From Lytechinus pictus (Eukaryota), in the NCBI RefSeq assembly GCF_037042905.1, contig NC_087245.1, positions 19,346,001 to 19,410,000 of the forward strand: a stretch of DNA of 64,000 nucleotides. Direction: 5' to 3'. The position numbers were made by a program, and so were the translations under genes. This document shows positions 1 to 64,000 of the stretch, in pieces (positions within the stretch are counted from its first letter, which is position 1; every line of letters starts with the position of its first letter). The notes below the pieces were generated by a model. That model saw only the letters and a program-made list of their open reading frames with translations, was not told the origin of the DNA and did not search any database.

Positions 1-242
1 CGATAAATAAAGATGATCATTATTATTATTGCATTAGTGTAGCCCATGGGCTCCAGCATAAAATCCAGTTTGTTAAATGCCAACACTAATTCAGCCTGTA
101 AAATGGAATAGATAGTGTTATTTAGTTAGCAACTGTATGATTATTTCAATTCACAGAAAACGAAAATCCATGAGGCAGATAATAGCTTGATATGAAGACA
201 TATTGAATTGAACACTTGGAACTAATCTGTTAAGATATCATC

Positions 243-337
243 TTTATTATTGGTAATGTCTAAATCATTATATTACAATTTGCATAATTTCTATGCATGT
301 AATTTATATTGCATAAACCCTTTTATCACAGTTTATT
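243..337 (-). promoter_or_regulatory. Candidate polyadenylation signals (AATAAA at 332-337 and 243-248, minus strand)
   Basis: tttatt on + strand downstream of the candidate stop; chance hits are likely in AT-rich DNA. Confidence 0.25.
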
Positions 338-483
338 TAAAAACAAGAAGAAATAGATTACTGAAATTGTACCGTCACGACTGGACAAATTAGATCATTC
401 ACACACAAATAAAAATAAACAATACATGGCTAAAGCAATAAGGAAAAGTTGGAATCATACAACTAAGAAGCCAGGTGTTTTTT

Positions 484-754
484 TCAAATTGTCTTCATAT
501 CAATAAACATTAAACGAAGCTGAACGTTGGATAAATATGGTGAAGTATGCAGCGATAAGAACACAGAATAGAAAGAAATGTGTCTATGCCTCAGTTTCTT
601 TGATGAGAGTAAGTTAGAGTTGGCCCAAACTGTCCCACATCCGGGCTCTCTTATCAGCTTCTCTGTCTTGAGCGTGTAGAATCCTGAGAGAGGATATTTA
701 TCCTCTCCCAGATCTGGAAGCTCAAAGTCATGAACATGTCCTTTCTCTTTCGTG
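484..754 (-). CDS. Candidate terminal coding exon (divergent second half of last Ig plus tail, stop TGA at 484-486)
   Basis: Acceptor tttcacag at 755-762; phase 2 matches donor at 1264; open frame STKEKGHVHDFELPDLGEDKYPLSGFYTLKTEK...MKTI*; SGFYTL resembles the Ig tyrosine corner; AATAAA downstream. Confidence 0.4.
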
Positions 755-1264
755 CTGTGAAAAGCGAATGTTTACATTATGGATGGATGAACTCTTTATA
801 AGTGAATCAAATCAAAATTATTCTGAATGAAACACTTAGTCTTTATTCTTCTCTAATCTGTACAGCCCTCTATCATACTGCATACAAACTCATTTTAATG
901 AAAAAAGTATCAAAAGAGTTGTTACAGTATGAAAAGACTTTATTTGACTATTGTTAATCACTCATTTAATCTATGGCAAGGTCTATAGAAATAAGAGATG
1001 ATAAGAATTTAATAGTCTTCATTTAATATACTCATGATATTTTTGTAAATATTTCCTGAAATGCTGTACAAATCACTGTACTATTTAGAATCAATATCTT
1101 CCTCTCATGGTTTGCAGGAGACGTTTTTTATCATAAACACTTTTATTCAATAAAAAAAAAAAAAATTCAATGATATGAACAAATATAAAGCTACCACAGA
1201 GAAATAAGTAATACAATATGTAATCATACTGAAGATCCTTCGGAGGGAAGACTTTTTCTATTAC

Positions 1265-1424
1265 CTGTAGCGTCCACGTGTGTCAAGAACTTCGCCATCT
1301 TGTCTGCGCCATGTGAATGTTGGTTTGGGTGTTCCATAGGTCAGTGTGACCGGAATGTGGATTTCCTGTCCAGCTCTGACTGATAGATCTTGGAGATGAC
1401 GGTCAATGCTAAGTTGAGGTGGTC
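1265..1424 (-). CDS. Exon: N-terminal half of Ig domain
   Basis: PPQLSIDRHLQDLSVRAGQEIHIPVTLTYGTPKPTFTW; phase 1-2. Confidence 0.85.
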
Positions 1425-4400
1425 CTGATATGGAATAGAAAATATCGGATATGTTGAATACCACAATTTAAACTATTGAAATTGATATGAGAAATGTGAC
1501 CAACAAACCGCACATGACAAAATAAGGAGGAAGAGGTGGTAAATTCATAGAAAATTTAATAGTGTATAACTGATTTGAATGAACAATTTTAAATCAAATA
1601 TTCATTGGATTTACCATTACTCAACAACAGGTACTGATATATAATTACATAATTCAATTCTTTAATTATATGTGGGTTATGGAAGGTGATCATAATGTTC
1701 AAAACTGCTGAGCCAATGTGTACCACAGAGAGATGGGGACAGATTGGCATAAATTAGGCGCAGAGAGATAGTATGTGCGTGTGCGAACGAGGGTGGGCAT
1801 GATGGTGTGTGTGTGTGAGTGTATATGTGTGAGAGAGGAGAGATAGAGTATTTCATGTGAATTCTTACTCTGGATGAGCAACTCTGCAGATGATCTGACT
1901 GAGCCATGTTTGTTCTTGGCAATGATGGTGTACATGCCAGTTTCGTAGTCAGTGACAGAGGTGACAATTATCCTGTAGACATCATTCTCTTCAGTGATGT
2001 TGTACTTTCGACCTGTCATCAGCTCCCTGCCATGATGGACCCTTGAAAAGGGAAACAAAAACGTAGAATAGTGAGATAGACGTCCGGACACCTAGGAATA
2101 CTTAGACGTCCTCTTCTCAATTTTTCACAAAATATATGCATTGAGGAGCACAGACTTATAAAATTTGTTTGGAACAGTTTCCATCAGAATATTTCTCAAC
2201 AATTTAGTAAACATTGCTTGCAAAGTTTCTTGAAATTGCCGACTTGTCCACATTTATAACCTGTTCAGACATACAACGACAGGGTATTCATACTTATAAA
2301 CCTATGCTAGATGATGTGTAGGAAGCACAAACATAATGAATAGGTAGGTCCTTTTTAACAAAATATATTGCTTGAATATTTCTATGCAAGAATATTCATC
2401 TAGCAACATTACATATTTTTCTTCCCATGATATAACTGTTTAATATTTCTATTTGTTTTTTAAATTCTATCAAGTTCAGCTATAGTCTACTTGGCTTACC
2501 AGGAAACCTTTGGCTTTGGAGAGCCAGAGATCTTGCAGCTGAACATGCCAGTCTGTCCCTCTGGTACCATGGTGTTCTGAATCTCCATCTGGATTGACGG
2601 GGCTGCTCCAGCTGTCAGGGGATAAAAGTAACAGAAACCATGGTAATTATTTTAAGATCTGACTAAACCTAGTGAAAATTAAGGGTTCAAGTTTACTTTC
2701 TTTGAAGAAAACTATTTTAAGAAAATATGATAATTACTCATCCACAATTGGAAGTGAAATTGTGAAAAAAAAATGACAGTCCTGAAAATTAGCCATTTGA
2801 AAACAATCAAGCACAAAGAAGCTTTATAACTGATAATTCACCTTTCATTATAAGTTGCACTGGCATTCACATGCTAGTTGAGGATGTGCTGGTCAACATT
2901 GCAGGACAATCCAAAAATATATGGTTTTGTACAGCTAAAAGGGGAGTAGTCTTTGAATTGTAGGAAAGGACAGGCTGTAGTCTCTTTCTTCATAAAATTT
3001 CAACAAATAAAGATGAATGGGAAAACTGAAAAAAGTAAATAAAACTTCCAGCTGAGTGTCTTTGTGTAAAAAGCTTAGGACTGTTTGTTGACTCATCGGT
3101 TCAAAGTCCAATTCATATGATTCAAAGATTCTTAAAAGAAAGGGGTCAGTGACCGAACACATCTCAAGATTACACCTGTCTTTCATTATCAAGCTGGGAT
3201 AAGTTACATGACCGTTTCTACTAGACAACTGTAAACTATTAATGACAATAGACTATTGCTCTTATTGATAAAAGCAAGACATTCCCTAGGAGATGACTAG
3301 AGTGACCCAACTCCCCCTCAATTAGGATATCACATTTTTGTTCATAAATTCCTAGTGAAATCAGTTTTCATATTGTTATTTTGGCATTATATGGATTGTA
3401 TCAGAAACATCTGCCAGAGGAAGGGAAATGGTGTAAAAAAGTCTTCCATAATCTCGGATGATACTCTTTTCAATTGAAAATGTATGATTGAGACAATTTG
3501 GTATACTTACGCAGCTGTGATTCAGCCACGAATGACTCCGACGCCCTGCTTGGATCACTCTCATTGCCAGCAGCATTAACAGCCCTCACCCTGAACGTAT
3601 ACTCCTTATCCTCCACGAGGTCGTTGACGGAACAGCTTGTGTTATGAACCACTGTCCTGTCGGTCCACATGTAGGAACCTCTTAGCCTGCGCTCGACGGT
3701 GTAGTGGGTGATCTCGCTACCACCATCAGTCGATGGCAGCGACCAGGAGAGGCTGACTGAGGTAGCACTGATGTCACCGATGATGGGAGGTCCAGGTGGT
3801 GTGGGTCGGCCTGCAGAAAGATATAACAAAGTATTCATCCATCACAAGTACAATAATCATACAGAATCTCGAACATCTGATCAGATAAACCGAATAGTAA
3901 AGACTGTAAATCACAGAGTAAAAACATCGACTACATTATAACAATCATCAAGCATATCACTGAAGCGATATATTAAAAGCTGCAATCGAGTAAATTTTTT
4001 TTTTTTATTTCCAACAAGTAAGATTTCAACTTCTCAGATCCCAGGTACTTTAAAGAAAGTTAATGCTTGGAATTCCTCAAATGACAGCCTTCAATTACAC
4101 ACCTCCTTAACAGAAGGCCTTACATACAATGTACATATATTCAAACACAGCACTCAACCATATAATTGAATTGATAAAATAATGTTGTTAGGCAAATCCC
4201 ATTGCATTAATGCTTTTACTGAATACAATAGGCTCACGGTACATACAGACTGTCTGGCACCATATCAATAAGCAACAATTGTATGGATATTATGTACTGA
4301 TTCTTAATGCTAAAGCTGATTATCTTTATAAACATTTGTGAAAAGTTTCATAAACCCAGTTGCTTATTTAAAAATCAATATGTTTATTTCAGAGGTAAAT

Positions 4401-7400
4401 TTTATTATGAAATCATTAATACACATAGGGTCAAAGACAACAAAATAAAATAATAAAATATACATTATATGTTGATGAATAGCTGAGAGAATAAACACCC
4501 TGTCCAAAGACAAAAAAAATATTGTCCAACACATTATAAGGAAATAGATAGTGTCATCCGGCATTGAAAATAAATTTAAAGGGTACTATTCATCTCAAAG
4601 GATCGGTAAAATTAAAAACTTGTTATTGAGATAAAAGCATAGAATCTTGGTAAAATAAGGCATTTTACATTTACTCCTCAATAAACAAATGTACATAAAT
4701 TTTAAGATGATTGAAGATCAATCGCACTTACCTGCTGGGGATCTTGCAAGTCTAGGAGGAGCAGAGATTTCACTTGGGTTACCAATGCCTGTGTCATTGA
4801 CCGCACTGATACGGAACTCATAGTTATTGCCTTCTGTCAGACCCTTGATTGTGAAAGTGGTATCCTTGATGAGATCACGGTTGACTCTGTTCCACTGGTT
4901 GCCGAAGTTCTCCCGGCGTTCGATGATGTAGCCTTGGATGGGCTTACCACCATCATGGCTGGGTTCTGACCAGGTCAATGTCATGCGGTCACGCTGGACA
5001 TTGCTGATTTCTGGCTTGCCGGGTGGTGTGGGCACAGCTACAGAAAAACGGATGAAGTCATCAAAGAAAGTGATACGATAAAATGAAACCACAATTTTTC
5101 TCTACTTCGTAAAAGTGACAGAATGATGATGGCATAAAGGGGTGGGATTCAAATCGTTTATTATTACTTACAATATCATTGCAAGCATTGAAGGGGACGG
5201 CAAATATCGAGGACATATTCTTCATAAAGGCCTACAGCTCTCTTAAGACAATTATTAGATCTAAAAAAGAATGTCCTTATTAAGTAAAAAAAAAATTGTT
5301 CTAATGAGAGAGAGGGGCATAATATTATCCCATTGCAATATTCAAATTCTCATAAATAAATCAACCAATGTAAAATCATATGAAAAAAAGGTTATCTTGA
5401 TATTTATCATGATAGTTTGATGTAATTCACATCATCTAACTTTTATAGAACTTGTCCACAAGCTTTAGTGAAAAAAATCTAAATTGAAACTTACAGAATG
5501 GAGCAACGATGACCACTGGTTCAATGCCGTGAAGAGGTGGTCCAACCCCATTGATGTTCTCAGCGCAAACACGGAATTCATACTCCACCTTCTCGCTCAG
5601 CCCTGAGACCGTGAACGGAACATGAGACACATAGTTGGAGACCGAAGTCCACATTCTACGGTTAGCCTCACGCTGTTCAACGGTATAGGACTGAATGGGC
5701 GAGCCGCCATCATCCTTTGGAGGTTCCCAGGATAAGCTCACAGAGTGTCGGCCAACATCGGTGATCTTGAGTGGGCCAGTTGGTGGGCCAGGTACATCTG
5801 ATATAACAGAGGTAATGCAGAATTTTGTTTTGCCATTGAAATGAGAAAGTAAATATGATGTACAGTTAACCTAAATTAGTATATTCATGACTAATATTTC
5901 ACTACAATTTTATCAATAACATCACTCTTATGGGACATTACATGAAACTTGCGTTCAATTCAAAATCAAGTTCTCTAATTCAAAGCGGATTTGTAGTTGA
6001 TTTGCATTTGAATGCAACATTCAATTACAACTGTCTTACAATGCCCTATTGCGCTTTATTAGGAGATTTACACTTGGCTTGCTATTAAATTAAGTTTCCT
6101 GCATTATCACATAAGCCTCATTATCATCTCAATATGTTTAAAAGTCTTCTTTGGTCATTCCAAGAAAAAAGGTATTCCATTTATACTACCAAATAGCAAT
6201 AAAAAACCTGACAAACATACCAATGACATTCACGCGGATGACTGCTGTCTCATGTCCAGCATCATTGGTCATTGTAATGCTGTACTTGCCAGTGTCGCCA
6301 CGGACACAGTTCCTGATGACCAGCTGAGTGCGGTTGTCCCTTGTCTCTATGTGTGTCCTGGTGTCCTCACTAATACGGGTATCATGGCGATGCCATTCAA
6401 CCTTTGGCGTGGGGCATCCGGTGTACGGCACAAGGAGGCGTAGAGTGTTGCCGGTTTTGACGATGACAACATCCTTGTATGCTTTGACATCGATTGTAGG
6501 TGGTTCTGATTAGAAAGAGAAGACATGGTTCAATTATAAGAAGCTGATTTGTGCTCTGATGATTTTTAATTCAAATCGGGTCTTGTATCACATTATCTCA
6601 GTTATTTAACTAGAAACATCTATTTGAATAAATTTTTTTCTTAAAGTACTCTGTGCATATTCACATCCTTATCTCCAACATGAATTTGGAACTTTAATGA
6701 ATCTCAGAATTTTTCTTAATGTCTGTTTCAAATTACATAAATAAACAGAGATTTTTTTGACAAACCTTTCACAGAGAGCCAGCAAGAGGTTGATTGCTTT
6801 CCACACTCGCATGTGTATTTTCCTGTATCTCTTTCTCCTACATTGCGGAGAGTGAGGGCTCGACGTTGGCCTTCCTTGATCTCATTGACGCGGTCGTAAC
6901 CAAAGAGTTGGAAACCATCCTTCATCCACTTGACCTCTGCCTTGGGGTTGGAGATGCGGCATTCCAAAGTCACTGTCTTGCCAGCCTTGGTGGAGACATC
7001 CTTGAGGGGCTCAATGAACTCAGCAAGTTCTGGAAAGCAAAGGAGATGTAAAGAAGGCTTAAACTCACTTCATGAACACATTCATGATAGGAGTCCATTT
7101 ACAATGCATTAAGCATCAATGATTGTTCTTGCAAGTATGGGTTAACAAAGAAATACTGCTGCAGGATCAATGTTGCAACGTCATAGTTCCTGCTGCATCT
7201 CAAATGTTGTTTAGATATGAATGAGTGTCTTAGGTTTGAAGACTTAGTTTTTTTAATACATAAATTGTAATTTGCAAGTAGGTTTTTATTTTGTTCCTTT
7301 CAAACCCTAAATACATAATATACAAAATATTTCAATTCATCAAGATGTAAATCTGTCTCATATCCTTACCAACTGGGGCCTTGGAAACGATGGGTGCAGA

Positions 7401-10400
7401 TGTTTTACTGAAGGCACCTAGTCCTGCCTCGTTTTCAGCCGCCACCCTGAACTCGTACTCCCTTCCTTTGGATAGTCCAGTAACTCTGAAGTTGGGTTTC
7501 TTCAGTTGTTTCCTGGTAGCTCTCAACCACCTTGTTCCTCTGGTCTCTTTGATCTCCAGGACGTAGTTGAATATCTCAGCTCCTCCATCACTCTTAGGTG
7601 GTTGCCATGATAGTGTGATACTGTCATCCATGATGTTGGAGGCCTTAGGAACTCCAGGAGCTTGTGGTTTATCTGAAATAAATATAAATCATGTTTGTAT
7701 GATCACAGTAATTAAAATTATAATATTTATCCATCTCTTCATCTGTTTAGGATGTATGAATTACCTAACCATACTGGAAATGTGCCTATCAGTCTTGTTC
7801 ATGAGCAATATTTTTAGTGCAGTGTTCTTTTTGTTAAAGGACAAAAATATTAAGAGATCATTGCATTTCTATTACTTCATACTTTTGATCTGTACTGATT
7901 TGATCTGAAAAATTTAATAAATATTGATGAATTATAAAGTTTATATCTCCCATGTGAAATTAACACAATCAATCATACAGAAGAATGATCCTCACCGAAG
8001 GCACTCTTGATCAAGATGGCTGCCTCTGTCTCAAGTGGTTCACTCTCACCATACTTGCTAACAGCTCGGACACGGAACAAATAGCTCCTTCCATCCTTCA
8101 GTCCTGTAACAGCGTACCGGGGACTAGACAGTGTGGACGTGACTCTACTCCAGCGGAACTGGTCTGGTTCTCGTTTTTCCAAGATATATCCAGTGATATC
8201 AGCACCACCGTCATCCTTAGGTGGTTCCCATGCCAGAGTGACCGAGTCACGAGTGATGCTTGTGACCTTGATAGGACCTTCAGGTGGTGAGGGTTTGTCT
8301 GCAATGTAATGAGTTACAGTGTAGAACAATATTTAGGATCGACTTTAAGGTAGTTTCCTTTTAAAACAATTGATTTTTAAGAATCTATGGTTTATCTCAG
8401 ACTACAGATTTGACTGAAATCAACTTTGTGTGAATTCTTTTCTTCAGTATTCCAATCAATTTCATTTCCATCAAAACCCTTAGATTTTCCCATACCATGA
8501 AGCCAACTTAAAATCTGAATCTCTAAGCACTAGCTTTCATGCCTATGAGAAAGGTTTAACCACAAAAATTTACCCACACAAATATACCCTTTCTTTATAC
8601 ACCGTACATATGTAAAAACTTACCAAGAACTGCAACTCGGATGGTTGCTGTATCAGAGCCAGCTTTGTTGCTAATCTTGATGGTGTATGAACCACTATCT
8701 GATCGATGGGCCTCCTTGTTGGTCAAGACAGCACTGTATGTAGTCGTAGAAGCCTTGATGCGTCTTCCGTCATCTACCTGCTTGTCATCCTTCAGCCACA
8801 CGACTGTAGGTGTAGGAGTGCCTGAGATTGGGATGTCAAGATGGAACAGGGTACCGGCACGAACAGTAACAACGTCACGGAAGTGGGATCCAAGGTCGAT
8901 CTTTGGCGCGTCTGTAATTTAGGATTAAAAAAAGACAGACAAAAGTTAGTTCTTAATGAGAATTCATATTTTTAATACTTATGTGAGGCACATAGACATG
9001 CTATCACAGTGCTCATAGCAGTTAATGTAGAGATTTAAACTTAATCACTAAGAAATTTTTGAATAAGAAGAATAAACATCAGAGCTAGATTAAGGATAAA
9101 TTGTAAAATTTTTGTGATTAAAAATGATGAAGGATGATTTCAACCAAACTTCTTTGTGGATACGATTGTGTGCTCAAAATATTGTAAAGAAGAATATATG
9201 AGCGATCTACTACATCTAATCACAACAACTGCTTTGGAACCAACGATACTTACAGGAAGGTCTCTCTACGATGACGGGAGCAGCGGTAGCTGCAGGAGTG
9301 CTCATTCCAGCCTTGTTGACAGCGCTGACACGGAACTCATATTCCTTGCCCTCAGACAGGCGTGGAACCCTGAGAGTCGTATCCATGATGGGTTTGAAGC
9401 TTGTTTTGCTCCATCCAGCTTTTGGCTGGCCCTTTTCACGCTTCTCCACAATGTACCCGGTGACGGGAGCACCACCATCTCTCTGCGGTTTGGACCAGGT
9501 CAAGGAGACACTGTCTTGTTGGATGCTCTCAACCTTGATCTTGCCAGGCTGATCTGGGACATCTGTATTTGAAAAAAGAAAATTGTATAAATATATTTAT
9601 ATATATTTGATGAAATATTAGTCTGGCACACATTCCCTTAAATCATTTTCCTCAAATATCTTTTTCAAATTCACACCAAACAATTATTTTTTCAGAAATT
9701 ATTAAAAAATCTGATGTATTCATAACACTGAAGTTGGGGAATATGGAAAGTGGTGTGACTGATATAATATATTTTGAAGGCCATGGTGTTGGAACAAAAT
9801 AAATAATATTTTGATGTGAATGTTTTTATAAGCTCAAACATGTTCTAACATGCATTTGATAAAAAATACTATCCTAGCAAATGTCATGTCTTTTAACATA
9901 TCCTTACCATAATCTCCCTTTGGAATGATCTTTTCGCCATCGAGAGGTTCACTGACTCCTAGCTTATTCTCAGCCCTCACACGGAATTGGTACTCTTTAT
10001 CCTCTATGAGTTTGGTTACTCTGCATGATTTAAATGAGATTGGAATAAGATAATTCATATATTGTGTTGCTAAATAATGTAATAAAGAAAACACCTTCCC
10101 ATGAAACGGCACATTTTTATCTTCATACATTTTTTACTCTATCAGTAGTTTGTGCAACAATAATACATACAGGAAACTCGTACAAAGGTAACATAACTTT
10201 AATAATAAGAGCATAGCCAAGTAAGAGCAATTTTTCCATTTGGAGTGTACACAATTTTCATGTCTTTTAATTATTTCCAATTAAATCCCAAAGCTGCCGG
10301 AATATCTACATGTTCAAATTGGCTTACAACTTGCTGTTTCATTGTTTAGTGAAATAAATCTTAATCATCATATTGTTAAAAAAAAAAAAAAAAATACACT

Positions 10401-13400
10401 ATAATTATCTATATCTTCAAGGAAGTTATTCCTTGAAATACCGAGCACTGGAAAGGCTGCTTGAGCTACAGCCGGGGTATTAATATCCAAGTCCTTTGGA
10501 AGCGCATAGAGACATTATTCATAATGTATTATGCACTATACAAGAACTGACTATTATTATTATTATTATCATCAAACAGTGCGGCATAATTCCATACTTT
10601 CTTCAAAATACTTCAGATTATGCAGATAACATCATCCTTCCTTACCTAAACTTTGTATCAGGGATCATACTTGAGACGTTGGTCCACGATCCATATCCTC
10701 CCTCTCTCTTCTCCAACACGTATCCTGTAACTGGACTACCACCATCATCATGCGGTGGACTCCATGATAGGGTCACCTCATTGCTACCGAGTTTGACAAC
10801 TGTAAGAGGACCTTGAGGTGGTGATGGACTATCTACAACATTCACGGTCACCGTCACAGTGTCCTCTCCTGCCTTATTAGAAGCCTTGATGACATAGTCA
10901 CCGCTATCTGTCCTCTCGGCAGTTCTTGCAGTTAGAGTGGTACCGTAGTTGTTGCTGTCGATGGTGATACGGGTTGATCGTTGGACGGTGTCATTGTTAT
11001 GGGTCCATGTTACAGTTGGGGTTGGAGTGGCTTTGTAGGGAATGTCAATACGGAATGTGTGGCCTGCCCGGATGGTCATTACCTTCTCAAAGCGGGCATC
11101 AAGGTTGAATTTTGGTTTTACTATTTAAAAGAAGGAATCAGGAAATTATCAAAATAAATGAAATACAAACATAGTATAGGTATACAATAAATTCACAGTT
11201 TACAACTTTTATGATGCATAGGTTGGAAAAATCTTGATGCAATATGAACTGTTTGGCAAGATCACAAATACACCCCCTTCCCATGCACAAACTTTAAATT
11301 ATAGCTAAGATGCCTTCCGCACTTAAGTGCCTTGATCTTTCATTGGTTGTTGGGTTTCCATTGTATTTACAAATAGTCTACGATGGACTAATTGTTTCTA
11401 ATGGTAAGTTTTTGCTCTGGGTCACGATTAATACATTGTTCTTTCCCTTCCCGTCACATTAGACAGCTACATATTTGCAACAAAATTTCAGTGATGCACT
11501 TATGTGGGAAACATGTACTCCCTGTCTTGGCCATCTTCATAAAAGAATATTTATTCACTTAAGTTAGGGTAGTAGAGCTGGTCTATTTATTCAACTTAAC
11601 TCGGGGCAGATTACATTGCTAAAGCTAATCTGCTTACTGAGAGAAAATGGTGACTATGAAACAAACAATATCTTATTGAATGAAGATATGATCTTACCAG
11701 GTGGATCTTCCACCAGGACAGTGTTGGACGGTTCACTTGGACGGCCTGTTCCTGCGCGGTTAACAGCGCAAATCCTGAACTCATACTCTGTGCCTCGGAT
11801 TAACCGAGACGCTTTGAATGTTGTGTCTGGGGTCGGGGTCAGTGTAGCCTTGACCCATCGTGGACTTGTAGTCTGTCGAATCTCGACGATGTACCCTGTA
11901 ACAGGAGCACCACCATCATTGGACGGTGGAGTCCAGGTGACCGTGACGGAGTCTGCAACAATGTTGGTGACCTTAGGAGCTGATGGAGGGTCAGGAACAT
12001 CTGAAAATTTTACCAAAAAAAAAAAAGAATGATGTAAATATAAGAGCAAGAAAACTTTCACTTTTATTCCATAAGATACAACTGAAATGCTTTCATACAT
12101 CATATCCTGAGATCCTAAATATGAGACAGCTATGATATTTGATCCATTTACATGATTTTGAATCCATAGAAACTTTTCATTTCCAAAGGAACTGTGATTT
12201 TTAATAGTAAATTTGTGATCAATATAACACTATCCAGTGGATGGTGAATATATCGAGAGGTCTATATAGTTTATACTAAAGGTCCAAGGTTTTATCAGAA
12301 TCTTTTGTCTGAAAGTAAATAAAAACAAAGACATTAAGATTAGGGCCCATTGCAGGAAAGAAATGTCATCAAACGTAACCCGAGTTGCATTTTAATTTCT
12401 GCATAACCTATGAAAAAGCAACTTACCGTATTGTCCCTGAGGTGTGATGCTTTGACCTTCAAGAGGTTTGCTCTGTCCATACTGGTTCTCAGCCAGCACA
12501 CGGAACTGGTACTTCTTATTCTCCTTTAGACCTGTCACCTTGTACGTTAAATCTGTGATGTAGTCCTTGTTCACATGCTTCCACTTTGTCTCATTCTCAC
12601 CACGCTTTTGCACCACATACGTAAAGATACGACTACCACCGTCATCTGAGGGCGGGCTCCATGATAGGGTGACACTGTTCTCTGAGACATTACTAATTTC
12701 GAGTGGACCACGTGGAGGACCAGGGCGGTCAAAGACACGCACCTCAACATCCAAAGAATCAACACCTGCGGTGTTCTTCAGGTTGATTGTGTAACGTCCT
12801 GCGTTGGCCTTTTCTACATGTTTCACAGTGATTGTTGATGCACGGTTACTTGTATCTACCCTGATGTGACCTGATGGTTTCAGAGGCCTGCCGTCAAATG
12901 ACCATGATACAGCAGGTGTCGGGATACCAGTATAGGGTACCTCAATTCGGAAGGATTCTCCAACCTTTGCCATAATTGGTTCGTCAAAGCGCCCACTGAA
13001 CTTTGGTACAACTGTGATGGATAGATATAGAAAATTTAAAATTCTTGAATTTAATTATCTGGTTTAACTGTCTGCACATTGACAATGCATGATAAGAGTG
13101 TTCTTAATATCCCTGTTAGACAGACATCAATTTTTTCAGCAACTAAAAAAGTCCTTAAACTCGAAACCTAATGTCCAAATTTGCATGGCTGTTATAGACC
13201 TAAATTGGATCTTACTGAAAATACTTATATCCATATATCCCCTTTCAACTCCTGAGTTTTATATTGCAATTATTGATATTTATTCTCGTCTGGGTGTGAG
13301 TGAGCCATTTAGAGATCGATTTAAACTATTGTCTTTGACTCCAGTGAGCCACACAACATACTTCAGTACACACCTGTGGTTTCCTCAGCCCTAATAGGAG

Positions 13401-16400
13401 CTGAAGGAGCACTTGCAGGACCAGGCCCAGCTCTGTTCTCAGCGCTGACTCTGAACTCATACTCTTCACCACGCATGAGACGAGTGACTCGGTGAGAGGT
13501 TACACCACTTGACACACTGGTCACCCTGGACCAATAGTTGCTTGATGTTTCCTTCTTCTCGATGATGTACCCTGAGACGGGAGCACCACCATCGGATTTA
13601 GGTGGATGCCATTCAAGTGTCACTGAATCAGAGGTGACGTTGGTAACAAGGGGCTTGCTTGGAGCATCAGGAACATCTGGTATAAAAAGGACATATATTG
13701 TAATATTCAAACAAAATATTCTGAAAATACTCCGAAACATACTTATGAAATATTGAAAATGATGGTGACAAGTTTCTTTGAGTTCTGCACAAATATATAT
13801 CAAACTGAAGTACTCACCATACTTCTTTTTCAGTTTGATAGTTTCCTTTGATTCAAGTGGCTCACTATCACCAATCTTGTTGATGGCAAACACTCGGAAG
13901 ACATAGGATGCACCCTCTTGTAGGCCAGTGACCCTAATGGTAGTATCCAGGGCATGTGCAGTTAGTCTGGTCCACATTGTCCTATCTTGCTCACGTCTTT
14001 CAATAGTGTAATGTGTGATTGGGGAGCCACCATCATCTGTAGGTTCTTTCCAGGACAAGAAGAGATCAGTGCTTCCAATATCTTTAGCAACTAGAGGTCC
14101 GCGTGGTTGATCTGGCCGATCTAGGACCTGGACACGGATAGTGATGGAATCACTTCCAGCTGCATTTGAAGCATTCAGGGTAAATGATCCTCCATCTTCC
14201 CTCACACAGTTTTTGATAGTGACAATGGTATCTCTTTCTGTTGTGTCAATCTTCACACGAGAGGATGGTTGAAGGGTGGAGCCATCTTTGGTCCACTTGA
14301 CAGTAGGCCTAGGACTAGCTTTGAAGGGTATATCAAGGTTGAATGTAGTCCCTACTCTAACTACCATGGTGTCATGGTACTTGTAGGTATCCAGCTTTGG
14401 TGCAACTGTAGGATGTTAAAATATGATACATCCAATGGTGAACAAAATTAATTAGATAAAATTCAATGAACAATTTTATATTATTCGAACTAATATTTAT
14501 CAAACCTGTATAATGGGGGATTTCTTAATAAGCAAGTATCTGACTGTATTAAATCATTACTCAATTCATACAGCTATATTACATACTTTCTAGTCAAGCA
14601 CTACTCACCAGCCATGCCAACAGAATCAGTTGGGTTTGTAGGTTTGCTCGTTCCTGCAGCATTGCACGCAACAACCCGGAACTGATAGGAACCTGTCACC
14701 GGAAGGTCATGGATATCCATTTTAGTCTCCCGGATAGGGTGAGAGTTGACAGGTAACCAACGCGTGCTGAAACGATCAGCACGTTCTACAATGTATCCAG
14801 TGACTGGGCTTCCTCCATCTGAAGTCGGAGGAGACCAGTTCAATGTCAGAGATTTGGCAGTGACATTGGAGATGGTAGGCTCTCCAGGTTGAGATGGTAC
14901 ACCTGAATGTGCAATAAGAGTCAAGATAAAGACGTAAGACCAGAGTGTTAGGTTAAACAAAATTATCCATCTTTATAGCTGAAATCGTTCAAAAATCTTG
15001 CTCATAAGTACACAGACCCAGTAACTTTGCATACACTAAACTTATCATTAGAAAAAAATCATCATATCTTTAAAAGTACAGAAAAGGCAACATACGTATG
15101 TGACCAGATTATAATTTGTTGATAAAAAAATTTGATTGAAACCAATTATATGACCATATACATATTTTTGTGATAATGATAACTTGCTGAACCTACTGAA
15201 TTTTGACTTGGCAGTGGCTAACTCAGATCCATCACTGGGCGGTCCAAGACCTGCTTTGTTCATAGCCATGACTCTGAACTCGTACTGTGCTCCTTCTTTC
15301 AAGTCTTTCACAGTGAATTCTGTATGTTGGATGGATTGTGAAGTACATGGCAACCATCGCACGGAGTAGGCATCCTTCTTCTCCAGTACGAATCCTGTGA
15401 TGTGGCTGCCTCCATCTGATTCTGGAGGGTTCCATTGAAGTGTCACAGTGGTCTTGGTAAAATCAGTGATAACTGGTGGTGATGGTTTTCCTGGAACATC
15501 TGTTAGGAAACAAAATTTTTCCTTACTTGAATAAAAGTTTCACATCACTGCATTATGATAATTTCTTTGAATTATGCATCATTCCTATTAATAACATAGG
15601 CTAAACTTAACATCAGAGTAAAAATTGTAGTAAAATGGTCATCATCTCAAAGCAGATAAGACCTTCCATTTATGGGAAAATAAGTTTACACTCATTAACA
15701 AAGATTTAATTATTAGAATAATCTCTAAACAGAATTAGGTTTCCTAGTATCTTTGCAGCTACAGGAAGAACAATTCACACTGAAACGTACCATAAGGAGG
15801 TTTCACAACTACAGAGTTGGTTGGTTCACTTGGCTGGCCAAAGCCCTTCTTGTTCGCAGCTACCACTCTGAATTCATACTCCGATTTCTGGGTGAGTCCG
15901 GTGACCGTGAAGATGGTATCACCTACCGGTGTATTGTTTACTGGGGTCCAGCGGAGTGCAAGTCTCTCCTTCTTCTGGACAACGTATCCAGTGACAGGAG
16001 AACCGCCATCACTGCTTGGAGGACGCCATTTCAGAGTTACTGACGTTGCCTTTACTTCTGTGATCTGTGGCTTGCTTGGGGCTTCAGGAACATCTAAAAC
16101 ATACACGATGAAAACATTTATTGGTTTATATTTTGTATTGAATAAATCTATACTGATGCTTCAATTCTCAAGTAGTTTTATCATTCATTTACTTAAACAA
16201 GTGGAATGCCTCTGGCCGTCTCACCTGCATCACGCGATTCAATATAGCAGCAGTGCTGATTTTGAAAACTACTATAACTCGCACAAGATGTTCAGTGATA
16301 CTTGGTTACTCTTATTTCCACGTTTTATGAACTAGACCAGGGATTCTCAAATGGTGGCGCGCGCGCCACTTGTGGCGCACCGAGCCTTGCGGGGTGGCGC

Positions 16401-19400
16401 TTGGGAGCTGGTATAAAAAAAAGTAAAAATAAGGAAACATTGGGGAGAAAAAATGTATCTACCAGTAACCTGGAAATAAGGATTTGGTGATCATTTTAAT
16501 ACAAAGAAAAAACAAAAACTTTTTACTTGACACTTAATTGCTAATTTATTTCCTCATTTTCCCCCCAATTTAGCACTCGATAACCCCCATTATAGAGGAT
16601 CGATGGTGTTCTCCTTTTTATTCATTCTATGCTGTACAAAGTTTATGTGCCACACAAGTGATTTGAAAACCCCGTTTGTAGGATTTCTATTTCAACGGCG
16701 AGAAATTTTGCATTTCCAGAGTATACGTTTTGGTTAAGAGTTAAACATCAAATAATGTGATACTCAAAGAACATCCTGATCATAAAAAAATTATGAATTT
16801 GAGACATAACAAGCAGAAACTTTGTTTCCGGAGCCGATTAAAATCTGAAGTTGTAAAAGTAAAATACTATGCTCAGATGTATTGCCTGCCGAGCTTGCCT
16901 GCATGCACATGGATGATACTGCACGTGAGTTGTAGAGAGAAAGGGGCAGTTTGGAGCGCTAGTGCAGTGCAACGCCTAATTTTCAGCCCTTGCAAATCGG
17001 GGTATGTAACTTCAGCCACTGGCGTACAGATGGGGGTGGTGATGGGGGGGGGGGGGCAAATGTTTCACGGCCGAGATAAAAAAAAAAAAAAGGAGAAAAG
17101 GAAAGAAAATGAAAGGGAAAGAGTGGAATATTGTATTATTATCTTAATATTATGTCAAAATATATATTTTTATATTGAAAAGTTCAATATTTTTGCTTCA
17201 GCTGCCATATCTAGCCCCCTCATTTTTTTTTTACTCATTACACCACTTGCTTCAGCCAATAGATCTGGTGCAGAACAGTCTGAACTAGTGGTATAATTGT
17301 ATGTTGTGAAAAAGTCACTGGTCATTTTTCTTTTAATATTAATATTGTACAGTTTGTTGGCATTTGTATTTCTTCTGTTGATATTAATTAGAGCCCCTCT
17401 GGCCAATTTAAAAGGCCTCATATTCCAAAACTTCTGGGGGCTCTGCCCCCTCGACCCCCAACAGGGGCCTCTGGACCCCCTCCGCTGATACATTGCTGGT
17501 TTGCGTAATGGATAGTGGAGCATTACAGATTCTCGACAAGAAATGTGGCGCTTCCAAAAAAGTAATTGAGAAAGGCTGAACTAGACCAATACACTTATAG
17601 AGATATGATGGCAATTCAACAAATACCCCCAACGTGGCCAAAGTTCTTTGACCTTACATGACCTTTGACCTTGATCATGTGACCTGAAACTCGCACAGGA
17701 TGTTCAGTGATACTTGATTACTATTATGTCCAAGTTTTATGAACTAGACCAACACACTTTCAAATTTATGGCTGTAATTCAACAAATACCCCAATTTGGC
17801 CAAAGTTCATTGACCCTAAATGACCTTTGACCTTGATCATGTGACCTGAAACTTGCACAGGATGTTCAGTAATACTTGATTACTATTATGTCCAAGTTTC
17901 ATGAATCAGATCCATAAACTTTCAAAGTTATGATGGTAATTCAACAGATACCCCCAATTCGGCCAAAGTTCATTGACCCTAAATGACCTTTGACCTTGGT
18001 CATGTGATGTGAAACTCATGCAGGATGTTCAGTGATACTTGATTAACCTTATGTATAAGTTTCATGAACTAGGTCCATATATTTTCTAAGTTATGATGAC
18101 ATTTCAAAAACTTAACCTTAGGTTAAGATTTTGATGTTGATTCCCCCAACATGGTCTAAGTTCATTGACCCTAAATGACCTTTGACCTTGGTCATGTGAA
18201 ATGAAACTCAGGCAGGATGTTCAGTAATACTTGATTAACCTTATGGCTGAGTTTCATGAACTAGGTCCATATACTTTCTAAGTTATGCTGTCATTTCAAA
18301 AACTTAACCTCAGGTTAAGATTTGGTGTTGACGCCGCCGCCGCCGCCGCCGTCGCCGCCGTCGCCGTCGGAAAAGCGGCGCCTATAGTCTCACTCTGCTA
18401 TGCAGGTGAGACAAAAAACAACTTTTACAAGACAGATACTTCTGTTTTAGTGAGAAACTTACCGTAGGGTGACTTAGCCACCTTTGGCTGGGTGGGGTTA
18501 CTTGGCACACTCTGGCCTGCTCTATTGGTAGCCAGGACTCTGAACTGGTATTCATTACCCTCCTTCAAGCCTGGGATCTTGCAGGTGGTGTCTGTGACCC
18601 TCTCTACAGGTGTCCATCGGGCAGTGTAGGGGTCCTTGCGCTCTACAATGTACCCAGTGATGGCGGAACCACCGTCTCGGGAAGGTGCAGCCCATGTAAG
18701 AGTAGCAGAGTCCTCAGTGATACTGGTGATGGTTGGCTCAAGAGGTGCAGATGGTGCATCTAAAAATAAATTATATGAAATATTACATTACATTATATAT
18801 CATATAATATTTTCTATATCATATTGAATTAAAATCCAAATTGAGAATACTTACAGAAATGAAACATACTGAACATTAATAATAATTTTGAAAGGTGTTT
18901 TTCTGCACTGTTTTATAAACATGTAAAAATATAGGTATATTGAGAAATTTTATTAGGTTTCTTGACATTAGATTGTAAAACATACACTATTATTGAACTG
19001 ATATTTATGAGAATTGTGTATCTTCCTTTTAAAGTTAAATGAATTACTTTGTGAAATGAAAAGAGGAAGTAGATTTACCAACTGGATCCTTGATGATGGT
19101 TGGTTTGGTTGAGTCACTTGCACGACCGATACCTGCTCTGTTCTCAGCACTGACCCTGAACTGGTACTGTAGGCCTTCTTTGAGGTCTCCGACAACCATT
19201 TTTGGGTCTGTGACTGGAACTCTGTTGACACGTGTCCACCTGGTACTGTACTGATCCTTGCGTTCTACAATGTATCCGGTAACTGGAGAACCACCATCAG
19301 AGAAGGGAGGACTCCATTCAAGAGTGGCAGAGGATGCTGTAGTTGCTGTTACTTGCACATTTTCTGGTGAATCAGGAGTGTCTAAATGAACAAAAAAGAA

Positions 19401-22400
19401 TCGGATATGTCTTTAAACAGGAAAACAAAATTATGCATGAGGGAAAAGGCAATTAACTTTAAATCTTTGCCTATTGGATCTTACTAAGTAGGGAGATTGG
19501 TCAAATTATTAACAATTTTTTTTTTACACGACAGTTTGCATCTCCTGAAGGTTTTTACCTTCTGCTCTTGTTGGGTTTTGTTATGTAACATTAATTCATT
19601 TTAATGTTCATGATATAATAGTATTCCATTTACAGAAAAATCAAATACTATTTCAAACATCAATATTATAAGCTTACCAAAAGGAGGCTTTGCTATGATG
19701 GGCTCGGTATTGTCGCTTGGTCTTCCAAGACCAACCTTGTTCTCGGCAATGACCCTGAACTGATACTCATCATTTGGCTTCAACCCAGTCACCTTGAAAC
19801 TTGTGTTGCTGACTGTCTGGCGGTTGATCTTTGACCAACGGAGTCCAAACTTGTCTCTGGCTTCGATGACGTAGTTGGTGATTGGACTGCCTCCATCACT
19901 GACAGGAGGGGTCCATTCAAGAACCAGCTCTGTGGAGTCTATGTTGGTTGCTGTTGGACGACCAGGTGCACTGGGAGCATCTGCAAAAACAGATCATTCA
20001 TAAGGATTAAATTGTCAATAATCCACTAAAAAGTAATTCATCAAGTACTGTACGAGAAATGTATGTCCATATTTAGTGAAATACATTTGTTTGAAACATT
20101 ACACAGAATGAAATACATAGTGATCAATAAATCCTTTAGTAGATCCAGAATAATTTTGGAGACAGATTAGCCAAAAATATGATATGAATAGAGCACTTTT
20201 GAAAAAGACTATTATTGATTTATGATTATTTGGTACAGCTAAGAACAGATATGAGGCATAATTACCATATGGTGACTTGGCAACTCGTGGCAGAGACACC
20301 TCGCTTGGTTTGCCAACACCTGCAGCATTCTCTGCGGTGATCCTAAACTCGTACTTTCTATCCTCGGTCAGGTCATTGACCTTGAAGGTTGTCTCCTTGA
20401 CCGGTGCACGGTTGACACGGACCCAGCGACCCACTGGACTTTCCCTCTTCTCCACGATGTAACCGGTGATGGTGCTGCCACCGTCTGATGCCGGTGGCTC
20501 CCATGAGAGTGTCATGGATGAAGGTGTGATGTCTGAGATGGAGGGTGGGCTTGGTGCATCAGGTACACCTGTAGTTAAAACAGACAATGATGTTTAGCAT
20601 TAGGAAATTGTCCACTTATCAGATACCTTCATCACACTCATTCCAACAGATAATTGTATACATTTAATCTTTCTGAAGAAAACCATAGGATATTTTAAAG
20701 AAAAGAAATCATACCATATTGTGCCTTTGCAGTGAATCGTTCACACGGTGCACTTGGCTTCCCAACTCCTGCAGCGTTGACGGCGCTGACCCTGAACTCA
20801 TAGTCGTTACCTTCCTGAAGTCCTCTGAGGGTGAAGTCTGTGGTATTAGCAGGCACCTCCTCAACCTTGACCCAACGAGTAGAATATTTGTCCTTCTTGT
20901 CTATCACATAACCAGTGATGGGTGATCCCCCGTCTTGACGTGGGGCTGACCAGGTCAATGTGGCACTGTTTGGAGTGATGTTGTACACGTCTGGGGAATC
21001 AGGTGGAGGAGGTGGGTCTGTTTGAAGATAAAAATACATGTTGTTGAAAATCGAAATTTTTCCATTTACCAACTATTGTTTCAAATACAATATAATGTTG
21101 AAGTCATACCCAATATTATATCATTAGCAGTTTTGAAAAATTCAGTCAATTATAAATGGCATATCATTTGTCTTGGCATAGATATTAGATATTGGAATGT
21201 GAAAAATAGGGTTCTAGATTTTGATCCCCTTGTGGTCTTTGGCAAACCAATTATAAAGGAAGAAAAACATATAAAAATCTTGTCATTTCAGTCAATGGTG
21301 CATTTGTTTCATATGTTTCTAAAAAGTTCTTTGTAATGATATTGAAAATTTGAAAGACTTTTAGCAATAATGTAGGGAAAATTATATGAAATGAAGACTA
21401 AGAGACTACTTGCTTGTCTTCTGTATTCCTAGTTTACATGCTTACCATAAGGTGGCTTGCATGTAACAGGGCGAGACGGTTTGCTGAAGTCGCTACGTCC
21501 TGCCTTGTTAATGGCTGCAACTCTGAACTGGTACTCGGAGAACTCCTTCAGTCTGTCAGCGGTGTATGTAGTATCCGGTACGCTGCTCTCGATCTTCACC
21601 CATCGCATGGTTGCATCACTCTTGGACTCAATGGTGTAGCCGGTAATCTTGCTACCACCATCATAAGATGGTGGCCGCCAAGAGATGGTAATGGTGGTTG
21701 CAGTGACATACTCCACCTCAGGTTCATCGGGGATGCCTGGAGTAGCTGTAAGAAAGAGATTGCAGCAATTAATAAAAGTTGGAAGGAAACTAGGGAATAA
21801 AATTGTTTATTGTGTGAGAATTGTTGACTGGGTTTTTTATGTCTGATAACACATTGTATACTTTATGCAAATAATTTTAGAAAATCTTAGTCTACTAGTA
21901 AAGATAATCAAATTACAATAATGAATTAAGAAAGAATAAATCTGATCATAAACAAATAGTTTGTCAAATCATGTTGAACTGCAGACAAGTTGATGATAAT
22001 ACGAAGGTAAAATCACTATTACAATAAAGCATATCAAAATGTCATCACGAAATAAATAGACGAAAAATTACACTTTTTTTTCTTTCCTCTTCTCATCTCT
22101 TTTTTAATTAATACATTGTTTCATATATGAGTATGGTATACTTACTGTAAGGTGGCTTAGCAGTGAAAGGATGTGAAACCTGGCTTGGGCGTCCCAGGCC
22201 AGCTTTGTTTTCTGCAATCACTCTAAACTCATACTCTGCTCCCTGTCTCAGGTTAGGCACCACGCAGGAAAGACTGGTGATGGGTGACCGATTGACCACT
22301 GTCCATCCACTCCGGCCAGGCTCTCTCTTTTCAATGATGTAGCCTGTGATAGGACTGCCTCCATCGGTTTTGGGGGCTGACCATGTCAGGGTCATCGAGT

Positions 22401-25400
22401 CTGCGGTAATGTTGCTGACATCAGGGGTTGTGGGTGAGTCGGGGACATCTGCAAGATGAAAGTTGTGTGTTGTTTAATATCATTTAAGCCAAACATGCTA
22501 TCATTATATCCCAAATAGATTATCAAGCTTTATCAGTGTTACCGCTTGGTGTCTCTTCCGCTGGGCGGCATTGAAACAAAATACTTAATTTGTTAAAAAG
22601 TGCACATGTTTCAGATTAAAATTATACTTATTTCCCACACTTGATATTTTTAGACAGCTTAATTTTATAATGAAATGATAGGTTTATGGTGCTTTTCAAA
22701 TATAACTGGTAGATTCTTCCAACTATACAACCAAACAGTGCTGCCAACCAGGAAACAAAGTATAAAACTATTGACATAAACATTATCCAAAAGAATTGCA
22801 ATATCTAAACAAAAGAAATACAAACTGTAAAAAAAAAAACCTGCAAAAATAATTGAATCCCAAAACATAGCACTACCTACAATTCTATTTTTTTTCTATT
22901 CCATAATAATTGCTTCATTAAATCCAGGCAGGTAACAACCAAAATACAAATTTGACTGACCATAGGGTTCCTTGGCTTTGGTGGGTCGTGTTGGCTCGCT
23001 GAATTTACCAATTCCAATCTTGTTCTTAGCAGCTACTCTGAATTCGTAGTCATTGCCATCCTTGAGCCCTGTCACTGAAAATGTGGTCTCTGTGAAGTCA
23101 TAGCGGCTAATCTGGACCCATCGGGTCGAGAACTGCTCTCTACGCTCCACGATGTAGGTGATGATTGTTGAGCCTCCATCAGTTTCAGGTGGGGCCCAGC
23201 GGAGAGTCATGTTGGTCGAGGAGATGTCTGAGATGGATGGGGTGCCGGGAGCACTTGGTACATCTAAGTGTTAGACAAAATTAAAGTTTTGTTGTTGTTG
23301 TTGTTGTAAATAAGAGATTTGATTTAATTTTATAAGCAATAATTCCGTCTTATACAATCAAGTAGTAAAAAGAAGAGCCCCGTTTGTCATAAACTCATCA
23401 AATTATTATCATCTTACATCCTATTTTTCTATAAAAGTATAATAAATAGTATGTATTTTGCAAAACAAATGATTTCTACCACACACATGTATACAATGAG
23501 TTTTAACTTTTGAAATTATTGAAATTATTAACATCAGGGCTCATTTACAATGCACTTACACTGTAAAAAATATGTTTCCAGACGCTAATGCACCAATATT
23601 GTAGCATCTATATACTAAAGTAAAGTTTTTACACAAGATAAACTGCTCAAAGAACAATACAAAAAATTCTTAAATTTGTTATCTTTTGCATCACTTTTAT
23701 GAATTATTTGCTTACTGAATGGTGATTTTGCCTTCACTGGGTAGCTGGTTGGACTTGGTTTACTACGGCCAGCATCATTTTCTGCAACAACTCTGAACTC
23801 GTACTCTGTTCCTTCAGTCAGTCCCGTTACCTATGTTATGACAAATTTATGGTTCAGATAAATGTTGTATGAGATATTGAAAAACTTTAGTACTTAAAAC
23901 TGCTCACTGACCTTTCATTTTAAGATTTTATGAAAGAAATGATTGAATATGTGGAAATTAATATGTAGTAAACAAAGGTGTACATAGGCTAGATCAGAAG
24001 AAGATTCTGAATGGTTTTGAGGCTGTACGTACCAAATTTCTGAAGGGTGGTTTTAATTAATATTTGACAGGGAAATAATAGATTAATGTAATCTTGACAA
24101 TCAGATTAATTATCCCCAATCTCATTCAACTGCATTTCAAGAAGAATATCAATAGATGTGAAATGAGAGAACAAAAAAAGCAAATGATATATCATCTAAC
24201 CTTGAGCTTGGTATCCTCCGTGGACTCATAGTTGACCGGACTCCACCTGCGAGACATACGGTCCTTCATCTCAACATAGTATCCGGTGATACGGCTTCCA
24301 CCATCAGAGAATGGCGGGGTCCATGTCAGGGTCAAGGATGTCTCAGCAATATTGCTTGCCTCAGGGGCACCCGGTGCTCCGGGTTCGTCTATGGGTAACA
24401 AGCAATATGTTATTCCATGCTCACATCTTAAAAATTGGTGCATGACTATTCATACATGTGAATAAATATTGATATCATTCATGTTTATCCATTTCATTAT
24501 TTTAAGCTTTGTAATGTTGAATTCTTTTTTATAAAAAAACAAAAATGATTTTCACCAATATAACGATATAACATCTCAACATATGAAAAAAATGAAAACC
24601 TCATTGAGAAGGGTGTTTAAATCCCCTATTTAAAACATTGATAGTTAATATTAGTACAATGATGAGCTGTGTTCCTGCTTTATTCGAAGTATACTGCTAA
24701 AATCTGCTAGCAATCACCAACAGATCTTCTCACAGAGGTCACATTTGATAGACATATTCTAAGGTAATTAATCAAAATAATGGAAAAAGAATAGTAAAAA
24801 ACAAGAATGCATGGTAATTCCTTTGGGTGTTTAACATGTGAGTAAACTTGAAACAATAACCTGAAATAGACAACGCAAATTTGTTTTAAAGTATAAGCAA
24901 TAAATATAATGCATTTTGCTAGAGAAAATGAATATGAGATATAAATCAATAATATTTCATAGTATGCAGCCATATTCACTTTGCGTCCGACAGCCATATA
25001 AGAATTGAAATAAAAAAAGTGCAAATGAGCAAAATAATTTCAATAATTACTTTTCAAATAATATTGTAATTAATTATCAGTAAATTTTTTGCAAAGCTAA
25101 GAAAAAAAAAAGTTATTATTCCAGGGGCCATGGAAACCGGGGGGGGGGGGGGGGATAGGTGGGGCTCTTTTTTCCTATACCGTGTACAAAAACGTAAAAA
25201 TGACCATCTGATTATGATGTTTTGCATGGTCAGCCCCCCCCACTTTTAAAACCGTTCCGAGGCCCCTGTATTCAAGCACAGCATATTATTTCAAGAATAA
25301 ATATGTATATAGCAAATAAATATACACAAAAACCAATTATTTTTATAATGAACTTATTTTGTAAACACAAGGTAAAACGTACATAGAGTCTCTAATCAAT

Positions 25401-28400
25401 CTAAGCTTTAGAACCAATTATAAATTATAAATTTGCACTCTCATTAACTATTTGCAGGCTGAATTAATTTAATAGGAAGATAATAACAATTGTTTCCATG
25501 TTATTTTCTTTAATTCAAGATTTCCGTATTGTTCAATTGATACTTATGATTATTATAATAGATGTTATCCAAGAACTATTGTAATTTATAAGCTTCTTTA
25601 ATATGTATGTAGAGGAGAAAACTAATTACAATTTTTGAATTTTATTGTATGATTGTGCAAATTTGCATCATCAGCGTGCAAAGGGTTAATGTACACTTAC
25701 AACTTGAAGTTATACAAGTCCCTGCTTTATCTTTTTTTGATAATTGAATTGATTATCAAAAAGAATGAAAATGAATTTTAACACTCTACCTAAAATATCA
25801 TAGATAGGAAAGTGCTTGGTTTTGTGCAATTAGTATAAATCATGAAATAAACACGTGGAAAGACACAATATGCCCTTCAAGGTAATCTATAAATTGACAG
25901 GTAAATTAAAACATTTACCAAAAGTCAGTATGTGGCTCTACTAGACTGTTAAAAGAATGTTTTTGTTTGATTATTGTGTTATCGTTTTTGCATTATCATA
26001 AGAAAATTGCAACCAACAAAAGTAGGATTAGATTTTAGATATAAAAACAGAACTCCTCATACATGGCTTACCTTCTTTTTGTTGGCAAACTAAAGTAGAA
26101 CATCAAATGAAAATATCCAGATTATAAAATATAGTATTTATTACAATATTGTATAATGCAATTGTGTATATTACACTGCCCCTCAATAGAACATGTACAT
26201 AGAAAACAAATATAACCCTTTGGATAAACATAAAGATAAACACCAGACCAATATCAGTATTCTATAATTCAAGATATTGAGCTAATTGAAACAAAATTAT
26301 AGAATTGCTTTTACAAGAATGTAAGGTAGGCCTAATATGGAAATATATGAGAGCTTTCATAAATGATGGTTTCCTTTGAATTCTTAGTCAATAGACATTG
26401 ATACTGCCTCATGTGGTACTGAATCTTAACCAAGTCTTAATGGGGTGGAAAATAGTACTTACTGAATGGCGATTTAGCCACAGTTGATTGTGTAGGTTCA
26501 CTTGGTTTGCTAGCCCCGGCCTTGTTCTGTGCCACCACCCTGAACTGATACTCTTCACCAGGGACGAGACCTGGAACAGTGAACTTGGTATCTGTCACTG
26601 CATCGTGGTTGACCCTGGTCCAGCGTGGGCTGAACTTGTCCTTCTTCTCGATGAAGTATCCTGTGATAGAGCTTCCGCCATCGTCCCTGGGAGGAGACCA
26701 GGTCAAGGTGACGGAGTCGGCCGTGACGTTGGTGATCTCGGGTTCGTTTGGAGCTGCAGGTTGGTCTGAAATAGAGCATTGGAAGTTATTTCTGATTCCA
26801 AACAACAATTATGGTATAATCACAATTACTTTGGCTATTTGCAATGACCCTTAATGAACCGTTTAGTAATTGGTGATATATTGTTGAGCATACTTAGATT
26901 CATCTGTAGAGTATCACCAATGACTTTAAAAAAGACCTGAAATATCTTTCACAGCTTAATCAATATATACCTAATAAAAAAAAAACTTATGTATTTGCAT
27001 GATTCTGACATTTATCAAACAGTGAGGATGACTTACTGTATGGTGGCTTAGCAGTGACCTTCTGGGTTGAGTCACTTGGTTTCCCAGCACCAATCGTGTT
27101 CTCTGCTGTCACTCGGAACTCATAGCTGTCACCTTCGGATAGATTCGTCACTTTGAACTTGGTACTGAGAACCTGCGTGCGATTGACCCTGGTCCAACGA
27201 CCATACCGATCACGCAGTTCTATGAGGTAGTTGGTGATCTCTGTACCGCCATCAGAGGATGGTGGTGTCCAGGTGAGGACCAAAGTTGTTCCAGTGATGT
27301 CAGAGATCTTTGGTGTTCCTGGCGCTGATGGAACATCTGCTCGTGAAGAGTGAGATAAAGAGATATATCAAACTACAAATCACTGACAACACATGTTTAT
27401 ATAACAGGTATTATGAAATGGTAAAAATATGCATGTAAATGAAACAGGAAATATCAAAAAGTGTTTGCAAAGTCCAAATAATGATTTGCATAAATCCCTA
27501 CATGCCTAATCAAGGAATAATCATTTGTCATCTTCGAAACCTGATACACAATCAGCACAAAATTAGGGAATGGTAAACAAAAAAATATGAACAAAATTAT
27601 CTTCTTAAATGAACTAAGTACATGCGTTCATCATCTACAGTTGTCAGACAGGCCAAACTTATTACGGTAACAAAGTAAAAAGTTGTGTCAAATCACTAAC
27701 CAAATGGACTCTTTGCAATCACAGTTCCCGTAGTTTCGCTGAATGGTCCGACCCCAGCCTTATTTTCAGCTGCCACTCTGAACTCGTACTCCCCGCCTTC
27801 TGTCAACTCGCGCATGACATACTGCGTATCGTGGATAGTCTCGCGGGTGGCACGTGTCCAACGGACTGAGTACCTGTCCTTCTTCTCGATGTGGTAGCCG
27901 ATGATCGGTGAACCACCATCGGACCAAGGTGGAGACCAGGCAAGTGTGATCTGCTTGGAATCGATGTTGGTGATATCTGGCTTGGCTGGAGCATCGGGAA
28001 GACCTGGTTAGAAAGATATGATTGTTGTTTATTACAAGAGTAGTATATTGATGATTGGCTCATATTTAGTAAGGGTTTTTTTACTTAGAATCAACTTGAA
28101 TGTGAATTTTGAAGCAGATGCTCTGAAAAAGTGATTAAAACTTGGTGAGAACATTTAAATCTCTTAAAAACATGTTGAGGATTTTTCTTCAAATGTGAGT
28201 ACCAGCCTCATGCCAAATGAATGTCTACAAAGACTGCAATGACCTTACCATAAGGTGGCTTGGCAATGTGTGCCTTTGATGGCTCACTTGGCTTGCTCTC
28301 CCCTGCAGCATTGTGCGCCACAACCCTGAAGCAGTACTCGGACTTCTCCCTCAACTGGTCTACGACAAGACTAGTCTCTTTGAGTGGTACACGGTTGACA

Positions 28401-31400
28401 GGTACCCAACGACCTGTGCTCACATCGCACTTCTCCAGGGTGTAGCCTGTGATTGGGCTGCCTCCATCTGAGGTGGAAGGTGTCCAGGTAACGGTCATGG
28501 ATGTGGATTTCACGTTGCTGACGTCGGGTACGCCCGGAGCAGATGGAATAGCTGAAACAGAGATTGAATACAAATACACATAATTTACGTTTGACTAAGT
28601 ATTGGGGCCATGCAAACAAAGCATGAACTTGAAATGAAAAATCCAAAATATTTCCTATAAAATAATCTGATACCAACCGCGTAGCCAGGATTTCATTTTG
28701 GAGGGGGCGGTAAATGCACGCGAAGCGTGCCAACACTTACAGATCGCGCGAAGCGCGGTCCCGAGGGGGTGGGTGCAGGGAGGGGGAGTTTTCCCGTCCC
28801 GCGCGAAGCTTTTGGTGTTTCTTAAATTAAAATAAAAAGGAGCCGTCTCTCCTGTCTCTAGTACCTATATCAGCTCCAATTCAGTTGACTATATTTTGAT
28901 TTTGAACCTTGTTTTTAAAAGTGATTGTGAACGCACAAAAAGGGATAAAATGGAGGAAATTAAAATAATATTTACCCCGCGCAAAGCGCGAAAGCTAAAG
29001 CGTTTTATCAAGTTTTTTCTAAAGAAAAGGGTCCCGAGATAAGGGTATTCCCTAAGTTATACTGAATGCTTCCCTTGGAAAGATCACATTTGATTCCAAA
29101 CAATTTAGCGGCAGTGCATATCTTTAACTCGCAAAACAAGAAGGGTATATGCCGGGAGGAAGATATTTCTCCCCGTGCAGAGCAATGAAACTCAAAAGAA
29201 ATTTCAAAGTGCGGACATTTCATCAAATGCATATATCTCTACCCCATCGGCTTAGATTATTGAACTTCATTACAAGGAAAATAGTGCGCAAAAAGTTGAA
29301 ACTTCTGTGATTTATTGAAATTATATAAAAAAGGATGATGTATAATTTCTTTGATTTATCCTGAAGCGCTTAATTTTGAATGATAAAGAAACTTAAGTGT
29401 CATTCAAAATTTCAAACTGAGGGCGCAAAACAGGACAGGAGATGAATGTGCAGGGAAATTTTAATAGAATTTGATTTAAAAATATTGTACTTTTTTCTAT
29501 TTAATATGACACGAATTTTATACCTTCCTCTTTTGAAATTAGGAACCTGTTGCCCCAAATTATGGTTTTTTAGTAATGTGCTGAAAAGCAGGAGAAGTGG
29601 CCTATATGGAGGTGACGGCAGAAATTGATATATGAAGATTTTACCCGCCCGAAGACGACCCGACCAGAAGTTGCGCGATCAATTTGAAAAAAAAAGATAA
29701 CTTCATATACTTTGGCCTAACCTTACTCTTATTCCATGCCCTAATGTATACATTTAACTGGCAAGAAACAGATAGCTGAGGTCGAAAAACAGGGTTAGAG
29801 AAAGGGATAGGGAAACAAAGGAGAACTGCAATATTGTCATTTGACCGCGCGCAGCGCGGAAACAAAATTCATATATATAAATTTAGAGCAAGAGTGAAGG
29901 AGTTTCTCTTTTGAGAAAAAAATAAAGAATAAAAAGAAAAACCCACAAAGCTACCTTTCTTCCCTTTGCTTTTCCTTTTCTCCTCTCTTTTTTCTCTTCT
30001 TTTTGGGGACGTTTTGGGGGGGCGACCGCCCCCACCGGCCCCCCCTGGCTACGCGCCTGTCTCATACCCTATTTTATCGCTTAAAACAATATCATTTGAA
30101 TGTGTAATTCAATATTCTATGTAATAATTATAATTCATAGAGGAATTTGAAATATACAATGAAATGTCTAGTGTATTGTATGATTATAATGCGACACAAC
30201 CACAAACAAAAATTAAAGTAATGGCAACATGGGAGACACTTTGTCATATTCCATGGCATCATTTTAATTGTATATTATATTTTTATTTTGGACACCATTT
30301 AGGGAGAGGTTCAATAACTGATCTTACTGTAGGTTGCCTTGGTCATGAAAGGTCCACCAACTGAGCTAGGTTTGCCTTCTCCAGCTTTGTTTACTGCAAT
30401 CACTCTGAACTCATAGTTATGATTCTCCTTCAGTCCAGTCGTCTGTTGAGAAATAAGTTATAATAATAATAAAAAAACATTTTCAAAATGAGTTTATTGA
30501 AGTATATATATCAAGGCATAATTTTTTAAGGTTTGTCAGCACGTTGTCATTTTCTGACATTAAGCATCGTAAAAGTCAGAATGTTTTAATCTTCATCGAT
30601 TCTAAATCACTGATTTCACTGTAATAATCAAAGCAGACAATTAATGAAATATTGCTAAGGAACGTTGGACCAAAGATTTTTTCAAGAGTGATTGAACAAA
30701 CACCCCTCGCTGTGATCACAGTTCTTATACAAGAAGCAAACATCATTACCATCATTCGCATATTTTAAATGGTACAAGATAATTTCTACTTTGATTATTT
30801 AATTATTTTCAAAGAGCATAACTGGAATTGCAAATGTAAGAGCAAACTCTGATGAAGATGTATCATGTCGAATATCTATATTTTGCAATAAGAAGAAAGT
30901 TCACTTTGCAATGAAAATTAGAAATCCCTCAATCACTGACTTACATCTTAAATTCACATTTTTAATAATAATTTAACTATATGCTAATAATACATTTGCC
31001 AGATAAACATTAAGAAGCAAACGAAAGACATAACATGACATGTTTGGGGCATATAGGTGGCTCATGAAAAAAAAAAACACAGATGGCCTATCAAGAGAGA
31101 AACCATTGTATTGAAGTAAAATTATAATTTAGATGGAAGAAAGCAACATTGAATTAGATGAGAAATACCATGTTACCATTGGCGTAAAGTCAAGAATGTA
31201 CACAGAATAGCAGGAAAGAATTAATGCTATCTACCTAAGATGTGGAACAATTATTCAATACTGTTGAAAAAATAAGACTTTATATATATTCAACATTTTC
31301 ATTTAGGGTTCAAGTTCAGGCAATTTACTTCAGAGGCCATCTTATTGCTGATTTCCATTGATAACACATAATCAAGAAACTTTACATATTAAGACAGTGA

Positions 31401-34400
31401 AAAATACACTATGGAAATTGTGTAATAATACGGTCAGAAAAAAATGAATTATTATATTTGATAAAAAATGCACACAATGATATTATGTATCTACATGTAC
31501 ATATCGCTGACAAATATTGGGGCAAAAATTTTATCTTATGAAACCTGTAACAAACAGTATGACATAAAAACATAAGCATAACATTAACGAAATGGAATAC
31601 CAAATATTTTCAACAGTATAAAAATGATATTTTCTGAAACATGACAGTCTGTGTCTGATGACAACCTTGAATAGAAGAGTATACAAAGAACCATGATCCA
31701 AATAATAGGTTTACATGCTACCTCTATCCACCTTGGCACATAAAAATCAACTCACCTTTTCCATAAATTTGGTATCAAATTTCATTCCTAAATTTAAACT
31801 CTAATCAAGAGGAAACAAAATCAATGCAATTATAATTTCGATATAAGTTTTCTTATAAAAATATATATAATAACAATACACTGAAGAGACTACTGATCTT
31901 CTGTACGCTTTTTTTCATAAAACAACTGGCTCTAGGAGGCTACCACTTTATTCCCCATTTTTATGTTCACATTGACATTATCTAAGCAAAGCAAAGATTT
32001 CAATACAAAAAAAATCACTTCTCACATAAGACAAACCACATTTTATTCTTAGATTAATAAGACTAATGAAATATCAATTATGTTATGACAATATAAATCA
32101 CAAATTCAAACTCTATCGCATTATCTTCTTTTGTACTTTTTTAAAACTATGGTACATTACCTGGTATGTCAGTTCAGTACTCTCCTTGGTAGATACACGT
32201 TTCCAGAAAGAGGCAAACTGTTCCTTCATTTCCACGATGTAGTTGGTGATTCGGCTTCCTCCATCACTCTTTGGTGCTGACCACCTCACGGTGATAGATA
32301 CAGCATCCAGCTCCACGGCAGTGGGCTGAGAGGGCGCATCAGGAACAGCTGTTGGGGAAACAGAAGAAGGATTGTCAAGGTTTTCTAATACTGATTGGAA
32401 TGGCATATCCCAGGCTTCAAGACTTGTAAAAATATAATATATATATCTGTTTGATTGAGTATAGAGTAATTCTATATAGAGACGTGTAGTTCAAGGTATT
32501 GGAGATGTTTAAATAATTGAATGGAACTGAAGACACTTCCTCAAGGGTTAATTTATTAAACATTATGTAGTTTAAAAGCTGTTTCTACATCATCATGAAA
32601 CCATTATTATCAAAGATTTTGTGTTCTTGGTTCAAAACTTACTGAATTCAGGTTTCAATGTGACAGTAACTGAAGACTGACTGGGTTTTCCTGGTCCAGC
32701 TTTGTTCACTGCTGTCACCCTGAACTGGACATTGTCACCCTCTTTCAGCTTGGGCACGGTGAAGGTGGTCTCCGGTGTTCTGTTGACCTCAGTCCAGCGG
32801 ATGCTGAAAGCATCTTTCTTTTCCACTATGTAGTCAATGATTCGACTTCCTCCATCCACTCTTGGCGGTTCCCATGACAATGAGACAGAAATGGCAGTGA
32901 CTGCCTCGATGATGGGTGCAGATGGTGCTTCAGGCGGAACTGTGATTAATGATATTAATGGTAACCCAATGTAACTTTCAAAATGTATAAATTAACAATA
33001 TTCTATCCTAACTTTGGAAAGTATTATTCTTACAGTGTCATAAATATAAAGTTAGATTAACAAGATTATGGAAATGAGTCAGAATAAATGATAATTAAGT
33101 AACTTGATATTCAGAAAATCCTCAATTTGCATTTGTGTACGTGTTGTCAATTTAATGAGTGTATTGAATCACACTGATTAAAAGGATCTGAATCAGAAAT
33201 GGCACATCGAATCCTTCCGTTTTAGATATTATTTCACAATGTCATTGCTACTCTTCAGGACTGAGAGAATCTGGCAATGTACAATGAACCTGTACAATCA
33301 TATTTGCAATTTGATTGGTAACACATGACATTCCTAAACTACAAACTCGAACATGATATGAACTCATTGTGAAGAGGTCTTCATGTTTTCAGAATATGAA
33401 ATTCAAATCACCATAGGGAGGTTGTGCCTTGAAGCTTTCCGAAGGAGCACTTGGCTTGCCAGCTCCAGCCTTGTTGACTGCAGTCACGCGGAAAGAGTAA
33501 TCATGACCCGATCTCAGGTCACGGATGGTGAATGAAGTCTCGCTCACATCAAATTTATTGCACGTGGTCCAGCGTCCACTGGCACCTTCACGCTTCTCAA
33601 TCACATAGTTTGTGACTGGGCTGCCGCCATCTGATATAGGTGGTTTCCAGTTTAGTGTTGAGGAAGTCTCAGTGATGTTGGATACTTCCGGTGACCCTGG
33701 AGAATCGGGTACGCCTACAAAGAACAAATAAAAAAAAGGATGAAGTTTAGATAAAGCTTAGGTGACTGACAACACCTGCTTGGTTGCACGTAAAGCAAGC
33801 CTTTGTCAATTTTTGTCACACATCAATATCATCCATCTAAATCATATAATTTGTTTTTACCTGGTCAAGGTATACACCAATGAATTCATAAAAAACAATA
33901 AAAGTTATGCATATTGCTCTTACCATATGGTTTCTTAGCCTTGAAAGGTCTGCATGGTTCACTGGGTTGACTCTGGCCAGCCTTATTCTCAGCAATGACC
34001 CGGAAGGTATATTCTGATCCTTCTTTAAGGTCATCCAGGGTCAAAGTTGTTTTGTGGATAGGGCTTTGGGTGGCACTGACCCAACGGGTCATGAAGTCTT
34101 CTTTCTTTTCCACGATGTAGCCTGTGATTTGGCTACCTCCATCAGAAGGTGGTGGAGTCCAAGTGAGCGTGACAGAGGTCTCTGTTAGACCGCTGGGTTC
34201 TGGTTTACCAGGTGCGTCAGGTACGTCTGACAAATAAAAAAAAAGAATCACATATTTCAAATGACTAATTTATAATAACATATTCCTGATGGGTATTATT
34301 CTACAATTTAATTATTTTCTTCTAAGGCTAAAAAACTAACAAAATTATCAATAAATCATCCCTAAACCTACATATCAAAACAAGAGCAAAATATTCGGAC

Positions 34401-37400
34401 ATTGTTTTATATAAGAATTGTTAGAGCAATTACATTCATTTTATTTAGTTATTTTCTCTTTAAGGATATTCATAGCATAGAATGATTAAGAATATTCCAG
34501 AATGTCTCAGTAAGGCTCTATGGTAAGGCTTTGTTAGACATGAGTAATCTTTGTTATTACTGGAATGTCCAAAGACAATAGGCATGCCTCCATCTATTTA
34601 ATAGGCTGAGGAATTTTGTTATTTCTGAATAGTGATTGCTTTACAATAGACTGTAGTGGCAGTGAAAAGAACAATAGGATTAGCTATTTTGTTTACATTG
34701 TTAATTTCAATGAGGTCATTCAAGAATGTTCTAAAATTAGACTGCTCTAGAAATTGGCAGAATGTTCTTTTTGTAGACAATACTAGAAGCTTCCAGAATA
34801 GTGAATACTAGAAGCTTCCAGAATAGTGAATAATTTGTATATAAGCTGGCAGTTTCTTCAAGGACATCATCACATCATATCAGATCAGAACTCAGAGTTT
34901 CACGCGAGACTTTATGTCAGAGCAGAGTTTATTTCCACTTGGAATATTTATCTTCTGTGGAATAATTTGCACGCCATCAATGAACTGTTTGCAGTTACTT
35001 TGAGAGAGGAATTCTCAGTTCTCATCGAGATCATAAACCTGTATTAATGAACGCTTTTCAACCCATGGATTGCTGAAATTGACTGTTAATCATCATCAAC
35101 ATTGTCTTCACGGACATTTCAACTCGTTACAGTGACTCTAGTTATTCATCGTGCTTCAACATAAAAATCATCATTGTGAACTTAAGTTTAAGGAATCTTC
35201 CCCAACAAACTTGGATTTTATTTGGATATACTATCATAACTTTGGATTGCACATCTGACACTTCAAGACATGTAAGATGTTTTGTTCTATTTTGTTTTGT
35301 TGATTGTTATATTTGTAATAAAAAAATGGAAATCAAAATTTAGAAATAATTGTTCATTGTTATTTGTTGCAGTATCGTAACAACATAGCTTACCATAAGC
35401 ATCCTTTGCCACAATGGGCTTGGTTGATTGGCTTGGTTCACCAACACCGGCCTTGTTCTCAGCTCGGACCTGGAACTCATATTCAGATCCAGTTCTTAAG
35501 TTGGTGACCTTGAAGGTCGTCTTGGTGGGTTTGCCAAGCTGTGTCCACCTGACGCCAAACTTATCCTTCATCTCAACAATGTAGTTTGTGATAGGGCTGC
35601 CTCCATCATCCATGGGTGGATTCCAGAGGAGTTCAGCACTGTTCTTTGTGATGTTGGTAACCTCCAAGTCAACAGGAACATCCGGTTCATCTATGGATAA
35701 AACCAAAATCAGCAAAAACTAAATTCAACAAAAAATTTGCTGACTTCACTTGTTTTAATTCCACAATCTTTGGTGCTAATTTCAATTTACTCATAAAATT
35801 CATTTCTAATTGTATTCTTTCACATTTCTAAGTGTATCAAATGGGAACTTGTGAAAAATCATGATACCAATAATTGATTGATTAGCTGATCTAAAATTAA
35901 TCTCAAATTCTCTGCATCTTAGTATACATATTGTGTAAATATATTTAATTTATTGCTCATATATATCTGTCATAAATTTACACTTAAAATGTAATCGCTC
36001 CAATTCTGTACATACCATATGGGGGCTTAGCGATGACCGATTTACTGGCCTCACTAGCTCCTCCTGGCCCGGCTTTATTTTCAGCAATTACTCTGAACTC
36101 ATATTTGTGTTTGGGAGTTAGATCCTGGACAGTGAAGCTGGTGTCGCTGATGGGGAATCTTGTGGCCTTGACCCAGTAATCCCTATCGGGTTCACGGCGC
36201 TCAACGATATAGTTAGTCACAGGGCTTCCTCCATCCGATTCTGGTGGTGACCAGGACAAGGTGACAGAGTTCTCTGTGACCTTCTTGATATCCGGTCGTG
36301 ATGGGGCCTCAGGGGGCTTGATAGAGAATGTGGCCACACTGCTTGGCTGGCTGGCTCCTGCTCTATTCTTGGCAACGACTCGGAACTCGCAGTCCTGCCC
36401 ATCCTTGAGTCCTGTTACTTTGAACTTTGTGTCAGTGACAGCGGTTTGATTGACAGGTGTCCAGCGAGGACTGAATCTATAATCCAGAAAAGGGTTGAAG
36501 GGTTCAAGTCTATATAACAAAAATTTTAATGAACCTTGGATTGATTGTATGCTATTGACTTTAAACACACTGGTCTCCTAAATGTAATGAGTTTAATGGA
36601 TCACATCATCTATGCAAAAATCAAAGAACTTTTCTTTACATGCAATCCCCTAAAAAAAGAATGATATTTAAAAAATGCATATAATTGATAGGTAAACATC
36701 ATCTACCTAAACCAAACATTCACTCATTGTAATAAAAAAAAAAAAAAAAAATCTTGCTTACCGGTCTTTCTTCTCGATAATGTATGCAGAGACATTATCA
36801 CCACCATCACTATCAGGTTCACTCCATTCAAGAGTAACAGCTGTTGGTTCAACATCAGTGATCTTTAATGAGTGTGGCTGTGATGGTACATCTATAAGTA
36901 TAAAAAATGAATGTGTCACATTATTACATGTGATTCCATTGTTATGTTACATATACAAAGAAGCATGAAATTATACCACTAGAAAATAATTCAATAATCA
37001 TAATGGAATAATTGCCTTCTTTACCTTTTTAATATTGGCATCAACTTAAACTTGATAGGAATGTATGACTTTTAGACATATGGGGCCCTCATTACTGATC
37101 AGAAAGAAAAAAAAGAGCACCTTCCATCCAGTCATTCATCAGAAAATGAAATTGGGATGTTTCGAATGGACTTACCATATGGGAGTTTAGCTTTAGTTGA
37201 TGGTGTTGGTACTGAAAACTCACTGGCCCCTGCCCTATTCACGGCAGCAACTCTGAACTCATAGTCCCCATTCTCCTTCAGCCCAGTGATCTTATAACTG
37301 AGATCTCTTGTCTTGGTGACCGGAACCCACTTAGAGCTATATGGTTCTTTCTTCTCGATGATGTAGTCAGTGATCTGACTTCCTCCGTCCGAGTAGGGTG

Positions 37401-40400
37401 GTTGCCAGCTGATTACCATGGAATCGTTGGTGACATCAGAGATCTTTGGAGTATCAGGAGCTTCAGGAACATCTGAAATAAAATATTTAATATCTTTTTG
37501 GTTATCTTCTTTATTCATAAATAATTTTGAATTTCCTAAAAAAAATGGTTTATGATACTCTTTTTTCTATTTCAACCCTTGTCAATTGTATTTTCTTTAA
37601 TATAATTTTAATTTCCTAAGACTACATACACATAACACGGGCTATATAATTAAATCGCTTGATTCATCTTATACCAGCTAAGATGTTACTTACCATAGGG
37701 TAGTTTGATGAGGACTGACTCAGAATAATCACTTGGAGGTCCAACGCCAGCTCTGTTCTCTGCACAGACACGGAACTTGAACCTGCAGTTCAGAGTTAGA
37801 TCGCCAACAACATAGTTGGCCTCCCTGATGGATGAACGGTTGATCCTCACCCAGTTGTCTTTGCCGACTTCACACTTCTCAATGAAGTAACCAGTGATCC
37901 TGGTTCCTCCTTGGTCAGTCGGAGGAGTCCACCTCAAATCGACAGACCTGTCAGTGGGGTTGTACACCTCTGGGGTTCCTGGAGGTCCAGGGAGTCTGAA
38001 GGTCAGGGAGACCGATTGTGATGGCTTTCCTTCACCTGCCTTGTTGATCGCAATGACATGGAATTCACACTCAGCATCATCCTGTACGTTGGTGACAGTG
38101 AACTTCAAATCTGGTATGGGGGATGACTTGATACGCTGCCAACGGGTGCTGTAGCGGTCTTTCTGCTCTACAAAGTATCCAATAATGGGAGAGCCACCAT
38201 CAGATGTAGGAGCTAACCATTTGACAGTGAGTGAGAAGTCATTGATGTCAGTCAGTTCCGGTGTGTCTGGAGCTCCAGGAACACCTTTGAAGAGAAAAAA
38301 CCCAGAATATTTCAGTAAACCTCTTATTTTGCTTTGATATCAAAGAAAGTTAATAAAATTTGGTAAGTTTATTACAATATTTCTGATGTAAAAGTTAAGA
38401 AAATTATATACTTACCAAAAGGTAACTTGGCAGTGAATGTCTTTGATGGTTCACTGGGCTGACTCTGGCCTGCCTTGTTCTCGGCAATTATTCTGAACTG
38501 ATAATCTTTGCCCTCCGACAGACGAGTAACCTAAAGAAGATGTAAACATTCTCAAGATTACCTACAAAGTTACCAGTTATCTTTGATTAAAATTACCCTA
38601 TGTAAGGTATAGATTCCAGAATTGTCATTTAGTTAATAACTGTATTACTTGCTTTTACTCTAGAATTTAGAAAGGACGATGTATACTTACTCTACTACTT
38701 GCAAAAAATATTCACATTGTAGCCTTTTCAGGCTTTGTTTGCAAAACATCATTACTGCATGATTATATAGCCCAATTCATAAGTTTATGATAAAGGTGCA
38801 TTTTAACTTCAGTTTCGATCTCCAAATAAGCTATACAGATATCTCATTCATACCTTGAAGGATAGGTCTGTTGTTTTTGTGATTTGTGACCATCTAGAAG
38901 AGTAAGGCTCTTTCATCTCAACGATGTACCCTGTTATCTTGGAACCTCCATCACTATAAGGAGGCGACCATTTCACAGTCATTTCATTCTTATCCACATC
39001 TGTAATATCGGGTTGATCTGGCCTGTCAGGTACATCTGCCAAAAAAAATTACATTGTATAAGGTAATAAAATTATGAACATGCATAAATCTTTTTGTCAC
39101 TCAGATATCGATCATATCAATGAATAATTCAATGACACATGGCATAAGCTAAATCAAAATCTGAATAAACAAGTCTTTAGCAGATTTTGTTCGAGTGATA
39201 AACATTATTCACTCTAGCATATTTAGAATTGAAAAATGTATAATGGAAGATTAAAATTTATCATGAATTTGGTGAATTATTGGGGGAAAAAGCTTACCAA
39301 AAGGCAATTTTGCCACCACTCTAGATGAAGGTGCACTTGGTTCACCAACTCCAATCTTGTTTTCAGCCATGACTCTGAACTCATATTCACTCTTCTCCAC
39401 CAAATCGGGCACCACCATGGTGGTTTCCCTGACTGGGGATCGGTTGACCTTCACCCAGCGGCCCATATCCTTCTTCTCCACAATGTACCCAATAACTTTA
39501 CTACCTCCATCTGATTCAGGAGGTGTCCAGGACAGGGTAACGGAAATCTGCTTGACATCACTGATGGATGGTGATCCTGGGGGACCTGGTGGCGATGCTG
39601 CAAGAACAGTGGTCTGACTTGGTTTTCCAGAACCTGCCTTGTTGACTGCAACGATCCTGAACTCGGCTTCTTCGCCTTCCTTGAGTCCTTTGATGGTGAA
39701 AGATGTGTCATCGATGGTGTATTTTGTGACTGGTGTCCATCTCGTGGAGAAACGGTCCTTCTTCTCAATGATGTAACCAGCAACTTTGTCCCCACCATCG
39801 GAAGAGGGTGGACTCCATGAAAGTTTGACAGACGTAGGTGAAATGCGCTCTATGGACGGAGCTGAAGGTGCTTCTGGTGCATCTATTATGCAAATAGTAA
39901 GAGACTTATTAACTCCATGTATGATTTATTTGATTATATATACAATATACTGAATTTAATGTACTCAAAACAGCAAAATAAATTAAAAGTGTCAATTTTG
40001 AGAGTATCATAAAAGATTCTCAGTTAATCACATTTGCTGTTGGCTTTCATGAGGTAAAATATCATGCAGAATACATCAGAGATGACTCAAAGTTTTAATG
40101 ATGCCATGCGTTTCTATATGCTTGTGTATAAATGAAGGCAGGAGAGAATTTTCAAACGGCAACAGATGAGTCTTTAACAAGTTTTAACTGACCATAGAGT
40201 CAATATAGGAACTACCTTTGTACTTTTGAGTCTCCATGGAAAAACCTACCAATAATATATTTCCTGATGACAGCATCTTTCTAAAATGTCACCTTGAGCA
40301 TAGTTTCTCATGAATAATTTTAGCAAATAAATCGTTCAAATATGAAGACAATATTTCAAAAAGATATAGAATACACTCACTGAATGGGAACTTGGCAGTA

Positions 40401-43400
40401 ACACTGATTGGCTCACTAGGTTGGCCTGGACCGGCTTTGTTGTGGGCAATGACACGGAACTGGTAATCATTCTTTTCTTTCAGATTTGGCACAGTGAAAG
40501 AAAGTGTTGTCACTGTATGTTCCGAGACATTGGTCCAGCGTGTACTGAACTTATCCTTCATCTCAACAGTATATCCAACAATTTGGCTACCTCCATTTGA
40601 TAGTGGAGCAGACCAGTTGAGGGTTACAGAAGTTGGTGTCAGGTCCGTTGCCTTCAAGGATTTTGGTGGAGAAGGAACATCTGAATCACAAGGTAAGAAA
40701 AGAGGAATACAATAAAGAAAAACTCTCATTAGGTACATAACGATGAATACATACAATGCTTATCATTATCCTGGTAAACCAATCAAATCATTGTAAGAGA
40801 ACACATTGTAAATAGTATGATTAGAAGGACAAATTTATATCAATTATTTCATTTCGTAAGTTACAAACAACACCTACCAAATGGTGCTTTGGCAACAATC
40901 TTTTCTGAAGGGCTGCTGGGCTCTCCAAGTCCAACCTTGTTCTCGGCAATAACTCGGAACTCATACTCATTCTTCTCGGTCAGATCTGTGATTGACATGG
41001 TGACCTCCACAACAGGACTCCTATTGATGCGTACCCATCGATCTCGACCCTTTTCTCTTTTCTCAACAACGTAGCCCGTGACCTTGCTTCCACCATCCTG
41101 CTTGGGAGGTGTCCATGTCAACGTTACCGATGTCTTGTCAACATCACTGATCTCAGGTGTTCCAGGAGGTCCAGGTGGTTTAAAGGCAATGACGACAGTG
41201 TTACTTGGTGTTCCCACACCAGCCTTGTTGACAGCACTGATGCGGAACTCCACATCCTCATCCTCGGGTAGGCCTCGGACAGTGAATGAGGTGCCATCAA
41301 CAGTATCTGTGGTGACCTGGGTCCAGGGTCCACCTTTGACCTTCTTCTCGATTATGTAACCCTTGATCTTGGAGCCACCATCAGATTTTGGTTTTACCCA
41401 TGATAGCTCAACAGATGTTGGTGAAGTGCGCCTCACTTCTGGTTCAGCAGGGGCCTGTGGAGTATCTACATGAGAATGTAACAAAATAATGAAATATTAT
41501 AAATGATTTCATATATAAACATGAAGGGTTTTCACCTGATAGTGTTTTGATAGTGGTAGTCCTTTGTTAAATTACATTTCTAGAGAGGGAGAGGGGACAA
41601 ATTTGCACTTTTGATAATGCGATCTCATAGCATGTATTTATCACGTTCCCATGACACCTTGACGTGACTCCAACATGATGTAAGACAGGTAGATTGTTCG
41701 ATATATGCACTGTATAATACTCACCAAACTCGTACTTGGCTGTGACATTGATGGCGGGACTAGGTTCACCCGGTCCAGCCTTGTTCTCAGCAATCACCCT
41801 GAATTGATACTCATTGTTTTCCTTCAGGTTTGTCAATTGGAAACTTTGCTCAGTCACCATGTCCTTAGCCTTGGTCCATCGAGAGCTGTAGCGGTCCTTC
41901 ACCTCTATGATGTAGGACGTGATAGGACTACCACCATCTGAGTAAGGTGGTGACCAGCTGAGGTTCACAGACGTTGGTGTGATATCAGATGCTACAGGGG
42001 TGCTTGGTGCTCCTGGGACATCTGTGACAAATAAAGTACAGTGATAAGAAAAAAAAATCATCAACCCCCCATGATAAATATTGTGTGTATTCTTAAACTA
42101 TTTCCTTTTCATTCATCACTCAAGTAGAAACTAAATGTAATATTTTTTCATTGGTATACTACTTTGTCTAAAATACAATGGATACGGGTAATTGTCTTTA
42201 TAAAGTTTTGCATGAAAGATTGATATGTTTGGAGAATCCCTTACAATATATATTTATTTACACTTTTATATCCTCTCAGGAGGCCAAGTGACATAAAAGA
42301 CTTCTACTTACCAAAAGGTGGTTTGGCAACAAAGGATACAGAATCACTTGGCTCTCCTAGACCAGCCTTATTCTCAGCAGTGACCCTGAACTCATAGTAT
42401 TTCTTTTCTGTCAGATCGGACACCCTCAGAGTCACATCCTTCACAGGAGCTCTGTTTACTTTTATCCAGCGATCCAGCCCTCTCTCCCTCCTCTCAACAA
42501 TATATCCAGTCACCTTACTGCCTCCGTCTGATTCAGGTGGGGTCCAGGTGAGCGTTGCTGATGTCTTGTCGATATTGCTTGCCTCAGGGACACCTGGTGG
42601 GCCGGGTGGCTTGGCTGCAAGGGTAGCAATGGAACTTGGCTTGCCAGTACCTGCCTTGTTGACGGCACTGACTCTGAATTCAACATCTTCTCCTTCTCTC
42701 AAGTTCTTAACAGTGAAGGAGGTGTTGTCTATGGTATCTTCAATGACGGGAGACCATTTAACTGCCAGATGGTCCTTCTTCTCAATAATGTAGCCAGTGA
42801 TTTCTGCACCCCCATCATTACTTGGAGGTGTCCACTTGATCTTAGCTGATGTCTCAGAGATTCGGGACACGTCATCAATAGTTGGAGCATCAGGAACATC
42901 TGAAATGGTGACAGTTTATGAAAATGTTGAGTGATCAATTTCATTAAAAGACTAGCAAACAAATTCAAATTCAATTTACCAGCGCTGCATGCTGGTTATG
43001 ATTGTTAACTTAGTATGCTGAACATGCAATGCAATGAAGAGAAAATAAATGTGAATCTCATAAGCATAATGAAGCTTTATAGAATCTTATTACTTTTTTT
43101 TGCCTTGTAAGTTAACAAATAGCGAACAACATCATATTTCATATACATTCCACAATTAACGGTATTATTTAAAGCAAATATGATACAGCCAAATGCCATC
43201 AAACCAAATTACATGTATGATCTTTAATTTCATTGCACAAGTCGTTCATACATTTATTGTTTTTAAATTAAGATATGGCAAATTAATATATATGCATGAG
43301 TTGTACAAATAAGGTAGTAACATCAAATAAGACACATGATGAGACAAGCACTTTTTCATGCACATTCAGACCTGGTGAGGGTTTCATAGAACTGTTTGTA

Positions 43401-46400
43401 AGAAAAGAGCGACTTCACGAACAGCTGGTGAAATTTGGTATATTTCATTTATTACAAGAAAGGGTAACCAATCGCTCTTAACCTATGAATCACTTTATGA
43501 AACACCCACCTGAAAAGGGTTAAATAGTACAACTCCTGAAATAAATGGAAACTACATACGTGGATAACATGAAGAGGAACAAGGAGTGAGAAATTTTGTG
43601 ATATTTTAAATAATTTTCGCAGAATCCTTGACTAACCTCCCAACCACCCAAATCAAGGAAAAATTACACAGAACACTGACTACACAAAAGATCAGAAGTT
43701 CTGGCACCCATTCCATAAAGGACTTGTGATTCAGGTACATTTGCCACTATGGTAAATTTCATCACAACATGACTCAGCAGCCAATCAAAATCTAGGTTCC
43801 AGTGGTATAAAAATGGCAAACTTGCCATAATCGTAAGTCTTGAAATTGACCTCTGGATTAAGCACATGTGTTTTAAACAAGCTTTCAACAATGATACTTA
43901 AACTGTAACTGGTTACTTGAAACAAAACTTTACATGTAGGTACATGAAGATATGCTTCAGTACAAAACTTGACAAATCTAACCAACACTCGTTAAAGGAG
44001 ACAACCAACGTAAAGGACCACAGATGTAAGTTCTTGGATACCACTACCACCACCAGGGGGAACAGGTAATACGTTGTCTCTTCTTACCAAATGGATACTT
44101 AGTGATCGCTTTTGTATCCAAACTAGGTTTGCCCTGTCCTGCTTTGTTTTCTGCTATCACTCGGAAGTAAAATATTTCATTCTTGGTCAACTCCGTGACC
44201 CTGTAATCAGTGTCTTTGATAGCAACTTTGTTGATTGGTGACCACCGTGGACGGTATTCCTCCTTCATCTCAATGTAGTATCCCGTGACACGACTGCCAC
44301 CGTCTAATTTTGGAGGGCGCCATGCGAGATGGATACTACTGGGCGTGGCTTTTGTGATGCTAGGGGCAGAGGGGGCCCCAGGGACGTCTATGGTGTTCAT
44401 GTAATACGAAGTTGGAATGAATGTATAGGAAGGGCATGCAAAATTGAGAAAAAAAGCAAAAAATACTCTTTGAAATAACATGCCTGTGGAATATAATTCA
44501 ATTTAATCATCATGTGAAAGATTTAAAAATGAACAATGTACATGGAATTGTTTTTCACATTAACAACTTACAATCATGAATGAATGATACTACAAGAGAC
44601 TACTTCATCACACAATATGCAATCAAGCTCTTTACAAAATGTACTTCTTCATAATTACATAGCACACATCTTCTTGCATCAAACTGCAGCAAAACAAAGA
44701 GCATTTATTATGCAGAAAATATTAAACACATGAATTTGCAAAATACTATTAGTATCATTCATTCTGTTTTCTTTCCATAGATTTCATGCAGTCAAAAGTC
44801 ATGCCTGATTGTATCATTAAGCCTTTATTATAATGGCAAACTTAGTTCTCTGAATATGGACTATTGTATGATTCTGAGAACAGCATTTATGTATTGTTCT
44901 GAACAATTATGAATCTGCTTGATCTTGGAGGTGGGGGATAGGAAGAGGGACTTTCAGGACAGACAGACTATCAATGTTATTCATTTGAAACTTGTGTCCC
45001 TGCAAGAAAATAAGTTCAGCTGGACATCAGGACGAAACTGTCCTTGGAAATGAAGTCCAGTGGTTGAGACTATAGTGGTCGAATAATTTTATTCAACATT
45101 CAAAATCATGCAAAAGCACACTGATCATTGTAACCTCAGGAGATTATTTCTTCTTAATTCATTATCTTTTTTAATATACAGCTACAGAATCCCCCTAAAT
45201 TCATCTCTTTAATCAGACATATTCAGACTTTGCATTCCCTTGTCGAAACTCTCCTCTGCCGAAAAACGTTTTGCTGTAGCAGCTGCCAAGACTTGGAATG
45301 CCGTTCCTCTTCCAATAAGAAATGCTTCCAGTATTCTTGGCTTAAAATCTTCCCTTAAGACATATCTTTTTCCTCAATAGTTAATTTCCCTTTTTATCTT
45401 GAATATTGTGGTCTTTATTGCAAATGTTAAATTATTATTCATACATTGTACACGCTATGGTACTTTTTTGTTTTTAGCACCTCTGAATATCCATTATTAT
45501 TATTATTATTATTTAAAACATTACAGCCTTCCTGCAAACATATAATAACAAAATTTTGCCAGAATTGAAAAATATCCTTTACAGCAAAATATTTGTATTC
45601 TATTCGACTTATCAAGTATTTGAATAAAGCAAAATAGACAGTTTGCACCATAAGGAAAGAGTATTTGTTTAATACATGAATCAAAGGCTGATAATTCTTA
45701 CCGAATGGATGCTTTGCAATGACAACAGTTTCCATGCTGGGTTTGCTCTGCCCTGCCTTGTTTACCGCACTGACCCTGAATTGATACTCTGTCCCTTCCT
45801 TGAGGGTCGTCAGGGTACATGTAAGCTCTGTCATTGAATCCTTGTTGACTTGGGTCCATCGGGTAGCATATCTGTCCTTCATCTCCAGGATGTAGCCGGT
45901 GATGGGGCTACCTCCATCTCGCTTTGGAGGAGTCCACGTCAAGGTAGCCGTGGTCGGTGTGACATTTGATGGTTCCGGAGCATCAGGAGCAGCAGGAACA
46001 TCTTGTAAATGAAATGAAATAACAGTTATGGTTTATTGATAAATTTTGATTACTGTTTCCTAGATACCCAGGTTGAAAGGCAATATTCAACCATTTAGAA
46101 ATAAATATACAATGTAATTCTCAAAGAGTTTGAGACTAAAGTTAGCTTGTTTGAAAATATATGGACATACACAATACAGTGGGAGTAGTACCTTCTGGAA
46201 ATGAATGAATAGAGAAAATTTCATAAGCAGTTTTGAGTTTAATTACTATAAAATATCTCTTTTCAGAAAAGCAGTGGTGGTAAGTATTAAGTAATATATT
46301 TTTATTTAAGGATTTTTTAATTTTCAGAACATTTGTCTAATAAATACAAGGTACAGTTAAATCATTAACAAATGTGTTAAATCACAATGCTCAAGCTTAC

Positions 46401-49400
46401 CAAATGGAGCCTTGGCTATAAATTTGATGGAAGGATTACTAGGTTCTCCTGGGCCAACCTTGTTCTCAGCAATGACCCTAAACTCGTAGTCATTCTTCTC
46501 AACAAGGTCTGATACTGTCATTGTAGTTTCCTTGACCAGAGTTCTGTTGACCCTGATCCAGCTCCTCCCCTTTTCTCGTTTCTCCACTGTATATCCAACG
46601 ATGGTGCTTCCGCCATCTGAGGTAGGTGGTGTCCAGTTCAGTGTAACAGAATTCTTGTCAATGTCACTGACCTCAGGCATACCAGGTGCTCCTGGAGGCT
46701 TAACAGCTACCAATGACACTTCACTTGGTTTGCCTTTCCCTGCTTTATTGACAGCAATGACGCGGAATTCAGCGTTCTCTCCTTCTTTCAGACCCTTGAC
46801 ATTGAAAGATGTTCCATCGATGGAGTCTGTGACAGGGATCCAGCGACCAGACTTGTCCTTCTTCTCCAAGATGTAGCCTGTGATGTCAGCACCACCATCA
46901 GATCTTGGCGGGTCCCAGGAGAGCTCAACTTCTGTTGGGGAAATACGCTTCACTTCGGGAGCACTAGGTGCTTGAGGGATGTCTACATTAGAATATATAG
47001 ACAATGAGAAAAGGTTTGTAAGAACATGGAATACTAATTTTTGGTAGACATCAAATATCTTTGTTTGCGATTAGACACCAACTTTCCATTTGAATCATGG
47101 GTGATCTGTTGTTAAGTTTCAGCATTGAATATACATGTATCAGCAATATTTTACATTTGATTCTGTTGTATATTAACTGTTATTTCTTTCTAGTTCCGGT
47201 ACTGTCAATCAATTTAAATACAGATAACTCACGTCCATTGAACAAAACTCACCGAATCCATATTTAGCAACGACCTCAGTCTCCTTGCTAGGTTCACTTT
47301 GGCCTTCTTTGTTTTCTGCGATGATCCTAAAGGTATACTCAGTCTTGTCTTTCAAACCAGTCACCTTGAATGTGAGCTCAGTGAACAAGTCTTTCTTAAG
47401 GATGGTGAACCGTGTGCTAAATTTATCCTTCCATTCGATGATATAATTAGTTATGGGGCTTCCACCATCATCTTTTGGTGGGGTCCAGGTAAGAGTTAGG
47501 CTGGTTGGAGTGATTTCCGAGCCTTTGGGGGCTCCGGGTGCAGTAGGCACATCTGGTGTAAGAGAGAGAGACCAAAGAATAAGATATTAAAACTAAATGA
47601 TTACTCTATAGGGATCAAACATCATTTTGTTCTTAGATCATGATATAAATTGGTCAAAGTTCTAAATGGAAGTAAAGAAGAAAGAATTTTTTAGATTTAC
47701 ACTACATGGTTGGTCTAAATGAATTTTCCTTTAAAATAAGTAAATAAAACTCTTACCAAATGGAGACTTTGCAATGAATTTTGCTGATGGTTCACTAGGC
47801 TGTCCCTGTCCTACCCTGTTCTCTGCAATCACTCTGAACTCATAGTCGGTCTTTTCTGTAAGATCGGTGACCTTCATAGTGAGGGAATCTACAGGTTTCC
47901 TGTTGACACGTATCCAACGGTCTCTGCCTTTCTCTCTCTTCTCCACAATGTAGCCAGTAATACTGCTGCCACCATCTGAGGAAGGTGCCTTCCATGTCAC
48001 AGTTGCAGAAGTCTTGTTGATATCGCTGACTTCGGGTTTCCCAGGAGCACTAGGTGGCTTGGCAGTCAGGATGGTCACTTGACTTGGTTTGCTCTGACCT
48101 GCCTTGTTGACAGCACTGATTCTGAACTCGACGTCCTCATCATCTGGAAGACCTTTAACAGTAAAAGTGGTACCATCAATGGAGTCAGATGACACAGGTG
48201 TCCAGCGGCCAGACTTATCTTTCTTTTCAATGATGTAACCAGTAATATCAGATCCACCATCTGAGAAAGGTGGGGTCCAATCAAGTTGGATAGATGTTGG
48301 TGAAAGACGCCTAACTTCGGGAGCACTTGGTGCTTGTGGTATCTCTGCAGATTTTAGAATACAGAATATGGGTAGAATTCATTAGAATGTTGCATTTCAT
48401 TGGAATGGTTTTAGGTTAACTATTTAGCAAGTTAAACTGGTAATTTGGTAATTGAGACAATGCCATAATAAGTTTTACTTTTATGCTTTGTTAATTTAAT
48501 TATGAAAAAGAAAGCTCATAATCATACATTATGAATACTACCATTGTAGCTCACCTGCCTGCACATGTTTATTGACATTTTCTGATATTCGATAGAACAG
48601 TAAGGAGAATAACACTTACCAAAGCCGTATTTGGCTACAACTTTTGTCTCCCTGCTTGGTTCACCGGGTCCAGCTTTGTTCTGAGCAATCACCCTGAACA
48701 GGTACTCTCCATTCTCTTTCAGGTTCTTCAAAGTGAAGGTGAGATCAGTGATTGTGTCCCGAGTTACCGGACTGAACTTGGTGCTGTACTTGTCCTTGGA
48801 TTCGAGGATGTATTCAGTGATTGGGCTGCCACCATCAGAATCAGGAGCGGTCCAGGTGAGAGTCACAGAGTTTGGACTGATATTAGAGGCTTTTGGTAGA
48901 CCAGGAGCAGTTGGTACATCTGTTTTCAAACAATAACATTGACAGTTGAATGCACTAGCAAAAATATGCTTTTATATTAAGTTATCATTGTCATAGAAAT
49001 TAATCTTTCCAATACACCATTATAAATTTTAATCCATTTATTAACATGATGGCAATTAAAGGAATATGAAGAATTAAGCACAGGAGATCATATCTTGAAT
49101 ATTTTTTTAAATGATACTTTGTGAAATGAAAGAAAATAAATGTTTGTTTGAATATTTATTTGAATTAATGAATACTATCGTCAGCAAATAAATCAATTAT
49201 GCAAACAAGAACATTTTAAATGCAATATTCTACTCACCAAACGGTGCCTTGGCTAAAAAGCTTGCAGATGCATCACTTGCTTCTCCGGGTCCTGCCCTGT
49301 TTTCTGCAATAACTCTGAACTCATAATTGTTCCTTTCCACAAGGTCAGGTACCTTCATGGTGATCTCGGTAACAGGTTTTCTGTTGACTCGGACCCAGTG

Positions 49401-52400
49401 GTCACGTCCCCTTTCTCTCTTTTCAACGATGTAGCCTGTCACCGGACTGCCACCATCACTTTCAGGTGCAGTCCATGTGACAACAGCAGATGTCTTCTGG
49501 ATATCAGAGACTTCAGGCTTGCCAGGGGCACTTGGTGGCTTGGCTGCAACAACCGTCACTTCACTGGGTTTACCAGTACCTGCCTTGTTGATGGCACTGA
49601 CCCTGAACTCCACGTCCTCTCCTTCTTTCAATCCCTTGACAGTGAAGGTTGTGTCTTCAACGGAGTCTGATGTCACAGGTGACCATCGACCGGTCTTGTC
49701 CTTCTTTTCAATGATGTAGCCAGTGACCTCTGAGCCACCATCGGATGTGGGTGCTGTCCAATTGAGTTGGACGGACGTTGGTGAGAGACGTTTTACTTCT
49801 GGGGGAGCTGGCGGTTTTGGAGCCTCTGTAAATCAATTGATTAGCATATATATGTACTTTAAAGTTTAAAAGCAATTATGTTAAATGATATTATTTGTAG
49901 CTTATCTTTAATGTATTAATTATTTCAAAATAGTAAATTTTTCATTATATAATAGTAAATTTATCCAAGTGAGCAATCCACCATGTACATTTTTTCTTTG
50001 GTAAAGAAAATGATAGCTGTATACTTTTGTATATTACAAATAAATTTGTCACACTACACTTGATCCCAGACCTAGGAATATAACGTACAGGGGTATGAAT
50101 AGTAAATGCTAGCTACAATATAATTGATAGGAAGATACAAATATATATTATAAAAATTGTACACTCACCATATATTGAAATGTGAACTGATCAAATCTCA
50201 AATTAATATAAGAATTCAATTAGAATTATCTTTTAACTATGAAATTGCACACAAGATAAATGTATATAAACAATGCTCAATAAGCGAAGATGCAATACAA
50301 AGAGAAATAGTAAACATGTTCATGGAACAGGCAGTAGGTAGAACAAGGAATCAGTGACAATCTCAAAACATTTTATCAAATAATCTAAAAGGGGGATGAA
50401 AGGAGGATGTTTTACCAAATGGGAATTTTGCAGTGACATTGACCGATTGACTCGGTTTGCCCGGCCCAGCGAGGTTATGGGCCACCACGCGGAATTGGTA
50501 GTTCTCATTCTCTTTCAACTTCTTCACTAGTAGTTCCGTCTCATTGATCGGTTCTCTGTTGACTGGGGTCCACCTTGTGCTGTATGGCTCCTTCATTTCG
50601 ACGGTGTAACCCGTAATTGGACTACCGCCGTCATACGAGGGCTCTTTCCATGTGATGATGGCAGAGGTAGGGGTAGTATCCTTAGCAACAACATATCCGG
50701 GTGCTTCTGGTGTTTCTGTTTTCCATTTAGTAACCATGGAGATGATTTGAGGATGGGGTATGGTGGGAGAGAGAATAATGAACAAAGCATGCAAAGAGCA
50801 TTCACTTTCACTTCTTGAATCATGCATCCTTGAATAAGAGATGGGAATGCATGGTAAGGTCATTTTATCAAATTCAAATAGGATAGTGTCAATGATATGT
50901 GCAGACAGAATTATTCATATTTACAAAGATGATTATTAGGTATTGAATTCGAAATGACAAAGTTTATTTACTTTGTGGATGCAAATGTACGAGTTAAATA
51001 GATAGTTTCCCATATTTTGTTTCTTAATATTCAGAATTGTCTTTTGATAAGACCAATTCACAGAGCTCATGATATAGTGAAAATATCATTTTATCTCGTT
51101 TGGGTATTTTGATGATGTGTCACAATTCATAGCAATGACACTACCCTAAATCAATCTTGTAAGAATACTAAATAGGCTAAAAGCCAATCAACATACTTAA
51201 AACATGAAGTAAATTCAAGTCATTCAATAACATACAAAACTTACAATTTATTTTACCAGGCCACACATGGATGTCTAAATATTTAAGAGCAAGACAGTTT
51301 TAATTTTCTTACATTAACTATTAAATATCTACTTTGAAAAACTTAATGTGTGGCCCAGTGAGATATGTGCTTTTAAAAAAGAAAAAAAAATGCTTAATCA
51401 GCTTTTAAAAAAGATAAAAATTCTTAATCATAAATCATCTAATGCTTCAAATAAATGTATCTGGATGCTTTAAAAAGGTACTATGGTATTGATGTTTTGG
51501 GTTTCAAAACAAGACATCAAAAATATTCATGCACCTTCATGAATGAAAACATGCTTAAAAACCGAGAGGGGATCATAGCTCATCTATTCAACATCCGACA
51601 TCCATTAAATGAGACCCTGATTGGGTGTAATACTTTTTCTACATACTATAACTATGATAAATGAAAATTATGAGAAAAAATGATGTAGGATATCTTAGAT
51701 TAAATTATTAATAAATCCAGCATTCTGGCACAAAGCTTGAATAAATACATTCAAAGGTCTGATAAATATTGTACTACTGAATAGTAGAGTAGGATCAAGC
51801 AATGAACTTTAAATGGGTAAAGATAAACTTTGGGTAAAATAACATAAAAAGGAGCATTCTTTTACTCACCAAACTGGTGTTTGGCGATGAACTTGCATTC
51901 ATGACTTGGTTTACTTGGGCCAGCCTTGTTCTCTGCGATGACACGGTACACATACTCATTGTTCTCCTGGAGGTTGGTCACACTGAAGGAGGTATCTGGG
52001 AGAAGGTCCTTGTTGACTTTAGTCCAGCGAGAGCTGAACTTGTCCTTGGTCTCCAGGGTGTAGCCTAGTATAGGCCTGCCTCCATCAGAGTCAGGTGGTA
52101 ACCAAGACAGTGTGGCAGATGTTGGAGTGATGTCAGATGCAGCAAGGGAGTAAGGAGGCTCTGGTTCATCTGCATAAAGGGCAGGAAGAATACGTTTAGG
52201 GGTTGATATGGTAATAATAAAAACAATGCCTATGGAAGGTGAAATAAAACATTTAATGTACGTATGAATGATTGCAACAATTCTTTTTGCATTTCGCAAT
52301 GGGTGATTTCACAGGAACAATGTAATTTTGTCACCAACACCTATTAGTTTTTATCTTATATTCCCTTTTCTAGTGTCTAGCTATTTTGGTCTAATCATTT

Positions 52401-55400
52401 CCTTATTCCATGCATGATATTGTGGTACTTAGAAATGATAAAAGAAAAATTACACAGTGAGTCATTCTTCAAGAACAAGCATGTCTTATGATATCAAACA
52501 TACACTATACTGATACGGACTATCAAGGCATGATTCCATTCTGTATATCTTCTTTTTTTCATCCGCAGATTCGGGTATTGAAGAATTGCTTTGATTGCTT
52601 TCATAATAAATATGAAATGAGGTGATCATTTTCCAATGTAGGAAAGCCTATTTGTATTTTGAAACGAAATATCAGGTGTTACTTCTTATAAATCTTCATT
52701 CTAAAATAGTTTTAGAGTCTGAAACAAAATCTGTCTGAAATAATTTTGAACCTACCAAATGGAGCCTTGGCCGTAAATCTTGATGATGGGCTGCTGGGTT
52801 CGCCAGCACCAACTTTGTTTTCAGCAATGACTCTGAACTCATACTGGTTCTTTTCTGTAAGATCATTGACTTTCAAGGTAGTATCCTTCACCGGGCTCTT
52901 GTTGACCCTCACCCAGCGATCTCTTCCTTTCTCCCTTCGCTCTATGGTGTAACCCGTGATTGTGCTACCTCCATCAGATGAGGGCGCTGTCCACGTCACC
53001 GAGGCTGATGTCTTGTCAATGTCACTGATCTCGGGTGCTTCAGGAGCACTTGGTGGCTTGGCAGCTAATGTTGCTACCTGACTTGGTTTTCCAGTGCCGG
53101 CTTTGTTGACAGCGCTGACCCTGAATTCCACGTTCTCACCATCTGGCAGTCCTTTCACCGTGAAAGACGTCTCGGTCTCAGATTCGGTCACAGGAGACCA
53201 ACGTGGAGACATCTTTTCCTTCTTTTCCAAGACATAGCCGGTGATCTCAGATCCTCCATCTGATTTGGGAGGGGACCACTTGATGGTAGCAGAAATGGGA
53301 GACTCTCTGGTGACATTGTGTATAGTTGGTGCTTGAGGTGGTTCTATATAGAAATAGAGAGATACTTGTACAGAATTATATTATATAAATTATGCTTGAA
53401 ATTATAAATTAACGTCATTTGTATAGACAGTTAACAATTGTACTAGAAGAGCAGAAACACACACTTTCAGCAACAGAACGTCTAATAAAGCTTCAAACTT
53501 ACCAAATGGATATTTGGCTGTAACCTGAAGTTCTGGGCTTGGTTTACTTTGTCCAGCCTTATTCTCTGCAATCACTCGGAACTGATACTCCTCTTTCTCT
53601 TTAAGATTTGGGATGACTACAGTGGTTTCTGAAATCAATTCTCTGATGGCCTTTGTCCAACGGGAGCTGAACTTATCCTTCATCTCCACAGTGTAGCCTG
53701 TGATAGGGCTTCCACCATCAGAAGCCGGAGGTGTCCAGGTTAAGGTTACAGAGGTTGGAGATAAGTCAGAGGGTGTTGGTTTACCTGGTGCATCAGGAAC
53801 ATCTGTTAAAATAAATTTTGAAATAATAATAATAACAATGCTAATATTTATTACAACTGTGTAAATAGTTTGGGCCATTCTGAGAAAACGCAGTTCACAT
53901 GTAAAAACAATTATGATAAGAATAAAAATATAATTTATGATACTGCTAAAAACAATAAAAGTATATATAGGTTTTATTAGCCGCAGACCACACCATGGTT
54001 AGCATTGTTTGTCATAGAGGTAAATAGGTCACCAGAACACATTATTCACACAAAGAAAAAGTCCCTTCTTCACGTAATAGGCAATATGAAATATTTTTAC
54101 TTGATTAAATTTATATAATACTTCATGATTCTTTACCATATGGAGGCTTGGCCACAAATGGTTTACAGGCATCACTGGGACTCCCAGGCCCAGCTGGATT
54201 GACAGCAATCACTCTGAACTGATATTCATTCCCTTCCTTTAGGTCTTTGAGAGTGATTGTGACAGTATCTCCTTGCGTCTGGCCAGCCTTGGTCCAACGG
54301 GAAGAGAAGCGGTCCTTCCGCTCAATGATGTACTCTGTGATTTCCGCACCACCATTGCTGGAAGGAGGTGCCCATTCTAGATGAACTGATGTCTCGGTAA
54401 TGTCAGATGGAACAGGTGTACTAGGTGCTCCAGGAACATCTGGATATTAAAAAAAAATGAAAAAGGTTTGTTAACAGACTTCCAATCCTAAATTTGATTG
54501 GGGAAGTGTTAGACCCACTGGAAAGTTCACAATAACCTTTTGCCACTGATATCATAGAATATAATTTTAATTTATTGTTAGCTATTGATCTTTGGTTAAA
54601 AAATACCTGAATATCAGAATATATTATTTAATATAAAAAGAGTGTTAAGAAGACAGATGTTTCTATATCTCACCAAATGGTAGTTTGGACTTGATTGTCT
54701 CAGAAGGCAGACTTGGTGGTCCTACACCAGCTATGTTCACAGCACTGACACGGAAATCATAGATGGCATCTTCTGTCAGTCCTGTAACAGTGAAGCTGGT
54801 CTCAGGAACAGGTTCCTTGTTGACATTAGCCCACTTATCGCGAGATTTATCCCTCTTTTCAATGATGTAGCCTGTAACCTCGGAACCACCGTCATCATCA
54901 GGAGGTAACCAAGTGAGATGGACAGAGGTTCGATCCACATTGGTTGGTGTAGGAGGAGGAGGAGGGCCAGGCTCATCTGAAACAAACAATCAATCATAAA
55001 AGATAATTAACAATCGACAATCAATTTAAGAAAAAAAGTTAAACATTTACCTCCATTGATTATCATTTGTTACAGGTGCTTAAGATAACATAAGTTTTGA
55101 GAATTATTTACAGAATAATGTGCAAGAATTCAAAAGCACAAATGAAAGACTCATAATATAAAGATTAAGATATATACATACATGTACATTAATAATAATT
55201 GCAGTTGATCTAGAAGAATTACAATAATACCATATCACTGAATACCACATCTATTGGTGAAAACATGAACAAAATGCATACCATAAGGTGGCTTAGCCTT
55301 CTTTGGTTGGGTAGCTGGACTTGATTCGCCAACACCTGCGGCGTTTTCAGCACTGACCCTAAACATGTAGTTTTTACCCTCTGTGAGGTCATTGAGAGTG

Positions 55401-58400
55401 AGTGTTAGTTCAGTGACAAGGTCTTCTTTGTGGGCCTTGGTCCAACGTTTACGATCGGCATCGCATTTCTCCACAATGTAGCCCAGGATTTCAGCACCGC
55501 CATCATCTGTAGGTGGTGTCCATGTTAGGGTCATGCGGGTCTTGTCAACATCACTGATGTCTGGAATGCCTGGTGGTCCTGGTACATCTACAAAGGATAT
55601 AATAAAATTGAAAATTAAGTACGATTAAATAGAAAATTGGAAGGACAAAGAGAAGGAATGATTAACAAATACTTTAATTGTGTTTTGACTATACACTGTG
55701 TATTTATTGTCTTTACAACTTTAAAGTCAACTGGCTTCACATGAAAAAGTCAAAGTTTATTTTCCTATTTTGCATTAAATATGCTGCTGTATGTATCACG
55801 TAAATATTGAATGATCACCTAATTTGAGAAAATACTAATGAAACATAATACTCAGTAGCTTTTGATTTATAATTTAATCTGGGGGAGAGAACAAACAATA
55901 CATATTAACAAGTACATATTGAAAAAGAATATGTACAAACACGCAAAATGTAACACAGGAAAACAATCCATCATTATACTTACCATAAGGTGGTTTGGCC
56001 CTGCGCTGGTCAGATGGCTCACTGGGTTTACCAATGCCAGCTTTGTTTTCAGCCGAAACCCTGAATTGGTAGTCGTTGCCTTCCTTGAGGTCAATGATCG
56101 TGTACACCACCTCCTCGATCGATGTCTCCTTGACCTTTGTCCATCTTGAAGACACGCGATCTCTCTTCTCCACCACATAGCCTGTGACTGGGGAACCACC
56201 ATCATTTTCAGGTGGTGTCCAGGTTATTGTCATTGATGTGCTGTCCACTTCCAGTATGTTTGGCTTTCCAGGAGGACCAGGAACGTCTAGAATGTTTTAG
56301 AGGAAATTATGAACCAAATAAGATATTAACTTATAGTGGTAAATAAAAGTAAGTAAGATTATAATTTGGAACTTAATTCATATTAGGAGAAGCAGCTTTA
56401 TTGACTTTATTGCTTTAAGTAAAATTGTTCCTAGATCAAGGCATAGGACTAAAATTCCTAGGATATTCACATAATCATTATAATCACATATATTTTTAAA
56501 TTTTGTTTATGTGAAAAGACTATGTAGTTACTTACCATATGGTGCTTTTGCAATTTTGGAATCTGATGGTTGGCTGAAGGGACCAGTGCCAGCAAGGTTA
56601 ACAGCTGCAACACGGAACTCATATTCCTTCTTCTCGATCAGACTCTTGATAGTAACTTTAGTCTCAGTAGTGGTTGTCTTCAAGGACTGTGTCCATTTGC
56701 CATTGTTTTCCATCTTCTGGATGATGTATCCCGTGATTGGGCTTCCACCATCTGAATCAGGCACAGTCCAGGTGAGTTCCATCTGTGTTTTATCTGCTGA
56801 TGTCACTTCTGGCTTTCCTGGAGCTGAAGGAGCATCTGATTGGATATTATAAAAACATAGTGATTAATAATGCTGATTATAATTTTCTTTTGAGCTTTTC
56901 AGGATTAGTGATGGAATAATTCAAGTAAAAAAAAATGCATGTAGCAACATAGATATAAACAATTGTTATTGGTATGTAAGTGTATTGATTATAACTGAGC
57001 TGAAAAAAAAACAGATTCTATTTTTTTTTACATTCAAATTGTAAAAGTAAGTCTAATATTTACCAAATGGCAACTTGGCTTTTTGTAGATTGGAGGGCTC
57101 ACTTGCAGGTCCAGGACCTGCTAAGTTCTCAGCAATGATTCTGAACTGATATTCAGAATCCTCAGTCAGGCCAGTTACTGTGAGTGTTGTCTCAGTAACT
57201 GTCTCCTTTGTGACACGGACCCATCGAGATGAAGTCTTCTCTTTGCGTTCTACAATGTATCCAGTAATTGGGCTACCACCATCTGATTCAGGAGGGGTCC
57301 AAGTGATTGTCATCTTGGTGATGTTGTACGCAGTGACCTGTGGTTTACCTGGGGCTCCAGGGGCATCTGAGAATAAGAAATGTGATTACAGGAAATATTC
57401 ATAAAAATCTAGACATAATGTGATGCAATGACAAATCTTTTGAAAATCTTACAGTCATTTTGCTAATGCTTGATTTCATTTTGGGGTTGCTTTTCCCCAA
57501 TAAACCACCTTAAAAAGGTATTTGAATTTACTTCTGTGCTTGATGCTCCAAAGAAATCTATTAAATTCTACTTCATGGTTACACTTACCGAATGGCAACT
57601 TGGCTTTCACAGTGTCTGATGGTGGACTTGGTTGACCAACTCCTGCTGCATTCTCAGCTGACACTCTGAACTGGTACTCGTTACCTTCATGCAGGTCAGA
57701 TATGGTCAGTGTCAGTTCAGTCACTAGATCTTTATTACACTTCACCCAGCGACCTCGGGCTGCCTCACATCTCTCAACGATGTAGCCCATGACAGGAGAA
57801 CCGCCATCATTTTCTGGAGGTGTCCAGGTAACTGTGATTGTTGTCTTGTTGATGTTTTCAGTAGTAGGTTTAGAAGGTGGGCCAGGTACATCTGTATGAA
57901 AAGAAAGTTAGAAGATGGGTTCATTAATTTTTTCCAAACAAATGAGCAAATACATTTAAGTCACCATATGAACTTTTTGTATAAGTATGAAATGCTTCAA
58001 TAACTGAATGTATAATTTTCAGGCTCATAGAATGAACAAGTGGAATGCCTCTGGCCGTCTCACCTGCATCACGCGATTCAATATAGCAGCAGTGCTGATT
58101 TTGAAAACTACTATAACTCGCACAAGATGTTCAGTGATACTTGGTTACTCTTATTTCCACGTTTTATGAACTAGACCAATACACTTATAGAGATATGATG
58201 GCAATTCAACAAATACCCCCAACGTGGCCAAAGTTCTTTGACCTTACATGACCTTTGACCTTGATCATGTGACCTGAAACTCGCACAGGATGTTCAGTGA
58301 TACTTGATTACTCTTATGTCCAAGTTTTATGAACTAGACCAACACACTTTCAAATTTATGGCTGTAATTCAACATATACCCCAATTTGGCCAAAGTTCAT

Positions 58401-61400
58401 TGACCCTAAATGACCTTTGACCTTGATCATGTGACCTGAAACTTGCACAGGATGTTCAGTAATACTTGATTACTATTATGTCCAAGTTTCATGAATCAGA
58501 TCCATAAACTTTCAAAGTTATGATGGTAATTCAACAGATACCCCCAATTCGGCCAAAGTTCATTGACCCTAAATGACCTTTGACCTTGGTCATGTGACGT
58601 TAAACTCATGCAGGATGTTCAGTGATACTTGATTAACCTTATGTATAAGTTTCATGAACTAGGTCCATATATTTTCTAAGTTATGATGACATTTCAAAAA
58701 CTTAACCTTAGGTTAAGATTTTGATGTTGATTCCCCCAACATGGTCTAAGTTCATTGACCCTAAATGACCTTTGACCTTGGTCATGTGACATGAAACTCA
58801 GGCAGGATGTTCAGTAATACTTGATTAACCTTATGGCCAAGTTTCATGAACTAGGTCCATACACTTTCTAAGTTATGCTGTCATTTCAAAAACTTAACCT
58901 CAGGTTAAGATTTGGTGTTGACGCCGCCGCCGCCGCCGCCGCCGCCGCCGTCGCCGCCGCCGTCGGAAAAGCGGCGCCTATAGTCTCACTCTGCTATGCA
59001 GGTGAGACAAAAACCTGTTCTCACCATATGGTGCTTTGGCCATTTTGTTGTCTGAGGGTTCACTGAATGGACCAGTTCCTGCCAGGTTGATGGCTGCTAC
59101 CCTGAATTGGTATTCTTTCTTCTCAATCAAGCTTGTGACAGTTGTTGTTGTCTCAGTAACAACCGTTTTTAGGGCCTTTGTCCATTTTCCAGTCTTCTCC
59201 TTCTTCTCGATGGTATAACCAGTGATAGGGCTGCCACCATCTGATTCTGGTAAAGTCCAGGTTAGTTCCATCTCCGTCTTGTCAAAAGAAGTGATGTCTG
59301 GTTTTCCAGGTGCAGAGGGAACATCTACAAGTGGATTGCAAATCATAACATGAAATAATCCATGAAATTTAGAATCATTAAAGTACTGGATGAGATCAGT
59401 GCTATTGGATTTTACAAAAAGCTGAAAACATTATCATGTTCAACAACTCATTTTAGGCTTTAATCATCATTAAGATAAAAGACAAGGTGATGAATTGCGA
59501 ATCATATAGAAACTATTCAATTCTACATTTAGTGATCTCCATTAATGTTGAAATACAATATGGGACTATCAATGGTAGATTGATATCACATTCCCTTTAC
59601 ACCTAAAATAAGAGGACTCACCAAATGGCAACTTGGCCTTCTGTAGATCAGATGGTTCACTAGCAGGTCCGGGACCTGCTAAGTTCTCAGCAATGATTCT
59701 GAACTGGTATTCAGAACCCTCAGTCAGACCAGTTACTGTGAGTGTTGTCTCAGTAACTGTTTCCTTTGTGACACGGACCCATCGAGATGAAGTCTTCTCT
59801 TTGCGTTCTACAGTGTATCCTGTAATTGGACTACCACCATCTGATTCAGGAGGAGTCCAAGTGATTGTCATCTTGGTGATGTTGTACTCAGTGACCTGTG
59901 GTTTACCTGGGGCTCCAGGGGCATCTGAGAATAAGAAATGTGATTACAGGAAATATTCATAAAAATCTAGACATAATGTGATGCAATGACAAATCTTTTG
60001 AATATCTTACAGTCATTTTGCTAATGCTTAATTTCATTTTGGGGCTGCTTTTCCCCAATAAACAACAACAAAAAAGGTATTTGAATTTACTTCTGTGCTT
60101 GATGCTCCAAACACATCTATGCAATTCTACTTCATGGTCACACTTACCGAATGGCAACTTGGCTTTCACAGTGTCTGATGGTGGACTTGGTTGACCAACT
60201 CCTGCTGCATTCTCAGCTGACACTCTGAACTGATATTCGTTACCTTCGTGCAGGTCAGATATGGTCAGTGTCAGTTCAGTCACTAGATCTTTATTACACT
60301 TCACCCAGCGACCTCGGGCTGCCTCACATCTCTCAACGATGTAGCCCTTGATGGGAGAGCCGCCATCGTTTTCTGGAGGTGTCCAGGTAACTGTAATTGT
60401 TGTCTTGTTGATGTTTTCAGTAGTAGGTTTAGAAGGTGGGCCAGGTACATCTGTATGAAAAAAAAGTTAGAAGATGGGTTCATTAATGTTTTCCAAACAA
60501 ATGTGCAAATACATTTAAGTCACCATATGAACTTTTTGTATAAGTATGAAATGCTTCAATAACTGAATGTATAATTTTCAGGCTCATAGAAGGAAAAACC
60601 TGTTCTCACCATATGGTGCTTTGGCCATTTTGTTGTCTGAGGGTTCACTGAATGGACCAGTTCCTGCCAGGTTGATGGCTGCTACCCTGAATTGGTATTC
60701 TTTCTTCTCAATCAAGCTTGTGACAGTTGTTGTTGTCTCAGTAACAACCGCTTTGATGGCCTTTGTCCATTTTCCAGTCTTCTCCTTCTTCTCGATGGTA
60801 TAACCAGTGATAGGGCTGCCACCATCTGATTCTGGTAAAGTCCAGGTTAGTTCCATCTCCGTCTTGTCAAAAGAAGTGATGTCTGGTTTTCCAGGTGCAG
60901 AGGGAACATCTACAAGTGGATTGCAAATCATAACATGAAATAATCCATGAAATTTAGAATCATTAAAGTACTGGATGAGATCAGTGCAATTGGATTTTTA
61001 CAAAAAGCTGAAAACATTATTATCATGTTCAACAACTCATTTTAGGTTTTAATCATCATTAAGATAAAAGACAAGGTGATGAATTGCGAATCATATAGAA
61101 ACTATTCAATTCTACATTTAGTGATCTCCATTAATGTTGAAATACAATATGGGACTATCAATGGTAGATTGATATCACATTCCCTTTACACCTAAAATAA
61201 GAGGACTCACCAAATGGCAACTTGGCCTTCTGTAGATCAGATGGTTCACTAGCAGGTCCGGGACCTGCTAAGTTCTCAGCAATGATTCTGAACTGGTATT
61301 CAGAACCCTCAGTCAGACCAGTTACTGTGAGTGTTGTCTCAGTAACTGTTTCCTTTGTGACACGGACCCATCGAGATGAAGTCTTCTCTTTGCGTTCTAC

Positions 61401-63680
61401 AGTGTATCCTGTAATTGGACTACCACCATCTGATTCAGGAGGAGTCCAAGTGATTGTCATCTTGGTGATGTTGTACTCAGTGACCTGTGGTTTATCTGGG
61501 GCTCCAGGGGCATCTGAGAATAAGAAATGTGATTACAGGAAATATTCATAAAAATCTAGACATAATGTGATGCAATGACAAATCTTTTGAATATCTTACA
61601 GTCATTTTGCTAATGCTTAATTTCATTTTGGGGCTGCTTTTCCCCAATAAACAACAACAAAAAAGGTATTTGAATTTACTTCTGTGCTTGATGCTCCAAA
61701 CACATCTATGCAATTCTACTTCATGGTCACACTTACCGAATGGCAACTTGGCCTTCACAGTGTCTGATGGTGGACTTGGTTGACCAACTCCTGCTGCATT
61801 CTCAGCTGACACTCTGAACTGATATTCGTTACCTTCGTGCAGGTCAGATATGGTCAGTGTCAGTTCAGTCACTAGATCTTTATTACACTTCACCCAGCGA
61901 CCTCGGGCTGCCTCACACTTCTCAACAATGTAGCCCATGACAGGAGAACCGCCATCGTTTTCTGGAGGTGTCCAGGTAACTGTAATTGTTGTCTTGTTGA
62001 TGTTTTCAGTAGTAGGTTTAGAAGGTGGGCCAGGTACATCTGTATAGAAAAAAGGAAAATTACATATTTTCTCAAATTTTATGAAATAAATATGGACATA
62101 TGTTCATTATTGTTTTTGTGTGAGCGTCAGTCAGAATATGGGAATATGACACCCAGGTCGACCAAGGGAAATATCGAAAAATAAATGAATTAAACCAAAA
62201 AATGTTGTATCCCATCAATGTGGATGCAAGAACCAAACTCACCATAAGGTGCCTTGGCCATTTTGTTGTCCGAGGGTTCACTGAAAGGACCAGTTCCAGC
62301 AAGATTAATGGCTGCAACCCTAAATTGGTATTCCTTCTTCTCACTCAAGTTTGTCACAGTAGTTGTTGTCTCAGTAACCACGGTTTTGATAGCCTTTGTC
62401 CACTTTCCAGTCTTCTCCTTCTTTTCGATGGTATAACCAGTGATTGGACTGCCACCATCAGATTCTGGTACAGTCCAGGTTAGTTCCATCTCTGTCTTAT
62501 CAACAGAAGTGATGTCTGGCTTTCCAGGTGCAGAGGGAACATCTGGAGATGAGGATGTTTAGAAGTTATAATCATTCAATAAATGGGAACCAATATTGAG
62601 AAAAAAAATACAAAAATTGGAACAAAAATATTAAGTACATTTGCCTTAAAGGCTTTCACAAAAAATATTGATTAGCATCAAGTTAATCAGAAGGTAAATG
62701 ATGCAATAAGGATATGCACTGATTGTTTTCTATCCTTTCTAGATTAAGAGCAATGTTAAAAAAGGAATGAGCGACGGTATAGCATGAAATCACATGATTT
62801 CCAAAATCTGCAACAGAACTAAGACTCACCAAATGGCAGCTTGGCCTTCTGCAGATCGGATGGCTCACTAGCAGGTCCGGGACCTGCTAAGTTCTCAGCA
62901 ATGATTCTGAACTGGTACTCGGAACCCTCAGTCAAACCAGTTACTGTGAGCGTCGTCTCAGTAACTGTCTCCTTTGTGACACGGACCCATCGAGATGAAG
63001 TCTTCTCTTTGCGTTCTACAATGTATCCAGTAATTGGGCTACCACCATCTGATTCAGGAGGAGTCCAAGTGATTGTCATCTTGGTGATGTTGTACTCAGT
63101 GACCTGTGGCTTACCTGGGGCTCCAGGGGCATCTATAAATGGACCAGAATAATGATCTTTACATAATTCTGTTTGTTGAAGCATAGTACAAAGCTTAGAT
63201 TAAAACACTTTGAATGAATGCATTCTAGTGATGCTTCTTGTGTGTCACAGTGGAGTGAAATTCTGTTTTCATGCTTGCAATTAAAAAACGATTATGATAT
63301 CCATACTCATTATTGATTTATTTATTTTACCAGGAACTTGAAGAATAATGATTTTGATTTACTGTTTTCATACTTACCAAATGGTAGCTTCGCTGTGAAG
63401 GTATCAGAAACAGGGCTTGGTTTTCCAACTCCTGCAGCATTCTCTGCAGACACCCTGAACTGATATTGTCCACCATCTGTCAGATCAGAGACAGTGAAGG
63501 TAAGTTCAGTGACTTTATCACTGTTACATTTGACCCAGCGACCCCTGGAGACATCACAACGCTCAATGATATACCCAGTGACGGGCGAGCCACCGTCATC
63601 CCCTGGAGGGGTCCAGGATACTGTGATGGTAGTTTTGTTGATGTTCTCACAGGATGGTTTTTCAGGAGCTCCTGGCACAT
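1265..63680 (-). CDS. Giant titin/twitchin-like Ig/Fn3 protein gene, multi-exon and partial (5' end beyond the window); about 77 Fn3 and 8 Ig domains in 79 exons
   Basis: Exons repeat the titin-type Fn3 motif P.AP..P......L.W.PP.SDGGS.I.GY.VE.....W....Y.FRV.A.N.AG.G.PS and I-set Ig motifs (G.P.P.V.W, D.G.Y); all are flanked by AG/GT with compatible phases. Confidence 0.95.
1805..1848. repeat. Imperfect (GT)n/(GA)n microsatellite in intron
   Basis: gtgtgtgtgtgtgagtgtatatgtgtgagagaggagagatagag. Confidence 0.6.
1869..2041 (-). CDS. Exon: C-terminal half of I-set Ig
   Basis: VHHGRELMTGRKY...ETGMYTIIAKNKHGSVRSSAELLIQ; AAG acceptor; phase 2-1. Confidence 0.9.
2500..2611 (-). CDS. Exon: N-terminal half of I-set Ig (not in ORF track)
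   Basis: GAAPSIQMEIQNTMVPEGQTGMFSCKISGSPKPKVSW; phase 1-2. Confidence 0.9.
3511..3810 (-). CDS. Exon: Fn3
   Basis: 300 nt, phase 1-1, Fn3 motif. Confidence 0.92.
4732..5037 (-). CDS. Exon: Fn3
   Basis: 306 nt, phase 1-1. Confidence 0.92.
5495..5797 (-). CDS. Exon: Fn3
   Basis: 303 nt, phase 1-1. Confidence 0.92.
6221..6505 (-). CDS. Exon: Ig
   Basis: PYTGCPTPKVEW...DTGKYSITMTNDAG. Confidence 0.92.
6766..7029 (-). CDS. Exon: Ig
   Basis: TLECRISNPKAEVKW...DTGKYTCECG. Confidence 0.9.
7370..7672 (-). CDS. Exon: Fn3
   Basis: 303 nt, phase 1-1. Confidence 0.92.
7996..8298 (-). CDS. Exon: Fn3
   Basis: 303 nt, phase 1-1. Confidence 0.92.
8624..8911 (-). CDS. Exon: Ig
   Basis: WLKDDKQV...DSGSYTIKISNKAG. 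Confidence 0.92.
9254..9562 (-). CDS. Exon: Fn3
   Basis: 309 nt, phase 1-1. Confidence 0.92.
9908..10020 (-). CDS. Exon: C-terminal part of Fn3
   Basis: VTKLIEDKEYQFRVRAENKLG; phase 2-1. Confidence 0.9.
10497..10572 (+). mobile_element. Short L2-type LINE/SINE 3' tail remnant
   Basis: Stem-loop gcgcata...acattat-tc-ataatgt...tatgcac followed by (TAT)n. Confidence 0.55.
10646..11120 (-). CDS. Exon: Ig plus N-terminal part of Fn3
   Basis: ORF 10642-11079; phase 1-2. Confidence 0.92.
11698..12000 (-). CDS. Exon: Fn3
   Basis: 303 nt, phase 1-1. Confidence 0.92.
12427..13011 (-). CDS. Exon: Ig plus Fn3
   Basis: 585 nt, phase 1-1. Confidence 0.92.
13374..13676 (-). CDS. Exon: Fn3
   Basis: 303 nt; donor gtgtgt. 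Confidence 0.88.
13818..14405 (-). CDS. Exon: Ig plus Fn3
   Basis: 588 nt, phase 1-1. Confidence 0.92.
14609..14902 (-). CDS. Exon: Fn3 (last of the Ig-free array)
   Basis: 294 nt, phase 1-1. Confidence 0.9.
15197..15499 (-). CDS. Exon: Fn3
   Basis: 303 nt. Confidence 0.9.
15791..16093 (-). CDS. Exon: Fn3
   Basis: 303 nt. Confidence 0.92.
16198..18418 (-). mobile_element. Non-autonomous Helentron-type element (HINE/DINE-1-like), copy 1, interrupted by a nested hAT element
   Basis: 13-bp subterminal inverted repeats gtctcacctgcat (16218-16230) and atgcaggtgagac (18400-18412); terminal hairpin; (GCC)n tract; internal ~163-bp tandem repeats; A-run flanks. Confidence 0.8.
16338..17578. mobile_element. 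Non-autonomous hAT (Buster/Charlie-like) DNA transposon nested in Helentron copy 1
   Basis: Perfect 8-bp TSD aacTAgac (16330-16337, 17579-17586); imperfect TIRs cagggattctcaa / cagcctttctcaa (10/13); absent from copy 2. Confidence 0.85.
18463..18759 (-). CDS. Exon: Fn3 (not in ORF track)
   Basis: 297 nt, DAPSAPLEPTITSITEDSATLTWAAPSRDGG. Confidence 0.9.
19079..19381 (-). CDS. Exon: Fn3
   Basis: 303 nt. Confidence 0.92.
19678..19980 (-). CDS. Exon: Fn3
   Basis: 303 nt. Confidence 0.92.
20266..20568 (-). CDS. Exon: Fn3
   Basis: 303 nt. Confidence 0.92.
20715..21017 (-). CDS. Exon: Fn3
   Basis: 303 nt. Confidence 0.92.
21446..21745 (-). CDS. Exon: Fn3
   Basis: 300 nt. Confidence 0.92.
22146..22448 (-). 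CDS. Exon: Fn3
   Basis: 303 nt. Confidence 0.92.
22961..23263 (-). CDS. Exon: Fn3
   Basis: 303 nt. Confidence 0.92.
23716..23830 (-). CDS. Exon: C-terminal part of split Fn3
   Basis: VTGLTEGTEYEFRVVAENDAG; phase 0-1. Confidence 0.9.
24201..24388 (-). CDS. Exon: N-terminal part of split Fn3
   Basis: DEPGAPGAPEAS...EDTKLK; phase 1-0. Confidence 0.9.
25122..25268. mobile_element. MITE (~147 bp)
   Basis: TIRs caggggccatggaa / caggggcctcggaa; flanking direct repeat tattc; G-run and C-run inside. Confidence 0.65.
26072..26089 (-). CDS. Candidate 18-nt microexon (adds about ICQQKE between two Fn3 domains)
   Basis: ttctactttag|TTTGCCAACAAAAAGAAG|gtaagc; phase 1-1, no stop. Confidence 0.4.
26463..26765 (-). 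CDS. Exon: Fn3
   Basis: 303 nt. Confidence 0.92.
27037..27336 (-). CDS. Exon: Fn3
   Basis: 300 nt. Confidence 0.92.
27701..28003 (-). CDS. Exon: Fn3 (coding frame not in ORF track)
   Basis: 303 nt, LPDAPAKPDITNIDSKQITLAWSPPWSDGGSPIIGY. Confidence 0.9.
28249..28551 (-). CDS. Exon: Fn3
   Basis: 303 nt. Confidence 0.92.
28674..30059. mobile_element. Non-autonomous hAT-like DNA transposon (~1.39 kb)
   Basis: TIRs caaccgcgtagccagg / caggcgcgtagccagg (14/16); 8-bp TSD tctgatac / tctcatac (7/8). Confidence 0.8.
30328..30442 (-). CDS. Exon: C-terminal part of split Fn3
   Basis: TTGLKENHNYEFRVIAVNKAG; phase 0-1. Confidence 0.9.
32161..32348 (-). CDS. Exon: N-terminal part of split Fn3
   Basis: VPDAPSQP...ELTYQ; phase 1-0. 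Confidence 0.9.
32643..32939 (-). CDS. Exon: Fn3
   Basis: 297 nt. Confidence 0.9.
33412..33714 (-). CDS. Exon: Fn3
   Basis: 303 nt. Confidence 0.92.
33924..34226 (-). CDS. Exon: Fn3
   Basis: 303 nt. Confidence 0.92.
34403..35265 (+). mobile_element. Probable solo LTR (BEL/Pao-like)
   Basis: TG...CA ends (tgtttt...cttca); flanks ggacat / agacat; TATATAA at 34838; internal 25-bp tandem duplication 34779-34828. Confidence 0.5.
35394..35690 (-). CDS. Exon: Fn3
   Basis: 297 nt. Confidence 0.92.
36016..36476 (-). CDS. Exon: 1.5 Fn3 (3' part of split double exon)
   Basis: FSPRWTPV...KPPEAP...KPPYG; phase 2-1. Confidence 0.9.
36762..36891 (-). CDS. Exon: N-terminal part of Fn3
   Basis: DVPSQPHSLKITDVEPTAVTLEWSEPDSDGGDNVSAYIIEKKDR; phase 1-2. 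Confidence 0.88.
37176..37472 (-). CDS. Exon: Fn3 (single type)
   Basis: 297 nt. Confidence 0.92.
37694..38284 (-). CDS. Exon: double Fn3
   Basis: 591 nt, AAG acceptor. Confidence 0.9.
38416..38530 (-). CDS. Exon: C-terminal part of split Fn3
   Basis: VTRLSEGKDYQFRIIAENKAG; phase 0-1. Confidence 0.9.
38854..39035 (-). CDS. Exon: N-terminal part of split Fn3
   Basis: DVPDRPDQP...DLSFK; phase 1-0. Confidence 0.9.
39298..39882 (-). CDS. Exon: double Fn3
   Basis: 585 nt. Confidence 0.92.
40381..40680 (-). CDS. Exon: Fn3 (single type)
   Basis: 300 nt. Confidence 0.92.
40878..41465 (-). CDS. Exon: double Fn3
   Basis: 588 nt. Confidence 0.92.
41725..42021 (-). CDS. Exon: Fn3 (single type)
   Basis: 297 nt. 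Confidence 0.92.
42312..42899 (-). CDS. Exon: double Fn3
   Basis: 588 nt. Confidence 0.92.
43372..43512. mobile_element. Degenerate MITE (~141 bp)
   Basis: TIRs ctggtgagggtttcataga / caggtgggtgtttcataaa (15/19); internal inverted aagagcga / tcgctctt. Confidence 0.55.
44088..44387 (-). CDS. Exon: Fn3 (extra single, possibly alternative)
   Basis: 300 nt; pyrimidine-poor acceptor catgaacaccatag. Confidence 0.85.
45213..45513 (+). mobile_element. 5'-truncated L2/CR1-group LINE fragment (ORF2 C-terminus, 3' UTR, (ATT)n tail)
   Basis: Translates LCIPLSKLSSAEKRFAVAAAKTWNAVPLPIRNASSILGLKSSLKTYLFPQ*, matching the F.V.A...WN.LP..IR...S...FK..LKT.LF ORF2 end. Confidence 0.8.
45702..46001 (-). CDS. 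Exon: Fn3 (single type)
   Basis: 300 nt; AAG acceptor. Confidence 0.88.
46401..46982 (-). CDS. Exon: double Fn3
   Basis: 582 nt. Confidence 0.92.
47253..47552 (-). CDS. Exon: Fn3 (single type)
   Basis: 300 nt. Confidence 0.92.
47757..48344 (-). CDS. Exon: double Fn3
   Basis: 588 nt. Confidence 0.92.
48620..48919 (-). CDS. Exon: Fn3 (single type)
   Basis: 300 nt. Confidence 0.92.
49238..49825 (-). CDS. Exon: double Fn3
   Basis: 588 nt. Confidence 0.92.
50416..50715 (-). CDS. Exon: Fn3 (extra single, possibly alternative)
   Basis: 300 nt; purine-rich acceptor aatggaaaacag. Confidence 0.83.
51870..52169 (-). CDS. Exon: Fn3 (single type)
   Basis: 300 nt. Confidence 0.9.
52756..53343 (-). 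CDS. Exon: double Fn3
   Basis: 588 nt. Confidence 0.92.
53503..53802 (-). CDS. Exon: Fn3 (single type)
   Basis: 300 nt. Confidence 0.92.
54137..54439 (-). CDS. Exon: Fn3 (not in ORF track)
   Basis: 303 nt, DVPGAPSTPVPSDITETSVHLEWAPPSSNGGAEITEY. Confidence 0.9.
54674..54976 (-). CDS. Exon: Fn3
   Basis: 303 nt. Confidence 0.92.
55282..55587 (-). CDS. Exon: Fn3 (C-like)
   Basis: 306 nt. Confidence 0.92.
55984..56286 (-). CDS. Exon: Fn3 (B-like)
   Basis: 303 nt. Confidence 0.92.
56536..56835 (-). CDS. Exon: Fn3 type A
   Basis: 300 nt. Confidence 0.92.
57064..57366 (-). CDS. Exon: Fn3 type B
   Basis: 303 nt. Confidence 0.92.
57589..57891 (-). CDS. Exon: Fn3 type C
   Basis: 303 nt. Confidence 0.92.
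58037..59010 (-). mobile_element. Non-autonomous Helentron-type element, copy 2 (intact, ~974 bp)
   Basis: subTIRs 58057-58069 and 58996-59008; hairpin 58983-59008; (GCC)n about 58923-58962; empty site at 60581-60610 shows insertion into an A-run with no clear TSD. Confidence 0.85.
59025..59324 (-). CDS. Exon: Fn3 type A
   Basis: 300 nt. Confidence 0.92.
59622..59924 (-). CDS. Exon: Fn3 type B
   Basis: 303 nt. Confidence 0.92.
60148..60450 (-). CDS. Exon: Fn3 type C
   Basis: 303 nt. Confidence 0.92.
60610..60909 (-). CDS. Exon: Fn3 type A
   Basis: 300 nt. Confidence 0.92.
61211..61513 (-). CDS. Exon: Fn3 type B
   Basis: 303 nt. Confidence 0.92.
61737..62039 (-). CDS. Exon: Fn3 type C
   Basis: 303 nt. 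Confidence 0.92.
62243..62542 (-). CDS. Exon: Fn3 type A
   Basis: 300 nt. Confidence 0.92.
62830..63132 (-). CDS. Exon: Fn3 type B
   Basis: 303 nt. Confidence 0.92.
63378..63680 (-). CDS. Exon: Fn3 type C (diverged)
   Basis: 303 nt. Confidence 0.92.
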
Positions 63681-64000
63681 CTACAGGATTAAGACACAGA
63701 GGATGCAAAGGAGGTAATGACCAACAATAGGTATATCAGAACTGTATGGTTCTGTAATTCAACCATTCATATGTTGTGATCTTACATTGATTGTCAAACC
63801 TCACTTAAAATATATAAATAATTATACCCAAAATATTTATGATTCAAAATTATATCAACATTATAGGTGAGCTTGTATATTCATATTTGCAAGACTATGT
63901 ATTTGTTCAAATGCTTTAGTGATTCATCAAGTCACTATCAGAGGAATACATTTCTAGTAAACTCTACAAGAACACTTATTTTCATGAAGAATAATCAGCT

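Follow-up and report, generated by a model that had tools for sequence, protein, structure and literature searches.

The window, a stretch of 64,000 nucleotides from Lytechinus pictus, is best explained as the central stretch of a single giant muscle gene of titin/connectin type, in which an Ig-free rod of Fn3 domains forms the A-band-equivalent segment and has grown by tandem duplication of three-Fn3 units. Taken jointly, we consider this reading fairly probable. The gene lies on the minus strand, with transcription running from 64000 to 1, and its predicted layout from 5' to 3' would be an Ig part with a 2,702-aa PEVK-like repeat exon, ~14 Ig domains, a rod of 68 Fn3 domains, four Ig-Fn3-Fn3 repeats with further Ig and Fn3 domains, an Ig-Ig-Fn3-kinase module and a final Ig.

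Inside the window the rod spans 14609..63680 on the minus strand and comprises domains F03-F68, hence 66 Fn3 domains in 61 exons, according to Pfam, a local profile and a splice model; the counts and coordinates of an earlier note made from the sequence were thereby reproduced. Four domains are split by an intron, eight exons encode two domains and one encodes a half plus a whole domain. All 140 minus-strand stop-to-stop ORFs of at least 60 aa were scanned with Pfam, and Fn3 (PF00041) was matched by 59 of the 110 found between 14604 and 63735; all 59 score 25.5-125 bits against a gathering score of 25 bits. The local Fn3 profile was built from 40 clean Fn3 exons of the window and used, with filters off, against 3,335 six-frame ORFs of at least 12 aa. 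This gave 70 Fn3 rows in 14619-63678, corresponding to the 66 domains, and none on the plus strand. The half-domain exons 38416-38530 and 30328-30442 are shorter than the ORFs scanned with Pfam and are matched by the local profile only (E = 1e-13 and 1e-10). The splice model consists of 79 exons without a stop codon, its introns are all GT-AG and its outermost rod exon ends within the window are 63680 and 14609. Splicing the exons and screening the ORFs for fn3 and I-set, much as had been proposed, gave an open model with fn3 only in the rod.

The complete rod has 68 Fn3 domains in 63 exons and measures 6,783 aa or ~740 kDa, with one domain per ~100 aa; its introns are all GT-AG with a median of ~296 nt, and at 3.9-4.4 nm per domain its length would be roughly 265-300 nm. 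The linkers are proline-rich and of the AK.P[FY]-D.P type. The short AK.P[FY].VP linkers described earlier occur in strict form at 24 of the 67 junctions and as relaxed AK.P[FY]..P at 41, and the accompanying claim that PEVK or low-complexity spacers are lacking also holds: the DGG anchors lie 94-102 aa apart and the fraction of P/E/V/K does not exceed 0.55 in any 40-aa window of the rod.

No Ig family was matched by Pfam among the 110 minus-strand ORFs of at least 60 aa in 14604-63735, and all eight minus-strand ORFs with I-set matches lie at or below 14415. Searched with a profile of the six Ig domains of the window, neither strand of 14.6-64 kb gave a match with E below 2.3, and none of 120 minus-strand intronic ORFs of 35-59 aa matches any Ig family at E <= 0.1. 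Hidden intronic Ig exons, which the earlier note had named as an observation that would overturn its view, were therefore found neither by the ORF scans nor by the local Ig profile, and both Pfam and the local profiles confine the Ig-Fn3-Fn3 pattern to the part below 14.4 kb, as it had stated. Built from only six domains, the Ig profile may miss divergent Ig domains in proteins of other species; the Fn3 runs of six that it gives in vertebrate titin fragments may reflect such missed Ig domains.

The array was expected to continue past the window edge. It does so for two further Fn3 domains, at window-equivalent positions 64056-64358 and 66081-66377, which brings the total to 68; directly after the second an I-set Ig at 66638-66929 ends the run, and the rod is thus bounded by Ig on both sides. 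Upstream of the rod ~14 tandem Ig domains occupy window-equivalent 66.6-91 kb, and on the same strand the PEVK-like exon, an open frame with 61% P/E/V/K, lies at 92.6-100.7 kb. Downstream, a titin/twitchin-like part at 3521..14405 (minus strand; Pfam, local profiles and splice model) consists of four Ig-Fn3-Fn3 repeats, spanning 7.4-14.4 kb, and then Ig-Ig-Fn3-Fn3-Fn3. Its exons are [Ig-Fn3] of 585-588 nt followed by [Fn3] of 303 nt. Toward the kinase, an Ig at 1264..2091 on the minus strand is split over two exons, its I-set halves being matched by Pfam at 1264-1467 and 1702-2091. Pkinase exons are found at L014:2359-3683, 5.8-8.1 kb past window base 1, with I-set, I-set and fn3 just upstream and an Ig after.

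Membership of the titin family, as claimed earlier, is borne out by the Ig/Fn3 modules, the Ig-Ig-Fn3-kinase-Ig end, and the tandem Ig domains and PEVK-like exon upstream. As in titin/connectin, the protein strings together I-set Ig and Fn3 domains of ~100 aa each, with Pfam scores above the curated cut-offs, a Ser/Thr kinase near the C-terminus that follows Ig-Ig-Fn3 and precedes Ig, and a tandem Ig and PEVK-type part, whose link to the rod is predicted. The 7- and 11-domain A-band super-repeats that interleave Ig are lacking, since none of the 68 rod domains is an Ig. Nearest among solved sequences are the titin chains in two structures of the cardiac thick filament, 8g4l and 8q6t, and titin A-band fragments such as 3lpw (A77-A78), as well as MyBP-C and myomesin. 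With the vertebrate titin A-band the rod shares the domain type, the ~100-aa period and P[FY]-D.P linkers between Fn3 domains; with titin as a whole the gene shares the position of the Fn3 part, which comes after an Ig/PEVK-type part and before an Ig-Ig-Fn3-kinase end, and growth by duplication of multi-domain super-repeats. The kinase of the gene retains HLDLK, DFG and APE motifs, whereas that of titin is described as a pseudokinase. PMC10665226 describes Fn3 tandems of titin as joined by [N/Y]PF and then [D]PI-type linkers, which resemble those of the rod, and the A-band as 7- and 11-domain super-repeats with interleaved Ig and short Fn3 runs. Here, by contrast, 68 Fn3 domains follow each other with a three-domain periodicity only, and that in part.

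Twitchin and projectin share the Ig-Fn3-Fn3 repeats and the Fn3-kinase-Ig module, and their kinases are related (40-50% identity to twitchins). Unlike twitchin/projectin (UNC-22), the gene has no regular Fn3-Fn3-Ig body up to the kinase but the 68-Fn3 run, while twitchin lacks both the PEVK-like part and such a rod. Echinoderm twitchin models (S. purpuratus, Apostichopus) show Fn3 runs of at most three and have a different kinase. Since the kinase is only 39.5% identical to that of S. purpuratus twitchin, the rod gene is separate from the twitchin gene, which may correspond to a second Fn3-rich locus at C1:31.05-31.09 Mb. As for gene neighbourhood, SESTD1-CCDC141-connectin is given as conserved 'connectitin' synteny in PMC12198301; a six-frame genome search with CRAL_TRIO_2 (PF13716), which proceeds exon by exon and has low sensitivity, yielded six matches, none on contig C1.

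The rod had been proposed to be lineage-specific, which it is not. As shown by sequence comparison, orthologous rods occur in other echinoderms and in a hemichordate. Domain for domain, models of Diadema setosum are collinear with the rod over F01-F03 plus F15, F42-F48 and F51-F65, at 0.69-0.89 identity: P0032 corresponds one-to-one to F42-F48 and P0002 to F51-F65, and a further stretch reads six Ig domains, F01-F03, X-Y-Z units and F15. A Patiria miniata model has 40 Fn3 domains and then Ig; when its last 13 Fn3 are set against F56-F68, 8 of the 13 are in register. A Saccoglossus kowalevskii model has ~27 Ig followed by 19 Fn3. These automatic models share the architecture of the rod gene, and those of Diadema agree with it in which domains they have and in how these are ordered. 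In lophotrochozoan and rotifer models, titin-type Fn3 likewise form Ig-free runs, of 14-40 domains (Bulinus 40, Lottia 17, Lingula 14 and then Ig, Rotaria and Adineta 14), but these are only 36-45% identical to the window domains and show no domain-by-domain register. Identity at a lag of three domains is elevated in Lottia (0.75 vs 0.40) and Bulinus (0.48 vs 0.37); this periodicity was not found in the Saccoglossus fragments. The retrieved 'titin-like' and 'twitchin-like' models are all fragments of 816-4,695 aa and the searches covered proteins of up to 5,000 aa, which accounts for no model spanning the whole rod. Metagenome proteins combining 24-34 Fn3 with discoidin-type families (P0133, P0149, P0156, P0157, P0181, P0189, P0190 and P0231) are probably extracellular repeat proteins without relation to the rod and were left out of the comparison.

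The earlier description of the system as undescribed holds in part: our literature searches, which did not extend to the older connectin papers on amphioxus, ascidians, annelids and crayfish, gave no account of a titin-family protein with an Ig-free Fn3 rod, and 'FN3' does not occur in the five supplementary files of PMC12198301. The run is nonetheless already contained in automatic titin-like and twitchin-like gene models, where the architecture is present, unremarked; its thick-filament function is putative.

By analogy with titin, we infer that the most likely role of the rod is that of a thick-filament-binding segment. It would be the equivalent of the A-band part, a stiff chain that runs along the thick filament of myosin and paramyosin and connects the elastic Ig/PEVK part with the kinase end, and would do without Ig what the Ig/Fn3 super-repeats do in vertebrate titin. 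The Fn3-containing part of titin is its A-band region (PMC12198301), which is attached to thick filaments with an 11-domain repeat of ~43 nm that equals the myosin helical pitch (PMC10665226). Alternatively, the rod could be an extensible or spacer segment that prolongs the elastic Ig/PEVK part: in muscles whose filaments overlap over long or variable distances, load would straighten the rod and might unfold it. It does directly follow ~14 tandem Ig domains and a PEVK-like exon, and it lacks the type of Ig domain to which MyBP-C binds in the titin C-zone (PMC10665226). We nevertheless hold this to be unlikely: Fn3 marks the thick-filament-associated part in known titin-family proteins, short, proline-rich linkers like the stiff ones of the titin A-band join the domains, and domain number and order are kept between echinoids, as would be expected of a scaffold that depends on register more than of a generic spring.

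Myosin crowns are spaced 14.3-14.5 nm apart. An Fn3 triplet would measure ~11.7 nm at the 43 nm per 11 domains of titin (3.9 nm each; PMC10665226), which is off this spacing; the misfit counts against the thick-filament reading and favours the extensible one. Since three-domain periodicity is found only in F03-F14 and F20-F41, and is absent from the best-conserved C-terminal third and the Saccoglossus fragments, it may record duplication history and not function.

The rod and the Ig-containing downstream part belong to one gene, the last third of the rod being spliced onto the Ig part. Two spliced contigs, of 15,938 nt (run X20) and 3,819 nt (run X1), align to the minus strand in exon-sized pieces. 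These runs are not on record as RNA; we take them to be transcript assemblies because introns are absent. The contigs match the predicted exons from 28551 to 12427, joining exon 28249-28551 through to the Ig-Fn3 exons 13818-14405 and 12427-13011. Several separate genes, another outcome that the earlier note had said would count against it, are thereby contradicted for this stretch. Allowing for two over-aligned bases, gaps between matches compare with the summed predicted exons as 601+2 vs 603, 303 vs 303, 0, 300 vs 300, 1507+2 vs 1509, 292+2 vs 294 and 303 vs 303. As the gaps equal the lengths of the predicted intervening exons, there is no room for extra exons in the covered stretch. This evidence covers exons from 28551 downward, and that the Ig/PEVK part upstream is connected to the rod is predicted from gene models of other species. 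Raw RNA runs X21 and X22 (~6% of each) gave a depth of 0-0.35x on titin exons, and an Rfam scan of the highly transcribed intronic repeat gave no match at E <= 0.01.

The rod might instead be an array of alternatively spliced cassettes, its isoforms holding subsets so that all 68 domains are rarely or never made together. Exon phases would allow this: 55 of the 63 rod exons are divisible by three and symmetric (phase 1-1) and the other eight are four split pairs, so that the reading frame would survive the skipping of any whole exon or of any split pair. However, judged from record spacing, neither contig misses a predicted exon within its span (20 exons in X20, 12 in X1), and the Diadema and Patiria models keep consecutive domains. 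Contigs lose rare variants and are compatible with minor skipped isoforms; as an account of the rod as a whole, we consider exon subsets quite improbable.

The preferred reading of the rod as one continuous segment also includes its growth, for which self-identity by lag distinguishes three zones, all on the minus strand. Zone 1 (56536..63680; F03-F14) consists of four tandem X-Y-Z units of three Fn3 in single-domain exons, with a lag-3 identity of 0.715 vs 0.52 at lag 1; three units are 95-99% identical in protein. Zone 2 (39298..53343; F20-F41) is an older three-domain super-repeat by lag identity, class identity and exon sizes, laid out as an [FnA-FnB] exon of 582-588 nt and then one, occasionally two, [FnC] exons of 297-300 nt. 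Lag-3 identity is 0.54 vs 0.44 here, and within-class identity 0.58/0.60/0.51 vs 0.42-0.46 between classes. Zone 3 (14609..39035; F42-F68), defined by lag identity and Diadema collinearity, is the aperiodic C-terminal part with all four intron-split Fn3; F48-F68 show a flat identity of 0.45-0.48 at every lag. These patterns suggest that the rod grew via tandem duplication of three-Fn3 units, some of which are very young, a process probably still active at its N-terminal end, and that the 27 C-terminal domains have been kept one-to-one between species. That mis-assembly has multiplied a single unit into the near-identical ones at 57-63 kb, inflating the count, might be read from their protein identity and from the 96-99% DNA identity, introns included, of U2 and U3, but is very improbable: a ~970-nt insertion and introns that cannot be aligned between U1 and U2 tell the copies apart, the Diadema model also has tandem X-Y-Z units (three vs four here), and ~59 consecutive Fn3 remain without any extra copies.

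As for the origin of the rod, the ancestral bilaterian connectin could have had an Ig-free rod of three-Fn3 units as its thick-filament-binding part, kept in echinoderms, hemichordates, lophotrochozoans and rotifers, while the Ig-Fn3-Fn3(-Fn3) pattern of chordate titin and the patterns of twitchin/projectin would have arisen by replacement of an Fn3 by an Ig within the triplet in a conserved exon frame. This scenario is speculative and we rate it as improbable. The rod gene has a parallel two-exon layout of ~585 + 300 nt for [FnA-FnB][FnC] and for [Ig-Fn3][Fn3]. A comparison of rod classes B and C with the Fn3 that follow the downstream Ig gave class-to-class identities of 0.38-0.42 throughout, hence no signal, and the replacement idea thus rests only on the exon layout. 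If it is true, the interleaved Ig of the titin A-band would be a later addition, for example for MyBP-C docking, and not required along the myosin filament. Scenarios for the bilaterian connectin cannot yet be decided according to PMC12198301. A single locus of a non-chordate deuterostome that combines an Ig/PEVK spring with a long Fn3 part and a kinase, in a genome where the twitchin-like gene is a separate one, bears directly on the question of split versus fusion.

The titin A-band is regarded as a ruler and scaffold by virtue of Ig/Fn3 super-repeats that are matched to the thick filament. A rod of 68 domains without Ig, with the same domain order between sea urchins, would be a natural experiment that asks whether association with thick filaments and length control require Ig domains. 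It may also be a handy supply of homogeneous poly-Fn3 tandems for mechanical and structural studies.

The 64,000-nt window was placed at G000:C1:19346001-19410000 in an 812-Mb assembly; it is animal DNA with a GC content of about 0.38 and short exons. All 140 minus-strand open frames of at least 60 aa were submitted to Pfam. At 14604-63735 fn3 was matched in 59 of 110 minus-strand frames and an Ig family in none, and the eight frames with I-set matches, also on the minus strand, all lie at or below 14415. A local Fn3 profile made from 40 clean single-domain exons was run with filters off against 3,335 six-frame ORFs of at least 12 aa. It gave 70 rows at 14619-63678, none on the plus strand, which correspond to 66 domains in 61 exons. 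Introns split four of the domains, eight exons encode two domains and one encodes a whole domain and half of another. Both totals, 66 and 61, are exactly those of the earlier note, and our own exon ends, 14609 and 63680, equal its coordinates. Its claim that the array lacks Ig holds for hidden intronic exons as well: searched against both strands of 14.6-64 kb, a profile made from the six Ig domains of the window gave E = 2.3 at best, and among 120 minus-strand ORFs of 35-59 aa within introns none matched an Ig family at E <= 0.1. The same six-Ig profile does pick up divergent I-band-type Ig domains in the flanking DNA (E = 1e-5 to 1e-18).

The analysis took in 80 kb of upstream flank and 40 kb of downstream flank. 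The array does continue past the window edge, as had been proposed, but by two Fn3 only (F01 and F02), followed by an I-set Ig; the run thus comprises 68 Fn3 (F01-F68) with Ig at both borders. Profile matches place about 14 tandem Ig 5' of this rod. Farther out lies a minus-strand open frame of 2,702 aa (L008:8639-10000 plus L009:1-6744 of the fetched flank, window-equivalent 92639-100744), with Ig regions on both sides. It consists for 61% of P, E, V and K (E 24%, K 19%), has near-identical repeats of about 150 aa, and is probably a PEVK-like spring exon of the rod gene. More Ig and one lone Fn3 are found 5' of it. On the 3' side of the rod the minus strand has Ig-Fn3-Fn3 four times and then Ig-Ig-Fn3-Fn3-Fn3, and past base 1 of the window Ig, Fn3-Fn3, Ig-Ig-Fn3, protein-kinase exons and Ig-Ig. 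The minus-strand kinase exons (L014:1867-3683, 5.8-8.1 kb past base 1) have intact HLDLK, DFG and APE motifs, so the kinase is probably active. The layout is that of a titin/connectin-type gene, with spring part, Fn3-rich part and kinase at one locus.

A splice model was made by picking GT-AG sites that preserve the frame, with two junctions inspected by eye. It has 79 exons (window-equivalent 66929 to 3521, 25,659 nt) and no stop codons; the rod takes 63 exons, 20,349 nt and 6,783 aa, about 740 kDa, with a median intron of 296 nt. Of the 67 rod junctions, 41 carry the linker AK.P[FY]..P, and junctions inside two-domain exons are of the type ..AAKPPGPPG... Since DGG anchors are spaced 94-102 aa along the rod, it contains no spacer. 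The linkers had been described as AK.P[FY].VP without spacer; the motif and the lack of a spacer were recovered, the strict.VP form at 24 of 67 junctions only.

Two contig sets, X1 and X20, contain about one third of the sampled words, roughly the exonic share; the comparison covers 12001-32000, for which no runs are recorded as RNA. A 15,938-nt contig (X20) and a 3,819-nt contig (X1) align to the minus strand in exon-sized pieces that coincide with predicted exons, with two surplus bases at some ends, and the contig-coordinate gaps between pieces equal the summed length of the predicted exons in between. The X20 contig therefore spans 20 predicted exons, from 28249-28551 to 13818-14405 and 12427-13011 (Ig-Fn3), leaving no space for an additional exon. 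By joining rod to Ig-Fn3 exons it rules out several separate genes at the rod/Ig boundary. This is one titin-family gene with a continuous Fn3 chain without Ig or spacer. The 141-nt intron 13677-13817 is absent from spliced contigs and open in frame, so that a 350-aa ORF (13366-14415) reads through it. Cassette splicing could shorten the rod, 55 of its 63 exons being of phase 1-1 with a length divisible by three; the X20 contig retains all 20 of its predicted exons.

A dispersed repeat about 975 nt long, split by a 1.25-kb element nested in it (query positions 139-1384), occupies 16195-18417, inside the 2,369-nt intron that separates exons 18463-18759 and 15791-16093. The contig word depth of the repeat is about 40,000-155,000 vs 5-10 on titin exons, and it is covered 400-1,275x in raw RNA runs, first mate on the plus strand. 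About 1,300 reads per run jump 16327-17577, which corresponds to a form without the nested element, and at 16195 and 18417 the reads have diverse loose ends. Searched against the genome, the repeat yielded 1,342 first-look candidates, the scored copies being 90-100% identical; neither Rfam nor, for its ORFs, Pfam gave a match. The intronic stretches 24674-26007 and 28676-30676 (GC 0.31, contig depth raised to 40-3,300, many small indel variants) are presumably further repeats.

Periodicity was measured as the identity of domains i and i+k at lag k. At F01-F20 identity is 0.715 at lag 3 vs 0.52 at lag 1; at F20-F48 it is 0.54 at lag 3 vs 0.44, and lags 7 and 10 give extra peaks in places with an additional C-type domain; F48-F68 has no periodicity (0.45-0.48 at every lag). 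Zone 1 (F03-F14) consists of four X-Y-Z units, three of which share 95-99% protein identity. Units U2 and U3 have a DNA identity of 96-99% with introns included and differ by an insertion of about 970 nt, and U1 and U2 have exons 90-98% identical and some introns not shared. From these comparisons the rod is shown to have expanded by triplet duplication. It is unlikely that the youngest units are an assembly error, the near-identity of U2 and U3 being set against the insertion by which they differ. This insertion, which sets U3 apart from U2, is made of 163- and 192-nt tandem repeats (86-92% matches) at 58115-58921, within a 1,133-nt intron of the third X-Y-Z unit. In Zone 2, exons with two domains, [FnA-FnB], precede [FnC] exons, with identities of 0.51-0.60 within and 0.42-0.46 between classes. 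Its exon frame of about 585 plus 300 nt recurs downstream as [Ig-Fn3][Fn3], which suggests that Fn3 and Ig may occupy equivalent positions; class-to-class identities give this no support.

With a two-domain exon as query the top database matches are ambulacrarian, at 47-54% identity. Architectures were read with Pfam and our own profiles. Saccoglossus has 'titin-like' P0001 with 19 Fn3 and no Ig, and P0122 with about 27 Ig then 19 Fn3; Patiria miniata 'titin-like' P0121 has 40 Fn3 then one Ig. Diadema setosum has P0003 (6 Ig then 12 Fn3), P0002 (15 Fn3) and P0032 (9 Fn3), Bulinus P0123 40 Fn3, Lottia P0004 17 Fn3 and Lingula P0007 14 Fn3 then Ig. Rotifer titin models P0168, P0174 and P0206 read ...IFFFIIFFFII, then 14 Fn3 at a truncated C-end, so long Ig-free runs occur in rotifer titin-family genes too. 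Canonical echinoderm twitchins (S. purpuratus, Apostichopus) have Fn3 runs of at most three. Each foreign domain was then paired with its nearest window domain. P0003 reads F01, F02, F03, Y-Z-X-Y-Z-X-Y-Z, F15 (identity 0.76-0.89), P0032 F42-F48, and P0002 F51-F65 sequentially (0.69-0.83); by this register the Diadema fragments are collinear orthologues of the rod, and domain order is shown to be kept among echinoids. In the Patiria model 8 of the last 13 Fn3 are in register with F56-F68, and Ig is next. By tblastn the window is at best 76-78% identical to the Diadema fragments and about 40-57% to Patiria, so the DNA probably comes from another echinoid. Lag-3 peaks appear in Lottia (0.75, 0.68, 0.57 vs 0.40) and Bulinus (0.48, 0.46, 0.42 vs 0.37), weakly in Patiria (0.57 vs 0.52) and not in Saccoglossus. 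The rod had been called lineage-specific; judged by these relatives it is old and shared. P0003 has three X-Y-Z triplets vs four here (56536-63680), and, if P0003 is complete, triplet number at the rod's N-terminal end seems to vary between echinoids.

The gene has the defining features of titin/connectin that can be read from sequence, except that titin's A-band super-repeat interleaves Ig with Fn3, whereas the rod has no such interleaving. A twitchin orthologue was rejected, the kinase being 39.5% identical to S. purpuratus twitchin (44-50% to other twitchins and Ciona titin) and a second Fn3-rich locus existing elsewhere on the contig. This titin-type cluster (G000:C1:31051422-31089853, 30-45% identity to the query domain) may be the canonical twitchin gene.

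The closest solved sequences are titin chains of cardiac thick-filament structures, along with A-band fragments, MyBP-C and myomesin. PMC12198301 assigns titin's Fn3-bearing part to the A-band region, which in PMC10665226 is bound to the thick filament; in PMC10665226 the super-repeat fits the 43-nm thick-filament period and the linkers of Fn3 tandems resemble those of the rod. Because of these solved sequences, A-band binding and similar linkers, we lean slightly towards a rod that would lie along the myosin/paramyosin filament, between spring and kinase, and serve there as a stiff scaffold, or as a ruler, some 265-300 nm long. One weak point of a scaffold role is that periodicity is found in part of the rod only. 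Another is that at titin's 3.9 nm per domain a triplet measures 11.7 nm, which differs from the myosin crown spacing of 14.3-14.5 nm. Less probably, the rod could itself be a spring or spacer.

A 2025 connectin-evolution study draws on sequences from sea urchin and acorn worm for its SEC14 and kinase trees and leaves bilaterian connectin history undecided (PMC12198301); the passages and supplements consulted hold no account of the domain layout. Our literature search, which extended to sources other than subscription papers on invertebrate connectins, found no description of an Ig-free Fn3 rod. The rod is real and unusual in architecture, although already within automatic gene models, and its function is putative; it is of evolutionary interest.

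What the first reader, a model, noticed from the sequence alone, without database searches (positions are those of the whole stretch)
57064..62045. Exon array caught in the act of expanding: very recent three-exon tandem duplication
Seen: exon types C-B-A repeat four times (56536-63680). The central ~2.5 copies are nearly identical even across introns (period 1585-1589 bp), while the outer copies have unrelated introns. All copies keep open frames and splice sites. Inference: unequal crossing-over adds three Fn3 domains per event, so protein length may be polymorphic among individuals.
Basis: partly seen in the sequence, partly recalled or inferred. Interest (0 to 1): 0.7.

Follow-up and report, generated by a model that had tools for sequence, protein, structure and literature searches.

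The report
Ancient three-exon repeat, one extra copy
A sea urchin gene for a giant titin-like protein has an old block of three exons whose copies keep overwriting each other; this genome carries four copies where relatives seem to have three, so the protein may vary in length, or the extra copy may be an assembly error.

Summary
The repeat is real, but it is not one clean recent duplication. Twelve phase-1 exons (A-B-C x4, each one Fn3 domain) of a sea urchin titin/twitchin-like gene lie on the minus strand at 56536-63680 and splice in frame. Only one unit pair is 98.7% identical. The next match is 95.5%, and a ~975-bp HINE-like element makes that period 2558 bp, not 1585. The array is ancient: the Diadema setosum ortholog has three A-B-C units, homogenised among themselves, and inner domains group by species, not position. 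Two DNA runs of a related species show the inner unit at single-copy depth with other segments homogenised. One RNA run of a near-identical organism is ambiguous (about 1.4x). Best reading: long-running concerted evolution by patchy conversion, plus one added unit from unequal exchange in a 61-bp identical stretch (60396-60456). That sequence is also exactly what a haplotype mis-join would give, and no reads of the source individual were available. Polymorphism is plausible but not shown. Known kind (human TTN and NEB triplicate regions, Drosophila dumpy); new instance.

The parts
63378..63680 (-). Exon A4, Fn3; first domain of the array, not homogenised (75% aa to inner A, 83% to the first A of Diadema)
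62830..63132 (-). Exon B4, Fn3; dS 0.20-0.25 to the other B exons although the flanking introns do not align or barely align
62243..62542 (-). Exon C3, Fn3; 90% nt, dS 0.5 to C1/C2
61737..62039 (-). Exon A3, Fn3; right edge of the homogenised block
61211..61513 (-). Exon B3, Fn3; 1 difference from B2
60610..60909 (-). Exon C2, Fn3; 3 differences from C1, within 7 bp
60451..60609 (-). C-to-A intron, empty site for the element
60396..60456 (.). 61-bp stretch identical in A1, A2 and A3: inferred crossover (or mis-join) interval
60148..60450 (-). Exon A2, Fn3; mosaic with a private 4-base patch at 60348-60359
59622..59924 (-). Exon B2, Fn3
59025..59324 (-). Exon C1, Fn3; its three diagnostic letters are those seen in RNA run X1
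58034..59009 (.). About 975-bp non-coding HINE-like element in the C1-to-A1 intron: 13-bp subterminal inverted repeat (58057, 58996), 163-bp and 192-bp tandem units, (CGC)n; second copy at 16196-18417
57589..57891 (-). Exon A1, Fn3
57064..57366 (-). Exon B1, Fn3; left edge of the homogenised block
56536..56835 (-). Exon C0, Fn3; last domain of the array, not homogenised (dS 1.6-1.9 to other C)
1261..63680 (-). Host gene as far as seen: titin/twitchin-like, 82 Fn3 hits (whole or split domains) plus Ig domains in the 3' part; its 5' part lies beyond the window

Best explanation
An old intragenic array of three A-B-C exon units in a sea urchin titin/twitchin-like gene evolves in concert. Misaligned units exchange sequence: short conversion tracts overwrite exons, and sometimes an intron, so inner copies stay alike within each lineage while the edge domains escape (shown by sequence comparison; the mechanism is inferred). 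In the window's lineage a B-intron-A segment was homogenised to about 95%, giving a long target for misalignment. One unequal crossover between A1 and A3, probably between two different alleles and within 60396-60456, then added a fourth unit, 302 residues in frame (inferred). The extra unit is most likely a real allele that is not fixed. It would lengthen a long Fn3 chain slightly and is probably near-neutral (inferred, by analogy with human TTN).
For: Within the window: B4 vs B1 dS 0.25 while their neighbours give dS 2.6 (A4/A1) and 1.7 (C3/C0), and both flanking introns are unrelated, z 1.0 and -0.1. Diadema setosum XP_072180965.1 has A-B-C x3 then Z; its inner copies are 95-100% alike but only 75-88% like the window's. 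Tree: A4 pairs with the first Diadema A (94/85); inner domains group by species; AU tests reject B by position (p 9e-5 and 2e-9) and reject all window A as one clade (p 0.034). Two DNA runs of organism B: inner-unit introns at single-copy contig depth (inner/outer 0.95 and 1.05), A exon about 1.8x in X2; a second A-to-B intron unlike the window's; no cover on the window's C3-to-A3 intron, and in X3 a second contig like the inner C-to-A intron. The window has 0 N in 64 kb. Spliced run X1 shows an inner C exon joined to an A exon.
Against: No read from the source individual: the best run holds 0.34 of the words. The two newest copies differ by 6 substitutions in 677 aligned intron bases and 12 in 906 exon bases, within allelic range, and one has the element while the other has not, a setting in which haplotypes can be assembled side by side. 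X1 carries C1-type letters only and its A pieces run at 1.5-2.3x baseline, closer to three units than four; its inner C is 1.38x, about 2 SD from both one and two copies. The tool warns that depth is no copy number, and contigs drop variants. Last-C orthology is unresolved (p 0.126). Organism B's unit count rests on depth, not on a spanning contig.
Confidence: 0.6

Rival explanations
1. The old array and its concerted evolution are real, but the fourth unit is a false duplication: two haplotypes of the inner unit, one with the element and one without, were joined in tandem by the assembler within the identical stretch of exon A.
For: Such a join gives the same sequence as a crossover between alleles. 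The copies differ about 1%, like X1 against the window at single-copy exons (4 of 288 letters in C3, 1 of 304 in A4). X1 contigs match, by count of differences, A2-type and possibly A1-type exons along with C1-type letters, which could be one three-unit haplotype. Organism B and Diadema show three units. False duplications of 0.3-2.3% are reported for most human test assemblies (PMC9668749, passages).
Against: No gap or N in 64 kb, which suggests long reads; such reads would span 1.6 kb (inference). Between 59011 and 62045, 12 of 14 substitutions are in exons and 7 fall in 31 bp (0 of 20000 random placements); that looks like conversion between copies, although conversion can also separate alleles. 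X1's inner C depth is above single copy.
Confidence: 0.3
2. One reading: a young array growing by repeated whole-unit duplication, with the central 2.5 copies made by very recent events and copy number segregating widely.
For: 2.5 units share intron sequence at 95-99%; frames and splice sites are intact.
Against: Whole-unit duplication would copy all three introns, but the B1-to-C0 and C3-to-A3 introns do not match the inner ones. Three units exist in Diadema and apparently in organism B, so net growth is at most one unit. Identity changes by tract, not by unit.
Confidence: 0.07
3. Units arose independently in each sea urchin lineage from a single A-B-C, and the likeness of exons reflects strong purifying selection, not exchange.
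For: C0 groups with the window's other C domains (85/90); dN is far below dS in the older comparisons.
Against: Selection on protein does not hold synonymous sites at dS 0.2 beside saturated neighbours. One clade for all window A domains is rejected, though narrowly (p 0.034). Introns are homogenised too, in different places in organism B and the window.
Confidence: 0.03

Closest known systems
Human TTN segmental duplication (exons 172-180, 181-189, 190-198) and NEB triplicate region
   Same: Multi-exon block repeated in tandem inside a giant titin-family or sarcomeric gene; gains and losses occur in healthy people (11 losses and 9 gains among 55 samples; PMC9142044, part 1 of 5 and passages).
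   Different: There the block encodes PEVK or nebulin repeats and is several times longer; here 1.6 kb and three Fn3 domains. Copy-number variation is measured there and only suspected here. Here the array is traceable to a distant sea urchin.
Drosophila dumpy PIGSFEAST repeats
   Same: [quoted passage not shown]
   Different: About 40 copies within one large exon; here four units with introns, and patchy homogenisation.
Diadema setosum twitchin-like XP_072180965.1 with XP_072180962.1 and XP_072180963.1; Saccoglossus titin-like XP_006823012.1
   Same: Diadema models are the orthologous gene in pieces (most domains 69-89% identical, same order); Saccoglossus has a long Fn3-only run followed by spaced Fn3 pairs.
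   Different: Diadema has three units, homogenised independently; no A-B-C array was recognisable in the two Saccoglossus models (best matches 63% or less).
HINE / DINE-1-like non-autonomous Helentrons (for the intronic element)
   Same: 13-bp subterminal inverted repeats, microsatellite, internal tandem repeats, T-rich target; reported from sea urchin (PMC4067079, passages).
   Different: 3' hairpin and autonomous partner not tested.

Membership tests
Titin/twitchin giant Ig-Fn3 proteins | Long chains of I-set Ig and Fn3 domains, nearest to titin | tested here: met
   Pfam fn3 or I-set in 6 of 7 peptides; top PDB matches are titin; 82 Fn3 hits
Titin/twitchin giant Ig-Fn3 proteins | C-terminal protein kinase domain | tested here: inconclusive
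   None noticed by eye in the ORF lists; not scanned systematically; the gene's end may lie outside the window
Titin/twitchin giant Ig-Fn3 proteins | Ig-Fn3-Fn3(-Fn3) super-repeat around the region in question | tested here: not met
   The array lies in a run of Fn3 exons with no Ig seen (about 14.6-63.7 kb); Ig-Fn3-Fn3 appears only below 14.4 kb
Titin/twitchin giant Ig-Fn3 proteins | Location in muscle filaments | not testable with these tools
   Only splicing was seen
Intragenic multi-exon segmental duplication with copy-number variation (TTN/NEB type) | Tandem in-frame exon block with near-identical introns | tested here: met
Intragenic multi-exon segmental duplication with copy-number variation (TTN/NEB type) | Copy number differs among individuals | tested here: inconclusive
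   X1 depth 1.38x for inner C, between one and two copies
Repeat array under concerted evolution | Paralogs within a species closer than positional orthologs between species | tested here: met
   9 species-diagnostic and 0 position-diagnostic columns in B; AU p 9e-5 and 2e-9; two species only
Repeat array under concerted evolution | Edge copies escape homogenisation | tested here: met
   A4 and C0 here, first A and last C in Diadema
False duplication from haplotypes | Copies differ at allelic level | tested here: met
   18 substitutions in 1583 aligned bases, 3 short gaps, one element
False duplication from haplotypes | Assembly gap at the join | tested here: not met
   0 N in the window
False duplication from haplotypes | Half depth and no spanning reads in the source individual | not testable with these tools
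   No such run listed; no genome held
HINE (non-autonomous Helentron) | Subterminal inverted repeats, microsatellite or tandem repeats, T-rich target without clear duplication | tested here: met
   against PMC4067079
HINE (non-autonomous Helentron) | 3' hairpin and matching autonomous Helentron | not tested
   none

The most novel reading that the evidence does not exclude
The same three-exon module at the start of the Fn3 run has stayed a recombination hotspot since the split from Diadema (roughly 200 million years, recalled figure). It is homogenised independently in each lineage yet held at three to four units, and three- and four-unit alleles segregate today. That would be a natural length polymorphism of a titin-like chain in an echinoderm, with a selective cap on length that can be tested.
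Probability: 0.4. Interest if true: 0.55.

Novelty: new member of a known kind. Interest (0 to 1): 0.4.

Why it matters
If the fourth unit is real, it is a small, PCR-sized case in which conversion, unequal crossover and a marker transposon can all be read in one locus and compared across sea urchins, and it tests whether the length of an invertebrate titin-like protein is constrained. If it is not real, it flags a within-contig false duplication that adds three domains to a gene model. In both cases it warns that near-identity of tandem exons does not date a duplication.

Tried and rejected
No whole genome is held for this window, so flanking sequence and other element copies could not be searched. 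Run search: 24 runs listed, best share 0.34, no RNA holder on record; 4 of 24 were laid, on one unit plus the right flank only (60451-64000), so the left flank and the element's junctions were not examined. Raw RNA run X21 gave 13 reads, 12 only partly on the stretch: no use. The tables are cut (158 letter rows, 13 indel rows, 21 loose ends and 81 pieces not shown), so A1-type and A2-type contigs in X1 are inferred from counts of differences, not read. Rfam on the element: 0 matches. The profile search with exon B returned mostly chordate titins and other giant proteins among its best 150 and no full-length echinoid ortholog. Three look-ups in earlier findings returned nothing. Eight literature searches listed no paper on this gene or array, judged from titles and abstract starts; the library lacks most subscription papers. 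Passages of PMC12198301, PMC13672419 and PMC5888912 said nothing on it. No supplements were read. Rejected: dating the last duplication from 98.7% identity; calling the gene titin or twitchin proper. Structure prediction was not run, as the fold is not in doubt.

Full report
What is there. The window lies almost wholly inside one minus-strand gene made of Fn3 and Ig exons. A profile built from the array's exons finds 82 Fn3 hits, whole or split, and the window has no N. Pfam gives fn3 or I-set for 6 of 7 peptides tested, and the best solved-structure matches are titin. The closest named relatives are three adjacent Diadema setosum models labelled twitchin-like, most domains 69-89% identical and in the same order, so the organism is a sea urchin; the species was not determined. 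No kinase was noticed in the ORF lists, so I call the gene titin/twitchin-like only.

The observation. Twelve exons of 300 or 303 nt, all phase 1 at both ends with GT..AG introns, form four A-B-C units in transcript order from 63680 down to 56536. Spliced, they give 1207 codons without a stop. Self-BLAST shows 59009-60463 against 60594-62053 at 98.7% and 57062-58039 against 59620-60598 at 95.5%. The period is 1585-1589 bp between the central units but 2558-2559 bp from the left unit, because about 975 bp of foreign DNA sits in the C1-to-A1 intron; the paralogous intron is an empty site. The element has a 13-bp subterminal inverted repeat, 163-bp and 192-bp tandem units and a (CGC)n run, and a second copy at 16196-18417, 98-100% identical. 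These features fit HINE elements as described in PMC4067079 (passages).

Identity goes by tract, not by unit. dS between exon copies: C1/C2 0.015, B2/B3 0, A2/A3 0.07, A1/A2 0.10, B1/B2 0.20, B4/B2 0.20, B4/B1 0.25, C3/C1 0.50, C0 to other C 1.6-1.9, A4 to other A above 2. Introns: the three inner A-to-B introns align (z 32-39), as do the two inner B-to-C (z 47) and the two inner C-to-A introns (z 34); outer introns give z -0.5 to 2.8. So B4 and B1 are close at silent sites while both of their neighbouring exons and introns are saturated or unrelated. That needs exchange of exon sequence between old units. Between the two newest copies, 12 of 14 substitutions over 59011-62045 are exonic and 7 fall within 31 bp, reached by 0 of 20000 random placements. 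At the five sites where A1 alone differs from A3, A2 sides with A3; it then continues into the intron that follows A1. The switch lies in a 61-bp stretch identical in all three copies, 60396-60456. At four other sites A3 is the odd one, and A2 has four private letters, so A2 is not a clean single-crossover hybrid unless the two parents were different alleles.

The array is old. Diadema XP_072180965.1 reads Ig domains, two Fn3, A-B-C three times, then Z (89% to the window's Z). Its second and third A are 100% identical, its first two C 99%, its B 95-98%, while its first A (76%) and last C (86%) stand apart; all are 75-88% to the window's copies. In a tree of 24 domains A4 pairs with Diadema's first A (94/85) and the other domains group by species; B has 9 species-diagnostic and 0 position-diagnostic columns. 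AU tests reject pairing B by position (p 9e-5, 2e-9), narrowly reject one clade for the window's A domains (p 0.034), and do not decide the last C (p 0.126). Only two species are in this tree, and the Diadema model is a prediction from an assembly.

Reads. The run search listed 24 runs; none holds more than 0.34 of the words. Four were laid on 60451-64000. X2 and X3 (organism B, DNA by guess; about 30 other letters per 440-470 bases of mostly intron, so a related species) cover both inner-unit introns with contigs at depth 81.7 and 82.3 (X2) and 58.2 and 65.8 (X3), against 80.7-97.3 and 51.8-67.8 for contigs in the unique flank: ratios 0.95 and 1.05. The A exon is at 153 in X2, about two copies. 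That points to three units. In both runs a B exon joins an A-to-B intron unlike the window's (joint 63135 to 61712), nothing covers the window's C3-to-A3 intron, and the 3' part of C3 runs at raised depth; X3 has two contigs like the inner C-to-A intron. I read this as organism B having homogenised the C-intron segment where the window's lineage homogenised B-intron-A (inference; no contig spans the array). X1 (organism A, nearly identical in exons) is spliced: its joints skip three introns and join an inner C to an A exon. Its inner C has the C1 letters at all three diagnostic sites. Depths are 12.5 for inner C against 8.2-9.6 for single-copy pieces (1.38x), and 1.5-2.3x for A pieces. With an assumed read length of 150, the C value is about 2 SD from one copy and from two. 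The tool warns that depth is no copy number and that contigs drop variants, so this does not settle polymorphism. X21 gave 13 reads.

How it most likely works. Shown: an in-frame three-exon module, old units, within-species homogenisation, four units in this assembly. Inferred: misaligned pairing between units drives short conversions; one such tract made B-intron-A about 95% identical between neighbours; an unequal crossover in exon A then added a unit of 302 residues. If the two parents were different alleles, the copies would differ by about 1% from the start and could differ by the element, so the event may be younger than the divergence suggests. The same sequence would result from an assembler joining two haplotypes at that point. 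The copies differ by 18 substitutions in 1583 aligned bases, and X1 differs from the window by 4 of 288 and 1 of 304 letters at single-copy exons. The gap-free 64 kb argues for long reads, which should span 1.6 kb (inference). I put a real extra unit at about two in three.

Comparison with what is known. Human TTN has a nine-exon block repeated three times, with gains and losses in healthy people, and NEB has a similar triplicate region (PMC9142044, part 1 of 5 and passages). Drosophila dumpy repeats evolve in concert, probably by unequal crossing over (PMC2930355, passages). A survey of metazoan domain repeats calls concerted evolution real but rare (PMC5100051, passages). Among the homologs fetched here, a Lottia model has Fn3 domains 98-100% identical at a lag of three and a Ptychodera model has identical domains at a lag of two, so recent internal duplication recurs in such proteins, or in their assemblies. 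Within the window an older three-domain periodicity lies at 39-53 kb; mean identity peaks at lag 3 (0.54 against 0.44-0.50 at other lags), a figure that includes the young array. Eight searches listed no description of this locus.

Verdict. A real array and a well-supported case of concerted evolution of exons in a giant Fn3 protein; one extra unit that is probably real but unverified; polymorphism not shown. New member of a known kind; interest 0.4.

Noticed in passing
window 16196-18417: Second copy of the HINE-like element in another intron of the same gene, 98-100% identical to the one in the array, split by a 1237-bp insert at 16340-17576.
   Followed up: partly
window 39254-53380: Older three-domain super-repeat: one two-domain exon plus one or two single-domain exons, repeated about seven times, 60-74% aa identity between like domains, exon DNA 65-72% identical.
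   Followed up: partly
window about 14600-63700: Run of roughly 65 Fn3 domains with no Ig seen; titin-like proteins checked had runs of at most 3, Saccoglossus XP_006823012.1 has 18.
   Followed up: partly
window 36000-39000, 30329-32346, 23717-24386, 9924-10830: Several Fn3 domains are split over two exons, unlike the one-domain exons of the array.
   Followed up: no
proteins P0213 (Lottia) and P0049 (Ptychodera): Near-identical internal Fn3 repeats at lag 3 and lag 2 in other invertebrate giant proteins.
   Followed up: partly
window 61495: The single B2/B3 difference changes a conserved Gly to Asp in B3 (PGKP to PDKP); could be a new mutation or a consensus error.
   Followed up: no
window 226-830: Short plus-strand frames near the window's left end read like coding sequence (for example 507-617), perhaps exons of another gene; not identified.
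   Followed up: no
window 34779-34832: Perfect 25-bp tandem duplication (2.2 copies) in an intron.
   Followed up: no
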